This document shows positions 1 to 64,000 of a stretch of 64,000 nucleotides of DNA, piece by piece (the first letter of the stretch is position 1; each line of letters starts with the position of its first letter). This stretch comes from Gemmatimonas sp. (GTDB taxonomy: Bacteria > Gemmatimonadota > Gemmatimonadetes > Gemmatimonadales > Gemmatimonadaceae), in the NCBI GenBank assembly GCA_965279375.1, contig OZ257156.1, forward strand, positions 4,544,001 through 4,608,000, in the 5' to 3' direction. The translations under genes and the position numbers were made by a program. Under the pieces are notes generated by a model. It searched no databases. It saw nothing but the letters and a program-made list of their open reading frames with translations, and had not been told where the DNA came from.

Positions 1-285
1 GTCGGCGTGCGCGAACTTTCGGCCGCGCGGTGAAAGGAGCACGATCGGCGACGTCGCGCCGATGGACTCCACCGCTTCGAAGAACGGCGCCGGCTTCATC
101 ACCATTCCGGGGCCGCCGCCGAACGGGTAGTCATCCACCGTGCGATGGCGATCGTGCGTGAAGGTGCGCAGATCCACCACGTTGTACGACACGCCGCCCA
201 CACCCGCTGCGCGGGCAGGGATGCTCAAGCCGAGTGGCCCCGCGAAGAAGTCGGGGAAGATGGTGACGACGTTGATGCGCAGCAT
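1..285 (-). CDS. trmD: tRNA (guanine37-N1)-methyltransferase, 5' part (runs off window start)
   Basis: Manual translation from ATG at 285: MLRINVVTIFPDFF...DLRTFTHDRHRTVDDYPFGGGPGMVMKP...LLSPRG; follows rpsP-rimM. Confidence 0.95.
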   Translation of the reverse strand, partial: MLRINVVTIFPDFFAGPLGLSIPARAAGVGGVSYNVVDLRTFTHDRHRTVDDYPFGGGPGMVMKPAPFFEAVESIGATSPIVLLSPRGRKFAHAD

Positions 286-317
286 GGAGGAAGGCTGGAG
301 AGCCGGAGCGCGTCGCG

Positions 318-839
318 CTACTCCAGCAGCCCTTCGAGCGGCTTGAGCACGATGGTGCGATTGGCCTCGTCCACGCGCGAGACGATCTCGGGGCGCCACG
401 GTACCAGCGGCTTGCCCGTTGCGGTCTCCACTTCGATCAAGAGTCCCTGCGGCGCGTCGTACACATCGCGCACGTGCCCAACGAGCCCCTGCCCTTCCAC
501 TTCCACGCGCATGCCCATCAGCGCGTAGATGTAGACCTGATCCTCATTCGGCTGCGGCAGCTTGGATTCGTCCACCAGCAGATAGCGACCGCGCCACACG
601 TCAGCGACATCGCGATCGGAGATTTCGCGCAGCTTGACCAACCACTCGCGATTCATCGGACGACCGTCTTCGATGTGCAGCTCGCCTTCGGGCGCCGCTT
701 TCCCTTGACGGTCCCCCGCAATAACGACAGCGCCGGACGCGAAGATCGCATCCGGCGCGTCTACCAACGCTTCGACGGCGAGAGCGCCGCGCACACCGTG
801 CGCGCGACGCACCAATCCGACGACGACCAGCTCGCCCAG
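318..839 (-). CDS. rimM: 16S rRNA processing protein RimM
   Basis: VVVGLVRRAHGVRG N-terminal motif, YIYALMGMRV, LVPW..EIVSRVD C-terminal PRC barrel; start placed at CTG 839 behind GGAG (ORF track starts at TTG 815). Confidence 0.92.
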   Translation of the reverse strand: MGELVVVGLVRRAHGVRGALAVEALVDAPDAIFASGAVVIAGDRQGKAAPEGELHIEDGRPMNREWLVKLREISDRDVADVWRGRYLLVDESKLPQPNEDQVYIYALMGMRVEVEGQGLVGHVRDVYDAPQGLLIEVETATGKPLVPWRPEIVSRVDEANRTIVLKPLEGLLE

Positions 840-840
840 C

Positions 841-1242
841 TTAGGACTCCGCGCGATCGGCGTCTTCCACGAGCATGGCGACCGGACCCGGCGGCGGCGT
901 CAGCTCATCCAGCTTGACCGCGGCGGCCGGCGTACCCGGAGCAGCGACCTTCTTGAACGACACGCCCTTGGCCTCGAGACGCGCCTCGTGGCGCTCCCTG
1001 AGCACACCAGCGCGACGCAGCAGCGAGCGCACGGTGTCCGTCGGCTGCGCGCCGACGTTCAGCCAGTAGGACACGCGGTCGAGCTGCAGGTTGATGGCGT
1101 TCTCGCCACCAAAACGCGGCTGGTACTGACCAATGATCTCGATGAAACGCCCGTCACGGGGGCTCTGCGAGTCAGCAACGACGATACGGTACATCGGGGT
1201 CTTCTTCCGGCCTTCGCGGCGGAGACGAATCTTGACTGCCAT
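841..1242 (-). CDS. rpsP: 30S ribosomal protein S16 with Ala/Pro-rich C-terminal extension
   Basis: [38 protein letters not shown]...[16 protein letters not shown]. Confidence 0.97.
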
Positions 1243-1470
1243 CTGGGCATCCCATGACGGAGTGATGCAACATCCTCGAGCTCCTCGCGACACCGGCGAT
1301 TCCGGCACGCACTCGAGTCACCGCTTCGGCCAACCCCAAGGGCTCAGCAACTGGCGCGGCAAAACCATAGCCTTCAAACGTAGTCGAGCCCCGCTGCTCG
1401 GCGCTACTGGGCCAGCCTCTGGCTCCCAGGCTCGCTTGCGTCCGCGCATACCGGGGTGAGTATTGGCCCC

Positions 1471-2301
1471 ATGACCGGCTTTCGAGTGCTCTTCGGGTTG
1501 ATCCTGCTGGCCCTCGCGCCCCGCGTCGCCCCCGCGCAGGCCGCCATCTCGCGCCTGGTCATCGCCGGCACGATCGAAGACTCGGTGGGCACCCCGGTCT
1601 CCGACGTGCGCATTGCCGTCATCGGCACCGACGTACAGGCGGTCAGCGACGCCAAAGGGCGCTTCCGCCTCCCCGAACTGCGCGCCGGATCGTACGTGCT
1701 CCGCATGCGCCGCCTGGGTTACGAGCCCTTCCTCGTTCCCATCGACCTGCCGCTCGCAGACGACTCCCCGCTCTCCATCGAGCTGCGCGAGGCCCCGACC
1801 GATCTCGCGCCGGTCACCGTCAAGGCGGACGGCATCTCCGAACGTCTCGCGGCCACCGGCTTTGCCAATCGCCGCGAGACCTCGGGCGCGCCCCCGTCCC
1901 AGTTCGTCACGCGCGCGGATTTCGAGCGCGTCGGGCCAGTTGACCTGTCGCAGATGCTGCGCCGCATGACCGGGCGCGCCAACAAGTGCTCCGACGGGAT
2001 CATCTTCGTGGACGGCGTGCTGATGACCCGGCCGATCCAGGACGCTCTGCCCTCCGCCTCGGCGGCCACGACCTCCCTGCTCAACAGCCCCAATGCCGCC
2101 ACCGCCGGCACCGCAGCCCGTCGAGCGATTCAGGAGATCGCCAAGACCGGTGTGGCCACGCCCAAGCCGGTAGCGCTGGACCTGATCCCGCAGAACTGGA
2201 TCGAGGGGATGGAGGTGTACGCCAGTCCCGCGCAGATCCCCAACGAATACCGCGCGGCGTTCCGCGAAGCGAAGTGCGTGATCCTGCTCTGGACGCGCTG
2301 A
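1471..2301 (+). CDS. Secreted carboxypeptidase-regulatory-like domain protein with TonB plug-like C-terminus and no barrel
   Basis: Signal peptide; IAGTIEDSVGTPV..SDAKGRFRL..LRAGSY..RRLGY; C-terminal IEGMEVY..PAQIP..CVILLWTR. Confidence 0.75.
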   Translation: MTGFRVLFGLILLALAPRVAPAQAAISRLVIAGTIEDSVGTPVSDVRIAVIGTDVQAVSDAKGRFRLPELRAGSYVLRMRRLGYEPFLVPIDLPLADDSPLSIELREAPTDLAPVTVKADGISERLAATGFANRRETSGAPPSQFVTRADFERVGPVDLSQMLRRMTGRANKCSDGIIFVDGVLMTRPIQDALPSASAATTSLLNSPNAATAGTAARRAIQEIAKTGVATPKPVALDLIPQNWIEGMEVYASPAQIPNEYRAAFREAKCVILLWTR

Positions 2302-2438
2302 TCGCAATCGTGCTGGAGCGTACGGGCTTCCCTGACCCGAGTTCAAGCAGGCCGTAGCAGACTCCAGTTGGGTCGAGTCTCGCATGGTGGCGTCTCGACG
2401 AGACGCAAAGCGTCGCGACCCGCTGCTCTCCGAGGCCC

Positions 2439-3083
2439 ATGAGAGAACATTCCGCGGGACAATTCTCGACGAGTCGGTCGCTCCGCCGCGCGGTCTGGGC
2501 TGGCCTGTCGATCGCATCCGTCTGCGGACTCGAGGTCGCGGTCGCGCAACGCGCGCCTGCCGCAACGTCAGACGCGCTGGAGGGAAAACGGGTGCGACTT
2601 ACGCTCTCCCAGACCTCCTCCACCGTGGCGCGCGCGGCGCGGCGCATCGGCAAGGTGCGCGAAGCGCGCGGCGACTCCCTCTCGGTGGTCTGGCTCGACG
2701 GCGGCGCAGCCACACTGCCCATGGCGGACATCGCACGACTCGACGTGAGTCGCGGCAGACGGCGATTCGTACTTCGCGGCCTGATCATTGGCGCGTTCGC
2801 AGGAGCTGGCGCCGGCGCGATCGTTGGCGCCCTCTCCTATTCCGAACCGGCATGCGTCGCCCCGTGCGTCGTCGACGACGAGTGGTTCGGGCGCGACTTC
2901 AATACCGTACTCGGAGCGTACTTCGGTGGGCTCGGCGGGCTACTCGCCGGAGGAGCCGTCGGCACCTTCGGTCGACGCGAGTCATGGGAGCGAGTCCCGC
3001 TCCCGTCAATCACGAGCCACCTGCGCGCCGGCGCGACCGTGGATCGTCGCGGGCCGCAGCTGCGCGTGGAGCTGTCTCGCTAG
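2439..3083 (+). CDS. Hypothetical exported protein with small beta-barrel-like N-terminus and glycine-zipper helices
   Basis: Signal-like N-terminus, GAFAGAGAGAIVGA and GGLGGLLAGGAVG glycine zippers; fills the gap between neighbours. Confidence 0.65.
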   Translation: MREHSAGQFSTSRSLRRAVWAGLSIASVCGLEVAVAQRAPAATSDALEGKRVRLTLSQTSSTVARAARRIGKVREARGDSLSVVWLDGGAATLPMADIARLDVSRGRRRFVLRGLIIGAFAGAGAGAIVGALSYSEPACVAPCVVDDEWFGRDFNTVLGAYFGGLGGLLAGGAVGTFGRRESWERVPLPSITSHLRAGATVDRRGPQLRVELSR

Positions 3084-3087
3084 CGCG

Positions 3088-4452
3088 TTAGCGCATCCCG
3101 CCGAACATGCCACCACCGCCAAACGGCAGGCGTGGCATGCCACCGCCGCCCTTTCCGCCGGGCCCACCGCTCATCTTCTTCATCATCTTCTGCATCTCGC
3201 GGAACTGCTCGAGCAGCTTGTTCACTTCGCTGACGGGACGACCGCATCCCTTGGCAATACGCGCACGACGCGAGCCGTTGAGAATCTCCGGCTTCTTGCG
3301 CTCCTGCGGCGTCATCGAAAGCACGATCGCTTCCACGTGCTTGAGACGCTTGGGATCCATCTTCACGTCCTTGAGCATCTTGCTGTTCACGCCCGGCAAC
3401 AGCTTCAGCAGATTCTCGAACGGTCCAAGCTTCTGCATCTGACGCATCGCCGACAGGAAGTCCTCGAGGTCCATGCCTTCCTTGCGGACCTTCTTCTCCA
3501 GCTTCTTCGCTTCGACGGCATCGAAGGATTCCTGCGCCTTCTCCACGAGCGACACGATGTCGCCCATCTGGAGAATGCGACCGGCCATGCGCTCCGGGTG
3601 GAACTCCTCGAGCGCATCGACCTTCTCGCCCACACCGATGTACTTGATCGGCTTCTTGAGCACGCCGTAGATCGAGAGCGCCGCACCGCCGCGCGCATCG
3701 CCGTCGAGCTTGGTGAGAATGACGCCGGTCACGTTCAGCGCTTCGTCGAAGCCCTGCGCGATCTTCACCGCTTCCTGACCGGTCATGCCGTCAGCAACGA
3801 ACAGGATTTCGTCGGGCTTGATCGCTGCCTTGAGCCGCTTGAGCTCGTCCATCATGTCCGCGTCGATCTGCAAACGACCGGCGGTGTCGATGATGACGAC
3901 GCGATCACGAGCGCGCATGCCCTGATCGATGCCGGCCTTGGCGATCTTCACCACGTCCTTCGTGGTGCGATCGGCGTAGACCGGCACGTTGAGCTGCGTA
4001 CCCAGCGTTTCGAGCTGATCGATGGCGGCGGGGCGATAGACGTCAGCGGCAACCAGTCGCGTCGTCTTCCCCTCGGCGACGAGCTTGCGCGCCAGCTTGG
4101 CGGCGGTGGTCGTCTTACCCGAACCCTGCAGACCGACCATCATCACGATCGTCGGCGGAACCGTGCTGATCTTGAGCCCTTCACGACGCTCACCGAGCAT
4201 CGCGGTGAGTTCATCGTGAACGATCTTCACCAGCTGCTGTGCTGGCTGAATCGTCTTGATCTGCAGGACGCCGACGGCCTTCTTCTCGACGCGCTCGAGG
4301 AATTCGCGCGTCAGCGAAAAATTGACGTCCGCTTCAAGCAGGACCCGGCGCACTTCGCGCAGGCCTTCCTTGATGTCGGCGTCCGTGAGTACGCCACGCC
4401 CGCGAAGCTTCGCGAAGACGTTGCCGAGTTTGTCTGAGAGCTCATCGAACAT
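3088..4452 (-). CDS. ffh: Signal recognition particle protein
   Basis: GLQGSGKTT, DTAGR, TKLDGDARGGAALS, M-domain SMTPQER..NGSRRARIAKG. Confidence 0.98.
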   Translation of the reverse strand: MFDELSDKLGNVFAKLRGRGVLTDADIKEGLREVRRVLLEADVNFSLTREFLERVEKKAVGVLQIKTIQPAQQLVKIVHDELTAMLGERREGLKISTVPPTIVMMVGLQGSGKTTTAAKLARKLVAEGKTTRLVAADVYRPAAIDQLETLGTQLNVPVYADRTTKDVVKIAKAGIDQGMRARDRVVIIDTAGRLQIDADMMDELKRLKAAIKPDEILFVADGMTGQEAVKIAQGFDEALNVTGVILTKLDGDARGGAALSIYGVLKKPIKYIGVGEKVDALEEFHPERMAGRILQMGDIVSLVEKAQESFDAVEAKKLEKKVRKEGMDLEDFLSAMRQMQKLGPFENLLKLLPGVNSKMLKDVKMDPKRLKHVEAIVLSMTPQERKKPEILNGSRRARIAKGCGRPVSEVNKLLEQFREMQKMMKKMSGGPGGKGGGGMPRLPFGGGGMFGGMR

Positions 4453-4540
4453 AGTAGGAAAACGCTAACGGGCCGGGACGGTGGGTACAACCTCGCCGCC
4501 AAACCTTACCGGACCCGCCGCCATCACTAGATTGGCATTC

Positions 4541-7024
4541 ATGTCGCGAACGACCCCGCGTTTTCCGGCCATCTCGATGCCACGCGGCCAGCGCAAGGAA
4601 GAAATCCTTCGCGCCGAGCTGCCGCCGACGTTGCCGTTGATGGCTCTCCGCTCCACGATAGTCTTCCCGTTGGGCACCATCGCGGTGCAGATGGGTGCGC
4701 CGGAAAACCTCGCCCTCCTCAGGGCGCACGAGGAGTCCGGGCTCATCGTCGCGCTGGTCGTCGCCTCGGCGGAAAACGATGACGCCATCGATCCGCACAA
4801 CTTTGTGGGTAGGGTCGGCGTGGCCGCGCGCGTGCACGAGCGCATCAACTTGCCGGGCGAGACCGTCCAGATCACGCTGCAGGGGCTGCGTCGCATCACG
4901 ATCGACGCGATTGATCAGGTCGAGCCGTTCGCCATCGCGCGCATTCAGGGCGCCAAGGAGACGCCCGCCGACGTCAACGAGATCGACGAGTTGGTCGCCC
5001 GTACAGTCGCCGCCGCCGAAACGCTCGCCGATCTCGTGGACCGTATCCCGAGCGAAGTGCCGCAGATCCTCAAGATGAACGTGTCCGACCCGGGGCGCTT
5101 TGCCGACCTCGCGGCCACGAACATGAATCTGCGCATCGCCGACAAAGAAGAGGTGCTGCAGCGGCTCGACATCGGACAGCGCATTCGCTTCATCCTCTCG
5201 CGGCTCGAGCGTGAAGTGGCGCGCGCCCGCGTCATGGACGACGTGAAGAAGCAGACCGAGATCAAGATCGAGCAGCACCAGCGCGAGTTCTATCTGCGTC
5301 AGCAGCTCCGCGCGATTCAGTCCGAGTTGGGCGAGGCCGATCCCAACGAGAAGGAGTCGGTGGACCTGCTGCGCCGCATTGAAGAGGCACAGCTCCCCGA
5401 GAAGGTCGCCGCGGAAGCGCGCCGCGAAACGGAACGCCTGCGCATGCTCTCGCCCGCGTCCAGCGAGTATCAGGTGCTGCGCACCTATCTCGATTGGGTC
5501 CTGGCGCTCCCGTGGAACGAACGCAGTGCCGACGATGGCAGCATCACGCTCTCGACGGTCGAGGCGGCGCTCGAAGATCGCCACTACGGACTCGACGAAG
5601 CCAAGGAGCGCATCATCGAGTATCTCGCCGTGCGCAAGCTGCGCGGCGGCGATCCCACGGGCCCGATCCTCTGTTTCGTCGGTCCGCCGGGCACCGGCAA
5701 GACGTCACTGGGCGAAGCGATCGCCAAGGCCATCGGCCGCGAGTTCTATCGTATCTCCGTGGGCGGCGTGCGCGACGAAGCGGAAATCCGTGGCCATCGT
5801 CGCACCTACGTGGGCGCCATGCCCGGCCTGCTCATTCAGGCGCTGCGTCGTGTTGCCGTGCGCGATCCCGTCATCATGATCGACGAGATCGACAAGATGA
5901 CCTCGGGCTCGAGTGGCGATCCCACCGCCGCGATGCTCGAAGTGCTCGACCCGTCGCAAAACTCGAGCTTCGTCGATCACTATCTCAACCTGCCGTTCGA
6001 CCTGTCGAGCGTCCTATTCATCTGCACGGCCAACAATCTCTTCGATATCCCCAACGCGTTGCGCGATCGCCTCGAAGTCATCCGCATCGCCGGCTACACC
6101 ATCGAAGAGAAGGTAGAGATCGCGCAGCGCTATCTCATGCCGCGCCTGCTCGACGATCACGGCCTCTCGGCGGACGACATTCACGTGCCGGAGTCGGTGC
6201 TCGGCTTCATCACCAGTCGCTACTCGCGCGAAGCTGGGCTCCGCACGTTCGAGCGCTCGCTCGCCTCGCTGCTGCGCAAGCGCGCGCGCGCCAAGGCCGA
6301 CGGTGACGAAAGCCATTGGGAGATGACCGCCGAGCGTGTCGAGGAGATTCTGGGCACCCCGCGCTTCTCGATGGAAGAAGCGGAGATGGAGCCGGAGATC
6401 GGCGCGGTGACGGGCCTCGCGTGGACCGCGACCGGTGGCGACATCATGACGATCGAAGCGCTGCGCATGCCCGGCAACGGCAAGCTCACTGTCACCGGCC
6501 AGCTCGGCGACGTGATGCGCGAGTCGGTCGATGCGGCGTACTCGTTTGTGCGTTCGCGTGCGGCGCTGCTTGGCATCGCAGAACGCGAGTTCAGCGAAGC
6601 GGATCTGCACCTGCACTTCCCAGCGGGCTCGATCCCCAAGGACGGTCCGTCGGCGGGCATTGCGGTCACGCTGGCGCTCGCGAGTGCGCTGTCGCGCCGG
6701 CCCGTGCGTCGCGATCTCGCGCTCACAGGCGAAGTCACGCTGCGTGGACGCGTGCTGGAAATCGGCGGCGTGAAGGAGAAAGTGCTCGCCGCGTATCGCG
6801 TGGGATTGCGCGAAGTGATCCTCCCCAAGGGCAACGAGAAGGACGTACGCGACGTGCCGCAGGAGGTGCGCGACAAGATGGCGTTCACCTTCGCCAGCAG
6901 CATGGACGAAGTCCTGCGACTGGCGTTACTGCCGCTCCCCGACTCGCATCCCGCGGACGCGCCGCCGCAACTCGATGCCGGATTCGCAGATTCGCATCCG
7001 GCCGACGTGCCTGCGCGCCTGTAG
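4541..7024 (+). CDS. lon: ATP-dependent Lon protease (paralog 1)
   Basis: LON N domain, Walker A GPPGTGKT, RGHRRTYVGAMPG, catalytic PKDGPSAG and GGVKEK Lys. Confidence 0.96.
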   Translation: MSRTTPRFPAISMPRGQRKEEILRAELPPTLPLMALRSTIVFPLGTIAVQMGAPENLALLRAHEESGLIVALVVASAENDDAIDPHNFVGRVGVAARVHERINLPGETVQITLQGLRRITIDAIDQVEPFAIARIQGAKETPADVNEIDELVARTVAAAETLADLVDRIPSEVPQILKMNVSDPGRFADLAATNMNLRIADKEEVLQRLDIGQRIRFILSRLEREVARARVMDDVKKQTEIKIEQHQREFYLRQQLRAIQSELGEADPNEKESVDLLRRIEEAQLPEKVAAEARRETERLRMLSPASSEYQVLRTYLDWVLALPWNERSADDGSITLSTVEAALEDRHYGLDEAKERIIEYLAVRKLRGGDPTGPILCFVGPPGTGKTSLGEAIAKAIGREFYRISVGGVRDEAEIRGHRRTYVGAMPGLLIQALRRVAVRDPVIMIDEIDKMTSGSSGDPTAAMLEVLDPSQNSSFVDHYLNLPFDLSSVLFICTANNLFDIPNALRDRLEVIRIAGYTIEEKVEIAQRYLMPRLLDDHGLSADDIHVPESVLGFITSRYSREAGLRTFERSLASLLRKRARAKADGDESHWEMTAERVEEILGTPRFSMEEAEMEPEIGAVTGLAWTATGGDIMTIEALRMPGNGKLTVTGQLGDVMRESVDAAYSFVRSRAALLGIAEREFSEADLHLHFPAGSIPKDGPSAGIAVTLALASALSRRPVRRDLALTGEVTLRGRVLEIGGVKEKVLAAYRVGLREVILPKGNEKDVRDVPQEVRDKMAFTFASSMDEVLRLALLPLPDSHPADAPPQLDAGFADSHPADVPARL

Positions 7025-7032
7025 ACCCTGCG

Positions 7033-8400
7033 TTAGAACTGCGCTCCAAACGCGTGCAGTAGCAGGCCCACGAGACCGCCCACGATCGTACCGTTGATGC
7101 GAATGAACTGCAGATCACGACCGATCTGCAGTTCAATCTTGCGTGAGGTCGCGTTCGCGTCCCACGCCGCCACCGTCGTCGCGATCAGCTTGGCCACCTC
7201 CTCACGCGCCTGCTCCACGGCGTACGTGACCAGCTCCACCACCCAGCCGTTCACTTTCGTGGCCAGCTCGGCGTCTTCCAGAACCTTCTGACCCAGTCCG
7301 GTCAGCCAGCGCTCGATCTGATCCGGCTCGCTCTCCGCATCGCTCGCAATGCGTTCCGCATAGCTCGTCAGGCGATCCTTCACGTCGCTCCACACCGACT
7401 TGGAGAACTCGGCAACCGACGGATGGTTGAGCACGTCGAGCTTGATCTGCTCGGCCTTGGCGATGACGTCGGGATTATTGCGCAGCGAGAGCACAAAGCG
7501 ATCGACCGCTTCGTCGTAGCGCACGCGCAGCGGGTGATCGGGATCGGCCGCCACGGCCACGAGCGTCTTCTCCACGCCGCTGACGATCTTGTCGCCGAGC
7601 CGATTTTCCACCGCGCCCGGCACCCACCACGGACTCTCCGCCTTGATGCGCTCGCGGATCATCTCCTCGTTTTCGGCGAGGAAGCGCGCGGCCAAACGCA
7701 GCGCATCGTCCAGCAGCGCCTGATGCCGTCCGCCTGCAGTGAGCGTGTCGAACACACGCGCGGCGACCGGCGCGGCCTGCATCGACCGCAATCGCGACAC
7801 GATGCCCTTGTCTACCAACGCCTGCACTTCTTCGTCCTTGAGTACCGCGGCGCCTCCCACGAGGCCACGCGCCACCACCTGCGCCACTTTTCTACTGTGC
7901 TCCGGCGTGCTGATCCACGCAGCCGCGCGCTCGCCCAGCTTCATCGCGTGCAGCTTGCTGGCCACTACCTCGCGCGTGAGGAAGTTGCGCTGCACGAAGT
8001 TGCCGAGTGCCGTGCCGATGCGATCCTTGCGCGAGGGAACGATGGCCGTGTGCGGAATCGGCAGGCCAAGCGGATGCTTGAAGAGCGCGGTGACGGCAAA
8101 CCAGTCGGCGATGCCGCCAACCATCGCGGCCTCTGCAAATGCGCGCACGTACGACAACCACGGAAAGCGCGCCTCGTACATGCGCGCGAGCACGAACAGC
8201 ACCGCCACACCGACCAGCATTGCGGTGGCTACGCGCTTCATGCGCTGTAGCCGAACGCGCTTGATCTCGTCGTCCGGCGTCAGGGCCAGCCCGGGAGGGA
8301 GTAGTGCGGGTGTCGTGGCAGGAACCACAGCAGGAAGTGCGGGAGCAGACATGGGCGTCCATACGGGTACGGACGCTCCAGAGTTTGGTTCGTCCGACAC
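7033..8400 (-). CDS. DUF445 family membrane protein
   Basis: AEAAMVGGIADWFAVTALFKHPLGLPIPHTAI and IGRDLQFIRINGTIVGGLVG signatures; start uncertain (GTG 8400 or ATG 8352). Confidence 0.9.
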   Translation of the reverse strand: MSDEPNSGASVPVWTPMSAPALPAVVPATTPALLPPGLALTPDDEIKRVRLQRMKRVATAMLVGVAVLFVLARMYEARFPWLSYVRAFAEAAMVGGIADWFAVTALFKHPLGLPIPHTAIVPSRKDRIGTALGNFVQRNFLTREVVASKLHAMKLGERAAAWISTPEHSRKVAQVVARGLVGGAAVLKDEEVQALVDKGIVSRLRSMQAAPVAARVFDTLTAGGRHQALLDDALRLAARFLAENEEMIRERIKAESPWWVPGAVENRLGDKIVSGVEKTLVAVAADPDHPLRVRYDEAVDRFVLSLRNNPDVIAKAEQIKLDVLNHPSVAEFSKSVWSDVKDRLTSYAERIASDAESEPDQIERWLTGLGQKVLEDAELATKVNGWVVELVTYAVEQAREEVAKLIATTVAAWDANATSRKIELQIGRDLQFIRINGTIVGGLVGLLLHAFGAQF

Positions 8401-8402
8401 GC

Positions 8403-9743
8403 TCAGCGGCCGATCGTGATGCGCTTGAAGTCGATCAAGGCATCGCTGACGCCCGCCGGTGCATCGAGGAAATACACCACCGGGCGTCCGTTGACCTGTT
8501 CCATGCGCAGCGTGACTGTGCGTGCGCCGTGCGTCGGCTTGGCGGCCACGTCGTACCGTCGCGTCGTGGCGCCCGGCGGGATATCGGACTTGCCCAGTTC
8601 GTAGCGACGCCGTGCGGCATCGCCCATCAGGTCGAGAAAGTCCGCCGCGTCCACCGGAGAATCCCACACCGAGGCCCAGGCCACAGCATCACCGGAGGGC
8701 GTCTTGATGAGCGCATAGCTGTCGCCATCGAGGCCGCTCGCCGCGCGTCGCGCCGCCGCTTCGTCCTTGAGATGCAGCACGAGGATGAGCCGCGTTTCGA
8801 ACTCACCAAACGTGTTGCTGAACGTGACCGTCCCCGACGAGGGCGCTGGCAGCGTGACCTTTGTCGGGACGTCGCGTGTGTCCTTGGAATCGGTGAAGTA
8901 CGCGGCATCGTTGAGGATCTGCTTGGTGGAGATCGGCAGATCGCTGAGCAGCTCGTTCTCCTTGCGCTTCTCGATGAAGCGTCGGACGAAATCCGCACCA
9001 CCCAGATACGGGAAGAGCATCCCTTCGCGGATCGCACGCGGCGCGGAGCCGAACACCGGCATGCCGCCTTGCCCGTCGCGAATCACGTCGCGGATGCGAT
9101 CCCAACCGCCCGGCATCTTGAGCATCGGGCCGACGTTTGGATCGAGGCGGAACTGGTTGAACACTGCCTGCCCTTCGAGAATTGCCTGTGCGGCCGCCTG
9201 CCGATCGGCGTCGTCCACAGCACCCTGAATGCTGTCGATCTTGACGTACTGATCCTGCAACGCGTGCACGAGCTCGTGGGCGATCGTCTGGTCGCGCATC
9301 GCTGCGGGCGCTCCGTCCACCACGTACAGCACCTTCGTGGCCGGATCGTAGAAGCCGATCACCTGCTCTTCGAGCAAGCGCTGCATGAGGCCACCGAGAT
9401 CCATCGTGTCGGGGATCATCCCCAATACGCGATAGACGCCCTGCTGCCCCGCGATCTGCTTCTTGGCGCGCTCGCTCGTGAGCTGCTTCATCAGGAACGC
9501 CGCCACCTCCGCCTTCGACTTGGTCTCGAGCTTGGGCGGCGTCTTGAACGTCATGCCGAGCTGCTGCTCGATCTTGGGGACGACGGTGTTGACGATCTCC
9601 GCGTACGACCCTGCATCCTTGGGCGTCGCCGACTCACGACACGCCGCGACTCCAAGCAGGAGCGCGGCGGTTGTGGCGGTGCGGCTGGTGCGCGCGAGGC
9701 GCACGGCGAAACGAGAGGCTCGTGGGATGGCGAAGTCGGTCAC
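8403..9743 (-). CDS. Lipoprotein with zincin-like metallopeptidase motif
   Basis: Lipobox GVAAC; GFYDP..LYV; AHELVHALQDQ and downstream EGQA; GTGA overlap with pilD stop. Confidence 0.75.
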   Translation of the reverse strand: MTDFAIPRASRFAVRLARTSRTATTAALLLGVAACRESATPKDAGSYAEIVNTVVPKIEQQLGMTFKTPPKLETKSKAEVAAFLMKQLTSERAKKQIAGQQGVYRVLGMIPDTMDLGGLMQRLLEEQVIGFYDPATKVLYVVDGAPAAMRDQTIAHELVHALQDQYVKIDSIQGAVDDADRQAAAQAILEGQAVFNQFRLDPNVGPMLKMPGGWDRIRDVIRDGQGGMPVFGSAPRAIREGMLFPYLGGADFVRRFIEKRKENELLSDLPISTKQILNDAAYFTDSKDTRDVPTKVTLPAPSSGTVTFSNTFGEFETRLILVLHLKDEAAARRAASGLDGDSYALIKTPSGDAVAWASVWDSPVDAADFLDLMGDAARRRYELGKSDIPPGATTRRYDVAAKPTHGARTVTLRMEQVNGRPVVYFLDAPAGVSDALIDFKRITIGR

Positions 9744-10585
9744 GTCGGGAAGGCGCGCTGCATGTACCAAGCGATGAGGCGGTCACCCCAAAGCAAGGCC
9801 AGCATCGCAGCAGGCGCAAGGAACACGCCGAACGGCACGTCGGGAAACGCGAACTCGGTCCCATTCCGCTTGGCCCGCACCCACAGCAGAGGTCCCACGG
9901 CGAACAGGAAGAACGTCGCGCCCACGAAGGCACCGCCGACGATCGTCAGCAGCGCACGCTCAGCGCCCAGCGCCGCACCAACCACAGCCATCAGCGTCGT
10001 ATCGCCAAAGCCCATCGCCTCGCGCTGCATCGCCACTTCAGCCAGCCAGCCGATGATGGTGATGGCGCCCGCACCAACACACGCTCCGATGAACGCATTC
10101 CAAGGCGTCGCGAACAGCGACGTCTCGCCCAGAAAGAGTCCGCCGATCGACGCCGCGAGCACCAGCACGAGTCCGGTCAGCGTGAAACCGTCGGGGATGA
10201 GGTAGTGCTTGGCGTCGGTGACGGCGATGCCGAAGAGAATCGTACCGAACACCGCGATGCGCAGCGCCTCGTACGTGACGCCGAAGTACTGCACACACGC
10301 CACCCAGCCCAACGCCACCAGCAGCTCGACCACCGGATATTGCACCGAGATCGGCAGCTCGCAGCCGCGGCACTTGCCACGCAGCAGCAGCCAGCTCAGC
10401 ACCGGAATGTTCTCATGCCACGCGATCGGACGCTCGCAGCGCGGGCAGCGCGAACGCGGCTTGACCACGCTCAGCTCCGCGGGCCAGCGCGAAATGCAGA
10501 CGTTCAGGAACGAGCCCATCGACGCCCCGAGGACGAAAACGGACGCCAGAACGAGTGCAGTCAATTCGGCAGTGAGTGGCGGCAT
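9740..10585 (-). CDS. pilD: Type IV prepilin peptidase/N-methyltransferase (A24)
   Basis: GSFLNVCI.R.P, CPRC and CRGC Zn sites, D..HYLIPD, MGFGD, PFGVFL. Confidence 0.95.
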   Translation of the reverse strand: MPPLTAELTALVLASVFVLGASMGSFLNVCISRWPAELSVVKPRSRCPRCERPIAWHENIPVLSWLLLRGKCRGCELPISVQYPVVELLVALGWVACVQYFGVTYEALRIAVFGTILFGIAVTDAKHYLIPDGFTLTGLVLVLAASIGGLFLGETSLFATPWNAFIGACVGAGAITIIGWLAEVAMQREAMGFGDTTLMAVVGAALGAERALLTIVGGAFVGATFFLFAVGPLLWVRAKRNGTEFAFPDVPFGVFLAPAAMLALLWGDRLIAWYMQRAFPT

Positions 10586-10612
10586 TGGAGCGAAGGAGAG
10601 AGCGGAAACAGT

Positions 10613-11371
10613 TCAGGCAGGACGCAGCGCGTGCAGCAGAATCCCGGTCGCGACAGCGACGTTGAGTGATTCCACCTCGGGCGCCATGCGAATTGCAACC
10701 CGCGCAGTGGCCCGCTCGGCCACCTGCCCGGACAATCCGGCTCCCTCGTTACTCACGGCCAGCGCCAGACGATCCGGCATGTCGGTCACCGCCGCCAGCT
10801 CCACCCCGCCCGTATCCGCCGCCCAGAGCGGAATCCCGTGCGCATCGAGAAATGCGGCGAGATCCGCCCACGAGAGCGGCATGGCGGGGTGCGAGAAGAG
10901 CGCACCCATCGTGCTACGGACGACTTTGGCGTTCCATAGGTCAACGGTTCCCGGCAATGCGATCGTCGCCGTCACGCCCAGGGCGGCCGCCGTCCGCACC
11001 ACGGTCCCCACGTTCCCGGGGTCCTGCAACGCATCCAGCACCAGGAATCGCGCGACGGTCGGCGGGGTATCCAAGCGGCGTTCCGGTATCTCGCCGACCG
11101 CCAGCACCCCCTGCGGGGTATCGGTGTCGGCGGCATCCTCCAACTCCTTGGCCGACACCACCTGTACATGCACGCCCCGCTGCCCGGCCGTCGTCAGCAG
11201 CGCCGCGCCCCGCGCGTCGTCCGCCAGCGACTCCGTGGCAAGCAATCCAACAATCGCGATCGGCGAGGTGAGCAGCGTCTCGACGGTGCGAATCCCTTCT
11301 GCGACGAAACGTTGATGCTTCTCGCGCGCCTTCCGGCGCTGCAGGTCGCGCGCGAGGGTCAGTAGCTTCAC
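10613..11371 (-). CDS. TrmH/SpoU-family RNA 2'-O-methyltransferase
   Basis: LQDPGNVGTVVRTAAALG, SNEGAGLS, ESLNVAVA SPOUT motifs. Confidence 0.92.
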   Translation of the reverse strand: MKLLTLARDLQRRKAREKHQRFVAEGIRTVETLLTSPIAIVGLLATESLADDARGAALLTTAGQRGVHVQVVSAKELEDAADTDTPQGVLAVGEIPERRLDTPPTVARFLVLDALQDPGNVGTVVRTAAALGVTATIALPGTVDLWNAKVVRSTMGALFSHPAMPLSWADLAAFLDAHGIPLWAADTGGVELAAVTDMPDRLALAVSNEGAGLSGQVAERATARVAIRMAPEVESLNVAVATGILLHALRPA

Positions 11372-11423
11372 GAAGACCGGTCCTGGAAACGAGACGACAA
11401 TGCCTGTGACTCCCGCCCTGAAT

Positions 11424-12272
11424 ATGCCGCGACGCTCGCCAAGCGCGATCACGAAGCGCCGCCGACTGGTGCCCCGTATCGCCGCCGCCGCGTTAGTGCT
11501 CCTCGCTGGCGCCTGCGTGGCGTCCACGCAGCAAGAGCTCAAGCTCGGCGCCGACTACGCCGCCCAGATCAACCAGCAGCTCCCGATCGTCCGCGATCCC
11601 GAAACGGTCCGCTACATCAATCTGCTCGGCGATTCCATCGCCCGCGTCTCCGACAACCGCGGCTTGCAATGGCAGTTCAACGTCGTGGACGAAAGCGACA
11701 TCAACGCCTTCGCCGTTCCCGGCGGCTACATCTACGTCAATCGCGGACTGATCGAGCGCGCCAAGAATATGTCCGAACTCGCGGGCGTGCTCGGCCACGA
11801 AATCGCGCACGTGACGCAGCGGCACAGCATGCAACAAATGGCCAAGAGTCAGCAGGCCAGCTACGGCGCCCTCGGACTCTGCGTCGCGTTCCCCTCGTTC
11901 TGCAACAGCGGGCTTGGCAACGCAGCCATTCAGTACGGCGGTGGCGCGATGTTCGCCAAATTCAGCCGCAACGACGAAACCGATGCCGATCGCTTCGGCG
12001 TCACCTACGTCACGCGCGCCGGTATCGACCCGCGTGGCATGCCGTCCATGTTTCGCACGCTCTTGGCTGAACGAAAGTCCAACCCGACTGCGCTCGATGC
12101 TTGGTTCGCTTCGCACCCACTCGAGGAGGATCGCGTGGTCGTGACCGAAGGCGAAATCGCCAAGATCGATCCGGTCATCCTGAAGACGCTCACGCGCGAC
12201 ACGCCGGCCTTCCAACGCTTCAAGGCGCGCCTCGCCACACTGCCGCGCACGCCACCCAAGCCCACGCGCTAG
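11424..12272 (+). CDS. M48 family metalloprotease lipoprotein
   Basis: Lipobox LAGAC; INAFAVPGG, LGHEIAHV, FSRNDETDAD, SHP motifs. Confidence 0.92.
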   Translation: MPRRSPSAITKRRRLVPRIAAAALVLLAGACVASTQQELKLGADYAAQINQQLPIVRDPETVRYINLLGDSIARVSDNRGLQWQFNVVDESDINAFAVPGGYIYVNRGLIERAKNMSELAGVLGHEIAHVTQRHSMQQMAKSQQASYGALGLCVAFPSFCNSGLGNAAIQYGGGAMFAKFSRNDETDADRFGVTYVTRAGIDPRGMPSMFRTLLAERKSNPTALDAWFASHPLEEDRVVVTEGEIAKIDPVILKTLTRDTPAFQRFKARLATLPRTPPKPTR

Positions 12273-12286
12273 CGCGAGTTTTGGCG

Positions 12287-13174
12287 TTACGGCAAGCGAC
12301 GCACGAACTCCGCGATCAGCCCTTCGAACTGCGCGGCAACGGCGCGACCGGTTTCCATCACTTCCGAGTGGTCGAGCGGCTCGAGCGACATGCCGGCCGC
12401 CTTGTTGGTGATGCACGAAACGGCAGCAACGCGCATCCCGAGTGCACGAGCAACGATCACTTCGGGTACGGTGCTCATCCCGACGGCATCCACGCCCAGC
12501 TTCTCCAGCATGCGCACCTCGGCCGGCGTCTCGTACGTCGGGCCGAGGAGGCCGCAATAGACCCCGTCGCGCAACGTCAGCCCGATCGCCTGCGCCGATT
12601 CATGCAGCAACGCGCGCAGTGACCGATCGTATGGCTCGGACATGTCGGGGAAGCGTTGGTCGCCGTTCTCGGTCGGACCGATGAGCGGGTTGCGATACAT
12701 CAGGTTCAGGTGATCGGCGATCACCATGAGGTCGCCCGGATCGAACGTGCGACACACGCCACCGGCCGCGTTCGACGCGAGATACACGCCGGCCCCCAGC
12801 GCAGATAGGACGCGCACCGGGAAGGCGGCCAACGCCGCATCGTGCCCTTCGTACATGTGAAACCGGCCGGCCATCGCCACGATCGGGCGCCCGCTCAGCG
12901 AGCCCACGATCAACTGCCCCGCGTGTCCTGCGACCGTCGCGCTCGGGAAACCCGGGATGTGCGAGAACGGAATGCGCACGGCATCATCGATCTTCTCGGC
13001 CAGGCCACCCAACCCGGAGCCGAGCACGATGCCGCAGACGGGCGTCGGCATCACACCGGCCTTGGAGACGTTGCCCACACGCTGGCGAATGTACTCCGCT
13101 GCTGCGCGCGCCTGCGCCGTACCCATCGCCAGCGGCTGCGCGTGAAAGCTCGCCGTCTCGAAGGCGTTAATCAT
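12287..13174 (-). CDS. punA: Purine-nucleoside phosphorylase, trimeric inosine/guanosine type
   Basis: VLGSGLG, GHAG, GRFHMYEG, GPTYETPAE, GMSTVPE, ITNKAAG; ATGA overlap with add. Confidence 0.95.
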   Translation of the reverse strand: MINAFETASFHAQPLAMGTAQARAAAEYIRQRVGNVSKAGVMPTPVCGIVLGSGLGGLAEKIDDAVRIPFSHIPGFPSATVAGHAGQLIVGSLSGRPIVAMAGRFHMYEGHDAALAAFPVRVLSALGAGVYLASNAAGGVCRTFDPGDLMVIADHLNLMYRNPLIGPTENGDQRFPDMSEPYDRSLRALLHESAQAIGLTLRDGVYCGLLGPTYETPAEVRMLEKLGVDAVGMSTVPEVIVARALGMRVAAVSCITNKAAGMSLEPLDHSEVMETGRAVAAQFEGLIAEFVRRLP

Positions 13175-14259
13175 GCGCGCACCTCCTCGAACTCCGCGAT
13201 GGGGCCGACGTCGGCGAGCAGTTGCGACATCTCTCGGCTCGCCGCGTTGCGCAGCGCCCGGCGTTCGGCGAGCGGCAGAAACGCGGCGTCGAACGCCGAG
13301 AGCGCCAAGCGCGAAAGCATCGGCAGGTCGTACCGCAAATGCTCGGCGCACTGCCGGAACTCGTCGGTGAGCGTCACGCCACTCATCAGGCGATTGTCGG
13401 TGTTGATCGTGACGACGGCACCAAGCTCCACATAGCGCGCCAGCTGATGCTCCGCAAACGAGACCGACACACGCGTCTGCACGTTGCTCGTGGGACACAA
13501 CTCCAGCGGGATCTGGCGATCGACCACGTACGCTTCCAGCGACGGATCCTCGTAGAGGCGTGTGCCGTGCCCGATGCGATCCGCGCCGCAGCGATGGATC
13601 GCGTCGCGAATGGAATGCGGCCCGTCGCCTTCACCCGCGTGCACCGTGATGGCCAGATCGTGCCAACGCGCAAACTCGAACGCCGGCGAATGGGCATGCG
13701 CCGGATTGCCCAGCTCTCCCCCAGCCAGGTCGAACGCCACGACGCCTTTGCCCTTGAACGCCACCGCGAGTTCGGCCATCTCCAACGAATGTGGTGCGGG
13801 CAGATTGCGCAGTGCACAAACGATGGCGCGCGCGATCGTTCCCGTCTCGCGCTCGCCACGATGGAGTCCCTTGAGCACCGCTCGCACCACGTCGTCGGCG
13901 GCGAGCCCACCGCGCGTATTCAGCTCCGGGCAAAATCGCACTTCGATGTAGCGCACACCGTCGAGCGCCGCATCCAGGACCAGTTCATGCGCGATGCGCT
14001 CGAGCGAAACGGCGTCCTGCATGACGGCGAGCGTCACGTCGAAGCGCGCGAGGTAGTCCCCGAGATCGCGCGCATCATCCACCCGCATCCAGTGGCCGAG
14101 TTCCGCCGATGTCGCGACCGGGAGCGTCACGCCCTGTGTGACCGAGAGCTCGTAGAGCGTGGATGGACGCAGCGAGCCGTCCAGATGGCAGTGCAGCTCG
14201 GCCTTCGGCATGCGCTGAATGATCTCTAGGAATGCGCTCGAGATGGTCGGCGCCGTCAT
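13171..14259 (-). CDS. add: Adenosine deaminase
   Basis: PKAELHCHLDGS, TVHAGE, RIGHG, CPTSN, NTDN amidohydrolase motifs. Confidence 0.96.
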   Translation of the reverse strand: MTAPTISSAFLEIIQRMPKAELHCHLDGSLRPSTLYELSVTQGVTLPVATSAELGHWMRVDDARDLGDYLARFDVTLAVMQDAVSLERIAHELVLDAALDGVRYIEVRFCPELNTRGGLAADDVVRAVLKGLHRGERETGTIARAIVCALRNLPAPHSLEMAELAVAFKGKGVVAFDLAGGELGNPAHAHSPAFEFARWHDLAITVHAGEGDGPHSIRDAIHRCGADRIGHGTRLYEDPSLEAYVVDRQIPLELCPTSNVQTRVSVSFAEHQLARYVELGAVVTINTDNRLMSGVTLTDEFRQCAEHLRYDLPMLSRLALSAFDAAFLPLAERRALRNAASREMSQLLADVGPIAEFEEVRA

Positions 14260-14495
14260 TCAGTCACCTCGCTGCGATCTCGGACCGGAAGCACGCGGAA
14301 TATCGCGCCGCCGTGGAGCAGCGTGTCCGCGTCGATCGGCAACCCACGGCTGTCGGTAACGCGCGAGCGGCCAGCCTCGATGTCGTCGGCTTGCTCGGGG
14401 AAGAGCGCGCGGACGGCGTCGATCGCACGCCCACCGGCTGCTACCGAGACGCCGCGTTCGTTCACATATACCCGCAGAGTACCATCGTCGATCAT
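14256..14495 (-). CDS. Small protein, probable beta-grasp (ThiS/MoaD/TGS-like) fold
   Basis: LRVYVNERGVSV...DTLLHGGAIFRVL pattern; its stop overlaps the add start (ATGA). Confidence 0.65.
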   Translation of the reverse strand: MIDDGTLRVYVNERGVSVAAGGRAIDAVRALFPEQADDIEAGRSRVTDSRGLPIDADTLLHGGAIFRVLPVRDRSEVTE

Positions 14496-14612
14496 TTGCT
14501 GATCCAGGTCATCAGGATAGAAACACCACCGGCAGACACGCCCCGGTCACACAGGATGCTAGCAGTACCGGCCTCCCCTCGCACCTCGTCTCGCGCGTGA
14601 GCCACGCGCAAC

Positions 14613-16391
14613 TCACGGCGGCGTCCTCGCGCTGTCGCGACGGGCCGGCGCGCTTCCACCCGCTTCCGCCGCCCGACCGCGCGTTTGCTCGGCAAACGCC
14701 GCGGCGACGGCCGCCGCCGGCTCGATGCGCCAATTGCGCGAAGCGTATCGCGCTGGCTCCACCGAACCCGTGCGCTCACTCTCGCGTCGCACTTCGTCGA
14801 TCACCAACTGGCGGATATCGATTTCCTGCTGAAAGACGACAGGCGCGCCGGATAGCATCGCATAACCACCGCCGCCGCTCTGGCGATAGTTGTTGAGCGC
14901 CATGGTGAAGCTGTCCGTCGCTGCAATCGCGCGTCCGTTGCGTGTGAGCGAGGTAATTCGCGCGCCCACCGGCTGCCGCAAATCGATCACGTACTCCACG
15001 CCCGAGACGACGTCGAAATTGAAGCCCGGCACGGAGGGGTCGATGATGCCGCCCGGTGGCACCGTTCCGTCGGGCTGTAACGTGCGGTAGTGGCGCGAGG
15101 AGTGCTCGAGGAAGGCACGCAGCTGTGCGCCAGAGACGCGGACCGCGCGCAGCGTGTTCTCGTACGGATACAGCCGCGACAGCGAGGCCTGCGTAATCGG
15201 CCCCGCGTCCAGTCCGGCGTCGAGCGAGAATGCGGCGGTCGCCGACAGCTCCGCGCCGGCGGCCTTTCTCATCACCGCGTTCACCAGGTCGGTGATCGGC
15301 GCATCCACCACTCGCGCACTGTCCGCCCGCCACGGCACGCTGGTGCGACCGATCGGTGTGTTTACCCACGCCACAGTCGCGCGGTGCGTGCCCGCTGACG
15401 CCGAGAGCACTGCGGGCGACTCACGATGCCCTGCCACGCGCACTGACTGCCCACGGTGCGCCACCACCTGCCATTTCCGCTTCACACGCTCCAGCGTCAA
15501 CGTGGCCACCGCCACTGACGCCGCCCAGTTACGCGGCTGCACCAGCAGCGCGCCGTTGATGGTCGAATCCACCAGCTCTCGGTGCGAGTGACCGAACACC
15601 ACCAGGTCGATCCCGTCGATCTCGCGCGGCACACGGGCCGCCACGTTCTCCGACGGCAGCCCGGTCGCCACCGTGTCGTAGCTCGCTGCCTCGTTGAGCC
15701 CCGAATGCAAAAGCACCACAACCACGTCCGCCTTGCGCTTGCGAACCTCGGCCACCGCTGCCTTCACCGACGTCACGATGTCCGTCACGCGGAGCGACGC
15801 AGCGCTCAGGTTCTCCTTGTCCCACAGCATCGAGCCCGGCGTCGTACCGCCGATGATGGCAATGCGCACACCCTGTCGCAGCACCATGGTGTACGGCGCG
15901 ACGAACGGCCGTCCCTTCTCGTCGACCACATTCGCCGCGAGAAACGGAAAGGCCGCGCGCCCGATGGCCGCCTGCAGCGTCGGCACGCCGTAGTTGAACT
16001 CGTGATTGCCCAGCACCGCCGCATCGTAGCGCATCACGTTCATGGCGGCGATCACCGGATGCACAGGCGGTGGCGTCACGCGGGCGGCGACGTACAGCAG
16101 CGGATTCCCCTGCAGCAGGTCGCCACCGTCCACCAGCAACACACGGTCGGGGTTGGCACTGCGCACCGAATCCACGATCGTGGCGGCCCCAGCCAGCGAA
16201 CGAGCGGGATCGGCCGCGTTCGCGAAGTAGTCCCAACCGCGGATGCGCCCGTGCACATCCGTGGTCGCGGTAACCACCAAGTCCATCCGCTGTGCCGCCA
16301 CGGCCGTGGGCCATACACCGGCCATCACGCCGAGCATGACGCGGAGTACACCCGCTCGCTGGCGCGATCTCGTCCGTCGTGTGCCTGTCAT
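14613..16391 (-). CDS. Exported CpdB/UshA-family metallophosphoesterase (2',3'-cyclic-nucleotide phosphodiesterase / nucleotidase)
   Basis: Signal peptide; TTDVHG, DGGDLLQG, GNHEFNYG, GHSH; C-terminal LYPYEN, NNYR..GGGGY. Confidence 0.9.
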   Translation of the reverse strand: MTGTRRTRSRQRAGVLRVMLGVMAGVWPTAVAAQRMDLVVTATTDVHGRIRGWDYFANAADPARSLAGAATIVDSVRSANPDRVLLVDGGDLLQGNPLLYVAARVTPPPVHPVIAAMNVMRYDAAVLGNHEFNYGVPTLQAAIGRAAFPFLAANVVDEKGRPFVAPYTMVLRQGVRIAIIGGTTPGSMLWDKENLSAASLRVTDIVTSVKAAVAEVRKRKADVVVVLLHSGLNEAASYDTVATGLPSENVAARVPREIDGIDLVVFGHSHRELVDSTINGALLVQPRNWAASVAVATLTLERVKRKWQVVAHRGQSVRVAGHRESPAVLSASAGTHRATVAWVNTPIGRTSVPWRADSARVVDAPITDLVNAVMRKAAGAELSATAAFSLDAGLDAGPITQASLSRLYPYENTLRAVRVSGAQLRAFLEHSSRHYRTLQPDGTVPPGGIIDPSVPGFNFDVVSGVEYVIDLRQPVGARITSLTRNGRAIAATDSFTMALNNYRQSGGGGYAMLSGAPVVFQQEIDIRQLVIDEVRRESERTGSVEPARYASRNWRIEPAAAVAAAFAEQTRGRAAEAGGSAPARRDSARTPP

Positions 16392-16513
16392 CTGCGAATC
16401 CTAGCCGTGCGCGGGGTCGCATGGGACTGCCGAGCGGGTGGTCTCCGTTGCCCCTGCCCTCAACGGCCGCCAACTTCACAGCACGCGTGCACCCTATGTC
16501 GGCTCCGGCCGCC

Positions 16514-16542
16514 GATACGCACCCGTTACACCGTCGTGGCAT
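16514..16542 (+). promoter_or_regulatory. Putative Pho-type box (three degenerate half-sites, 11-bp period) upstream of udk-phoB-phoR
   Basis: GATACGC-accc-GTTACAC-cgtc-GTGGCAT. Confidence 0.45.
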
Positions 16543-16603
16543 GCCGGACACGACCCCCTACCACCCTACTCACCGTGTCGTGTTTGAACCGGGACGTGAC
16601 GTC

Positions 16604-17278
16604 ATGAAGCCGCTCATCATTGGGATCGCCGGCGGAACGGGCTCGGGGAAGTCCACAGTCGCACGCAGAGTCGCGGAAGCCTTGCCGGATTCATCGGTCG
16701 CGTTTCTCGAGATGGATGCGTACTACCGGGACTTTCGACACCTCACGCTGGCGCAGCTGCATCGCGTCAACTGGGATCATCCGGATGCGTTCGACGTGGA
16801 GCTCCTCACGGAGCACCTGACGGCATTGGGGAAGGGCGAGGCGGTGGACATGCCGGTCTACGAGTTTGCGACGCATTCCCGCAGTGCTCGTACCCGACGC
16901 ATCGAGCCGGCGGACGTAGTCGTGATCGATGGCATCCTGCTCCTCGCGGACGAACGCGTGCGCGATCTGTGCGATGTGAAGGTGTTCGTGGATGCAGATG
17001 CTGACATTCGGCTGGTGCGGCGGATTCGGCGTGATACGTCCGTTCGTGGTCGCTCGCTGGAGTCGGTGCTGGAGCAGTATCTGACGACGGTGCAGCCGAT
17101 GCACTGTCAGTTCGTTGAACCAAGCAAACGCTATGCCGATGTCATCGTTCCGCGCGGCGGCAGCAATTTGGTCGCCATCGAGATGATCGTCGCAAAAATC
17201 CAACGGCGCGTCAGTGCACGCACAGCGGCGCGCACGCCCGCGTTCGTTCCCACTGTCGCTGACATCAGCTCTGCATGA
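16604..17278 (+). CDS. udk: Uridine kinase
   Basis: IIGIAGGTGSGKST, NWDHPDAFD, RRIRRD..RGRS, FVEPSKRYADVIVP. Confidence 0.96.
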   Translation: MKPLIIGIAGGTGSGKSTVARRVAEALPDSSVAFLEMDAYYRDFRHLTLAQLHRVNWDHPDAFDVELLTEHLTALGKGEAVDMPVYEFATHSRSARTRRIEPADVVVIDGILLLADERVRDLCDVKVFVDADADIRLVRRIRRDTSVRGRSLESVLEQYLTTVQPMHCQFVEPSKRYADVIVPRGGSNLVAIEMIVAKIQRRVSARTAARTPAFVPTVADISSA

Positions 17279-17994
17279 ATCCCGCTCCGCCGTCCGCAGA
17301 TCGCATCCTCGTGGTTGACGATGAGCCCGAGATCGTCGCCCTCGTCACGTATCATCTCGCCAAGACGGGGTACCGGATCTCGACGGCCGCCTCTGGCCAG
17401 GACGCGCTCGACATCGCTCGTCGAGAGCGCCCCTCGCTCATCGTCCTCGACCTGATGCTGCCGGGCATGTCCGGTTTCGACGTGCTGGAACAGCTGCGCA
17501 CCGACGACGCCACCCGCGACATGGCGGTGCTCATGCTCACCGCGCGCCGCGAAGAGCCCGATCGTATCCGCGGTCTCTCACTCGGCGCCGACGACTACCT
17601 GACCAAGCCGTTCAGCCCGCAGGAGTTGGTGTTGCGGGTCGGCGCGATCCTGCGGCGCGCCGGCACGGCCCCGACGGCCAGCACCGACAGCTTCGCCATC
17701 GGACCGCTGCGTATCGACCGCGCCGCCATGACGGTGATCGTGGACGATCGCCCGGTGGAACTCACCCCCACCGAGTTCAAGCTGCTGCTCACGCTCGCTG
17801 AACGCCGCGGTCGCGTTCAGGGACGTGGACATCTGCTGGAGACGGTGTGGGAGGCGGCGCCCGACATTCAGACGCGCACCGTGGACATGCACATTCAGCG
17901 GCTCCGCACCAAGCTCGGTGCAGCCGGCGACATGATCGAAACCGTACGAGGCTTCGGCTATCGTTTGCGTGCCGCTGCATCACGCAGCGTCTGA
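17275..17994 (+). CDS. phoB: OmpR-family response regulator, PhoB/PhoP type
   Basis: Receiver (VDDE, LDLMLP, KPFS) plus wHTH (TRTVDMHIQRLRTKL, ETVRGFGY); near pst genes. Confidence 0.88.
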   Translation: MNPAPPSADRILVVDDEPEIVALVTYHLAKTGYRISTAASGQDALDIARRERPSLIVLDLMLPGMSGFDVLEQLRTDDATRDMAVLMLTARREEPDRIRGLSLGADDYLTKPFSPQELVLRVGAILRRAGTAPTASTDSFAIGPLRIDRAAMTVIVDDRPVELTPTEFKLLLTLAERRGRVQGRGHLLETVWEAAPDIQTRTVDMHIQRLRTKLGAAGDMIETVRGFGYRLRAAASRSV

Positions 17995-18019
17995 GCCGGC
18001 GTTCGCGTAACCCGCGTAC

Positions 18020-19432
18020 GTGAGACTCACTCAACGGCTCGTTCTCAACACCTTCATCGTCGCGACGCTGCTCGTCGCGGTGGTGCTCGTAGTGGTCGAG
18101 CGTCGCGTCACCGAGCGCGTACGGTCGGAAGGACCCACGGCGACCGCAGTCTCGAGCGACGAATTCCTTGCGCGCACACGCCGCGACATCGTCTTTGCGG
18201 GTGTCGCCGTGCTCCTCGTCGGCATTGGCCTGGCGCGCGTGCTGGCCCGACCGGTGGCGCGCCCCATCGAAGAGTTGCGCGATGTGGCGCGTGCACTCGC
18301 GGCCGGCGATCTCACGCGCCGCCCCACGCTGCTCGCTGCGGGTGAGGTCGGTGACCTCGCCGATGCCCTGCGTCGCCTCGCGGAGCAGCTGGACAATCGC
18401 ATTCAGGCGTTGCGCGCCGAAGAAGAGCTGCTCGTGGCGCTCACCGAATCACTGAACGAAGGCGTCATCGCCGTCGATGTGCGTCAGCGCGTGGTGCGCA
18501 TGAACGAGACCGCTCGCACCTTGCTCCGCATTCGGGAACCTGTGCCGTTCCCCGCCGAATACCTCCCGCGCGACCGCACGCTGCGTGAGGCGCTCTCCTC
18601 GGTGCTCGCGGGAAGCGACGCATCACCGGGGGAAGTGCGCGTGGATGATCGCACGCTCTCGCTCACCGCGCGCCCACTGCCCGCCGGCGGCGCCATTCTC
18701 GCGCTCTACGATTTGACGCCGTTCCGTCGTCTCGAGGCGGTGCGGCGCGATTTCGTCGCCAACGTGTCGCACGAGCTCCGTACGCCGCTCACGGTGATCA
18801 GCGGCTTTGTGGAAACGATGGAAGACGACGACCTGCCCGTCGAACTGCGTCGGCAGTTTCTCGGCATGGTGTCGGCGAACGTGCGTCGGATGCAGCGTAT
18901 CGTGGACGACCTGCTCGACCTCTCGCGCATCGAGTCTGGCGGTTGGCTCCCCAACCCCACCGAGCTCGATGTGGCATCGCTGGCGGCGGAAGTCGTCTCG
19001 CCGATGCTCGATGCTGCCGCGGCAAAGGGCGTGGTGCTGCGCGCGGACGTGGCCCCCGACGCCACAACGATCTACTGCGACTCCACCGCCGCGCGGCAGA
19101 TTATGAGCAATCTGACCGAGAACGCACTTCGCCACACGATGACAGGCGAAGTTGTGCTGTTCACGTGTACTGAGGACGGCGGCACGTGGATGGGCGTGCG
19201 TGACACGGGGATCGGCATCAGCTCAGAGCATCTGCCACGCATCTTCGAGCGTTTCTACCGGGCCGATCCGGGCCGCTCACGCGAAGCCGGGGGCACGGGG
19301 CTCGGTCTCGCGATCGTGCGCCATCTGGCGGAAGCGCACGGCGGTCGGGTTCGGGCCGAGAGCGAGCCGGGAATCGGCACCACGATCGCCGCGTGGTTTC
19401 CCGTCGCCACCGCGGATTCCTCCGCGAGTTGA
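18020..19432 (+). CDS. phoR: PhoR-type sensor histidine kinase (TM, HAMP, PAS-like, HisKA, HATPase)
   Basis: RRDFVANVSHELRTPLT, HLPRIFERFYRAD..RSREAGGTGLGLAIV. Confidence 0.88.
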   Translation: MRLTQRLVLNTFIVATLLVAVVLVVVERRVTERVRSEGPTATAVSSDEFLARTRRDIVFAGVAVLLVGIGLARVLARPVARPIEELRDVARALAAGDLTRRPTLLAAGEVGDLADALRRLAEQLDNRIQALRAEEELLVALTESLNEGVIAVDVRQRVVRMNETARTLLRIREPVPFPAEYLPRDRTLREALSSVLAGSDASPGEVRVDDRTLSLTARPLPAGGAILALYDLTPFRRLEAVRRDFVANVSHELRTPLTVISGFVETMEDDDLPVELRRQFLGMVSANVRRMQRIVDDLLDLSRIESGGWLPNPTELDVASLAAEVVSPMLDAAAAKGVVLRADVAPDATTIYCDSTAARQIMSNLTENALRHTMTGEVVLFTCTEDGGTWMGVRDTGIGISSEHLPRIFERFYRADPGRSREAGGTGLGLAIVRHLAEAHGGRVRAESEPGIGTTIAAWFPVATADSSAS

Positions 19433-19481
19433 CGCGGAACGCGGGCCGTCGACCGCGGGGCCAGCATCGGCCATCCAGCAG

Positions 19482-20330
19482 CTACTCGGCGACCGGCCCG
19501 CGCTGACGCGCACGTCGTCCGGCAAACGCCTCTTCCACAAGGCGTGGCAGCATCACCGCCGCAGGCCCTTCAATGGGAAGGATGCTCGGCCCCTTGCGTT
19601 GTCCCTGCATCGACGCGTTGACCACGATGACCGTGGCCCCGTGCGCGGCGGCCAGCCACGGCAGCGATGCGGCCGGCTCCACCACGTTGGATGTGCCCAC
19701 GGAGATGAAGACGTCGCAGGCGACGGCGGCATTACGCGCCCGCTCGAACTCGTCGACCGGCAGCGTCTCGCCAAACCACACAATGTCCGGGCGCATCAGC
19801 GCGCCGCAGCGCTGACAGCGCGGCACCGGCGAGCCCGGAGCGGCGTCGGTGACGTCGATGGTCCCTGAACACCCGGCGCTGCAACGCGCCTTCATCAAAG
19901 AGCCATGCAGCGCGATGACGTCACTGCTCCCCGCACGCTGGTGCAGGTCGTCCACGTTCTGCGTGACCAGCGCGCAGTGCGAGACGCGATTGGCCAGCAG
20001 CGTGAGCGAAGTATGCGCCGCATTGGGCTGCGCCATCCGCACCGCGGCCCGCCGGGTGGCATACCATCGCCAGACCAGTTCGGGGTCAGCCGCGAAGGCG
20101 TCGGGGGTCGCCAGGTCCTGCGGCGAGTATTGCGCCCAGAGACCGGTCATTGCATCCCGGAACGTCGGAATGCCGCTCTCGGCGGACGTCCCGGCGCCGG
20201 TGAGGATGCAGACGTACTCGGCCGCGCGAAGGGCGCGGGCGGCGATGGTCAGCGCCTCCGCCCGCGTTTGCGGGTCGGTAGCGGGCGTCGAGGCGACGCG
20301 ACGATCGAGTGTGGGTTCGGTTCGAGCCAT
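19482..20330 (-). CDS. cobB: NAD-dependent protein deacylase (class III sirtuin)
   Basis: GAGTSAESGIPTFR, WYATRR, TQNVDDLH, LHGS, Cys Zn knuckle, RPDIVWFGE. Confidence 0.95.
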   Translation of the reverse strand: MARTEPTLDRRVASTPATDPQTRAEALTIAARALRAAEYVCILTGAGTSAESGIPTFRDAMTGLWAQYSPQDLATPDAFAADPELVWRWYATRRAAVRMAQPNAAHTSLTLLANRVSHCALVTQNVDDLHQRAGSSDVIALHGSLMKARCSAGCSGTIDVTDAAPGSPVPRCQRCGALMRPDIVWFGETLPVDEFERARNAAVACDVFISVGTSNVVEPAASLPWLAAAHGATVIVVNASMQGQRKGPSILPIEGPAAVMLPRLVEEAFAGRRARQRGPVAE

Positions 20331-20420
20331 TTCGGGCGACGATATGCCACGGACGCGCCGGAGGCAACGGGGACCGGGAGGATTTTCCGCCGATCGGGGC
20401 ACAATTATTGGCTGCGGCTC

Positions 20421-20438
20421 GTGACAGTTTCGTTGCAC
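20421..20438 (+). promoter_or_regulatory. Putative Pho box upstream of the TonB-dependent receptor
   Basis: GTGACAG-tttc-GTTGCAC; reverse complement contains CTGTCAC. Confidence 0.55.
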
Positions 20439-20548
20439 AACCGTGTGGAGACCGCAACCTGGGTCACGGAGCTTACCTCCAGACAAAAACTGCAGACGCC
20501 CCGTCCGGGGCCCGTCGCAGCGGCAGGTTTCCCAACTTTACGACATCC

Positions 20549-23362
20549 ATGCGTCCACACGCGAACGTGATTTCCCGACCGGCTACGCTCAACGCAGCTC
20601 GCACGCCGGTCGCCCGTCTCGCCCGCACGCTCCGCATCGTTGCGGCTTCTGTTGTTACGCTGTTCGGCTCCACACCGCTTCTCGCGCAGGGCGGGCCGAC
20701 CGGAAAGATCACCGGCCGCATCATCGACGCTGCGACTGGTCAGGGCATCGCCGAAGCCGGTGTTCAGATTGTCGGCACGACCATCGGCATCCAGTCCGGA
20801 CTTGAAGGTCGCTACACGATCCTGCGCGCACCGGCCGGCACGGTCACGCTGCAGGTGCGCCGACTCGGCTACGCGCCGAAGACGGTCACGGGCCTGATTC
20901 TCCCCGCAGGCGGGGCAATCGAGCAGGACATCTCGCTCGGCGCGGCCAACGTGCAGCTCACCGCCGTGACCGTCAGCGCGTCATCCGAGCGCGGCACGGT
21001 GAACGAAGCGCTCAATCAGCAGAAGAACGCCACGAACGTCGTGAACGCGATCACTGCGGAGCAGATCGCCAAGAGCCCCGACAGCGACGCGGCGCAGGCC
21101 GTGCAGCGCGTCAGCGGCGTCTCGGTGCAGGATGGCAAGTATCTGCAGGTGCGCGGCCTCGGCGAGCGCTACACCACCGCGTCGCTCAACGGTGCCCGCA
21201 TCCCGAGCCCGGAGCCCGAGCGCAAGGTCGTGCCGCTCGACCTGTTCCCGGCCGGCCTGCTGCAGGACGTCACCACCAGCAAGACCTTCACCCCGGACCA
21301 GCCGGGTGACTTTGCCGGCGCCAACGTGAACATCCGCACACGCGAGTTCCCGGTGAAGCGCCAGGTCAACTATTCCATGAGCGTCGGCGCGAACAGCAGC
21401 GTGATGGGGCAGACGCTTCCCTTCGCGCCGCGCGCTGGCGGCGAGTATTTCGGCATGGCCGGTTCGGCGCGCGCCATCCCGAGCGCACTGCAACAGGCGA
21501 ACTTCCTCGGCAACGTCTCGCAGACGCAGTTCAACCAGATCGCGCTCCAGCAGCGCAATGTCTGGAACGCGCTGCCGCGCACGGGCGGACCGAGCGGCTC
21601 GTTCGGCGCCTCGACCGGCGGCAACAACATCCTCGGCAAGCGCATCGGCTACGTGCTGAGCGGCAACTACGGCTACTCGGAAGAGGCGCGCGTGAACGAG
21701 CGCTATGCCGTCGGCCAGCAGGGCGCGAACAACAGCGTGATTCCGCTGACGAGCGTCGTCGGCGAGACCGGTCGCTCGAGCATCCAGTGGGGCGGCATCG
21801 CGAATTTTTCGACGCTGATCGGCCGCAACTCGCGCGTGTCGCTCAACACGACGGCCACGCGGAGCGCCGATAACGAAGCGCGCACCGATCGCGGCTTCGA
21901 CGAAAACCTGTCGGACAGCATTGCCCGCACGACGCTGCGCTATGTGGAGCGTGGCGTCGCCACCGTGACCGCGCAGGGCGAACACCAGATCTCCGCGTCC
22001 AACAAGACCAACTGGTCGGCCACGTACGGCAAGACGTCGCGTCGTGAGCCGGATCGCTCGGACATCGTCTACTCGCGCGCCAGCGACGGCAAGTTCCGCC
22101 TCCTCGGCTCGCTCGATGGCGCTCGCCGCCTGTTCTTCGACCTGCAGGAGAACAACTCGACGGGTCAGCTCGATCACACGATCAACCTTGGCGCGCTGTC
22201 GAATCAGAATACGCTCAAGGTCGGTGCCTACTATCGCGTGACCGACCGTAACGCGCAGGCGCCCATCTTCGCATTCCTCACGCGCGCCAATTCGAGCGTG
22301 CTCGAGCAGACGCCCGACGTCATCTTCGGCGCCTCACAGGCCTGTTCGACCTGCTCGGTCATCAACGTACAGCCCGTCGGTCAGGCGGGCTCGTATACGG
22401 CGAGCGATCGCACCACCGCTGGCTACGCCATGGTCGACTGGGGACTGTCCGAAAAGGTCCGCATCATTGCCGGTGCGCGCGCCGAAGCGGCCGACATCAC
22501 GGTCAACTCCAGCACGCAGGGCGGGTTCACCGCCTCCGCGAAGCTCAAGAACACCGACATCCTGCCCTCGCTGCTCGTGAACACCAAGCTCTCCGAGACG
22601 CAGAACCTGCGCTTCGGCGTGACGCGCACGCTGGCACGCCCCGAGTATCGTGAGCTCGCGCCGGTGACGTTCCGCGACGTGCTGGGCGGCGTCAGCGTCA
22701 CGGGCAACGACAAGCTCGTGCGCTCGCTGATCAACAACTACGATCTGCGCTACGAGATCTTCCCGAACTCGGGTGAAGTGCTGAGCATCGGCGTTTTCGC
22801 GAAGCAGTTCGACGCGCCGATCGAGCGTGTGGAGTCGGCGACGTCCGGCGCGTATCAGGCGCGCTTCCAGAACGCGCTGCGGGCGACCAACGTCGGTGTC
22901 GAGCTCGAGGCCCGCAAGGAACTCGGCTTCCTTGGCGAGTGGGCGCGCGCTTTCACTGGCTTCAGCAACGTGACGGTGATGAAGTCGTCCGTCTCGCTCG
23001 ACACGACCAAGGGGCTCACGGTCACCGAGACCAAGCGCCGCCTGGTTGGTCAGGCGCCGTATGTGGTCAACATGGGTCTCACGTATTCGTCGCGGTCTGG
23101 CAACTCGAGCGCCACGCTGCTCTACAACGTCGTTGGCGAGCGCATCTTCGCCGCGGGCGTGACGCCGCTGCCGAACATCGTCGAGAAGTCGCGCAACATC
23201 GTCGACCTCGCGCTCCGCTTCCCGATTCATGGGCAGCTCGCCGCGCGCATCGACGGCAAGAACCTGCTGGACGCGCGTTACCGCTTCATGCAGGGCAACC
23301 TCGAGCGCGAAGGCTACAACGCCGGCCGCTCGGTCTCCGTCGGTTTCTCCTGGAAGCAGTAA
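20549..23362 (+). CDS. TonB-dependent outer-membrane receptor with N-terminal carboxypeptidase-like domain
   Basis: Signal peptide, CarboxypepD-like domain, plug (VQRVSGVSV..VRGLGERY..VPLDLFP), amphipathic barrel strands, KNLLD near C-terminus. Confidence 0.93.
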   Translation: MRPHANVISRPATLNAARTPVARLARTLRIVAASVVTLFGSTPLLAQGGPTGKITGRIIDAATGQGIAEAGVQIVGTTIGIQSGLEGRYTILRAPAGTVTLQVRRLGYAPKTVTGLILPAGGAIEQDISLGAANVQLTAVTVSASSERGTVNEALNQQKNATNVVNAITAEQIAKSPDSDAAQAVQRVSGVSVQDGKYLQVRGLGERYTTASLNGARIPSPEPERKVVPLDLFPAGLLQDVTTSKTFTPDQPGDFAGANVNIRTREFPVKRQVNYSMSVGANSSVMGQTLPFAPRAGGEYFGMAGSARAIPSALQQANFLGNVSQTQFNQIALQQRNVWNALPRTGGPSGSFGASTGGNNILGKRIGYVLSGNYGYSEEARVNERYAVGQQGANNSVIPLTSVVGETGRSSIQWGGIANFSTLIGRNSRVSLNTTATRSADNEARTDRGFDENLSDSIARTTLRYVERGVATVTAQGEHQISASNKTNWSATYGKTSRREPDRSDIVYSRASDGKFRLLGSLDGARRLFFDLQENNSTGQLDHTINLGALSNQNTLKVGAYYRVTDRNAQAPIFAFLTRANSSVLEQTPDVIFGASQACSTCSVINVQPVGQAGSYTASDRTTAGYAMVDWGLSEKVRIIAGARAEAADITVNSSTQGGFTASAKLKNTDILPSLLVNTKLSETQNLRFGVTRTLARPEYRELAPVTFRDVLGGVSVTGNDKLVRSLINNYDLRYEIFPNSGEVLSIGVFAKQFDAPIERVESATSGAYQARFQNALRATNVGVELEARKELGFLGEWARAFTGFSNVTVMKSSVSLDTTKGLTVTETKRRLVGQAPYVVNMGLTYSSRSGNSSATLLYNVVGERIFAAGVTPLPNIVEKSRNIVDLALRFPIHGQLAARIDGKNLLDARYRFMQGNLEREGYNAGRSVSVGFSWKQ

Positions 23363-23414
23363 TCCGCTCCACATCGCGCGAAGTATCGACGCGAAGCGGA
23401 GTGATCCACCCGGA

Positions 23415-23443
23415 GTGACGGGACCGTGACACGATCATGATCG
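23415..23443 (+). promoter_or_regulatory. Putative Pho box (three half-sites, 11-bp period) upstream of the large lipoprotein gene
   Basis: GTGACGG-gacc-GTGACAC-gatc-ATGATCG. Confidence 0.6.
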
Positions 23444-23448
23444 AAGTG

Positions 23449-23486
23449 GCACACAGACACGCTTTTGTGAAGGCGTGTCTGTGTGC
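23449..23486. repeat. Perfect 14-bp inverted repeat between the receptor and lipoprotein genes
   Basis: GCACACAGACACGC-ttttgtgaag-GCGTGTCTGTGTGC. Confidence 0.8.
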
Positions 23487-23531
23487 GTTCTAGCAGTCAC
23501 AATTCCAACTCCTTACCTCAAGGGACAGCAG

Positions 23532-25532
23532 ATGATGAAGTTCCTGCGCCTTCGTAGCCTAGCGGCTGCGGCGCTCGCGATGGTTTCTCTCGCGGCTTGC
23601 AGCAGCGACAAAACGGTGAGTCCGCCGGCCAATGGCTCGCTCACGGTAACGGTCAGCGGCCTTCCCGCCGGCACGAACGCGAGCATTAACGTCACAGGGA
23701 CGTCGTTCACGCAGGCCGTGACGGCGACCACCACCCTCTCGGTTGCGCCGGGCAGCTACACGATCGCCGCCTCGTCGGTCACCGTTGGTACGACCGTCTA
23801 CAACGCGGCAGTTTCCGGTTCGCCGGCGACGGTCAGCTCCAACGCCACGTCCACGGCGACGGTGACCTACTCTGCGGTGGCGCCGGTCAACGGCTCGCTC
23901 GCGGTGACGATCAGCGGTCTGCCGGCTGGCACCAACGCCGCAGTCACGGTGACGGGCCCCAACGCCTTCACGCAGACGCTCACGGCCAGCACCACGCTTG
24001 CGGTGCCGCCGGGCAGCTACACGATCGCTGCCGCACAGGTCACCGCCGGCACGACGCGCTACAACGGTGCTGTCACGGGTTCGCCCGCCACGGTCACCTC
24101 CAGCACGACGACGACGGCCACGGTCACCTACGCCCTCGCGCCTGTGCCGAGCGTAACGCTGTCCGGTTCGATCGCGGCCAGCCGCACGCTGACCGCCGAC
24201 ACGGCCTACGTCATCCGCGGCTTCGTGTACGTCAACAGCGGTGCGACGCTCACGATCCGCGCTGGCACCAAGCTTGTCGGCGACACGACGGCACTCGGCT
24301 CGGCGCTCTTCATCCTCCGTGGTGCGCGCATCGATGCGCAGGGTACGGAAGCCGCGCCGATCGTCTTCACGTCGCAGCGCGCCGTGGGCAATCGCTCCCC
24401 GGGTGACTGGGGCGGCCTGGTGATCGTGGGCAACGCACGCAACAACCGCTCGGGCAACATCATCGTCGAAGGCTCGGACGGCTCGGTCGTCGGCGCGAAC
24501 CCGGCAGGCGTGGTCTACACCGGTGGCAACAACGATGCAGACAACAGCGGCACGCTCAAGTATGTGCGCGTCGAGTTTGCCGGCTACGCGACGTTGCCCG
24601 ACGCTGAGCTCAACTCCTTCACGTTCGGCGCGGTTGGCAGCGGCACCACCTTTGAGTACCTGCAGTCGGTGTCCGGCCTCGACGACTCGTTCGAGTGGTT
24701 CGGTGGCACGGTGGACGGCAAGTACCTCGTCTCGTACGAGTCGGGTGACGACCATTTCGACACGTCGGAAGGCTATCGCGGTCGCAACCAGTTCGTGATC
24801 GCCTACCAGTCGACCTTCCTGACGCCGCGTGCTGGCGCCGGTGCCGTCTCCGCTGACCCGCAGGGCATGGAAGTCGACGGTTGCAACGGCGGTGGTTGCA
24901 CGGCGCCGGCCGGCGGTAACGCGCAGAGCTCCGGCGCTGCGGATGGCCTCTGGACGATGAACGTCTTCGCCAACTTCACCCTGATCGGTGTCGGTGCCAC
25001 GCAGACGACGCCTGCCAACGGCGGCGTGGGTATGGTGCTCCGCCGCGGAACGGGCGGCTACTACATCAACGGCGTGGTGGCGCGCTGGCCGCGTCAGGCC
25101 ATTTCCATCCGCGACACGACGTCGGGCAACCGCCTCTCGGTCGATTCGCTGATCGTGCGCAACCTGTACTTCGCCGACGACGGCCTGCAGAACAGCAGCG
25201 TGCTGTTCGACCCGGCGAGCGCCACCAACTTCGGGCAGCAGGCGACGCTCGCCGCCCGCAACTCGGCGATCACAGTGGCCGCGGCCAGCGTGACGGCCGC
25301 CAGCCTCTTCACCGCGCTTCCGGCCGGTGCAGCCACGACCACCGGGGCGAACTTCGATTGGTCGCCGGCGGCCGGATCGCCGATCGCCACGGGTGGATTG
25401 AACAGCTTCACCAACGACCCGCGCATCGCGGCGCGCGCCGGCACCTTCATCGTGCCCACGGCGTACGTCGGCGCTGCGGCGCCGGGCGGCACCAAGTGGT
25501 GGGCCAACTGGACGAACTACGCGCGCAACTAG
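23532..25532 (+). CDS. Large surface lipoprotein: two Ig-like repeats plus probable parallel beta-helix domain
   Basis: Lipobox LAAC; two ~80-aa Thr-rich repeats; PIVFTS..GDWGGLVIVG..DNSGTLKYVRVEFAG..ELN..DDSFEWFGG..DDHFD; Trp-rich C-terminus. Confidence 0.85.
   Translation: MMKFLRLRSLAAAALAMVSLAACSSDKTVSPPANGSLTVTVSGLPAGTNASINVTGTSFTQAVTATTTLSVAPGSYTIAASSVTVGTTVYNAAVSGSPATVSSNATSTATVTYSAVAPVNGSLAVTISGLPAGTNAAVTVTGPNAFTQTLTASTTLAVPPGSYTIAAAQVTAGTTRYNGAVTGSPATVTSSTTTTATVTYALAPVPSVTLSGSIAASRTLTADTAYVIRGFVYVNSGATLTIRAGTKLVGDTTALGSALFILRGARIDAQGTEAAPIVFTSQRAVGNRSPGDWGGLVIVGNARNNRSGNIIVEGSDGSVVGANPAGVVYTGGNNDADNSGTLKYVRVEFAGYATLPDAELNSFTFGAVGSGTTFEYLQSVSGLDDSFEWFGGTVDGKYLVSYESGDDHFDTSEGYRGRNQFVIAYQSTFLTPRAGAGAVSADPQGMEVDGCNGGGCTAPAGGNAQSSGAADGLWTMNVFANFTLIGVGATQTTPANGGVGMVLRRGTGGYYINGVVARWPRQAISIRDTTSGNRLSVDSLIVRNLYFADDGLQNSSVLFDPASATNFGQQATLAARNSAITVAAASVTAASLFTALPAGAATTTGANFDWSPAAGSPIATGGLNSFTNDPRIAARAGTFIVPTAYVGAAAPGGTKWWANWTNYARN
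23631..24131 (+). repeat. Internal tandem duplication (two units, period 258 nt)
   Basis: NGSL.VT.SGLPAGTNA..VTG..FTQ..TA.TTL.V.PGSYTIAA..VT.GTT.YN.AV.GSPATV.S..T.TATVTY at 23631-23870 and 23889-24131. Confidence 0.9.
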
Positions 25533-25562
25533 CGTGTAGCAACTTCCCGCAGTCAGTTTGTC

Positions 25563-25598
25563 GAACGGTCGGCGCCGTGGTTTCGGCGCCGACCGTTC
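25563..25598 (+). terminator. 15-bp stem-loop after the lipoprotein gene (terminator or mRNA stabiliser)
   Basis: GAACGGTCGGCGCCG-tggttt-CGGCGCCGACCGTTC; weak U tract. Confidence 0.65.
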
Positions 25599-25618
25599 TC
25601 AATTCAGCCCTCGGATTC

Positions 25619-26269
25619 ATGTCTACGTCTCGCGGTTCGTGGCTCCTCCTGTTGTCCGCTCTCGCGCTCACCAGCGCGTGCAAGGGAGACGCGCCGGCCG
25701 ACTCGCAAACGCAGTCGCAACAGGATCAGCAGAAGCACATTCAGGAAGTCGTTGCCGCGGGTGGGGTAGTGGACTCCATCCTGCCGATTGCCGTGCAACT
25801 CGATCGCTTCCGCGCCGACATCACCGACCATCCGGATACTCTCCGTCACGCCAGCACATCGCGCGACGCACTGGTCGCACGCTGGGCCAAGGCCGTCGCC
25901 TCGAGCGACACCACCGACCTCAATGCAATGGTCCTCGACCGCGCAGAATTCGCGTGGCTGTATTACCCCGGCTCGAGCATGAGCAAGCCGCCGTACGAAG
26001 CGCCACCGCAGCTGCTGTGGGGACAGATCCTTGCCAGCTCCAACGCGGGCGCGCAGTCGGCGCTCCGAAAAATGAGCGGACAGAAGCTCGCCGTGGTGGC
26101 TGTGAAGTGCCCCGAGGCGCCGCTCGCCGAGGGAAGCAATCTGCTCCACGAGCGCTGCACTGTGCGCCTCACCGACGCGGGGAGACCGCTCCCCGAGATC
26201 GCATACTTCGGCACAATCGTCGAACGCGATCATCGCTTCAAGTTCCTCGGCTTGGCGAACAACCTGTGA
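25619..26269 (+). CDS. Uncharacterised lipoprotein translationally coupled to pstS
   Basis: Lipobox LTSAC; AEFAWLYYPGS..PPYE.PP.LLW; two further Cys; GTGA overlap with pstS. Confidence 0.75.
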   Translation: MSTSRGSWLLLLSALALTSACKGDAPADSQTQSQQDQQKHIQEVVAAGGVVDSILPIAVQLDRFRADITDHPDTLRHASTSRDALVARWAKAVASSDTTDLNAMVLDRAEFAWLYYPGSSMSKPPYEAPPQLLWGQILASSNAGAQSALRKMSGQKLAVVAVKCPEAPLAEGSNLLHERCTVRLTDAGRPLPEIAYFGTIVERDHRFKFLGLANNL

Positions 26270-27423
26270 CCTCTGCACAAGCGGCCACCGTCATCATGCG
26301 CACAACTCGCCGCGTCGGACTGCGCCTCGCGACGCAGCGATTCGGCTGGGTCGCGGTGACTGTCTTGCTGTGCGCCTGCTCGGGGAAGTCGAGCGACAAA
26401 GCCGGTGACTCCGCCACCGCGACGCTCCCGCCGTCCGGCACCCGCGTCGATCTGACCGGCGCGGGCGCGACCTTTCCGTATCCGCTTTATTCGCGCTGGT
26501 TCAACGACTACGCGCAGCGCACCAACATCCGCATCAACTACCAATCGATCGGTTCCGGGGGCGGCATCCGACAGGTGCTGGCCAAGACCGTCGACTTCGG
26601 CGCGACCGATGTGCCGATGACCGACGCCGAACTGTCGCAGGGTGGGATGCGCGTCGAGCATATCCCGACGGTTCTTGGCGCGGTGGCCATTACCTACAAC
26701 CTGCCGGGGCTGGCGCGGCCGCTTCATCTATCAGGCGAGGTCATTGCCGACATTTTCCTCGGCCGGATCTCCAAGTGGAACGACACCCGCATCGCCGAAC
26801 TGAACCCCGCCGAATCGTTGCCTGCGTCGGACATTCTGGTGGTCCATCGGGCGGATGGCAGCGGCACCTCGTACATCTTCAGCGACTACCTGACGGCCGT
26901 GAGCACTCGCTGGGCCGAGGGGCCGGGACGCGGTAAGGACGTACTCTGGCCGACCGGCATCGGCGGCAAGGGCAACGAGGGCGTAGCGGGACAGGTCAAG
27001 CAGATGGTCGGCTCCATCGGATATCTGGAAGTCGTGTACGCGCGACAGAATCGCCTGCCCGTGGTGCACGTGCGCAATCGAGCGGGACGATTCGTGTCTC
27101 CGATGCCATATGAGATCGCCTCGGCCGCCACGAGTGTGATCGCTGACAGTACCCGGTCAGACTTCCGCGTCTCTCTGGTCAACGCACCTGGGGCGGCAGC
27201 GTACCCAATTGCGTCGTTCACCTGGATGCTGTTGGCCCCAGACGCCATCGGACCCGTGAAAACACGGCAGATGGTTGAGTTCCTCCGCTGGGCGCTCGCC
27301 GATGCCGGCGACATGGCCAGCGCCCTCGGCTATGTCGCGCTGCCAAGCGAAACCGTCAACACCGTCTTGAACCAGCTCGACGCGCTGGCGCTTCGCGCGA
27401 ACGCCGCCACGAGAGCTCCGTGA
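26266..27423 (+). CDS. pstS: Phosphate ABC transporter substrate-binding lipoprotein
   Basis: GAGATFPYPLY, YQSIGSGGG, DFGATD, HRADGSGTS, GKGNEGV; start may be ATG 26296. Confidence 0.96.
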   Translation: MTSAQAATVIMRTTRRVGLRLATQRFGWVAVTVLLCACSGKSSDKAGDSATATLPPSGTRVDLTGAGATFPYPLYSRWFNDYAQRTNIRINYQSIGSGGGIRQVLAKTVDFGATDVPMTDAELSQGGMRVEHIPTVLGAVAITYNLPGLARPLHLSGEVIADIFLGRISKWNDTRIAELNPAESLPASDILVVHRADGSGTSYIFSDYLTAVSTRWAEGPGRGKDVLWPTGIGGKGNEGVAGQVKQMVGSIGYLEVVYARQNRLPVVHVRNRAGRFVSPMPYEIASAATSVIADSTRSDFRVSLVNAPGAAAYPIASFTWMLLAPDAIGPVKTRQMVEFLRWALADAGDMASALGYVALPSETVNTVLNQLDALALRANAATRAP

Positions 27424-27437
27424 CACGTCTGTTACAA
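27420..27437 (+). promoter_or_regulatory. Putative Pho box upstream of pstC, overlapping the pstS stop
   Basis: GTGACAC-gtct-GTTACAA. Confidence 0.55.
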
Positions 27438-27479
27438 GACCACCGGCGGGAGCCGGAACGTCATTCCTAACTTGCGGGC

Positions 27480-28484
27480 ATGAGCGCGTCACCCGCCGTC
27501 CGGGATCCCTCGCCACCTCCCGCGGCGCCAGAAATGTCCGCCTGGACGCTGCCTTCTGGAGGTGCTTCCTCGTCGCGGCTGGCAGATCGCGTCTATCGCG
27601 CCGCGATCACGGCGTGCGCCCTGCTGATCCCGCTGTTGCTGATGGTCATGGCCGCGGTGATCGTTCGCGCTGCGTGGCCTGCCGTCCGCACAACCGGAGC
27701 GGATCTGCTATTTGGGCGCACGTGGGATGTTGCGCACGGCCGTTTCGGAGCGCTCCCTGCACTGGTCGGCACGCTGGTCTCATCTCTCTTGGCGCTGTTC
27801 ATCGCGACACCGCTGGCGGTGGGCGTGGCCGTCTTCACATCGGAGCTCGCCCCGTCTCGACTGCGCGCACCCGTTGCCTTTCTGGTCGACCTCCTCGCCG
27901 CGATTCCGAGCGTGGTCTATGGCCTGTGGGGGCTGTTCGTGCTTGTGCCATTGCTGCGTAGCGCGGTGATGCCGGCTCTGCAGCGGGTGTTGGGCGGCTT
28001 GCCCATTGTAGCCGGACCGGCATACGGGCCCAGCGTGCTGGCCGCCTCGCTCGTGCTGGCCATCATGATCCTGCCATACATCGCATCGGTCTCGCGCGAA
28101 GTGCTCGCGGCGGTACCACGCGCGCAACGAGAAGCGGCGCTGGCGCTCGGCGCCACACGCATTGAAATGGTCCGCGATGCCGTGCTGCCGTACGCGCGTT
28201 CAGGCCTGGTTGGTGGGATCATGCTCGGACTGGGTCGAGCGCTGGGCGAGACGATGGCCGTCACCATGGTCATCGGCAATCGACACGAGATCCCCACGTC
28301 GTTGCTCGATCCGGCCTACACGATGTCGGCGCTGCTAGCCAACGAGTTCAGTGAGGCGTCCAATGACCAGCACCTCTCCGCACTGATGGCCGTCGCGGGA
28401 TTGCTGCTGCTCATCACACTGGTGGTGAACATGCTTGCGCGCTGGCTGGTGTGGCGCGTGCGCCGCCTCGAGGGTGAGTCGTGA
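27480..28484 (+). CDS. pstC: Phosphate ABC transporter permease
   Basis: DLLAAIPSVVYGLWG, EAALALGAT, GRALGETMAVTMVIGN. Confidence 0.96.
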   Translation: MSASPAVRDPSPPPAAPEMSAWTLPSGGASSSRLADRVYRAAITACALLIPLLLMVMAAVIVRAAWPAVRTTGADLLFGRTWDVAHGRFGALPALVGTLVSSLLALFIATPLAVGVAVFTSELAPSRLRAPVAFLVDLLAAIPSVVYGLWGLFVLVPLLRSAVMPALQRVLGGLPIVAGPAYGPSVLAASLVLAIMILPYIASVSREVLAAVPRAQREAALALGATRIEMVRDAVLPYARSGLVGGIMLGLGRALGETMAVTMVIGNRHEIPTSLLDPAYTMSALLANEFSEASNDQHLSALMAVAGLLLLITLVVNMLARWLVWRVRRLEGES

Positions 28485-29455
28485 GTCCCGCCACTGGCGG
28501 CGGCGCTTCGCCTGCGCGAACGGCTGCCGGCACCGACCGATCCCCGGAAGCTGCCGATCGACGCCATACGCGGCGGGTGCGCTCCGTCGCGCGTCGACGG
28601 CGGGTCGGCGCGGGACTGACCGCCTTCGTCTGGATCGCCGCGCTGCTGGCGGTGCTTCCGCTCTTCGCCATTCTCGTGCACCTGATCGCGGGTGGTGCCA
28701 GCGCGCTCTCCGTGGACTTCTTCATCAAGATGCCGTCAGCGTCGGGCGTGGCGGGCGGTGGCATGGCCAACGCGATCGTCGGCACGTTGCTGCTGATCGC
28801 CATTGCATCCGCGCTCGGTCTGCCGGTGGGACTTGGCGCTGGGCTCTTCCTCGCGGAGCGCGGCGATACTCGATTGGCGCAGGTAGTACGCTTCGTCGCC
28901 GACGTGCTCAGCGGACTGCCGTCGATCGTACTCGGCGTGCTGGCGTGGGAACTGATCGTTCGACCGAGTGGGCACTTTTCAGCGCTCGCTGGCGGAGTCG
29001 CTTTGGGGCTGCTGATCGTCCCACTCGTGACGCGAGCAACGGAGGAAATGGTCAAGCTCGTGCCTGCCTCGCTCGCCGAGTCGGCGCTCGCGCTTGGCTT
29101 TCCGCGATGGCGCACCTCGTTGGTGATCGTGCTGCGTACAGCGATGCCGGGAATCGTGACCGCCGCGCTTGTGGCCGTCGCGCGCGCAGCGGGAGAGACC
29201 GCACCGTTGCTCTTCACCGCGTTCGGCAACGCGTACTGGTCGCTCGATCCAACACGCCCGATCGCCGCGCTTCCGCTGCAGATCTTCGCGTACGCCCTCA
29301 GCCCCTATGACGATCTGCGCGCCAAGGCGTGGGCCGGTGCCCTGGTGCTGTTGCTGATGATCACGCTCATGAGCCTGCTCGCACGGGCCGTTCTGCGCGC
29401 GCGGCAGTCGTTGGTGCAAGGGATCGCACCGCGCGCTGGTGATGGCGATGCCTGA
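28481..29455 (+). CDS. pstA: Phosphate ABC transporter permease
   Basis: GGMANAIVGT, LSGLPSIV, ARAAGETAPLLFT, AWAGALVL. Confidence 0.96.
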   Translation: MSPATGGGASPARTAAGTDRSPEAADRRHTRRVRSVARRRRVGAGLTAFVWIAALLAVLPLFAILVHLIAGGASALSVDFFIKMPSASGVAGGGMANAIVGTLLLIAIASALGLPVGLGAGLFLAERGDTRLAQVVRFVADVLSGLPSIVLGVLAWELIVRPSGHFSALAGGVALGLLIVPLVTRATEEMVKLVPASLAESALALGFPRWRTSLVIVLRTAMPGIVTAALVAVARAAGETAPLLFTAFGNAYWSLDPTRPIAALPLQIFAYALSPYDDLRAKAWAGALVLLLMITLMSLLARAVLRARQSLVQGIAPRAGDGDA

Positions 29456-30233
29456 GACGATCGTGGCTGGAGACGCTCCCGCCGTCGAACTCCGCGATGT
29501 TTTGGCGCGTTACGGCAATCGAATCGCCGTGCGCAATGTGTCGCTCGATTGTCCGGCTGGCATGGTGTCGGCGATCGTCGGCCCATCCGGTTGCGGCAAG
29601 TCCACGCTGTTGCGCTGCATCAATCGGCTGCACGAGAGTGTGGCTGGCGCGACCTCGTCTGGTGCAATCCGCGTGGATGGCGTTGACGTGCATGCGCGCG
29701 CAGTCGATCCGATCGCGCTGCGGCGACGCATCGGCATGGTCTTCCAGCGACCGACCCCCTTTCCTACGCTCTCGATCTTCGACAATGTCGCTTCCGGCGT
29801 ACGCGCCGCGGGATCCCCGCCGTCCCCCGGCGCGTTGCGAGATCTCGTGGAGCACGCCCTGCGCCGCGCCGGGCTGTGGACTGAAGTCGCCGATCGGTTG
29901 CACGGCAGCGCGCTGACACTCAGCGGCGGCCAACAACAGCGGTTGTGCATCGCGCGCGCACTCGCCGTTGGTCCTCGGGTGCTTCTGCTCGACGAGCCAA
30001 CGGCGTCCCTCGATCCGTTGGGCACGCAGCGCATCGAGGAGTTGGTTTACGAACTGCGAGGGAGCGTCACGCTGATCATCGTCACTCACAACATGCAGCA
30101 GGCGGCGCGCGTGTCTGATACGACTGCATTCATGCTGGACGGCGAGCTGGTCGAGCAAGCGCCCACGCGAGCGCTCTTCACCACACCTCGCGACGAACGC
30201 ACCGAAGCGTACGTGACCGGGCGCTTCGGCTGA
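29448..30233 (+). CDS. pstB: Phosphate ABC transporter ATPase (copy 1)
   Basis: [55 protein letters not shown]. Confidence 0.95.
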
Positions 30234-31030
30234 TGCCGACGTCGGTGCGAGATGCCGCACTTGAACCGGCGCGATCGGCGGGCCGCGTCGTGGTCGAGCG
30301 ATTCTCCGCGTGGTTCGGCGAGCGTCGTGCGCTCACTTCCGTGGACTTCGACGTGCAGCCCAACTGCGTCACCGCATTGATCGGCCCGTCGGGCTGCGGC
30401 AAGTCGACATTGCTGCGCGCGATCAATCGGCTGAACGATCAGATTCCCGGCGCGCGACAGGAGGGACGGGTTCTCCTCGACGGTGAAGACATCTACGCCT
30501 CGTCCATGGATACCAGCGTGCTCCGCCAACGCGTGGGCATGGTGTTCCAGCGTTCGAACCCGTTTCCCAAGTCGATCTTCGACAATGTGGCATACGGGCC
30601 GCGGCTGAATGGTCTCGCGCAGGGGGCCGAGTTGGAGGCGTTCGTCGAAGGTGCGCTCCGCCGCGCCGCATTGTGGGACGAAGTCAAGGATCGATTGCGC
30701 GAGAGCGCGCTCCGACTCTCCGGCGGACAGCAGCAACGACTCTGCATTGCGCGCGCGCTGGCCAACGATCCAGAGGTGCTGTTGCTCGACGAACCGACGA
30801 GCGCGCTCGACCCGTTGGCGACGCAGCGCATCGAGGAGCTGCTCTACGAGTTGCGGCGGGACCTGACGATCGTGTTGGTAACGCATAACTTGCATCAGGC
30901 CGCCCGCGTCTCCGATCAGACCACTTTTTTGTTCGACGGACGACTCGTGGAATCGAGTGCGACCAAGCAGCTTTTCACGAGCCCGCGCGAGGCGCGCACC
31001 GAGGCATTCATCACGGGGAGACTGGGTTGA
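30233..31030 (+). CDS. pstB: Phosphate ABC transporter ATPase (copy 2)
   Basis: [54 protein letters not shown]. Confidence 0.95.
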
Positions 31031-31767
31031 TGGCAGACGGCGGCGGATACCGGCACTTTCACGACGAACTTGGCGTGCTCAAGCAGCGCCTGCTCGACAT
31101 GTCGGAGCGAGCCGAATCGCTGGTCGATCTCGCCGTCGAAGCGCTGCTCGAACGCGATCGCGACAAAGCCCAGACAGTCATCGACGCCGACCGCGAGCTC
31201 GATCGCATCGAGGTCGAGGCGGAGAACCTCGCGATCTCCCTGCTCGCGCTGCAGCAACCGATGGCGCGCGACCTGCGCTTCCTCATTGGCGCCATCAAGG
31301 TCTCCAGCGATCTGGAGCGCGTCGGCGATCACGCCGTCAACATCGCGCAAAGCGCTGTGCGCCTCGTGGATTCCCGCGCCACGCCGCCGTCGGTTCCCGC
31401 GATCTCCGACATGGCGCGACGGGCCCGCGCCATGCTGAGCGATGCGCTCGACGCGTTCATTCGTGGCGATGGCACACTCGGGCGCGCGGTCGGCAAAGCC
31501 GACGATCAGGTGGACTCGCTGCACGAAGGTATTTTTCGCACGCTGCTCACCTACATGATGGGCGATCCGCGCACGATCGCGCCCTCGCTCGAACTGCTGC
31601 TCGTCAGCCGCAACCTCGAGCGCGTGGCCGACCTCGCGACCAACATCGGCGAGAACGCGGTCTTTCTCGCTGAAGGCAAGCAGATCCGCCATCGCTACGA
31701 CGAAGAGCATGGCGATGAGGCCGACGCCAAAATTTTGCCACTGCACTCCGAGAGCAAGTCCGCTTGA
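31030..31767 (+). CDS. phoU: Phosphate signalling protein PhoU
   Basis: LQQPMARDLR, DLERVGDHAVNIA, LERVADLATNIGE. Confidence 0.96.
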   Translation: MADGGGYRHFHDELGVLKQRLLDMSERAESLVDLAVEALLERDRDKAQTVIDADRELDRIEVEAENLAISLLALQQPMARDLRFLIGAIKVSSDLERVGDHAVNIAQSAVRLVDSRATPPSVPAISDMARRARAMLSDALDAFIRGDGTLGRAVGKADDQVDSLHEGIFRTLLTYMMGDPRTIAPSLELLLVSRNLERVADLATNIGENAVFLAEGKQIRHRYDEEHGDEADAKILPLHSESKSA

Positions 31768-33371
31768 GCGCTACACCGCGTACCACAGCAGCTGTGGCCC
31801 CGACGGCCGACGTACGCATTGCGGCCATCGACATCGGATCCAACTCGGTACGCCAGATCATCGCCGACGTCTCGCCGTCGGGGCAGATTCGCGTCGTTGA
31901 CGAAATGAAGGCGATGCCGCGCTTGGGCGAAGGGCTCGAGACGACGGGTGCGCTCGGCCAAACCGCGCTCGATGCCGCCGTGGCCGCGGTGCAACGCATG
32001 GTCATGCTCGCCAAGCAGTACGAGGCGCTGCGCATCGAGATCGTGGCCACCAGCGCAGTCCGCGATGCCAGTAACGGACCGGAGTTCACGAGTCGCGTGT
32101 TCGACAGCACGGGCGTGGAAGTGAGAGTGCTCAGCGGCGAAGAAGAGGCGCTGCTCTCCTTCCGCAGCGCCCTCGCGCACTTCGAACTCGGCTCCGGTCG
32201 TTCACTGGTGATGGACATCGGCGGGGGTTCATTGGAGCTGGTGCTCGCCAAGGACGGCCTCATCGAACGCGTCGCGTCGCTTCCCTTCGGCGCGGTGCGC
32301 CTGACCGAGCGCTTCCTCTCACCCGTGCTGCGCCCCAAGGGTGTGCGTCTCTTGCGCGAGCACGTGCGCGACGGACTGCGTCGCGCCGTGCCGGTGAAGG
32401 ACTGGCGTGGAACGCGCGTCATCGGTTCCGGCGGCACCTTCACCAACCTCGCGGGCATCGTGCTCAATCGTACGGGCGTCAGCGTGCGCTCGGCGCATGG
32501 CACGCGCGTGACGCGCGTGGAGCTGGAGCACGTGCTCGATTGGCTGCAGCGCCTCGACCCGACCGAGCGCACGCAGGTGCCGGGGCTCAACCCGGCGCGT
32601 GCGGACATCATCGTCGCAGGCCTGGCAACCGCCGCCGAAGTCGTCGCACGATTTGACCCGCGCGATCTGCTCACCTCGGCGTACGGCATTCGCGAAGGAC
32701 TGTTGCTCGAGTCGGCGCGCGTCACACCGGTTGTGGCCGATCCTGGCGCGGCGCGCGAACGCTCAGTGCGTGAGTTTGCCGAGCGTTGTCACTACGAAGA
32801 GCCGCATTCACGGCAGGTGCAGACGCTCGCGCTGCAGCTCTTCGACGCGCTGGCGCCGCGCATGGGCCTGGGCGCGGTGGACCGTCGTATTCTCGCCGAC
32901 GCCGCGCTGCTGCACGATGTGGGTTACCACATCAACTACGAGAATCACAACAAGCACTCGTTCCATCTGATTTCGCATGCCGAATTGCTGGGCATGACGC
33001 CCGCCGAGCAGATCGCGATCGCGCATGTGGCGCGCTACCACCGCGGCGCCTCACCCAAGCGAAAGCACCGTCGGTTCGCCCAACTGGATCGGGTGCTGCG
33101 CGAACGCATCGTGAAGTTGTCCGCACTGCTCCGCTTTGCCGACGGCTTCGATCGCGGTCACGTGAGCGCGGTGGGGCGCCTCAAGGTCCGCTGGACGCAG
33201 GATACGGTGCGCGTGACCGCCGTGGAGGCCACAGGCGCCACCAGTCTCCGCCTCGAGTGCTGGGGCGCCGCCCGCAAGCGCGGCCTGCTGGAGCAGGTTC
33301 TCGGCCGCCCCGTCGAGGTAATTGGTGCGGACGGCACGGTCGTAACCTTCGACGAAGGCGACGGCGAGTAA
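31764..33371 (+). CDS. ppx: Exopolyphosphatase Ppx/GppA family with C-terminal HD domain
   Basis: AAIDIGSNS, ATSAVRDA, LSGEEEA, DIGGGSLE, GIREG, LLHDVG. Confidence 0.93.
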   Translation: MSATPRTTAAVAPTADVRIAAIDIGSNSVRQIIADVSPSGQIRVVDEMKAMPRLGEGLETTGALGQTALDAAVAAVQRMVMLAKQYEALRIEIVATSAVRDASNGPEFTSRVFDSTGVEVRVLSGEEEALLSFRSALAHFELGSGRSLVMDIGGGSLELVLAKDGLIERVASLPFGAVRLTERFLSPVLRPKGVRLLREHVRDGLRRAVPVKDWRGTRVIGSGGTFTNLAGIVLNRTGVSVRSAHGTRVTRVELEHVLDWLQRLDPTERTQVPGLNPARADIIVAGLATAAEVVARFDPRDLLTSAYGIREGLLLESARVTPVVADPGAARERSVREFAERCHYEEPHSRQVQTLALQLFDALAPRMGLGAVDRRILADAALLHDVGYHINYENHNKHSFHLISHAELLGMTPAEQIAIAHVARYHRGASPKRKHRRFAQLDRVLRERIVKLSALLRFADGFDRGHVSAVGRLKVRWTQDTVRVTAVEATGATSLRLECWGAARKRGLLEQVLGRPVEVIGADGTVVTFDEGDGE

Positions 33372-33416
33372 TCACCGCGAACATTGCGTCGCGCGGTGAG
33401 CGTTCACCGCGCGAGG

Positions 33417-35600
33417 TCAGCCGTCGCGCGCAGGCTCCGTTCGCCCCTTCCCTTCCGTTCGCGCATTCCCCTTCGCGCGAGGTGCGCGCCGCGTCGTGGT
33501 GGGCGACGATTTGTCGCGTACGGCCATGCCCCACGCGTGCTTCATGAACGTCGGCTGCGTGGCGATCTCTCGAGCGGTACCGGACTGCCGGCGCCGATAG
33601 ACGCCGTCGGCGCCGAGTTCCCAGGCCTGTCGGTTGTCGGCGAGACAGGTCTCCAGCAGCGAGTGCAGCTGCGTGTGCAGCTGACGGTCTTCGATCGGCG
33701 TCATCACTTCCACTCGACGATCGAGATTGCGCGGCATCCAGTCCGCCGAGCCGATGTAGTACTCGGGCACGCCCCCGTTCGCGACGTACAGCACGCGCGA
33801 ATGCTCCAGGAATCGGCCGATGATCGAGATGACGCGAATGTGCTCGCTGATGCCAGGCACGCCAGGCAGCAGGCAGCAGATGCCGCGCACGATCAGATCG
33901 ATCTCCACGCCATCCTTGGACGCGCGATACAACGCGCCGATCACGCCGGGATCGACGAGGGCGTTCATTTTTGCGATGATCCGTCCACCGCGCCCGGCGC
34001 GCGCATGCGCCGCTTCGCGCTCGATCAGCTCCAGCATGCGTTCGCGTAGGTTGGCCGGTGCCACGAGCAGCTTGCGATAGAACTTCTGACGAGAGACGCC
34101 CGTCAGCGAGTTGAAAAGGTCGGTGAGGTCCGCACCGATCTCCTTGCTGCACGTCAGCAAACCCAAGTCGGTGTAGTGTCGTGCCGTCTTGGAGTTGTAG
34201 TTGCCCGTACCGATGTGCACGTAGCGGCGCAGTCCATCGGGATCACGACGAACGACCAGCGCTGTCTTGGCGTGTGTCTTGAGCCCGGGCAGGCCATACG
34301 CCACATGGATGCCGTAGCTTTCCATCGTGCGCGCGAACGAGATGTTGTTCTGCTCGTCGAATCTCGCTTGCAGTTCGATCAGCACAGCCACCTGCTTGCC
34401 CTGCTCGGCGGCTTCGGTCAACGCGCGCACCAACGCCGTATCGCCCGACGTGCGATACAACGTCATCTTGATCGCGAGCACGTGTGGATCGTGCGCGGCC
34501 ATCTCGAGGAAGGCCTCTACGGACGATGAGAACGACTCGTACGGATGATGCACGAGGATGTCGCGCTCACGGATGGCATCGAAGATGTTTCGCGTGCCAT
34601 CTCGCAGGGCCGGCGGTACCACGGGCGTGAACGGCGGGTCGCGCAGTTCAGGAAGGTCGATCGATGCCAGCGACATCAGATCGCCCAGCTCCAGCACCTC
34701 GTCCACGTCATGCACGTCGCCTGCGCCCAAAGGCGCGACTTCCTGCGTCTCGCTCTCGCCCAATTCCTCGAGCAGCAACGAGCGGATGGACTCAGGCATT
34801 CCACGCTGCACTTCGAGACGCACCACTTCTCCGAAACGGCGCTGAAACACCTGCTGCTCGATCGACTCCAGCAGATCTTCGGGCTGATCCATCTGGCCGA
34901 GATCGAGATCGGAATAGCGCGTGATGCGGAAGGTGAACCAACGCACCACGTCCATGCCCGGGAAGAGCGCGCGCAGATTGGCGCCGATCAGCTCCTCGAG
35001 AGGCACGAAGCAATTCGGCCGGCCGATCGCCACCCAGCGCGGCAGCGAGCGCGGCACCTTCACGCGGGCGAAGTGCTCCTGCCCCGACACCGGATCACGA
35101 ATCTCCACCGCCAGCGAGAGCGAGAGATTCGAGATGTAGGGAAACGGATGGCCCGGGTCCACCGCGAGCGGCGTGAGCACCGGAAAGACTTCCGCCTCGA
35201 AGTACGACGACACGAGGGCCGACTCGTCCGCCGTGAGCTCGTCCATTTGCACGAGGCGAATCCCATGCGCCTCGAGCGACGGCAACAGCAGCTCGCGCAA
35301 CGCGGAACGACGTCGATCGAGCAGCTGCTGCACGCGCGTTCGAATCGCGACGAGCTGATCGGCCGGCGTCAGCGGGTCGGGCTGATACTGCGGAGCCCCG
35401 GCGGCGACCTTTCGACGCAGACCCGCGAGCCGAACCATGTAGAACTCGTCCAGGTTCGTGCTGAAAATCGCGAGAAACTTGAGCCGCTCCAGCAGCGGAA
35501 CCCGCGGATCGAGCGCTTCTTCGAGCACGCGGGCGTTGAACTCGAGCCAGCTGAGCTCGCGGTTCAGGTACGGCAGCGTCTGCGCGGAGAGCGGATTCAT
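33417..35600 (-). CDS. ppk1: Polyphosphate kinase 1
   Basis: NRELSWLEFNARVL, PGHPFPYIS, HHPYESF, LKTHAK, GRFLEHSR, SADWMPRNLDRRVE. Confidence 0.98.
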   Translation of the reverse strand: MNPLSAQTLPYLNRELSWLEFNARVLEEALDPRVPLLERLKFLAIFSTNLDEFYMVRLAGLRRKVAAGAPQYQPDPLTPADQLVAIRTRVQQLLDRRRSALRELLLPSLEAHGIRLVQMDELTADESALVSSYFEAEVFPVLTPLAVDPGHPFPYISNLSLSLAVEIRDPVSGQEHFARVKVPRSLPRWVAIGRPNCFVPLEELIGANLRALFPGMDVVRWFTFRITRYSDLDLGQMDQPEDLLESIEQQVFQRRFGEVVRLEVQRGMPESIRSLLLEELGESETQEVAPLGAGDVHDVDEVLELGDLMSLASIDLPELRDPPFTPVVPPALRDGTRNIFDAIRERDILVHHPYESFSSSVEAFLEMAAHDPHVLAIKMTLYRTSGDTALVRALTEAAEQGKQVAVLIELQARFDEQNNISFARTMESYGIHVAYGLPGLKTHAKTALVVRRDPDGLRRYVHIGTGNYNSKTARHYTDLGLLTCSKEIGADLTDLFNSLTGVSRQKFYRKLLVAPANLRERMLELIEREAAHARAGRGGRIIAKMNALVDPGVIGALYRASKDGVEIDLIVRGICCLLPGVPGISEHIRVISIIGRFLEHSRVLYVANGGVPEYYIGSADWMPRNLDRRVEVMTPIEDRQLHTQLHSLLETCLADNRQAWELGADGVYRRRQSGTAREIATQPTFMKHAWGMAVRDKSSPTTTRRAPRAKGNARTEGKGRTEPARDG

Positions 35601-35658
35601 GCGGGATCTGGGATCGAGGAGCGCACCGTGAGCGGCGACGCTCCCCGTGCCTGTCTGG

Positions 35659-36690
35659 TTAGACGAACAACGCGAGCAGCTTGTAGGACACCGCCGCCAT
35701 GAAGGCTGACGCGGGGATAGTGATCACCCACGCCCACACAATACGACTCGCGAGCCCCCAGCGCACTGCGGACAATCTGTTTGTCGCGCCGACGCCGACG
35801 ATCGCACCGGTGATGGTGTGCGTGGTGCTCACGGGAATGCCGAGTCGCGTCGCCGTGAGGATTACAAGTGCACCGCCGGTTTCAGCGCAGAATCCGCCGA
35901 CCGGCTTGAGCTTGGTGATGCGCGTACCCATGGTGTGCACGATGCGCCAGCCGCCCGACAGCGTGCCCAGAGAAATACACGAGTACGCGGCAATCTCGAT
36001 CCACGTCGGTATCGACTTGAGATCTTCCACGTAGAAGAAGTGCAGCCATCCCGGCTGCGCCGCGAAGAGCGCCTTGGACGCCACCAACAGCGCGACAATG
36101 ATGCCCATCGTCTTCTGCGCGTCGTTGCTGCCGTGCGCGAGCGACAACAGGGCCGAGCTGGTGAGCTGCGCGACCCGGAAGAACTTGTCGACCCGGGCGT
36201 TGGTCGCGTTACGGAAGATGTTGAAGACGGCGACCATGAGCAGAAAGCCCATGAGCATACCGAGGGCGGGCGACATCACGATCGCGAGCAACGTCTCGAT
36301 CCACTTGGGCCCCCAAAGCAGCGCTCCCCAACCGGCCTTCGCTACGGCTGCACCGGCGTACCCGCCGATGAGCGCATGCGAGGAGCTGGATGGAATCCCG
36401 AACCACCAGGTAATCAGGTTCCAGATGATCGCGCCGAGCAGGCCTCCGAGAATGACACTCGGATCGACGATGCTCATGTCGATGAAGCCGCCGCCGAATG
36501 CCTTGGCGACGGCGGTGCCCGCCACGAAGAGGGCCGCGAAGTTGAAGAACGCCGCCCAGATGACAGCGGCAAGGGGACTGAGAACGCGCGTCCCGACGAT
36601 CGTCGCGATGGAATTCGCCGAGTCGTGAAAGCCGTTGATGTAGTCGAACGCCAACGCCATCACGACAATGAACAACACGAAGTAGACCAC
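35659..36690 (-). CDS. pit: PiT-family inorganic phosphate transporter
   Basis: NGFHDSANSIAT, PSSSSHALIGG, HGSNDAQKTMG, GIPVSTTHTITG. Confidence 0.95.
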   Translation of the reverse strand: MVYFVLFIVVMALAFDYINGFHDSANSIATIVGTRVLSPLAAVIWAAFFNFAALFVAGTAVAKAFGGGFIDMSIVDPSVILGGLLGAIIWNLITWWFGIPSSSSHALIGGYAGAAVAKAGWGALLWGPKWIETLLAIVMSPALGMLMGFLLMVAVFNIFRNATNARVDKFFRVAQLTSSALLSLAHGSNDAQKTMGIIVALLVASKALFAAQPGWLHFFYVEDLKSIPTWIEIAAYSCISLGTLSGGWRIVHTMGTRITKLKPVGGFCAETGGALVILTATRLGIPVSTTHTITGAIVGVGATNRLSAVRWGLASRIVWAWVITIPASAFMAAVSYKLLALFV

Positions 36691-36697
36691 AGGACGA

Positions 36698-37309
36698 TCA
36701 GCTATTCTTGAGCGCGATGCTTTCCAGCACGTTCGACACGTCATCGCACTCGTCGATGGCGTGCTCCAGTGCGTCAAAGATTTCCTTCCATTTGAGCACT
36801 TCGATCGCCGGTTCTTCATTGGCAAACAGGGCGCCGACGTTCTCGGCGTACAGCACGTCGCCCTCTTCCTCGAGCAGCTTGATTGCTCGGCTGTGCTCCA
36901 CCATACGCTGGCGCTTGGTGACGTCTGATACCGAGTCCAGAATCTCCTTGCTGGCTCGCACGATGACATCCGCCATCTTCACGGCGCCCGGCCGCGCTTC
37001 GGTCACGCGGAACATCACGACTCGACGCGCCGCGCCGTTGATGATGTCGATCACGTTGTCGAGTCGCTTCGCCAGCACATGAATGTCTTCGCGATCCAGC
37101 GGCGTTACAAAGCTTGTATCGATGCGCTGGTTGATCTGGTGCACGATCGCATCGCCTTCCGTTTCGACCTTCTTGATCTCGGTCGCGATGCGCACCGAAT
37201 CGGTCGGAGATTCCAGCAGACCGCGCAGCAGCGTCGCGGAGCTGCCGATGTGTATCGCGAGTTGGCGGAAATGATCGAAGAATGTTTCGTCTTTGGCGAA
37301 GAGCTTCAC
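36698..37309 (-). CDS. DUF47 PhoU-like Pit accessory protein
   Basis: ETEGD, FVTPLDREDI, EEEGD, KWKEIFDALE.AIDECDDV; immediately upstream of pit. Confidence 0.92.
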   Translation of the reverse strand: MKLFAKDETFFDHFRQLAIHIGSSATLLRGLLESPTDSVRIATEIKKVETEGDAIVHQINQRIDTSFVTPLDREDIHVLAKRLDNVIDIINGAARRVVMFRVTEARPGAVKMADVIVRASKEILDSVSDVTKRQRMVEHSRAIKLLEEEGDVLYAENVGALFANEEPAIEVLKWKEIFDALEHAIDECDDVSNVLESIALKNS

Positions 37310-37422
37310 GGCTGCTTGTTGGCTGAGGAATCGCTGGTACTCGCGCAAATCCGACGTCGGAGACGCCGTGCGCTGTGACCGGGAATGAAGCGCCGCCTAC
37401 ACCACTGCAGGAACGGCGAGGT

Positions 37423-37440
37423 CCGTAACGATTGCGTCAC
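37423..37440 (-). promoter_or_regulatory. Putative Pho box upstream of DUF47-pit-ppk1
   Basis: Minus strand reads GTGACGC-aatc-GTTACGG, same orientation relative to transcription as the other boxes. Confidence 0.55.
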
Positions 37441-37499
37441 CGAGCTCGCCGCGCCATGCGCGGATTCGATGCGTTACACGACGTACGAGCAGCGATGGT

Positions 37500-38258
37500 T
37501 CACGACCAAACGACTTTCGCATCGCCGCCCTGCGTGCGACGCCGGATGAACTCGCGGTCTGCGAACCAGCGGATGAGCAGGACGCCTGCCACGAATCCGC
37601 CGATGTGCGCCCACACCGCCACGCCGCCAGAGATATCGCGACGCAATGACGAGAGTTGCGGCAGACCGTTCACGACCTGGCTGCCGAACCACAGGATGAG
37701 CACGGCCCACGCCGGGAGCCGGATGAAGAAGACCGGCGGGATGTAGGTCCGCACCCGGACCGATGGATACAGCAAGAGATACGCACCCATGACACCGGAG
37801 ATCGCGCCAGAAGCGCCCACGGTGGGCACAGGTGACGCCGGCGATACCATCACGTGTGCGGCGGCGGCGATGACGCCTGTCAGCAGGTAGAAGGCAAGAA
37901 ACCGTCCACGCCCCATGCTGTCCTCGACGTTGTTGCCGAAGACCCAGAGAAACAGCGAATTCCCGATCAGGTGCATCCAGCTGCCGTGCAGAAACATCGA
38001 GCTGATCGGCGTGAACCAGTTGATCGCCTCCGCGTCCACCACGCAGGCCATGCCGTAACCGAGCGGCACGGCCTGTCCGAGCGGGGCCAGATGCGTCAAC
38101 TCGCCCGGGACCAGCCCGTAATTGCACACGGTCTTGGCCAACTCCACCGGCTGCCCCGCATGCTGCACCAGCAGCCAGACCGCCCACGTGACCACCAGAA
38201 TGGCCACGGTCATGACCGGGGCGCGGAGCGTCGGGTTTTCGTCGCTGATCGGGAACAT
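37500..38258 (-). CDS. Rhomboid-family intramembrane serine protease
   Basis: MFLHGSWMHLIGN, VGASGAISG (Ser), AHIGG (His). Confidence 0.93.
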   Translation of the reverse strand: MFPISDENPTLRAPVMTVAILVVTWAVWLLVQHAGQPVELAKTVCNYGLVPGELTHLAPLGQAVPLGYGMACVVDAEAINWFTPISSMFLHGSWMHLIGNSLFLWVFGNNVEDSMGRGRFLAFYLLTGVIAAAAHVMVSPASPVPTVGASGAISGVMGAYLLLYPSVRVRTYIPPVFFIRLPAWAVLILWFGSQVVNGLPQLSSLRRDISGGVAVWAHIGGFVAGVLLIRWFADREFIRRRTQGGDAKVVWS

Positions 38259-38485
38259 GAAATGCAGTACTCGTGGGTGCTGGGATGGGTTTCCCGCAAA
38301 GCTGTCTGCCAGTGCCAAGCCGCGCCAGAAAGGCAGTCTGCCAACGCGGCACCGCCGGTCTCCTGAAATTCCGCACAACTCGGCCTACTCGGCAGGATTC
38401 GTGCGGCCCACCCCTTGCCTGTTGCGGGGGGAGTTGACGGCCAGCCGGTCGTCTTCGACGTCTTATCGCCAAAACAGAGGAAGCA

Positions 38486-40426
38486 ATGGCAGAGAAAGTT
38501 ATCGGTATCGACCTCGGCACCACCAACTCGGTCGTCAGTGTGCTCGAGGGTGGCGATCCGGTCGTGATTCCGAACGCCGAAGGCGGGCGGACCACTCCGT
38601 CCGTGGTCGGCTTTACGAAGGACGGCGAGCGCCTGGTTGGCCAGATCGCCAAGCGACAGGCTGTCACCAATCCTCAGAACACCATCTTCTCCATCAAGCG
38701 CTTCATGGGCCGCCGCACGTCGGAAGCCCAGAGCGAGCAGTCTCGCGTGCCGTACAAGATCGTCGCCGGGCCCAATGACGTCGCGTCCGTGGAAGTGGGT
38801 GGCAAGCGCTACACGCCCCCCGAAGTCTCCGCGATGATCCTGCAGAAGATGAAGCAGACCGCTGAGGATTACCTCGGCCACCCGGTGACCAAGGCGGTCA
38901 TCACGGTGCCCGCGTACTTCAACGACGCTCAGCGCCAGGCAACCAAGGACGCCGGCAAGATCGCCGGCCTCGAAGTGCTGCGTATCATCAACGAGCCCAC
39001 GGCGGCGGCGCTGGCCTACGGCCTCGACAAGAACAAGAAGAAGGACGAGAAGGTCGCCGTGTTCGACCTGGGCGGCGGCACGTATGACATCTCCGTCCTC
39101 GAACTGTACGACGTCGACGGCACGCGCCAGTTCGAAGTGAAGTCCACCAACGGCGACACGCACCTTGGCGGCGATGACTTCGACCAGCGCGTGATGGATT
39201 GGCTGGTGGCCGAGTTCAAGCGCGATCAGGCCATCGACCTGTCGAAGGATCCGATGGCGATCCAGCGCCTCAAGGAAGCGGCCGAAAAGGCCAAGATGGA
39301 GCTCTCGAGCGCGAACAGCACCGACATCAACCTGCCGTTCATCACGGCGGACCAGTCGGGCCCGAAGCACCTCAACTACTCGCTCACGCGCGCCAAGTTC
39401 GAGCAGCTGGTGGACGATCTCATCCAGCGCACCCTCGAGCCGATGAAGCAGGCGCTCAAGGATGCCGGCATGCAGCCGAGCGAAGTCGACGAGGTCATTC
39501 TCGTCGGTGGTTCGACGCGCATTCCGAAGATTCAGCAGGTGGTGAAGGAGTTCTTCGGCAAGGAGCCCAACAAGGGTGTAAACCCGGACGAAGTCGTTGC
39601 CGTTGGCGCGGCCATCCAGGGCGCCGTGCTCACGGGCGAGCAGAAGGACGTGCTGCTGCTCGACGTGACGCCGCTCTCGCTCGGTATCGAGACGCTCGGT
39701 GGCGTGATGACGGTGCTCATCCCGCGCAACACGACGATCCCGACCAAGAAGGCGGAGACGTTCTCCACCGCGGACGACAATCAGACGACAGTGGAGATCC
39801 ACGTGCTGCAGGGCGAGCGCGATCTGGCGGTCTATAACCGCACGATCGGCAAGTTCCAGCTCACGGGTATCCCGCCCGCACCGCGCGGCATGCCGCAGGT
39901 GGAAGTCACGTTCGACATCGACGCGAACGGCATCCTGCATGTGACCGCACGCGACAAGGCGTCGGGCAAGGAGCAGAAGATCCGCATCGAAGCGTCGAGC
40001 GGCCTCTCGGACAACGACATCGACAAGATGGTCAAGGACGCCGAGAAGAACGCGACGGAAGACAAGAAGCGTCGTGAGGAAATCGAGATTCGCAATCGTC
40101 TCGACTCGCAGACGTACGAAGTCGAGAAGAATGTGAAGGAGTGGGGCGACAAGGTCGCTGCTCCGCTCAAGGAACGGATCGATGCATCGATCGAGCGGGC
40201 CCGCAAGGCGCTCCGCGGCGACGACATCAACGAGATCCGCGCCGCGCAGGAAGAGCTGACGAAGGCATACAGCGAAGCGGGTCAGGCCTTCTATCAGCAG
40301 CAGTCTGCCGAAGCGGCCAACGCGGCGCCGGGTGCTGAGGGAGCTTCCTCGGCGGGTGCCGCCTCGGACGCGAAGGCGGAAGAAGTCGTCGAAGCCGACT
40401 ACGAGATCGTCGACGACAAGAAGTAA
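38486..40426 (+). CDS. dnaK: Molecular chaperone DnaK
   Basis: [41 protein letters not shown], acidic C-terminus. Confidence 0.99.
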
Positions 40427-40530
40427 GGACGCGCAGTAAGCTTTAGCCGGGCCGTCTCAGGAAACAGTCTGGGCCGGTCCGGTGTCTTATCGTACCACGC
40501 TTCATCATGAACTCTGAACGGTAGACTCAC

Positions 40531-42066
40531 ATGGCATCACGATTCTCACGGTTCCGATTTGCTACGGTTGCAGTTCTCAGCTTTGCCGGCGGTGTCTTCT
40601 TCGCGTCCGGCATGGACTTCACCCGCTTTGCGTGGGCGCAAAACGCCACTCCCGCCCGCCCGGCCGTCATGCGTGGCCCCGGTGCCCCTGAGGGCGCGGG
40701 TTCATTTGCCGACATCGCCGAACGCGTCACCCCCACCGTCGTCGCCGTCAACACGACGCGTAACGCCCGCCCGATGCGCGGACGCATTCGCGGCCAGGTG
40801 CCGCAGGGGATGGAAGATCTGCTCGAGCAGTTTGGCCAGCGCCAGCAGCCCCAGGTGCAGCGCGGCGAAGGTTCGGGCTTCATCATGAGCACCGACGGCT
40901 ACATCGTCACGAACAACCACGTCGTGGCGGATGCCGATCAGGTCAACATCACGCTGAGCGACGGCCGCATCTTCAAGGCGCGCGTGGTGGGTACCGACTC
41001 CACGACCGACGTGGCCGTGGTCAAGATCGACGCGAAGAGCCTGCCCACCCTGCCCGTCGGCAACGACGAAACGGTGCGCATTGGCGACTGGGTGCTCGCG
41101 GTCGGTAACCCGCTCGGCCTCGACTTCACCGTCACGGCAGGTATCGTGTCGGCCAAGGGACGCGGTCAGGAGATTCAGCTGCCGAACGCTGGCGGCATGT
41201 CGATCTCCGATTTCATCCAGACGGACGCGGCGATCAATCCCGGAAACTCTGGCGGACCGCTCATCAACCTGCGCGGCGAAGTGATCGGCCTCAATTCGGC
41301 GATCGCGAGCCAGACCGGCTACTACTCGGGCTACGGGTTCGCCATTCCCATTACGCTCGTGAAGTCGGTCGCCGACATGCTCATCAAGGACGGTCGCGTG
41401 CGTCTGCCGGTGATGGGTATCGCGATCGCGCCGCTGAACGCGGACGACGCGGGAATCAACGGCATGGCCAAGGCCGCGGGTGTGAAGGTCGGCAGCTACT
41501 CGCTCGGCGAGCGGAGCCCGGCCAAGGCGGCAGGTATCGAGCCGGGTGACGTGATTGTCTCGGTGGACGGCAAGCCGGTGGATCGCGTGAGCGCGCTGCA
41601 GCGCGTGGTCCGCTCGCACAAGGTCGGCGAGACGGTCCCCGTGGAAGTGCTGCGGTACGGCACGAAGAAGAGCTTCAAGGTCAAGCTGGTGGAAGCGGAT
41701 CCGGATGAGCGCGTCGCGGCGCAGCCCGCGGCCGCTTCGCCGACGGGCGCCGCCTCGACCGGCAAGCTTGGCATCACGGTGGAGCCGCTGAGCCCGGAGA
41801 TGATCAAGCAGTTGGGACTCGCGGCCGACCGCGGCGTGCGGGTGGCGGAGGTTGCGCAGGACGGCGTATCGGCGGAGAAGCTGGAGGCCGGCAGCGACAT
41901 TCTGCTGGAGGTGCTGTATCCGCTGCCCAAGCGCTCGATCAAAAACGTCGCAGACTTGCAGGCGGTGGTATCGGGGCTCAAGGACGGCGGTTACGTGAGC
42001 TTCCTGGTGATGTCGCTGCGACAGGGCGGCGCCACGCGCGTGGTGAATCTCAAGGTCGGCGGCTAG
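40531..42066 (+). CDS. degP: Do/HtrA-family periplasmic serine protease with two PDZ domains
   Basis: Signal peptide, VTNNHVV, TDVAVVK, QTDAAINPGNSGGPL, two PDZ-like regions. Confidence 0.92.
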   Translation: MASRFSRFRFATVAVLSFAGGVFFASGMDFTRFAWAQNATPARPAVMRGPGAPEGAGSFADIAERVTPTVVAVNTTRNARPMRGRIRGQVPQGMEDLLEQFGQRQQPQVQRGEGSGFIMSTDGYIVTNNHVVADADQVNITLSDGRIFKARVVGTDSTTDVAVVKIDAKSLPTLPVGNDETVRIGDWVLAVGNPLGLDFTVTAGIVSAKGRGQEIQLPNAGGMSISDFIQTDAAINPGNSGGPLINLRGEVIGLNSAIASQTGYYSGYGFAIPITLVKSVADMLIKDGRVRLPVMGIAIAPLNADDAGINGMAKAAGVKVGSYSLGERSPAKAAGIEPGDVIVSVDGKPVDRVSALQRVVRSHKVGETVPVEVLRYGTKKSFKVKLVEADPDERVAAQPAAASPTGAASTGKLGITVEPLSPEMIKQLGLAADRGVRVAEVAQDGVSAEKLEAGSDILLEVLYPLPKRSIKNVADLQAVVSGLKDGGYVSFLVMSLRQGGATRVVNLKVGG

Positions 42067-42108
42067 CGATCGACTGCTGGCAATCATTCACACCGCCGGA
42101 TGTGACAG

Positions 42109-42150
42109 CGCGCGGTACCGTCCTTCGGGGTGGTACCGCGCGGTTCTTTT
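42109..42150 (+). terminator. Rho-independent terminator after degP
   Basis: CGCGCGGTACCG-tccttcgggg-TGGTACCGCGCG followed by GTTCTTTT. Confidence 0.8.
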
Positions 42151-42230
42151 GCGGCGCCTGAGACTCGACAACGCGATCGACCCTGCCCTGCGCCGAAGGT
42201 CGAGTGGGTTTAGGTTGGACGCCGTGGCAC

Positions 42231-42312
42231 GCGGACGTGGCGAAATTGGTAGACGCACCAGCCTTAGGAGCTGGCGGGGCGACCCATCCCGGTTCGAGTC
42301 CGGGCGTTCGCA
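42231..42312 (+). tRNA. tRNA-Leu (anticodon TAG), CCA not encoded
   Basis: Acceptor GCGGACG/CGTTCGC, D loop AATTGGTAGAC, anticodon arm CCAGC-CTTAGGA-GCTGG, long variable arm, GGTTCGAGTCC. Confidence 0.95.
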
Positions 42313-42433
42313 TAGAGTGGAGCTGTTACCGAGCTGGCATGACGCGCCATCGATCGCGGGTGTCGGTGAGCGATGCGGCTCAGGCGTCGTCGCGCTGTCG
42401 CTGCATCCAGCGCGATGTTTAATACGAACACAG

Positions 42434-42451
42434 TGTCAATCCTGATTGACA
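42434..42451. promoter_or_regulatory. Palindromic operator (TGT-N12-ACA, PpsR/CrtJ type) overlapping a TTGACA -35 upstream of crtB
   Basis: TGTCAATC-ct-GATTGACA in an AT-rich patch. Confidence 0.6.
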
Positions 42452-42700
42452 GTTCGCTGGTTGAGCGGCACCTTCCCTCGGCGTACCGCAGTCTCGATTG
42501 CCCGTAGCGAACCCGCACAGGGAACAGTTTGTCTGCCCCAGCGTTTGAGGCGACAGTGTGTGCGGGGCGGCGTGCGCGGTTCCGCGGTACCTGCCTTCTG
42601 CTTAGACCATCACATGTGGGCCCGTCGTGTTGCGATCGGTTCACCGTCCAGATCGAGTGCTCTGCATGCCATTCCCGTTGACGCGGATGCCGACCGAAGC

Positions 42701-43678
42701 ATGATCCAGCACGATCATGTCGACGACGCGCTCCAATGCGAGCGGATCACACGAGCGCACGCGCGCACCTTCTCGCTGGCCAGCCGCTTGCTGCCGTCGG
42801 AGAAGCGTCGCGCCGCCTTTGCGCTGTACGCATTCTGCCGCATTGCGGACGACTTGGTCGATCAGGCGGATCACGACAACGTCGCGCAGCTCGCCTCCCA
42901 GCTGAAGGACTACGAGCATCAGCTGCAGGCGGCGATCGCAGGCCAGCCGAGTGGTCCGATCTTTCGCGAAGTGGCGTGGGTCACCCGCGCGTACAACGTG
43001 CCGCCTGCCCCGCTGTTCGAGCTGTTGAGTGGCGTGGCGCGTGACCTCGAGGCCGCCGAATACGACTCATGGACGTCGCTCGAGGCGTACTGCGAAGGTG
43101 TGGCAAGTTCGGTGGGCGAGATGTGCACGCACGTGTTCGGCGTGCCGGGCGGACCGGCGATGCGCGAACGGGCGGTGAAGTACGCGCGCACCCTCGGCGT
43201 GGCCATGCAGCTCACCAACATCCTGCGTGATGTCGGCGAAGATGCCAAGCGCGGCCGCTGCTACCTGCCTGCGGATGATCTGGCCAAGTTCGGTTTGACT
43301 GCGCGCGAAGTGTTGACCAATCCGGCGCTGGCGCGTGACCCGCGCTGGGCGCCGATGATGGCGTATGAAGTCAGCCGAGCCCGTGCGCTGTACGACGCGG
43401 CGACGCCGGGGATCGCGATGTTGGCACCGGACGCCCAGCGATGCGCGGCAGCCTGTGCGACGGGTTATGCCGGTATTCTGACCGCCATCGAAGCACAGGG
43501 GTACGACACCATCTCCACCCGCGCGCGCCTTGGGCGACTGGCTCGGGTGGGGATCCTGTGGGACGCGTGGCGGTATCGCGCAGCGCCGCTCGACCTCGCG
43601 ACGATTGGGGATGGCCCCCGCATTGTGTGGGAACCGAATCAACCGGTGAGCCCCGAGACCCTCGTACGCCTCGCCTGA
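42701..43678 (+). CDS. crtB: Phytoene synthase
   Basis: ALYAFCRIADDLVD, YCEGVASSVG, LGVAMQLTNILRDVGEDA..GRCYLP. Confidence 0.95.
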   Translation: MIQHDHVDDALQCERITRAHARTFSLASRLLPSEKRRAAFALYAFCRIADDLVDQADHDNVAQLASQLKDYEHQLQAAIAGQPSGPIFREVAWVTRAYNVPPAPLFELLSGVARDLEAAEYDSWTSLEAYCEGVASSVGEMCTHVFGVPGGPAMRERAVKYARTLGVAMQLTNILRDVGEDAKRGRCYLPADDLAKFGLTAREVLTNPALARDPRWAPMMAYEVSRARALYDAATPGIAMLAPDAQRCAAACATGYAGILTAIEAQGYDTISTRARLGRLARVGILWDAWRYRAAPLDLATIGDGPRIVWEPNQPVSPETLVRLA

Positions 43679-43686
43679 GTACGCCC

Positions 43687-44652
43687 ATGACTTCGATCCT
43701 GTCGTCGGACGATTCCGCGGCCTCGAGCCGCGCGACGTTGTTGCGTTTCGCCATGTTCGCGCTGATCGGACACGCTTGCCTGAGCGCCTTTTCCGCGTTC
43801 GCGTTTGCGACGTTCCTCGCGCCGCCGATGCCGGCTTGGCTCAACACGCCACTCAACCTCAAGGTCTACTCCATTGGCATCCATTTCGGCGGGCAGGTCA
43901 CCGTCGTACTGGGCGCGTTGGCGGGGTTGCTCTTCTTGGCGTCCTGCGTGGGGCTCAACCGTGCGGCGCTGGTCTTCGGCGTGAGCTTCACGCTCTCGCT
44001 GTCGTCGGAGCTGATGGGTACCGGGACCGGTCTCCCGTTCGGTGCATACGGCTATTCGGAGCTCCTCGGCTACAAGATTGGCGGGCTGGTGCCCTTCAAT
44101 ATCCCGACGTCGTGGTTCTACATGCTGGTGGCCTCGCTGGCCATCTGCGGCCGCCTGCTGCCAGCGACCGACGACAGCAAGTCGCGTTGGTGGTGGGCGC
44201 TGGTGGCGGGCATCGTGCTGACCGCGTGGGACGTCTCCATGGATCCCGCGATGGTGAAGACGAACCACTGGATGTGGTTCGTGCCGGACCTGTCGAATGA
44301 GTCGGCGCTCTCTCGCTTTATCGGAACGCCGTTCTTCTTCGGTATGCCGCTGACCAACTGGCTCGGCTGGCTCCTGACGGGGATTCTCGTGGCGCGGGCG
44401 ATGCTGGCCCTCGTGCCGCCCTCGGTGTGGGCGGCCAAGGTCTCGCCGTCCAAGCTGCCGTTCGTGCTGTACGGCGTGAATGGACTGCTGCCGATCGCCA
44501 TCTGCCTGCGTCAGGACATGGTGTTGGCCGGCGTGCTTGGCACGATCTCGATGGCGATCCCGCTCGTGGCCGCGCTGCGTGCTGGCCAGCAAACGCCCGC
44601 TCGCTTGTCGACGACGCGCGGCATGGGCGACATCGCCATCGCCGGCGACTAG
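43687..44652 (+). CDS. cruF: Carotenoid 1,2-hydratase CruF-like membrane protein (DUF422)
   Basis: SELMGTGTGLPFGAYGY..LG.K..GLVP, AWDVSMDP, FFGMPLTNWLGW; between crtB and crtI. Confidence 0.85.
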   Translation: MTSILSSDDSAASSRATLLRFAMFALIGHACLSAFSAFAFATFLAPPMPAWLNTPLNLKVYSIGIHFGGQVTVVLGALAGLLFLASCVGLNRAALVFGVSFTLSLSSELMGTGTGLPFGAYGYSELLGYKIGGLVPFNIPTSWFYMLVASLAICGRLLPATDDSKSRWWWALVAGIVLTAWDVSMDPAMVKTNHWMWFVPDLSNESALSRFIGTPFFFGMPLTNWLGWLLTGILVARAMLALVPPSVWAAKVSPSKLPFVLYGVNGLLPIAICLRQDMVLAGVLGTISMAIPLVAALRAGQQTPARLSTTRGMGDIAIAGD

Positions 44653-44949
44653 GCACCTGTCGAGGTGCGCCTGCGCGAGGCCGGTCTGCCGGCCGCGCAG
44701 GCAAGCGACGCGGGCGCGGGATCCTATTGGCGCCCGCCGTCGTTCATCACAGGATGTCGATCGGAACGTCGATCATCACGCGGTGAGCTGCAGCGAATTC
44801 GCGCTCCCAAGCGGACGCTGCCAGCGATACCCTGACGGACTTTTCGACGCGATCGTGTTCATTGGCGTGCTTGATGAGCTCTCGGGCTGGAGAGCACCGG
44901 CGGCGCGCGGAGCGCGTTCCGTCCACGGTTCGAACTTTCGGAGGCGTAC

Positions 44950-46461
44950 ATGCGCGTTGTCGTCATTGGCAGTGGATTCGGCGGAATTGCCGCCGCGATC
45001 CGTCTGCAGGCTCAGGGGCATGATGTCACTATCGTCGAGAAGCTCGACAAGCCCGGCGGCCGCGCCTACGTCTTTGAGCAAGACGGCTTCACCTACGATG
45101 CCGGACCGACGATCGTCACCGCACCGTGGCTGATCAATGAGCTGTTCGAGTTGGCCGGCAAGCGCATGGACGACTACGTCACGCTCAAGCTGCTGGACCC
45201 GTTCTACAACATCCGCTTCGAAGACGGCTCGGTGTTTCACTACAACGCCGATCGCGAAGCGCTGATTCAGCAGGTGCGTGAGTTCTCGCCCGACGATGTC
45301 GACGGCTACCTGCGATTCGTGGCGAGTGGGCAGGAGATCTTCAAGGCGGGCATGGCGTTGATCGACAAGCCGTTCCACAACCCGCTCTCGATGCTCAAGG
45401 CCGCGCCCGATCTCATGCGCCTGCGCGCTGATCGATCGGTGGCCAAGTACGCAGGCTCCTTCATGAAGAACGAGCGGCTGCGTCAGGTGTTCTCCTTCCA
45501 CCCGCTGCTGGTGGGCGGCAATCCGTATCGTGCGTCGTCCATCTACGCGCTGATTCACACGCTCGAGCAGCAATGGGGCGTGTGGTTTGCGATGGGTGGC
45601 ACTGGTGCGCTCGTGCGCGGACTCGTACAGCTCTTCGAAGATCTGGGCGGCACGATTCGCTACGAATGCGAGGTCGACGAAATCACGCTGCGCCCTGAGG
45701 GGAAGCGCGTGTCCGGCGTGCGACTGGTCGACGGGGAGCGTATTGCCGCCGATGTCGTCGTGTGCAATGGCGATGTGTCGCAGTCGTATCGCACGCTGCT
45801 TCCTGAGGCGGCCCGGCCGACGATGAGTGACGCGAAGATCGCGAAGTACAATCACTCGATGTCGCTCTTCGTGATCTACTTCGGCACCGACCGGAAGTAC
45901 GACAACGTGGCGCACCATGAGATCATCATGGGCCCGCGCTACAAGGAGCTGCTCGAGGACATCTTCGAGCGGAAGATTCTCGCTGATGACTTTTCGTTGT
46001 ACCTGCATCGTCCGACGGCGACCGATCCGTCGCTCGCCCCTCCGGGACACGACTGCTGGTACGTGCTTTCCCCGGTGCCGCACCTCGGCGGCAACGTGGA
46101 CTGGGAGAAGGTCGGACAGCGTTATCGCGACCGGATCATGTCGTACCTCGAAGCGCGCTATCTCCCGGATCTGTCCAAGCACATCGTGAGCGAGCGTCGC
46201 ATCGATCCGCGGTACTTCGAGCAGTCGCTCAACAGCTATCTCGGCAGCGCGTTCGGGCTGGAGCCACGGCTTACGCAGTCTGCGTATCTGCGACCGCACA
46301 ACAAAAGCCGCGATGTGAAGAACCTCTACTTCTGCGGCGCGGGCTCTCACCCCGGTGCAGGACTGCCCGGGGTGATCGCCAGCGGAAAGATCGTCGCCGA
46401 CATGATCGGATCGGCGGAGTCCGGACATCGCGTGACGCTGCGAGAGCCGGCGCTCGTCTAA
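44950..46461 (+). CDS. crtI: Phytoene desaturase
   Basis: VIGSGFGG FAD site, GGRAYVFEQDGFTYDAGPT, HPLLVGGNP, GAGSHPGAGLPGV; GGAGG SD. Confidence 0.95.
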   Translation: MRVVVIGSGFGGIAAAIRLQAQGHDVTIVEKLDKPGGRAYVFEQDGFTYDAGPTIVTAPWLINELFELAGKRMDDYVTLKLLDPFYNIRFEDGSVFHYNADREALIQQVREFSPDDVDGYLRFVASGQEIFKAGMALIDKPFHNPLSMLKAAPDLMRLRADRSVAKYAGSFMKNERLRQVFSFHPLLVGGNPYRASSIYALIHTLEQQWGVWFAMGGTGALVRGLVQLFEDLGGTIRYECEVDEITLRPEGKRVSGVRLVDGERIAADVVVCNGDVSQSYRTLLPEAARPTMSDAKIAKYNHSMSLFVIYFGTDRKYDNVAHHEIIMGPRYKELLEDIFERKILADDFSLYLHRPTATDPSLAPPGHDCWYVLSPVPHLGGNVDWEKVGQRYRDRIMSYLEARYLPDLSKHIVSERRIDPRYFEQSLNSYLGSAFGLEPRLTQSAYLRPHNKSRDVKNLYFCGAGSHPGAGLPGVIASGKIVADMIGSAESGHRVTLREPALV

Positions 46462-46480
46462 TCGCTCGTTTGTTTCGCCG

Positions 46481-47380
46481 TTACGCCATGCGCACCAACA
46501 GTTCCGTCCGAAGCGCTTCAGGCGGCGTGGTGCGCATATCGCTCTTGTAGATCTCGTACGCGGGGCCGTCGGCAATCTTCACCTGCAGGGCCGGCAGGGC
46601 CTCACCCATGAAGCGCGACCAGGCATCGCCCAGTCCTGAGAACGGGCCCACGTGCTTGGTGCACGCGTAGGTGCCGGCGTCGAGTCGCATTTCTCCCAAT
46701 TCCGGTGGGAGCGGCACACCGTCCGGCACGCTGATCGCGGCTTCGGAGCGCAGCTCGGCGGGAGGCGTGGCTTCAGGATCGTCGTGATAGGCGGCGATCA
46801 TCATCGCGCCGGGGTGCGCGAAGAGTCCGGCGCGGCCGGCGATCTCGCTGAGCCTCGCGAACGCCGCACCGATCTGGTTGTACGGCCCTGTGTGCGCGAT
46901 CGTCGCCAAGCGAATCGCGGGAAGTTGGCGGAGTTCGACCTGCATGGTGTGTCCTCCTGTGTCGCAGGGGATGAAAGGGTGCGCTCCTCCGCCGGGATCG
47001 AAGTGCACGCCACACGAGGCGGCAAGTAGCGGACGAGCGTAGCGATTGCGGCGATAGTCGGTGGGCGCCTCGCCGAATGCCGCGCGGAATGCGCGCGTGA
47101 AGGCCTCGTGCGTTTCGTATCCAGCCTCGAAGGCGATCGCGGTCACACCCGTGTCCGTGTGGCGCAGCGTCCACACGGCGCGCTCGAGGCGGAGGCGCCG
47201 ATGCAACTCGAGCGGCGTCTCCCCAACCATACCGCGAAAGACGCGGTGGAAATGGAATGGGGACAAGCCGGCCAGCCGCGCGAGGTATGCGAGGTCAGCG
47301 GAGGCGTCGAGGGTGTCCACGAGGTGGGTGATGACCCGCTGGATCGACTGCTGGTAGAAGAAACGCGTTTCGGTCTTCAT
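46481..47380 (-). CDS. AraC-family transcriptional regulator with GyrI-like effector domain
   Basis: SPFHFHRVFRG..GET, IAFEAGYETHEAFTRAFR; C-terminal HTGPY, YHDDP..TPPAELR. Confidence 0.92.
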   Translation of the reverse strand: MKTETRFFYQQSIQRVITHLVDTLDASADLAYLARLAGLSPFHFHRVFRGMVGETPLELHRRLRLERAVWTLRHTDTGVTAIAFEAGYETHEAFTRAFRAAFGEAPTDYRRNRYARPLLAASCGVHFDPGGGAHPFIPCDTGGHTMQVELRQLPAIRLATIAHTGPYNQIGAAFARLSEIAGRAGLFAHPGAMMIAAYHDDPEATPPAELRSEAAISVPDGVPLPPELGEMRLDAGTYACTKHVGPFSGLGDAWSRFMGEALPALQVKIADGPAYEIYKSDMRTTPPEALRTELLVRMA

Positions 47381-47467
47381 GCGCGAGAAGCTAGGACGGG
47401 CTGGTTCTGGCCGCTTGATGCGGTTTGCGCATTCTCGGACCGGGGAGGCCCGATTAGTTTTCGCCCC

Positions 47468-48712
47468 ATGAACATCTCGATCACTCCCTCTGAGCAGACG
47501 GGCATCTCGCGCCGCCTGCAGATCTCCGTGCCGCCTGAAACGGTTGCCCAGTACGAGGAGCAAGCGGCGCGGAAGTACGCGACGCAGGCGCGCCTCCCTG
47601 GTTTCCGCGTGGGCAAGGCCCCGCCGTCCATGGTTCGCAAGCGCTTCGCCGAGCAGATCCGGCAGGAAGCGATCGAGCTCGTCGTCAATGAGGCGTTCAA
47701 GGAAGCGGTGGAGCGCGAGAGCCTGAAGCTCGCATCGCAGCCGCACGTGCACGATCTCAAGTTCGAGCCGGGACAGTCGCTCGAGTTCGAGCTGCACTGC
47801 GAGCTGCGTCCTGAACTCGCCCTCAATACGGTCTCTGGCTTTGCGATCACCCGCAACCAGGCCGCGGTCACGGACGAAGCCGTCGAAGAGCAGATGGAGC
47901 GTCTGCGTGAGCAGAAGGCGTCGTGGACGCCGGTCGCCGACAAGCCCGCGCCGGGTGACATGGTGACCGTGATGCTTTCGACGGCCGACGCGACGGGCAC
48001 GCTGCCCGAGGCCAAGGAGTACCGTCTCGTGCTGGGCGGTGGCCAGGCAGTGCCGGGCATCGAAGAGCTCATCATGGAAGCCAACGAAGGGCAGACCGTC
48101 GAGCGCATGGTGAAGTGGCCCGATGACTTCCCCGATGAATCGCAGCGCGGCGTGAGCAAGCTGGCGCGCGTGACGTTGCAGGATGTGAAGCGCAAGTCGA
48201 TGCCGGCGATGGACGATGCGTTCGCGCGCGAGATCGGCGATTTCGATACGATCGACATTCTCCGCGAGGCCGTGCGCACCGACATGGGTGAACACGCCAC
48301 GCGCGAAGCCGAGGCCGACGTGCGCGGCCAGGTGATCGAGAAGATCGTCGAAGCCAATCCATTCGATGTGCCGCAGAGCTGGGTGTCGCAGCTGGTGGAC
48401 AGCTACATGCAGATGTACGGCGTGCCGGAGTCGGAAAAGGCGCGCTTCGCGCAGGAGTTCCGTCCCATGGCGGAGCGTCAGGTGCGTCGCGACCTGATCG
48501 TGGACACGTTGGCGGAGCGCGAATCGTTGACCGCGAGTGCCGCGGACGTGGACTCGCGCGTCGAAGAAATGGCCAAGGCACGGAACGCCGATCCGGGGCA
48601 GGTGTACGCGCAGCTCCAGAAGGCGGGTCGCCTGCAGGAGATCGAGCGCGAGTTGACCGAGACGCGTGTGTTCGCGTGGCTGCTGGAACAGAACCCCGTC
48701 AGCTCCTCCTGA
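47468..48712 (+). CDS. tig: Trigger factor
   Basis: LPGFRVGKAP ribosome-binding loop, FKBP-like middle domain; upstream of clpP-clpX. Confidence 0.95.
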   Translation: MNISITPSEQTGISRRLQISVPPETVAQYEEQAARKYATQARLPGFRVGKAPPSMVRKRFAEQIRQEAIELVVNEAFKEAVERESLKLASQPHVHDLKFEPGQSLEFELHCELRPELALNTVSGFAITRNQAAVTDEAVEEQMERLREQKASWTPVADKPAPGDMVTVMLSTADATGTLPEAKEYRLVLGGGQAVPGIEELIMEANEGQTVERMVKWPDDFPDESQRGVSKLARVTLQDVKRKSMPAMDDAFAREIGDFDTIDILREAVRTDMGEHATREAEADVRGQVIEKIVEANPFDVPQSWVSQLVDSYMQMYGVPESEKARFAQEFRPMAERQVRRDLIVDTLAERESLTASAADVDSRVEEMAKARNADPGQVYAQLQKAGRLQEIERELTETRVFAWLLEQNPVSSS

Positions 48713-48755
48713 GCCGACTACCCTTCCGAATCACCTGCGATAACGAGGAAGTCTC

Positions 48756-49367
48756 ATGGCGTTGTACATGCCGTACATCATCGAGCGGTCGAGCCGCGGC
48801 GAGCGGACGTATGACATCTTTTCGCGTCTGCTCATGGACCGGATCGTGTTTTTGGGCACGCCGATCAATGACGACGTCGCGAACGTGATCATCGCGCAGA
48901 TGCTCTTCCTGGATGCGGACAACCCGGAAAAGCCGATCCACCTCTACATCAACTCCCCGGGCGGCAGCGTGTCCGCCGGCCTGGCGATGTACGACACGAT
49001 GCAGTTCATCAAGGCACCGGTGCACACCACGTGCATGGGCATGGCGGCCAGCATGGGCGCGTTCCTGCTCTGTGCCGGTGAAGCGGGCAAGCGCAGCGCC
49101 CTGCCCCACTCGCGCATCATGATCCACCAGCCGTCGCAGAATGGCGGCGGCGGATCGGCCTCGGACATCGAAATTCAGGCGCGCGAGATTCTCTATCTCC
49201 GTTCCAAGATGAACGAGCTGATGGCCAAGCACACCGGCCGTCCCGTGGAGCAGGTGGAACGCGACACCGACCGCGACCGTTTCATGTCTGCCGAGGACGC
49301 CAAGGTGTACGGCTTGGTCGATACGGTGATCTCGCACCAGGCGGAGTTGATTCCCGCGGCGCGCTAG
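48756..49367 (+). CDS. clpP: ATP-dependent Clp protease proteolytic subunit
   Basis: [37 protein letters not shown]. Confidence 0.98.
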
Positions 49368-49409
49368 TCGCCACGACGCATCAGTTCATTACCGGAACGC
49401 GGTATCACG

Positions 49410-49445
49410 GCGGCGGAGCCTCTTGGGTTCCGCCGCTTCTGTTTT
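49410..49445 (+). terminator. Rho-independent terminator after clpP
   Basis: GCGGCGGAGCC-tcttg-GGTTCCGCCGC followed by TTCTGTTTT. Confidence 0.75.
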
Positions 49446-49603
49446 CCGTTCGTCGGCCGATACTCCCAAAGATTCCCCGCTTTGCCACGGCGAGCGGGAC
49501 CACTTCGCTTGATTCTGTACGGGAAAGCGGCTTAACTGTAGCAGTCGGTTACAGTTGGCCGGCATGATTCTTCCCCGTGCGTCGCCTTCCGATCCGGATC
49601 GAC

Positions 49604-50865
<1,262 letters not shown>

Positions 50866-50869
<4 letters not shown>

Positions 50870-53271
50870 CCGACCGTCCCGCCTCGAAGACCGGCGCCGA
50901 ACGGCTGCCGGTCCTCCCACTTCGCGACGTGGTGCTGTTCCCCCACGTCGCCATGCCCCTGCTGGTTGGTCGCGCGGCCTCACTGGCCGCCGTCGCCGAA
51001 GCCGCCGAGGGGTCGAAGGAGCTGCTGCTCGTCACGCAGCGTAACGCCGATGTGCATGCCCCCGGAGCAGCCGATCTGCACCGCGTCGGCGTCATCGCGC
51101 GCTTGCAGCAGGTCACGCGCCTCACCGGTGGCACGACCAAGATCCTCGTCGAGGGGATCTCGCGCGTGCGGGTGCAGCGCTATTCGACCTCCAAACGCGG
51201 CCCGTTGCTCGAAGCGCGCGTCACGCCGTTCCCGCTGGGCCATGCTCGGGCCGCCGCGCGCCGATCCTCGCGCGAGGAGACGCAGGCAGGGGTACGCCAT
51301 GCCCTCTCGCTCTTTGAGGACTACGCGGGGCTGCAGCGGCGATTGCCGCCGGAGATCATCGGACTGCTGCAGGGGCTGGACGACGAGCAGCGCGTCGCTT
51401 TCGGTATCGCGGCGCATCTGCAGATCCCGATCGAGCAGCGGCAGCGCATGCTCGAAGCGGCCACGCTCGACGAACTCGCCGACCTGCTCACGCAACAGCT
51501 GGGGAGCGAACTCGAACTGCTCAAGCTCGAGAAGAAGATCGACGAGCAGGTGCGCGGCTCGCTGTTCCAGAATCAGCGCGAGTTCTTTCTGCAGGAGCAG
51601 CTGCGCGCGATTCACAAGGAGCTGGGTCAGGAAGATGGCGACGAGGTGGAGGAATTCACCAAGCAGATCGCCGCGCGTTCGTTGCCTGAATCCGTTGCGC
51701 TGCGGGCCGGCCGCGAGTTGCGGAAGCTTCGTCGCAATTCTCCGATGTCTCCCGATGCCGCCGTGGCGCGCGGATGGCTCGACTGGGCGACGTCGCTCCC
51801 GTGGGTAACGCGGAGCGATGACACGATCGATCTCGCGCACGCGCGCGAGATTCTCGACGGCGACCATTTCGGCCTGGAAGAGGTCAAGGAGCGCATCCTC
51901 GATCACATCGCCGTGCTCGGTCGCGTCGGCAAGCTGCCCGGACCCGTGCTGTGCCTCGTCGGGCCGCCGGGTGTCGGCAAGACGTCGCTCGGCCGCTCGA
52001 TCGCCAACGCCCTCGGCCGCCGGTTCGTGCGAATGGCGTTGGGTGGCGTGCGCGACGAAGCGGAAATTCGCGGACATCGGCGCACGTACATTGGTGCTCT
52101 GCCCGGCCGCATCATTCAGGCGATGCGGCGCGCGGAGACGGTGAATCCGGTGATTCTGCTGGACGAAGTGGACAAGCTGGGGAGTGACTGGCGAGGCGAT
52201 CCGGCAGCGGCGCTGCTGGAAGTGCTCGACCCCGAACAGCATCACGCGTTCAACGATCACTACCTCGAGGTGGACTACGACCTGTCGCAGGTCCTGTTCA
52301 TCACGACGGCGAACTCGCTGCAGTCGATTCCCGAAGCGCTGCGCGATCGCATGGAGATCATTCGGCTGGCCGGGTATCTGGAGCCGGAGAAGCTCTCGAT
52401 TGCGCGACGGTTTTTGGTGCCTCGTCAGCTCGAAGCCCACGGCCTGCGTCCCGCGCAGGTGGTCATCGAGACCGAGGTGTTGCAGGCGATAATCCGCGGC
52501 TGGACGCGAGAAGCGGGGGTGCGCGACCTCGATCGCCGCATCGCGCGACTGGCGCGCAAGCTGGCACGCCGCGATGCCGCTGCTGACGACACGATGACTG
52601 TGACGGTGGCAGATCTCCCGGAGATGCTCGGTCCGGCGCCGCACGATCACGAGGATCCGACGCTGCACGATCAGGTGGGTGTCGCCAACGGACTCGCGTA
52701 CACGAGTGTGGGCGGCGATCTGCTGGAGATCGAAGTGAGCATCGTGCCCGGCCGCGGTCGCCTGCAACTCACCGGAACGCTGGGTGAAGTCATCAAGGAG
52801 TCGGCCGCGGCCGCGTTGAGCTATGTGCGCTCACGCGCGAATGCACTCGGACTCTCCAGCGATTTCTACCGCACGCGCGACATCCACGTGCACCTGCCCG
52901 CCGGTGCCACGCCAAAGGATGGTCCGTCGGCGGGCATCGCGTTGGCCACGGCGTTGGCGAGTGCGCTGACGGGCATTCCGGTGCGCGGCGACGTCGCCAT
53001 GACAGGCGAAGTGACGCTGCGCGGCCGCGTACTGCCGATCGGTGGCATTCGTGAGAAAGGGGTCGCCGCGCATCGGCATCGCGTGGCACATGTGATCGTG
53101 CCGCAGGGGAACGCGAAGGACCTCGCGGAGTTGCCCGAGGATGTGCGCACGCAGGTGACATGGCATCCGGTGCGCACGATGGACGAGGTGCTGGCGCTGG
53201 CGCTGCGTCAGCCGTTGCCGGAGCCGCTGGTGGAAGTGACCCTGCTCTCGTCCCCCGAGCGTCCGACATGA
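50866..53271 (+). CDS. lon: ATP-dependent Lon protease (paralog 2, canonical locus)
   Basis: [35 protein letters not shown]; start placed at CTG overlapping the clpX stop. Confidence 0.95.
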
Positions 53272-53897
53272 CCGCCGTCGATCCGCTGGTGATCAAGTCG
53301 ATCGAGTTCCTCGGGCCGATGGCGACAGCGGGCGGCTGGCGTCCGCCGGTCGACCTGCCTGAGATCGCGTTCGTCGGGCGATCGAACGTCGGCAAGTCAT
53401 CACTGCTCAATCGCCTGATGCGACGAAAGTCGTTCGCGCGCGTGAGCAACACGCCGGGCCGCACGCGCGAGATCAACTTCTTCAAGGTCAACAGCACCTT
53501 CGTGCTCGCTGACTTGCCGGGCTACGGCTACGCCCGCATCTCCAAGGCACGCAAGGCCGAGTGGCGTCCGCTGATCGAAGGGTATCTCGCGGAGAGCCCC
53601 GTACTCGGCGGCGTGGTGCTGCTGCTCGATGCACGACATGACCCAACTGACGATGATCGCACGATGCTCGACTTCCTCGCGGAGTTGGGTGCGCCGACGA
53701 TCGTCGCCGTGACCAAAGTCGACAAGCTCTCCGCTGGCGCGACGAGCGAACGTGTGCAGGTGCTGGCCGACATCGTGGGCCTGGATGCCGATCAGATCGT
53801 GCCGTTCAGCGCGCGGACGGGCGAAGGACGCGACGAACTGGCGTCGGCGCTGGTGTCAGTCCTCGCGCTTCCCGACTGGCGGGTGGTCGAAGGGTGA
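53268..53897 (+). CDS. engB: Ribosome biogenesis GTPase YihA/YsxC
   Basis: [24 protein letters not shown]; follows lon. Confidence 0.96.
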
Positions 53898-54592
53898 TGT
53901 CGCGCGCCGCTCTCCGATCGGCGCGCGAATGCAGCGCGGCCCTGACGATGGCGTTCGCGCTGGCCTGCGCGCCCGCTCGCGGCTCGATGGCGCAGCAGCC
54001 GCCGGCTACTGGTGGCACGCCGAGTACCGTCGCGGATACGCTCGATCCGAATTTCGTGCCGGCCGGTTTCGGCTCGCTCAAGCAGGACGACATCGCGATC
54101 AAGGTCGCGCCGTCGAACGGCTTGCAGGTGCGCGCGGTGCCACTCGATGAGCGGTTCATCCGGCTGCTCGGTCCCGACTCGTATCGGTCGCTGCGCGAGC
54201 TGGTGCGCAGCAAGCAGCGCGCCGTCGACGCCGTGAAGGAGCGGACCCGCTTGCCCTCCTACTCGATCTGGTACGCGACCTTTTTCGCGCTCGAGCAGGG
54301 GGAGACGCGCTTCTCTCCGCAGGAATTCATCGTCACCAATGTGGGACGTGATTTCCGTCCGATCGACGTGCTGCCGCTGACGACGGGGTTTGGCGAGTAC
54401 CGCCTCAAGCAGCGCGAGGTGCAGGCCGCGCTGCTGATCTTCGACGGCCAGATCGACCTGAACCAGCCACTCACCGGGTCGATGGAAGGGACGCCGAGCG
54501 TGACGGATTGGGGTCAGGTGCTGCAACGCGTGGAGCGGGAGCGGGCACTGGTGCGCTCGCGCGCCGCAGCGGTGGTCAAGCCACCGCTTTGA
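53897..54592 (+). CDS. Hypothetical exported protein
   Basis: Signal-like N-terminus, PAGFGSLKQDDI..PLDE..IRLL.PDSY; overlaps engB stop. Confidence 0.7.
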   Translation: MSRAALRSARECSAALTMAFALACAPARGSMAQQPPATGGTPSTVADTLDPNFVPAGFGSLKQDDIAIKVAPSNGLQVRAVPLDERFIRLLGPDSYRSLRELVRSKQRAVDAVKERTRLPSYSIWYATFFALEQGETRFSPQEFIVTNVGRDFRPIDVLPLTTGFGEYRLKQREVQAALLIFDGQIDLNQPLTGSMEGTPSVTDWGQVLQRVERERALVRSRAAAVVKPPL

Positions 54593-54615
54593 CGCGCGAG
54601 GCGACGAGGCGCGGA

Positions 54616-55401
54616 CTACTTCGCGCCCAACTCGCGAATCCAGATGTTGCGGAAGCTGATCGGCGGGCTGGGGTCGCCGTGCGCCTGCAGCAGGATCGGG
54701 AGTGCGCCGTGCTTGGCGTATGACGGCGCGCCGATGTAACGCGTGAAGCCTTTGAGCGCGACGTGATTCTGCACGAGCACGCCGTTGTGCATCGCAGTCA
54801 CGTAGGCTGGCGATTCGAGCGAGCCGTCGGCCTTGAAGCGAGGCGCGGTCCAGATGACGTCGTACGTCTGCCATTCGCCCGGTGCGCGCATCGCGTTGAC
54901 CAGCGGCGGCGTCTGCTTGTAGAGGCTCGCTGCCTGTCCGTTGACGTAGGTGGTGCTCTGGTACGAATCGAGAATCTGCAGCTCGTAGCCATCTTCGCCG
55001 GTGAAGCCGAGGTAGAGGCCACTGTTGCCGCGCTCCTGGCCACTGAACTTGAGACCGGCCGGCACGCGCCACTCGAGGTGAATCTGGTAGTCGCGGAAGC
55101 TGCGTTTGGTGAGCAGATCACCGGACTTCTTGTTCACCGTCAGGATGCCATTGGCGACGGTCCATCCAGCCTTGGACTTGTCGTTGGCATTTACCCACTC
55201 ATCCAGCGAGCGGCCGTCGAAGAGCACGATGGCATCGCTGGGAGCGGCGGCACTCGCTCCCGGCGCGACGACGCGGGGCACCGGCGTCCACACCTCGGTG
55301 TCCTTGGGATTGCCGACGGGTTGCTGTGCGGCAGCGACGGTGGCGTGCGCGGCGGTCAGGGACAGAAGCGCAGCGGAGAGAAGAACGCGGTTGCGGAGCA
55401 T
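54616..55401 (-). CDS. DUF1080 (3-keto-disaccharide hydrolase-like) exported protein
   Basis: PSDAIVLFDGRSL, HLEWR, RGNSG, YELQILDS, LQAHG..ISFRNIWIREL. Confidence 0.9.
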   Translation of the reverse strand: MLRNRVLLSAALLSLTAAHATVAAAQQPVGNPKDTEVWTPVPRVVAPGASAAAPSDAIVLFDGRSLDEWVNANDKSKAGWTVANGILTVNKKSGDLLTKRSFRDYQIHLEWRVPAGLKFSGQERGNSGLYLGFTGEDGYELQILDSYQSTTYVNGQAASLYKQTPPLVNAMRAPGEWQTYDVIWTAPRFKADGSLESPAYVTAMHNGVLVQNHVALKGFTRYIGAPSYAKHGALPILLQAHGDPSPPISFRNIWIRELGAK

Positions 55402-55441
55402 AGCGGAGGGAGGGAGAGGAAGGAGCGGGAGCCAAACCGGC

Positions 55442-55954
55442 TCAATCGGGGACGCGCAGAACATCTTCGACTGCGCCGGCGTCGCCATCGCGCAGGAGGT
55501 ACATCGCATGCTGCACCGCGTCGTGCTCGCGCGGCCAGGCCAACACCCGAATCGCCGCAGAGGGGGTGCGCCACATCGAATCGTCGTGCTCGCTGCCGAG
55601 TCGGGCGACCGACGCCGGCGGGACCACGGCGACGAAGACGATGGCCATCTGGACGGTATCGTTCTGGTGCAGGTAGAACGGGTTCACGCTGAGGCTGTAG
55701 AGGTGCACGACCTCGAGCCCCGTCTCCTCGCGCACCTCGCGTCGAGCCGCGTCGGCAGGGCGTTCGCCGGGCTCGATGCTGCCGTGCACGATTTCCCAAG
55801 CGCCCGTGCAGCGAACGCCAGCGGCACGTTTGAGCGTCAGCACGCGCCAGCGGTCGCGTCGGGTTGGCACGGCCGGCGCCAGCACGACCACATCCACCAC
55901 GCCCACGTCGATGCGGGTGGTTCGCGAGAGCAGACGCTCTGAAGTCGGATTCAC
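55442..55954 (-). CDS. NUDIX hydrolase (NudB-like)
   Basis: WEIVHGSIEPGE..AARREVREETGL Nudix box; SEH motif. Confidence 0.88.
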   Translation of the reverse strand: MNPTSERLLSRTTRIDVGVVDVVVLAPAVPTRRDRWRVLTLKRAAGVRCTGAWEIVHGSIEPGERPADAARREVREETGLEVVHLYSLSVNPFYLHQNDTVQMAIVFVAVVPPASVARLGSEHDDSMWRTPSAAIRVLAWPREHDAVQHAMYLLRDGDAGAVEDVLRVPD

Positions 55955-56084
55955 CTACGACAGCCTCGAGCAGGTCATGAATGAATGCTAGGTCGTCGCT
56001 TGCCTCACAGCGAGCGCGACAGCGAAGTTCCCCTGTCTGAGTCCCCGCTGTTTCGCCCGCGTTGACATTCTCGCCCGATCGCCC

Positions 56085-57608
56085 GTGACGACCCTCGCCG
56101 AGTTCCGTACCGCCGCCACCGAGTGCCAATCGCAGGGAGGTCTCGTGCCCGTCTGGCGCGACTGCCTGCTCGATCAGTGCACGCCGGTGGCAGCCTACGC
56201 GAAGTTGCGGCGTGGACCGTTCGCATTTCTGCTGGAGTCGGCACCGGCGGGTGGCGAGACGTGGGCGCGCTACACGTATCTCGGCACGGAGCCGCGCGGG
56301 GCGTGGCGGCTGCGCGATGGCGTCGTGGAAGACTGGGCGGCGGAGCTGGGGTGGCATGCCGCGCGCACGCCGGCCGATCCGATCGCCGACCTGCGGGACA
56401 TCGTGCGCGACATGCGCCCGGTGGAGGCGGGATCGCTCGGTCCGTTCTGGAGCGGCGCGGTTGGCTTTTTCGCGTATGACGTGGTGCGCCATATCGAGGA
56501 TCTCCCGAACGCCCCGCCGCGCACGATGAACTATCCCGATGCGTGCTTCGTCTTCACGCGCGCGCTGGTGGTGATCGACAACTGGCGCGGACAGGCCCGC
56601 GTGATCGTGTCGGTGCCGGTGCCGGCAGGCGCAGAAGAGGCGACGCTGACCGCGCTGCATGCGGAGGCCACGCACACGCTCGAAGACACGATTGCTCGCC
56701 TGCAGGGCCCCGATGTGCTCTCACCGCTGACGATCGACACCAGCGCGCCGGCCGCGGTCGCGCAGTCGAACTACACGCGCGAGAAGTACATGCAGGACGT
56801 GGCGCGCATCAAGGAGTACATCGTCTCCGGCGATGCGTTTCAGGTCTTGCTGGCACGACGGCAACAGATCCCGCTCGACTTCGATCCGACGGACCTCTAT
56901 CGCGCGCTGCGTGCGCTCAATCCGTCGCCGTACATGTATCACCTCGTGCTCGACGGCCTCGAGCTCGTCGGGAGCTCGCCGGAGTTGCTGGTGCGCGTGG
57001 CCGACGGCACGCTGACCGTGCGCCCGATCGCCGGCACGCGTCCGCGCGGACGTACGGCGGACGAAGACGCGGCGCTCGCCGCCGAACTGTTGGCCGATGA
57101 GAAGGAACGCGCCGAGCATGTGATGCTGGTGGACTTGGGCCGCAACGACGTCGGGCGGCTCGCCAAGTACGGCACGGTACGCGTCACGGACCTCATGACC
57201 GTCGAGCGCTACTCACACGTGTTCCACATCGTCAGTCAGGTGGAAGGCGATCTGGCCGACGACACGAGCGCGCTCGATGCATTCCGTGCCGTGTTCCCAG
57301 CGGGCACGATGAGCGGGGCGCCCAAGGTGCGCGCGATGGAGATCATCGACGAGTTGGAGCCCGAGCGTCGCGGTGCCTACGCAGGTGCTATCGGGTTCAT
57401 CGGCGCGGGCGATACGCGCATGGATCTCGCGATCACCATTCGCACCTGCGTCATCGCTGATGGCGTCGCGTCGGTGCAGAGCGGTGGCGGCATCGTGCAC
57501 GACTCCATCCCGGAAATGGAGTGGGCCGAAACCGAGAACAAGGCACGCGCGATTCTCACCGCCATCGGTCGGGTGCGCGCCTCCACACCTCGGCGACAGC
57601 CGACGTAG
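56085..57608 (+). CDS. trpE: Anthranilate synthase component I
   Basis: FLLESA, NPSPYM, RPIAGT (not the PabB PIKGT), KERAEHVMLVDLGRND, FPAGTMSGAPKVRAM. Confidence 0.92.
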   Translation: MTTLAEFRTAATECQSQGGLVPVWRDCLLDQCTPVAAYAKLRRGPFAFLLESAPAGGETWARYTYLGTEPRGAWRLRDGVVEDWAAELGWHAARTPADPIADLRDIVRDMRPVEAGSLGPFWSGAVGFFAYDVVRHIEDLPNAPPRTMNYPDACFVFTRALVVIDNWRGQARVIVSVPVPAGAEEATLTALHAEATHTLEDTIARLQGPDVLSPLTIDTSAPAAVAQSNYTREKYMQDVARIKEYIVSGDAFQVLLARRQQIPLDFDPTDLYRALRALNPSPYMYHLVLDGLELVGSSPELLVRVADGTLTVRPIAGTRPRGRTADEDAALAAELLADEKERAEHVMLVDLGRNDVGRLAKYGTVRVTDLMTVERYSHVFHIVSQVEGDLADDTSALDAFRAVFPAGTMSGAPKVRAMEIIDELEPERRGAYAGAIGFIGAGDTRMDLAITIRTCVIADGVASVQSGGGIVHDSIPEMEWAETENKARAILTAIGRVRASTPRRQPT

Positions 57609-57610
57609 CG

Positions 57611-59152
57611 ATGCCGCTCGTGCTCGTTTCGCCTGAAGGCGACCGTCGCTTCGCGCTTCCGCACGAGACCACGCAGGTGGCCGGGCGCGAGCTATCGTGT
57701 GCCCTGCCCATCCTCGACCCGCGCGTGTCGCGCCGACATGCAGAAGTGCGCGCGAGTGAGTCGTCCGTCGAGATCAAGGATCTGGGCTCGCGGAACGGCA
57801 CGTGGATCAACGGCGAGCGTGTGGACGAGGGTGTGGCGGCGCCGGGCGATGTCGTCGCGTTTGGTGGTGTCACGTTCCTCGTGGTGACGGCCGCCGAAGC
57901 GGCCACGCCGCGTGTGCCCTATCCGTCGTCCACCGCGTCGTCGCCCACGATCGTGCGTGAACGCTCCATGCCGCAGCGCGACCTCGCACTCACGGAAGTG
58001 AACGGCAAGCGACTCGCGCAACTCGTCTCCAGCGCCCAGCGACTCGGCGCCGTCACGAGCGTCGAGTCGATGTTGCAGACGATCGTGGACGACCTGTTCG
58101 TCACGTTCTCCGCCGATCGCGTGGCGGTGCTGCTGCCCGACGCCGGCGGTGAGCTCACGCCACGCATCGCGCGCGATCGACGTGGTGGCGATGTCGTGCG
58201 CGCCGTGCCACGAGGCATTGCTTCCGGCGTTGCCGAGCGTCAGGTCGCGCTGCTCACGCACGACGCGCGCGAAGATTCGCGAACGACTGGTGCCACGGTG
58301 CTACGACAGGCGGTACGCTCGGCGATGGCCGCTCCCTTGCTCGGCGACGGTGGCGTGACGTTGGGCGTGCTGTACGTCGACAACATGCACGACACGCACG
58401 CGTTCGAAGAGGCCGATCTCGACTATCTCGTGGCGTACGCGGGACTCGCCGCGGTCACCGCCGAGCGCGAGGTGACCGCTGGCAAGCTGCATCAGGCGCT
58501 GCAGGTGCGTGAGAATTTCGAGCGCTACTTCACGCCGCAACTCGCCGAACGCATTGCACTGGAAACGGGCAAGGTGACGCCCGGTGGAGAGCGTCGACTG
58601 GCCGTGGTGTTGTTCAGCGACATTCGCGGATTCACGGCGTTGGCGGAGTCGCTGCCCGCGATGCAGATGGCCGCGCAGCTCAACGAGTACTTTGAAGCGA
58701 TGGTGGATTGCGTGTTCCGGCACAACGGCGCGCTCGACAAGTTCATCGGCGATGCGCTGATGGCATACTGGGGCGCGCCCGATGCGTTTGCCGACGACTC
58801 CGACCGCGCGCTCGCGTCGGCGCTGGAGATGCAGCGCGAACTCGTGCGACTGAACGACCGCTGGCGGGCGAGCGGTCGCGCCACGCTCGACATCGGCATC
58901 GGGGTGCATCGCGGTGAAGCGTTCGTGGGGAACATCGGTTCGCCGCGCCGACTCGAGTACACGTTGATTGGCGACACCGTCAACCTCGCCAGCAGACTAT
59001 GTGCAAGCGCCGACCGCGGTGAGATCCTCGTCAGCGCCGAGGTGCGCGAGTCGCTGGTGCGCCCGCTGCCGATGCAACCGCATCCCGATATCGTGCCTGA
59101 ACGCCGCGCTGGTGCCCAGCTGCACGTCTGGTCGGTGGACGTCACCGCGTGA
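57611..59152 (+). CDS. FHA-GAF-class III adenylate cyclase
   Basis: FHA (GR, SRRH, SRNGT); GAF-like middle; cyclase FSDIRGFT, DKFIGD, EYTLIGDTVNLASRL. Confidence 0.92.
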   Translation: MPLVLVSPEGDRRFALPHETTQVAGRELSCALPILDPRVSRRHAEVRASESSVEIKDLGSRNGTWINGERVDEGVAAPGDVVAFGGVTFLVVTAAEAATPRVPYPSSTASSPTIVRERSMPQRDLALTEVNGKRLAQLVSSAQRLGAVTSVESMLQTIVDDLFVTFSADRVAVLLPDAGGELTPRIARDRRGGDVVRAVPRGIASGVAERQVALLTHDAREDSRTTGATVLRQAVRSAMAAPLLGDGGVTLGVLYVDNMHDTHAFEEADLDYLVAYAGLAAVTAEREVTAGKLHQALQVRENFERYFTPQLAERIALETGKVTPGGERRLAVVLFSDIRGFTALAESLPAMQMAAQLNEYFEAMVDCVFRHNGALDKFIGDALMAYWGAPDAFADDSDRALASALEMQRELVRLNDRWRASGRATLDIGIGVHRGEAFVGNIGSPRRLEYTLIGDTVNLASRLCASADRGEILVSAEVRESLVRPLPMQPHPDIVPERRAGAQLHVWSVDVTA

Positions 59153-59970
59153 GCGCACTGACGAGTATCCCGGGCGTCGAAATGCGCTCGCTCCCGACCG
59201 CCGACATCACCGGGATGCACGATGTCGTGGATACGCTCGCGCGCATCGTCGTTGACCATGGCACGCTCTATGACTGGGCAGCCGAGCGACCACAGCCGCG
59301 TGCACTGCGCGGACGTGCGCCGGTGTTTGTCGCAACGCTGCCTGATCGCGACGAGACGGTCGTGGTGCGACACTCCTGGCACGGCGGGTTACTGGCGCCA
59401 ATCACGAGCGATCTGTTTCGTGCACCGACGCGTGCCCCCATGGAGATGCTGCGCTCGCACATGCTGCAGCGTGTTGGAATCCCGACGTCGGACGTGATCG
59501 GCTTTGCGCGCTACTCGGCACTTCCGGGGTTCTACCGCGTGGATGTGGTCACGCGCTTCATTCCCGATGCGTACGACCTTGGTATGGTTGCCGCAGGGTT
59601 GGCACCGCAGATCGAGCGGGATGACGCTCTGGCTGCCACCAAAGCGCTGCTGGTGAAGCTGGCGGCACATGGCGTGAGCCATCCGGACCTCAACGTGAAG
59701 AATGTGCTGCTCCGGCAGGACAAGCGCGGTGCGGTCGAAGCCATCGTGATCGACGTGGACGTGGTGCAGTGGAATCCGACGCGCCCGCCGATCGAAACGA
59801 TGCGGGCCAACACGGCGCGTCTGATTCGATCCATGCGCAAATGGCGAACGCATTTTGGTTGCGATGTCGCCGAAACGCGCATGCAGGCTTTCGAGCAGGA
59901 TGCACTGGCTGCCACGCCACCACTGGCGTCGATGACCGTTTCCGACATGCATCGCGTGGCGGGTCCGTGA
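59149..59970 (+). CDS. Kdo/lipopolysaccharide kinase (KdkA/InaA family)
   Basis: GRAPVF, VVRHSWHGGLL, HPDLNVKNVL, IDVD, N.ARL.RS.RK. Confidence 0.8.
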   Translation: MSALTSIPGVEMRSLPTADITGMHDVVDTLARIVVDHGTLYDWAAERPQPRALRGRAPVFVATLPDRDETVVVRHSWHGGLLAPITSDLFRAPTRAPMEMLRSHMLQRVGIPTSDVIGFARYSALPGFYRVDVVTRFIPDAYDLGMVAAGLAPQIERDDALAATKALLVKLAAHGVSHPDLNVKNVLLRQDKRGAVEAIVIDVDVVQWNPTRPPIETMRANTARLIRSMRKWRTHFGCDVAETRMQAFEQDALAATPPLASMTVSDMHRVAGP

Positions 59971-61073
59971 GTGGATCGGTGAGTGACAGAGTGAGCGATG
60001 CCATTCCCGCGCTATCCCGCGATGTGAAACACATCGGCATCGTGATGATGAGCGCCGTCGGTGATGCGGTGCACGTGATGCCGATCGTGCACGCGCTCAA
60101 GGCGCACGCGCCCAACGCGAAGATCACGTGGGTGCTGCAGCCGGGCCCCGCATCACTCGTGCGCGGGCATCCGCTGGTGGACGAGATCATCGTGTTCGAT
60201 CGTGCGCGAGGCTGGCGCGCCTTTCTCGACGTGCGAAGTGCGCTGCAGTCGCGTCCCTTTGATGTGGTGCTCGGGCTGCAGGTGTACTTCAAGGCCGGCC
60301 TCGTGACCGGCTTCACACAGTCGCCGATCAAGCTGGGCTTCGACAAAGCACGCGCGCGCGATGCCAACTGGCTGTTCACCACGCATCGCATTCCGCCGCA
60401 CGATGGCCAGCACGTGCAGGACCAGTACTTCGAGTTCCTCGATGCGTTACGGGTGCCGCACGGCACCCCAGCGTGGACGCTTGGCCCGTGCAACGATGAG
60501 GAGCGCGCGTGGCAACAAGATTTCGTGCGCGGTTTCGATCGCCCGATCGCTCCGATTGTCGTTGCCACCAGCAAACCGGAAAAGGACTGGATGCCCGAAC
60601 GCTGGGCGCAGGTCTGCCATCTCCTCTGGAACGAGTTTGGCCTGCAGCCGGTCCTCGTCGGCGGCCGGTCACCGCGAGAAGTGGCCGCCGAAGCGATCAT
60701 TCTGCGTGATGCGCCGATGGCGCATTCCGCGCTGGGAAGCGGGCTACGAAAGCTCTCCGCGATGTTGGACGCGGCAGCGGTCGCACTCTCTCCCGATACG
60801 GGACCGCTGCATCTCGCCGTCGCGTTGCGAACGCCAGTGATCTCCTTGCTCGGCTACACCAATCCCAAGCGGGTAGGCCCGTACGACTACGCGCTGGATC
60901 TGCGCATCGATGCGTACGGTGACCCGGGTGAGGACTATCCGATCGACATGGTCTATCGCCCGGACCGCATGCCGCGCATCACCGTGGACCACGTGCACGG
61001 TGCGCTGCGTCGTTGGCAGTCGCACTATGCCACGACGCGACTCGCCGATCTCGCGAAGCGATTTCCTCGCTAG
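59967..61073 (+). CDS. GT9 ADP-heptose:LPS heptosyltransferase
   Basis: SAVGDAVH, KLGFD..RARD, KDW, PDTGPLHLAVAL.TP. Confidence 0.9.
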   Translation: MSGSVSDRVSDAIPALSRDVKHIGIVMMSAVGDAVHVMPIVHALKAHAPNAKITWVLQPGPASLVRGHPLVDEIIVFDRARGWRAFLDVRSALQSRPFDVVLGLQVYFKAGLVTGFTQSPIKLGFDKARARDANWLFTTHRIPPHDGQHVQDQYFEFLDALRVPHGTPAWTLGPCNDEERAWQQDFVRGFDRPIAPIVVATSKPEKDWMPERWAQVCHLLWNEFGLQPVLVGGRSPREVAAEAIILRDAPMAHSALGSGLRKLSAMLDAAAVALSPDTGPLHLAVALRTPVISLLGYTNPKRVGPYDYALDLRIDAYGDPGEDYPIDMVYRPDRMPRITVDHVHGALRRWQSHYATTRLADLAKRFPR

Positions 61074-61714
61074 CGCGCGGGAGCGTGCTCGATCGGACCG
61101 TAGGCGTAGTGCAGTCCGTGATCGTGAAAGAGCTGGACCATACGGCCCAACGGCAGTCCCATGACGGCGAAGTAGTCTCCGTCGATTCGCTCGACGTTGG
61201 TGGCGCCGAATCCTTGAATGCCGTACGCGCCGGCCTTGTCCATCGGTTCGCCGGTGGCGACGTACGCGGCGATCCGCGCATCGTCGAGCGTACGAAACGT
61301 GACGGAGACCGACTCCACACCGGAAAGCGTGCGACCGCCGTGGCTCACCGCCACCGCAGTGAACACCGTGTGCGTGCGTCCGCTCAAACGGCGCAGCATC
61401 GCTACCGCATGCGCTGCATCCGCCGGCTTGCCGAGGATATCGCCATCGATCACGACGATCGTGTCCGACCCGATCACGACGGCCGTCGGGTCCGTCGCCG
61501 CCAGCGTTTCCGCTTTGGTGCGCGCCAGGCGTTCGCAGTGCGGCACGGGGGCCTCGTCCGGATGCACCGATTCATCCACGTCGGCCGGTTGCACTTCGTG
61601 CGGAATGCCCACGAGCGCAAGCAGCTCGCGGCGGCGTGGCGATTGGGAAGCCAGGATCACCCGAGGGCGGGCTCCCGACGCGTCGAGCGAGACGGCTGAG
61701 GTTGGGGTCGTCAT
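61070..61714 (-). CDS. maf: Maf-family nucleotide pyrophosphatase
   Basis: ILASQSPRRRELL, GSDTIV, GKP, DKAGAYGIQ, VMGLP. Confidence 0.95.
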   Translation of the reverse strand: MTTPTSAVSLDASGARPRVILASQSPRRRELLALVGIPHEVQPADVDESVHPDEAPVPHCERLARTKAETLAATDPTAVVIGSDTIVVIDGDILGKPADAAHAVAMLRRLSGRTHTVFTAVAVSHGGRTLSGVESVSVTFRTLDDARIAAYVATGEPMDKAGAYGIQGFGATNVERIDGDYFAVMGLPLGRMVQLFHDHGLHYAYGPIEHAPAR

Positions 61715-61794
61715 GTGCGATAAATTATCCGATGTCGACAGCGCACCGACAGGCATTCACGCCACAAACACCGCACGAGTTTTTGAGGTCGATC

Positions 61795-62976
61795 ATGTCC
61801 GATAGCGAGCACTTCGAAACCCTGGCCATTCGCACGCAGGCGCCGACCTCCCACGAACGGGAGCACTCGGTGCCGCTCTATCTGACATCGAGCTTTCGTT
61901 TCGATGACGCGGAGCATGCGCGCGCGCTGTTCACGGAAGAGGTGCAAGGCAACGTCTACAGCCGCTATTCGAATCCGAACACCGACGAGTTCGTGCGGAA
62001 GCTGTGCCTCCTGGAAGGTGCCGAGGACGGCATCGCGACGGCGTCCGGCATGGGCGCGGTGTTCACCGCACTCGCTTCGCGACTCTCGGCCGGTGACCAT
62101 GTGGTGTCGTCGCGCGCGCTGTTCGGATCCACGCACCAGATCTTCACGCGCATCCTGCCCAAGTGGGGCGTGACCTGCACCTATGTGGACGCCATCGATC
62201 AGGATGCGTGGTCACGCGCGGTCACGCCGGCAACCAAGCTCCTCTTCATCGAAACGCCGTCGAATCCCGGGCTCGAGCTGATCGATCTGGCGTGGCTTGG
62301 CGCATTCGCGAAGGAGCGTGGGCTGCTGTTGATGGTCGACAATTGCTTCGCGACGCCGTACCTGCAGCAGCCGATCAAGCATGGCGCCTCGATCGTGATT
62401 CATTCCGCGACCAAATACATCGACGGCCAGGGGCGCGTGCTGGGTGGTGTCATTGTGGGACCGAGCGCGCTGATCGCGGACGACCGCTTCTTCGCACGGC
62501 ACACCGGGCCTTCGATGAGTGCGTTTAACGCGTGGGTGCTGTCGAAGTCGCTGGAGACGTTGGCCGTGCGCATGGACCGGCACTGCAGCAATGCGTTGGC
62601 ACTGGCGCAGCATTTCGACGGTCATGCTGCGCTCGAGTCCGTCCGCTACCCGTTCCTGCCGTCGCATCCGCAGTACGAGCTCGCCCGCCGTCAGATGTCG
62701 CAGGGCGGCGGAATCGTCGTGCTCGTCGTGAAGGGCGGCATCGAGCGCGGGCGCCGCTTTCTCGACGCCGTCGAGATGTGCTCGCACTCGCCCAACCTGG
62801 GCGATACGCGGAGCATCGTCACGCATCCCGCCTCCACGACGCATAGCAAGCTCACCGGCGCGGAGCGCGCGGCGGTGGGGATCACCGACGGTCTCGTGCG
62901 GGTGAGCGTCGGCCTGGAACACATCGACGACATTATCGCCGACATCGAGCAGGCGCTCGACCGGTCGGCGAGCTGA
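61795..62976 (+). CDS. metZ: O-succinylhomoserine sulfhydrylase-type PLP transsulfuration enzyme
   Basis: YSRYSNP, ASGMGA, ETPSNP, DNCFATP, HSATKYIDGQGRVLGG, NLGD. Confidence 0.88.
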   Translation: MSDSEHFETLAIRTQAPTSHEREHSVPLYLTSSFRFDDAEHARALFTEEVQGNVYSRYSNPNTDEFVRKLCLLEGAEDGIATASGMGAVFTALASRLSAGDHVVSSRALFGSTHQIFTRILPKWGVTCTYVDAIDQDAWSRAVTPATKLLFIETPSNPGLELIDLAWLGAFAKERGLLLMVDNCFATPYLQQPIKHGASIVIHSATKYIDGQGRVLGGVIVGPSALIADDRFFARHTGPSMSAFNAWVLSKSLETLAVRMDRHCSNALALAQHFDGHAALESVRYPFLPSHPQYELARRQMSQGGGIVVLVVKGGIERGRRFLDAVEMCSHSPNLGDTRSIVTHPASTTHSKLTGAERAAVGITDGLVRVSVGLEHIDDIIADIEQALDRSAS

Positions 62977-63157
62977 GCACCGACCTGACGAAACCCGGGG
63001 CCGGTTAGGGTTTGGCGCTGCTCTGGTGTTGGCATAGCGTGTGCGAAGCTGCACACGCGAGTCCGACATCCGCGAACCTACCGGGAGCGTAGCACTCGGA
63101 ATACCGGACGCGGTTGCGGCGTCCTTCGAATCGTGACGGGGAACGGCCGAACGCGAA

Positions 63158-63652
63158 TCAGCCCTGACTGTCACGTGGCGCGACGTTTGCTGCGTCGCGC
63201 TCCAGCCAGAGTGTTACGGGACCGTCGTTGACGAGGTCAACTTCCATGGCAGCGCCGAACGAGCCGGTCTCCACCACGACGTTGTTCGCTCGCAGGAGTA
63301 TCAAGAAGTCGTTATATAGTTGAGCAGCAATCGCGGGAGGGGCGGCCGTCACGAAACTCGGCCGGCGCCCCTTGCGCGCATCGCCGTAGAGAGTGAACTG
63401 TGAAACCACCAACAGGGAACCGCCGTGTTCGGCGAGGTCGCGATTCATTCGACCTTCGTCATCCGGGAACAGTCGGAGACCGACGATCTTCTCCGCCATC
63501 CAGCGCAGCTCGGCGGCGCTATCTGTTGACGTGAAGCCCACCAAAACCACGTAACCCGGGCCTATGCGTCCGGAGACCCACGGCGACTCGCCAGGTGCCT
63601 CCGGCCTGATTCGCACTTCAGCCCTGCTGACCCGCTGGAGTAGAATTCGCAT
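63158..63652 (-). CDS. dtd: D-aminoacyl-tRNA deacylase
   Basis: MRILLQRVSRAEV, VSQFTL, KGRRPSF, FGAAMEVDLVNDGPVT. Confidence 0.97.
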   Translation of the reverse strand: MRILLQRVSRAEVRIRPEAPGESPWVSGRIGPGYVVLVGFTSTDSAAELRWMAEKIVGLRLFPDDEGRMNRDLAEHGGSLLVVSQFTLYGDARKGRRPSFVTAAPPAIAAQLYNDFLILLRANNVVVETGSFGAAMEVDLVNDGPVTLWLERDAANVAPRDSQG

Positions 63653-63700
63653 GGCGCGATAGTTTCGCCGCCGACCCCCACCTGGGGAAGGGCGGCACCA

Positions 63701-64000
63701 ATGCCAATCAAGACCTCCGTGCAACAGCGACTTGCCTTACAGTTCAACCTCGTGCCTCGTACCGGCGCGATTGATGCCGACGCCGCCTTCCTTGACGCCT
63801 GTGTCGTCTGGCTAGGGCTCGAACACGGGCAAACGTTGTCGTGGGATGCCCCGTCCAACCACACGCTCGACGGTGGCCGGATTCTCCGATGGGCGCCGTA
63901 CCGCGCCGACGGACGCGCGCTCGCCGACATCGTGGTGCACGCTCCCGATCCTCTCGACCGGTCGCTGCAGTGGTCCACGCACGTCACCTACGTGTCCACC
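63701..64000 (+). CDS. Hypothetical protein, 5' part (runs off window end)
   Basis: Open frame MPIKTSVQQRLALQF...QWSTHVTYVST with no stop up to 64000; divergent from dtd. Confidence 0.5.
   Translation, partial: MPIKTSVQQRLALQFNLVPRTGAIDADAAFLDACVVWLGLEHGQTLSWDAPSNHTLDGGRILRWAPYRADGRALADIVVHAPDPLDRSLQWSTHVTYVST

Follow-up and report, generated by a model that had tools for sequence, protein, structure and literature searches.

We analysed a 64,000-nucleotide stretch of Gemmatimonas sp. DNA (contig OZ257156.1, positions 4,544,001 to 4,608,000; here called the window), which contains the usual chromosomal gene cluster for phosphate starvation seen in Gemmatimonas-type bacteria, beside a nucleoside-recycling operon. 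Profile searches recovered every gene named in a first-pass annotation of the region, over curated cut-offs or as the best family match. Two further genes had been overlooked there, a Sir2/CobB-type deacylase (19482-20330) and a 79-aa open reading frame (14256-14495). The genes, together with a candidate salvage promoter, are as follows:

12287..13174, minus strand: pnp, purine nucleoside phosphorylase I of the inosine/guanosine type (TIGR01700, 310 against a cut-off of 293)
13171..14259, minus strand: add, adenosine deaminase (TIGR01430, 302 against 217)
14256..14495, minus strand: orf79, conserved 79-aa open reading frame whose stop overlaps the add start
14613..16391, minus strand: cpdB, exported CpdB-like nucleotidase of 592 aa with one module (PF00149 and PF02872)
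16398..16403, minus strand: -10-like hexamer of a leaderless-type salvage promoter, 6 nt before the cpdB ATG
16604..17278, plus strand: udk, uridine/cytidine kinase (TIGR00235, 264 against 220)
17275..17994, plus strand: phoB, response regulator, assigned by context and best NCBIfam match (PhoB, TIGR02154, 241, below the cut-off of 296)
18020..19432, plus strand: phoR, sensor kinase with HAMP-PAS-HisKA-HATPase architecture (TIGR02966, 259, below the cut-off of 334)
19482..20330, minus strand: Sir2/CobB-type NAD-dependent deacylase (PF02146), between phoR and the receptor gene
20549..23362, plus strand: TonB-dependent receptor of 937 aa (PF07715, PF13715, PF13620, PF14905)
23532..25532, plus strand: lipoprotein 1 of 666 aa (PF28492), with two N-terminal repeats and a right-handed beta-helix
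25619..26269, plus strand: lipoprotein 2 of 216 aa, which follows lipoprotein 1 in Gemmatimonadota
26296..27423, plus strand: pstS, phosphate-binding lipoprotein (TIGR00975 over cut-off; binding motifs intact; start approximate)
27480..33371, plus strand: pstC-pstA-pstB-pstB-phoU-ppx, all stops and starts overlapping
33417..35600, minus strand: ppk1, polyphosphate kinase 1 (TIGR03705 over cut-off)
35659..36690, minus strand: pit, Pit transporter (PF01384 over cut-off)
36698..37309, minus strand: pitR, DUF47 PitR-type PhoU-like protein (PF01865 over cut-off)

The salvage operon ends with pnp, whose start overlaps the add stop. Its nucleotidase has a Metallophos and 5_nucleotid_C architecture, with a signal peptide and metal-site motifs recognised by eye; its best NCBIfam match is CpdB, below the cut-offs (PRK09420 and TIGR01390; 305 vs. 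486 and 286 vs. 883), and it is nearer CpdB than UshA (305 vs. 116 bits). We call it CpdB-like, with putative 2′,3′-cyclic phosphodiesterase/3′-nucleotidase activity. The domain plan of an exported metallophosphoesterase with a 5′-nucleotidase C-terminal domain is shared with CpdB of E. coli and V. cholerae and with B. subtilis YfkN, and YfkN and CpdB domains are among the nearest PDB entries. Unlike two-module YfkN, the Gemmatimonas enzyme keeps the first module only; most relatives carry a YfkN-like protein with a second 5′-nucleotidase-like module (1004-1081 aa, counted from where the match begins, in 20 of the 27 relatives with one), of which the front half alone is present here. The small orf79, found in 17/17 genus, 5/9 family and 3/14 order regions, has no Pfam match and a weak match to the N-terminus of a 2Fe-2S protein (E=0.0018 over 27 positions). 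No promoter emerged from a sigma-70 consensus scan, and terminators were not in excess; the -10/ATG arrangement before cpdB recurs in 17/17 genus regions and in 6/7 other family regions having cpdB. In 7/14 order-level regions a NupC-family nucleoside transporter gene sits between add and pnp, an arrangement that sets the operon apart as a salvage unit in its own right; no NupC importer was found in any of the five genus genomes searched, including that of the Gemmatimonas sp. studied. A NupG-type permease gene lies elsewhere in this genome.

On the opposite strand, udk heads the phoBR operon, its stop overlapping the phoB start, a position it holds in 17/17 genus, 4/9 family and 0/14 order regions; our literature search found no paper combining a uridine kinase with phoB, a Pho box and an operon. 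Both regulators score below curated cut-offs, and the PnpS profile outscores TIGR02966 on PhoR, also below its own cut-off (298 vs. 400), but their context and the co-variation of the PAS domain with PhoU described below are in line with a Pho pair. The neighbouring Sir2/CobB-type gene is found at the locus in the genus only, with a box facing it in 0/17 regions. Farther along, pstC, pstA, the second pstB and phoU exceed curated cut-offs, the first pstB falls slightly below (331 vs. 343), and ppx is below the TIGR03706 cut-off (262 vs. 307) but has it as best match, with Pfam Ppx-GppA over cut-off. The defining feature of PitR is a single PF01865 domain (PMC13170248, excerpt), and such a protein adjoins a PF01384 transporter here.

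Pho-box-like sites were scored on the 4096 upstream regions of the genome, using a matrix trained on 8 pstC promoters of another family. Five boxes across the region have the 11-bp direct repeats of a Pho locus:

16512..16544, plus strand: Pho-box-like array of 11-bp repeats facing udk-phoB-phoR (15.6 bits, top 0.07%; in 16/17 regions)
20419..20440, plus strand: Pho-box-like site facing the TonB receptor gene (19.3 bits; 15/17 regions)
23413..23456, plus strand: Pho-box-like array facing lipoprotein 1 (14.1 bits; 14/16 regions)
27418..27439, plus strand: Pho-box-like site before pstC, the genome's strongest, 28 nt before a -10-like hexamer and the pstC ATG
37421..37442, minus strand: Pho-box-like site facing pitR-pit (15.3 bits; 11/15 regions)

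These sites rank in the top 0.02-0.22% of the 4096 regions, with the proviso that the receptor, lipoprotein and pstC sites are not fully independent of the seed motif, which was chosen by eye from three sites of the window. The half-site is almost a palindrome, which leaves few positions to decide its strand, and its fifth base (G/T) differs from the familiar E. coli Pho-box consensus. Outside the window, the box also precedes two positive controls, phoX and a CotH-VTC-DUF4956-DUF2490 operon; taken together, the motif is found at pst, pit, porin and phoX genes and at the VTC operon. Some high-scoring sites precede unrelated genes. The region upstream of pstS scores as background, with no box of its own, and the array at 23413..23456 probably also serves lipoprotein 2 and pstS; ppx and ppk1 likewise have no own box (0/18 regions for ppk1) and probably depend on read-through from promoters upstream, ppk1 on that of pitR.

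The upstream regions of cpdB, add and pnp are background (ranks of 31-85% among the 4096). In the relatives compared, which are kin chosen for long contigs, boxes face cpdB in 1/28, orf79 in 0/20, add in 0/31 and pnp in 0/31 regions, the exception being a 23-bit box facing cpdB in one genome (G037). At the level of upstream boxes, the Pho control claimed in the first-pass annotation is supported for phoBR, the receptor, the lipoproteins, pst and pitR-pit, and is not supported for cpdB, add and pnp. Spacing in the divergent intergenic region points the array at 16512..16544 towards udk, at 92 nt in most regions and with an offset of roughly one repeat either way in the rest; between the array and the cpdB -10 the spacing varies among relatives from 70 to 195 nt, a range that excludes the Gemmatimonas sp. 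studied (about 108 nt by hand) and one other genome. The udk-facing box is retained in two relatives where cpdB is lost, and a box precedes phoB in two where udk is absent. Under the Pho switch, periplasmic dephosphorylation is more likely the work of PhoX, encoded elsewhere and Pho-boxed; a search of the genome for the PhoA family gave no match.

The description of the region as an island does not hold. GC content is flat (0.63-0.68 within the cluster, 0.61-0.68 across the window), the sole tRNA of the window lies 4.8 kb outside the cluster, an Rfam scan returned tRNA and no further RNA family, and no mobility genes were found among the ORFs scanned with profile searches. Salvage genes lie beside phoBR throughout the order and in 0/10 more distant genomes, and the non-phosphate flanks pilD, spoU and dnaK show the same decay, linked throughout the order and in 0/10 genomes outside it; pstC is retained in 7/10 genomes outside the order. 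We reject a genomic island because base composition is that of the window and the flanking housekeeping genes are equally conserved in position; patchy presence is limited to the receptor cassette, and the core genes are conserved along with their flanks across the order. One sample's contigs are identical to positions 12000-30406 at every letter, which argues only against assembly error, since they may be the source sample.

We favour, with a probability of roughly 0.7, two adjacent and separately controlled units, the Pho locus and the divergent salvage operon, within a conserved core stretch of Gemmatimonadales chromosomes. At low Pi, PhoR would phosphorylate PhoB, which would bind the 11-bp direct repeats and switch on udk-phoB-phoR (autoregulation), the receptor, lipoprotein 1-lipoprotein 2-pstS, pstCABB-phoU-ppx and pitR-pit(-ppk1). 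Pi would then pass from PstS to PstCAB, with Pit as a second route, and Ppk1 and Ppx would store and release it. The salvage operon, as far as its sequence indicates, is driven by a promoter of its own and apparently lies outside this switch; cpdB-orf79-add-pnp would convert external nucleotides to nucleosides and on to bases and ribose-1-phosphate, with Pi released as a by-product and no wiring to PhoB. In V. cholerae and Salmonella, cpdB transcription is not Pi-induced (PMC4714964, excerpt). Some evidence weighs against separate control: the salvage operon is divergent to phoBR across the whole order, udk is the one salvage gene within a Pho-boxed unit, B. subtilis yfkN and C. glutamicum ushA belong to Pi-starvation regulons (PMC8475336, excerpt), and in V. 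cholerae Pi limitation raises CpdB activity with the transcript unchanged (PMC4714964, excerpt).

A rival reading is a looser coupling, in which the salvage operon is no direct PhoB target; either selection keeps it near phoBR or its induction is indirect or post-transcriptional, and it would feed Pi to Pst in starvation. CpdB/UshA enzyme chemistry frees Pi in the periplasm, and the head-to-head layout with its shared intergenic region is stable. The V. cholerae enzyme offers a precedent for post-transcriptional CpdB activation (PMC4714964, excerpt). However, the layout is conserved no more than pilD, spoU and dnaK, and in several lineages cpdB is truncated, reduced to its second module or lost while the Pho locus is unchanged, and we regard loose coupling as unlikely.

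The first-pass annotation had proposed a single pipeline under PhoBR, in which the receptor imports nucleotides, CpdB dephosphorylates them, Pst takes up the Pi, and add, pnp and udk recycle the nucleoside. It had named as a refutation that the salvage genes and receptor module be neither Pi-responsive nor linked to pst/pho genes in relatives. As to linkage of the salvage genes, since they adjoin phoBR throughout the order, they are not unlinked at that level, and outside the order they are (0/10). That linkage, the box before udk, the cpdB-facing box of G037 and the resemblance of the relatives' two-module enzyme to Pi-induced YfkN all speak for a pipeline. Set against them are the unboxed cpdB, add and pnp here, the flanks that are linked equally, and the distribution of the receptor cassette, which is at the locus in only 1/9 family and 1/14 order regions keeping the salvage genes; outside the phylum, none of the 38 loci with the receptor-lipoprotein pair has a salvage gene within 8 kb of it. 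The cluster is probably not one pipeline, and we rate this proposal below loose coupling. Binding of the repeats by another OmpR-type regulator, or a non-phosphate signal for the two-component pair, might be suspected from the sub-threshold PhoB and PhoR scores and the high-scoring sites before unrelated genes, but is highly improbable given one strong PhoR-like match per genome, pst-linked across the phylum, the phosphate genes that carry the motif, and a PAS divergence specific to the absence of PhoU.

Within the Pho locus proper, the receptor cassette occupies the position that an OprO/P porin takes in relatives: 12/14 order-level regions have a gene of the porin O/P family before pstS, and no OprO/P porin was found in the Gemmatimonas sp. 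genome. The lipoboxes of both lipoproteins were read by eye. An alignment-based AlphaFold model of lipoprotein 1 (pLDDT 91) matches beta-helix structures at Z 18-22 in a wide structural search, with no single relative outranking other beta-helices; PDB sequence searches gave no usable match and Foldseek none at E<=0.001. Lipoprotein 2 has no Pfam match and no usable match in a PDB sequence search; it matches unnamed Gemmatimonadota clusters and is found in 0/38 loci outside the phylum, where the receptor is directly upstream of lipoprotein 1 in 37/38. Neither lipoprotein has a SusD Pfam match. A complex model seats lipoprotein 1 on the receptor barrel with a score of 0.63 (best control 0.00; the mark used is reached by 116/157 solved pairs and 2/215 mismatched pairs), runs agreeing in at least 94% of contacts and partner pLDDT being at least 85. 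Lipoprotein 1 is accordingly modelled as a predicted lid of the TonB receptor; a receptor so capped would carry a phosphorus compound through the outer membrane, taking the OprO/P position.

As first proposed, the finding reduces to known parts. All components of the canonical PhoBR-PstSCAB-PhoU locus with Ppk1/Ppx and PitR-PitA are present (PMC13170248 and PMC13577022, excerpts), including boxes of direct repeats in front of phoBR and the transport operons; unlike that locus, the Gemmatimonas cluster has two pstB genes, a pstS probably transcribed with the outer-membrane cassette and udk leading phoBR. One close comparison is PUSIV, or the "PhoBR operon", of F. johnsoniae (Fjoh_0542-0549: OprP, PhoR, PhoB, TBDT, lipoprotein FII), in which phoBR likewise lies near a receptor with PF07715, PF13715 and PF14905 followed by a pectin-lyase-fold lipoprotein, and the receptor and FII lipoprotein are strongly Pi-induced (PMC8115612, excerpt). 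The Gemmatimonas cassette differs in adding lipoprotein 2 and pstS and in lying ahead of a complete pst operon, ppx, ppk1 and pitR-pit, with no OprP in the genome. Caulobacter crescentus similarly pairs a starvation lipoprotein, ElpS (CC0170), with a TonB receptor (CC0171), a co-occurrence noted across genomes in a study that leaves the function open (PMC2996285, excerpt). ElpS is read there as a released phosphatase activator, whereas our complex model suggests a receptor lid; the Caulobacter form adjoins a type II secretion cluster, whereas no gsp genes occur among the flanking ORFs here. One prepilin peptidase lies near the cluster, at 9740-10585. With its pectin-lyase-like beta-helix directly behind a TonB receptor, lipoprotein 1 is ElpS/FII-like, a link made through fold, receptor families and context. 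PusCD1/2 of F. johnsoniae sets a precedent for a receptor and surface-lipoprotein lid importing an organophosphate, but PusD is SusD-like (10.64898/2026.09.03.749221, excerpt), whereas lipoprotein 1 folds as a beta-helix and matches no SusD family.

Polyphosphate and pyrophosphate are OprO-type substrates. They are our best guess for the cargo in a tentative further reading, which we hold to be possible but doubtful: receptor, lid, lipoprotein 2 and PstS would form an energised importer of polyanionic phosphorus, and several Gemmatimonadaceae without PstCAB and PhoU would rely on this cassette, PitR-Pit and a rewired PhoR PAS domain. Under this reading, invariant acidic and arginine residues of the predicted lid are placed at the barrel mouth. 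Eight relatives without PstC and PhoU retain the receptor cassette and PitR-Pit (three further genomes, with pstC elsewhere or beyond a contig end, are not counted as losses). The PhoR PAS domain is selectively diverged in the seven PhoU-less relatives compared (one HAMP value was left out), as expected from the contact of PhoU with the PAS domain (PMC13577022, excerpt).

Our literature searches listed no dedicated study of a Gemmatimonadota Pho box or regulon, and none from the phylum was among the matches listed for Pst-less or orphan-pstS systems; the present analysis predicts both a Pho box and the layout of a Pho regulon for this phylum. For the ElpS/FII family it offers a testable structure-level hypothesis, a receptor lid replacing a phosphate porin, and the relatives without PstCAB and PhoU are useful for learning how PhoR senses phosphate in their absence. 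If the polyanion-importer reading is true, it would provide a mechanism for the widespread ElpS family and a naturally occurring Gram-negative model for phosphate sensing that does not depend on Pst.

Every gene named in the first-pass annotation was recovered in the window by profile searches, with PhoB, PhoR, CpdB, ppx and the first pstB found under curated NCBIfam cut-offs; the locus, in a source genome of one 5.31 Mb contig with Gemmatimonas and Gemmatimonadaceae as its nearest named kin, also holds a Sir2 gene and orf79, both absent from that annotation. The minus-strand genes pnp-add-orf79-cpdB are followed by udk-phoB-phoR, the minus-strand Sir2 gene, a run from the TonB-dependent receptor through lipoprotein 1, lipoprotein 2, pstS, pstCABB and phoU to ppx, and a converging pitR-pit-ppk1 unit. 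We read this arrangement, at a probability of about 0.7, as a core Pho locus whose outer-membrane module is of a known yet unsolved kind, adjoining a salvage operon with a promoter of its own.

Features of the window
3088-12272: left housekeeping flank (ffh, lon, DUF445, Hvo_1808-like lipoprotein, prepilin peptidase, SpoU methylase, M48 peptidase)
14256-14495, minus: orf79
14613-16391, minus: nucleotidase (cpdB)
16604-17278: udk
20549-23362, plus: receptor
23532-25532, plus: lipoprotein 1
37500-53271: right housekeeping flank (rhomboid, dnaK, degP, tRNA-Leu, carotenoid-type genes, tig-clpP-clpX-lon)

The proposal that these genes form an island was not borne out, as GC content is flat and linkage of the salvage genes to phoR is no better than background synteny. 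We compared stretches of at most 40 kb surrounding phoR in 30 genomes of an initial draw of 60 relatives and in 20 of 70 from a draw across the phylum, picked for long contigs; tallies include the source genome.

Regions with the gene near phoR (genus; family; order; beyond order)
pnp: 17/17; 8/9; 14/14; 0/10
add: 17/17; 9/9; 14/14; 0/10
cpdB: 16/17; 7/9; 12/14; 0/10
pilD, unrelated flank: 16/17; 9/9; 13/14; 0/10
dnaK, unrelated flank: 15/17; 9/9; 8/14; 0/10

Two of the ten regions beyond the order reach less than 5 kb upstream of phoR, which leaves eight that can speak to the salvage genes; pstC is still near phoR in seven of the ten, and the receptor-lipoprotein pair in two of the remaining three. 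Linkage of salvage genes to phoR across Gemmatimonadota thus holds within the order but not beyond it, and because unrelated flanks drop away alike, it amounts to background synteny. On these comparisons the linkage is stripped of value as evidence for coupling, although coupling itself is not disproved. A loose, indirect coupling of the salvage operon to the Pho locus appears unlikely on this synteny, even though V. cholerae CpdB activity is Pi-induced without transcript induction (PMC4714964). Precedent points both ways: B. subtilis YfkN is described as Pi-induced (PMC8475336), and the cpdB transcripts of V. cholerae and Salmonella as not (PMC4714964).

The window nucleotidase is nearer CpdB than UshA by profile score. 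It has lost a second, 5′-nucleotidase-like module carried by 20 of the 27 relatives in which a match was found, whose two-module layout resembles that of YfkN (PMC8475336). The enzyme is also short in three relatives (G012, G019, G027), the second module stands alone in four f3 genomes, and neither was found in G033. Of 14 order-level regions, 7 have a NupC-family transporter gene placed between add and pnp (one cluster member scanned); the source genome lacks NupC and encodes a permease of NupG type elsewhere.

The regulatory evidence comes from 11-bp direct repeats, spotted by eye upstream of three genes (the receptor, lipoprotein 1 and pstC), which served as the seed. A matrix built from ten pstC promoters returned 23 genome sites of at least 14 bits, five of them within the 25 kb. 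After retraining with eight promoters, all of another family, it placed the udk, receptor, lipoprotein 1, pstC and pitR sites within the top 0.02-0.22% among 4096 upstream regions, whereas the cpdB, orf79, add and pnp upstreams ranked only at 31-85%. Across 31 regions, boxes faced udk in 16/17, the receptor in 15/17, lipoprotein 1 in 14/16 and pitR in 11/15, against cpdB in 1/28, add and pnp each in 0/31 and ppk1 in 0/18, counts that are not independent because the genomes are kin. From sequence, we infer that PhoB binds these boxes. That another regulator acts there is very improbable, given that boxes also stand at pstC, pitR, phoX and a VTC-domain operon, the last two outside the window and not inspected before the scan.

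Boxed genes and paralogues elsewhere in the source genome (G000)
C1:4385028-4386551: phoX, boxed
C1:4636153-4640699: CotH-VTC-DUF4956-DUF2490 operon, boxed
C1:2899136-2902030: further boxed TonB receptor
C1:4133898-4136987: further boxed TonB receptor
C1:2052144-2053469: lipoprotein-1 paralogue, 38%
C1:638044-640044: second ppk1
C1:4228151-4228891: ppk2
C1:3496918-3497657: second pnp, aligning in two pieces, which may be a broken gene

One of the two further receptors lies near exbB/exbD/tonB-like genes (named by eye).

The first-pass claim of one pipeline under one two-component system, spanning receptor, nucleotidase, Pst and salvage genes, looks improbable: the salvage upstreams score at background in the window, and outside the phylum none of 38 loci with the receptor-lipoprotein pair has salvage genes nearby. 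In its favour, one relative (G037) has a box of 23 bits that faces cpdB, and the nearly palindromic half-site also counts against separate control. The box in the shared intergenic region is, judged by its placement, that of udk-phoBR and not of cpdB. Its spacing to udk is constant to within one repeat, and the gap to the cpdB -10 ranges over 70-195 nt; it is kept where cpdB is lost, and in regions lacking udk it precedes phoB. For cpdB, a separate -10-like hexamer lies 6 nt ahead of the ATG at 16391 and is kept in all 17 genus regions with cpdB. Such a hexamer stands 5-7 nt ahead of the start codon in both cpdB and pstC (27480), a layout of the leaderless kind seen for cpdB in 25/41 regions and for pstC in 9/31. 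Only in this family does udk head the phoBR operon; in the rest of the order it is unlinked or not found, and it may have come in as a passenger between the box and phoB.

Lipoprotein 1 matches PF28492, and its alignment-based model is a right-handed beta-helix (pLDDT 91) with tied Z of 18-22 to lyases, epimerases and tailspikes, none of which stands out; its invariant residues are clustered acidic pairs and two arginines. Of the 38 non-Gemmatimonadota loci, which are mostly from Bacteroidota, 37 have the receptor ahead of lipoprotein 1 and 12 have PhoB/PhoR-like genes nearby. By fold, receptor families and context the arrangement matches F. johnsoniae PUSIV (PMC8115612) and Caulobacter ElpS-CC0171 (PMC2996285, also PMC11208175). 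A complex model pairing the receptor barrel with the beta-helix domain's first 329 residues gave a score of 0.63 (best control 0.00), past a mark reached by 116/157 solved and 2/215 mismatched pairs, counts that apply only approximately to the alignments used here. Runs agreed in at least 94% of contacts with partner pLDDT of at least 85, and the interface includes invariant E93 and E168 and conserved R284 (domain numbering). The model supports, but does not show, a role for lipoprotein 1 as receptor lid, its score possibly inflated by likeness to solved receptor-lid complexes. A porin O/P family gene precedes pstS in 12 of 14 order-level regions (two cluster members scanned) and is lacking in the source genome; some relatives have both porin and cassette, so any swap is not strict. 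Within the genus the cassette falls into two sequence classes at one locus (~66-80% and 44-51% identical to that of the window); G024 and G043 carry it in inverted orientation, and G017 lacks it. By its sequence and placement, the cassette is an exchangeable part of the locus.

No pstC match was found in 13 of 36 genus genomes, and 12 of these 13 keep lipoprotein 1. Family searches of ten genomes found neither a PhoU-family match nor PstC over cut-off genome-wide in eight relatives, 90-100% complete.

Genomes without a PhoU-family match and without PstC over cut-off, with their locus stretches
G001, G003, G004, G005, G009, G013, G030, G067: L033-L036, L045-L048, L051-L052, L145, L147, L166-L167

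On a five-gene tree these fall at roughly four positions; they keep phoBR, the cassette and pitR-pit as far as contigs reach; seven have a diverged pstS (absent in G004), with ppx directly after it. Other passengers in relatives include, ahead of pstS, a boxed protein of 512 aa that matches no Pfam family (G032, L038:2470-4008), a thymidylate-kinase-like pair between phoU and ppx (L020:4207-5686), and glycosyltransferase, phosphodiesterase, PAP2, PPK2 and CHAD genes (L001, L005, L027, L002). PstS is more diverged without pstCAB-phoU (mean 54 vs 71%), with most binding motifs kept. In eight genus genomes without pstCAB-phoU at the locus (seven of those tabulated plus G020), PhoR PAS identity to the window is 54-69%, against 76-89% in ten with it, a result resting on about three lineages because six of the eight form one clade; kinase domains are unchanged, so divergence is selective to PAS. 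In three stretches (L066, L067, L159) the cassette's own pstS is retained and a second, inverted, more distant pstSCABB-phoU operon is inserted behind, an order that suggests pst loss followed by reacquisition. PAS divergence without PhoU fits the PhoU-PAS contact (PMC13577022) and a PitR-led alternative (PMC13170248).
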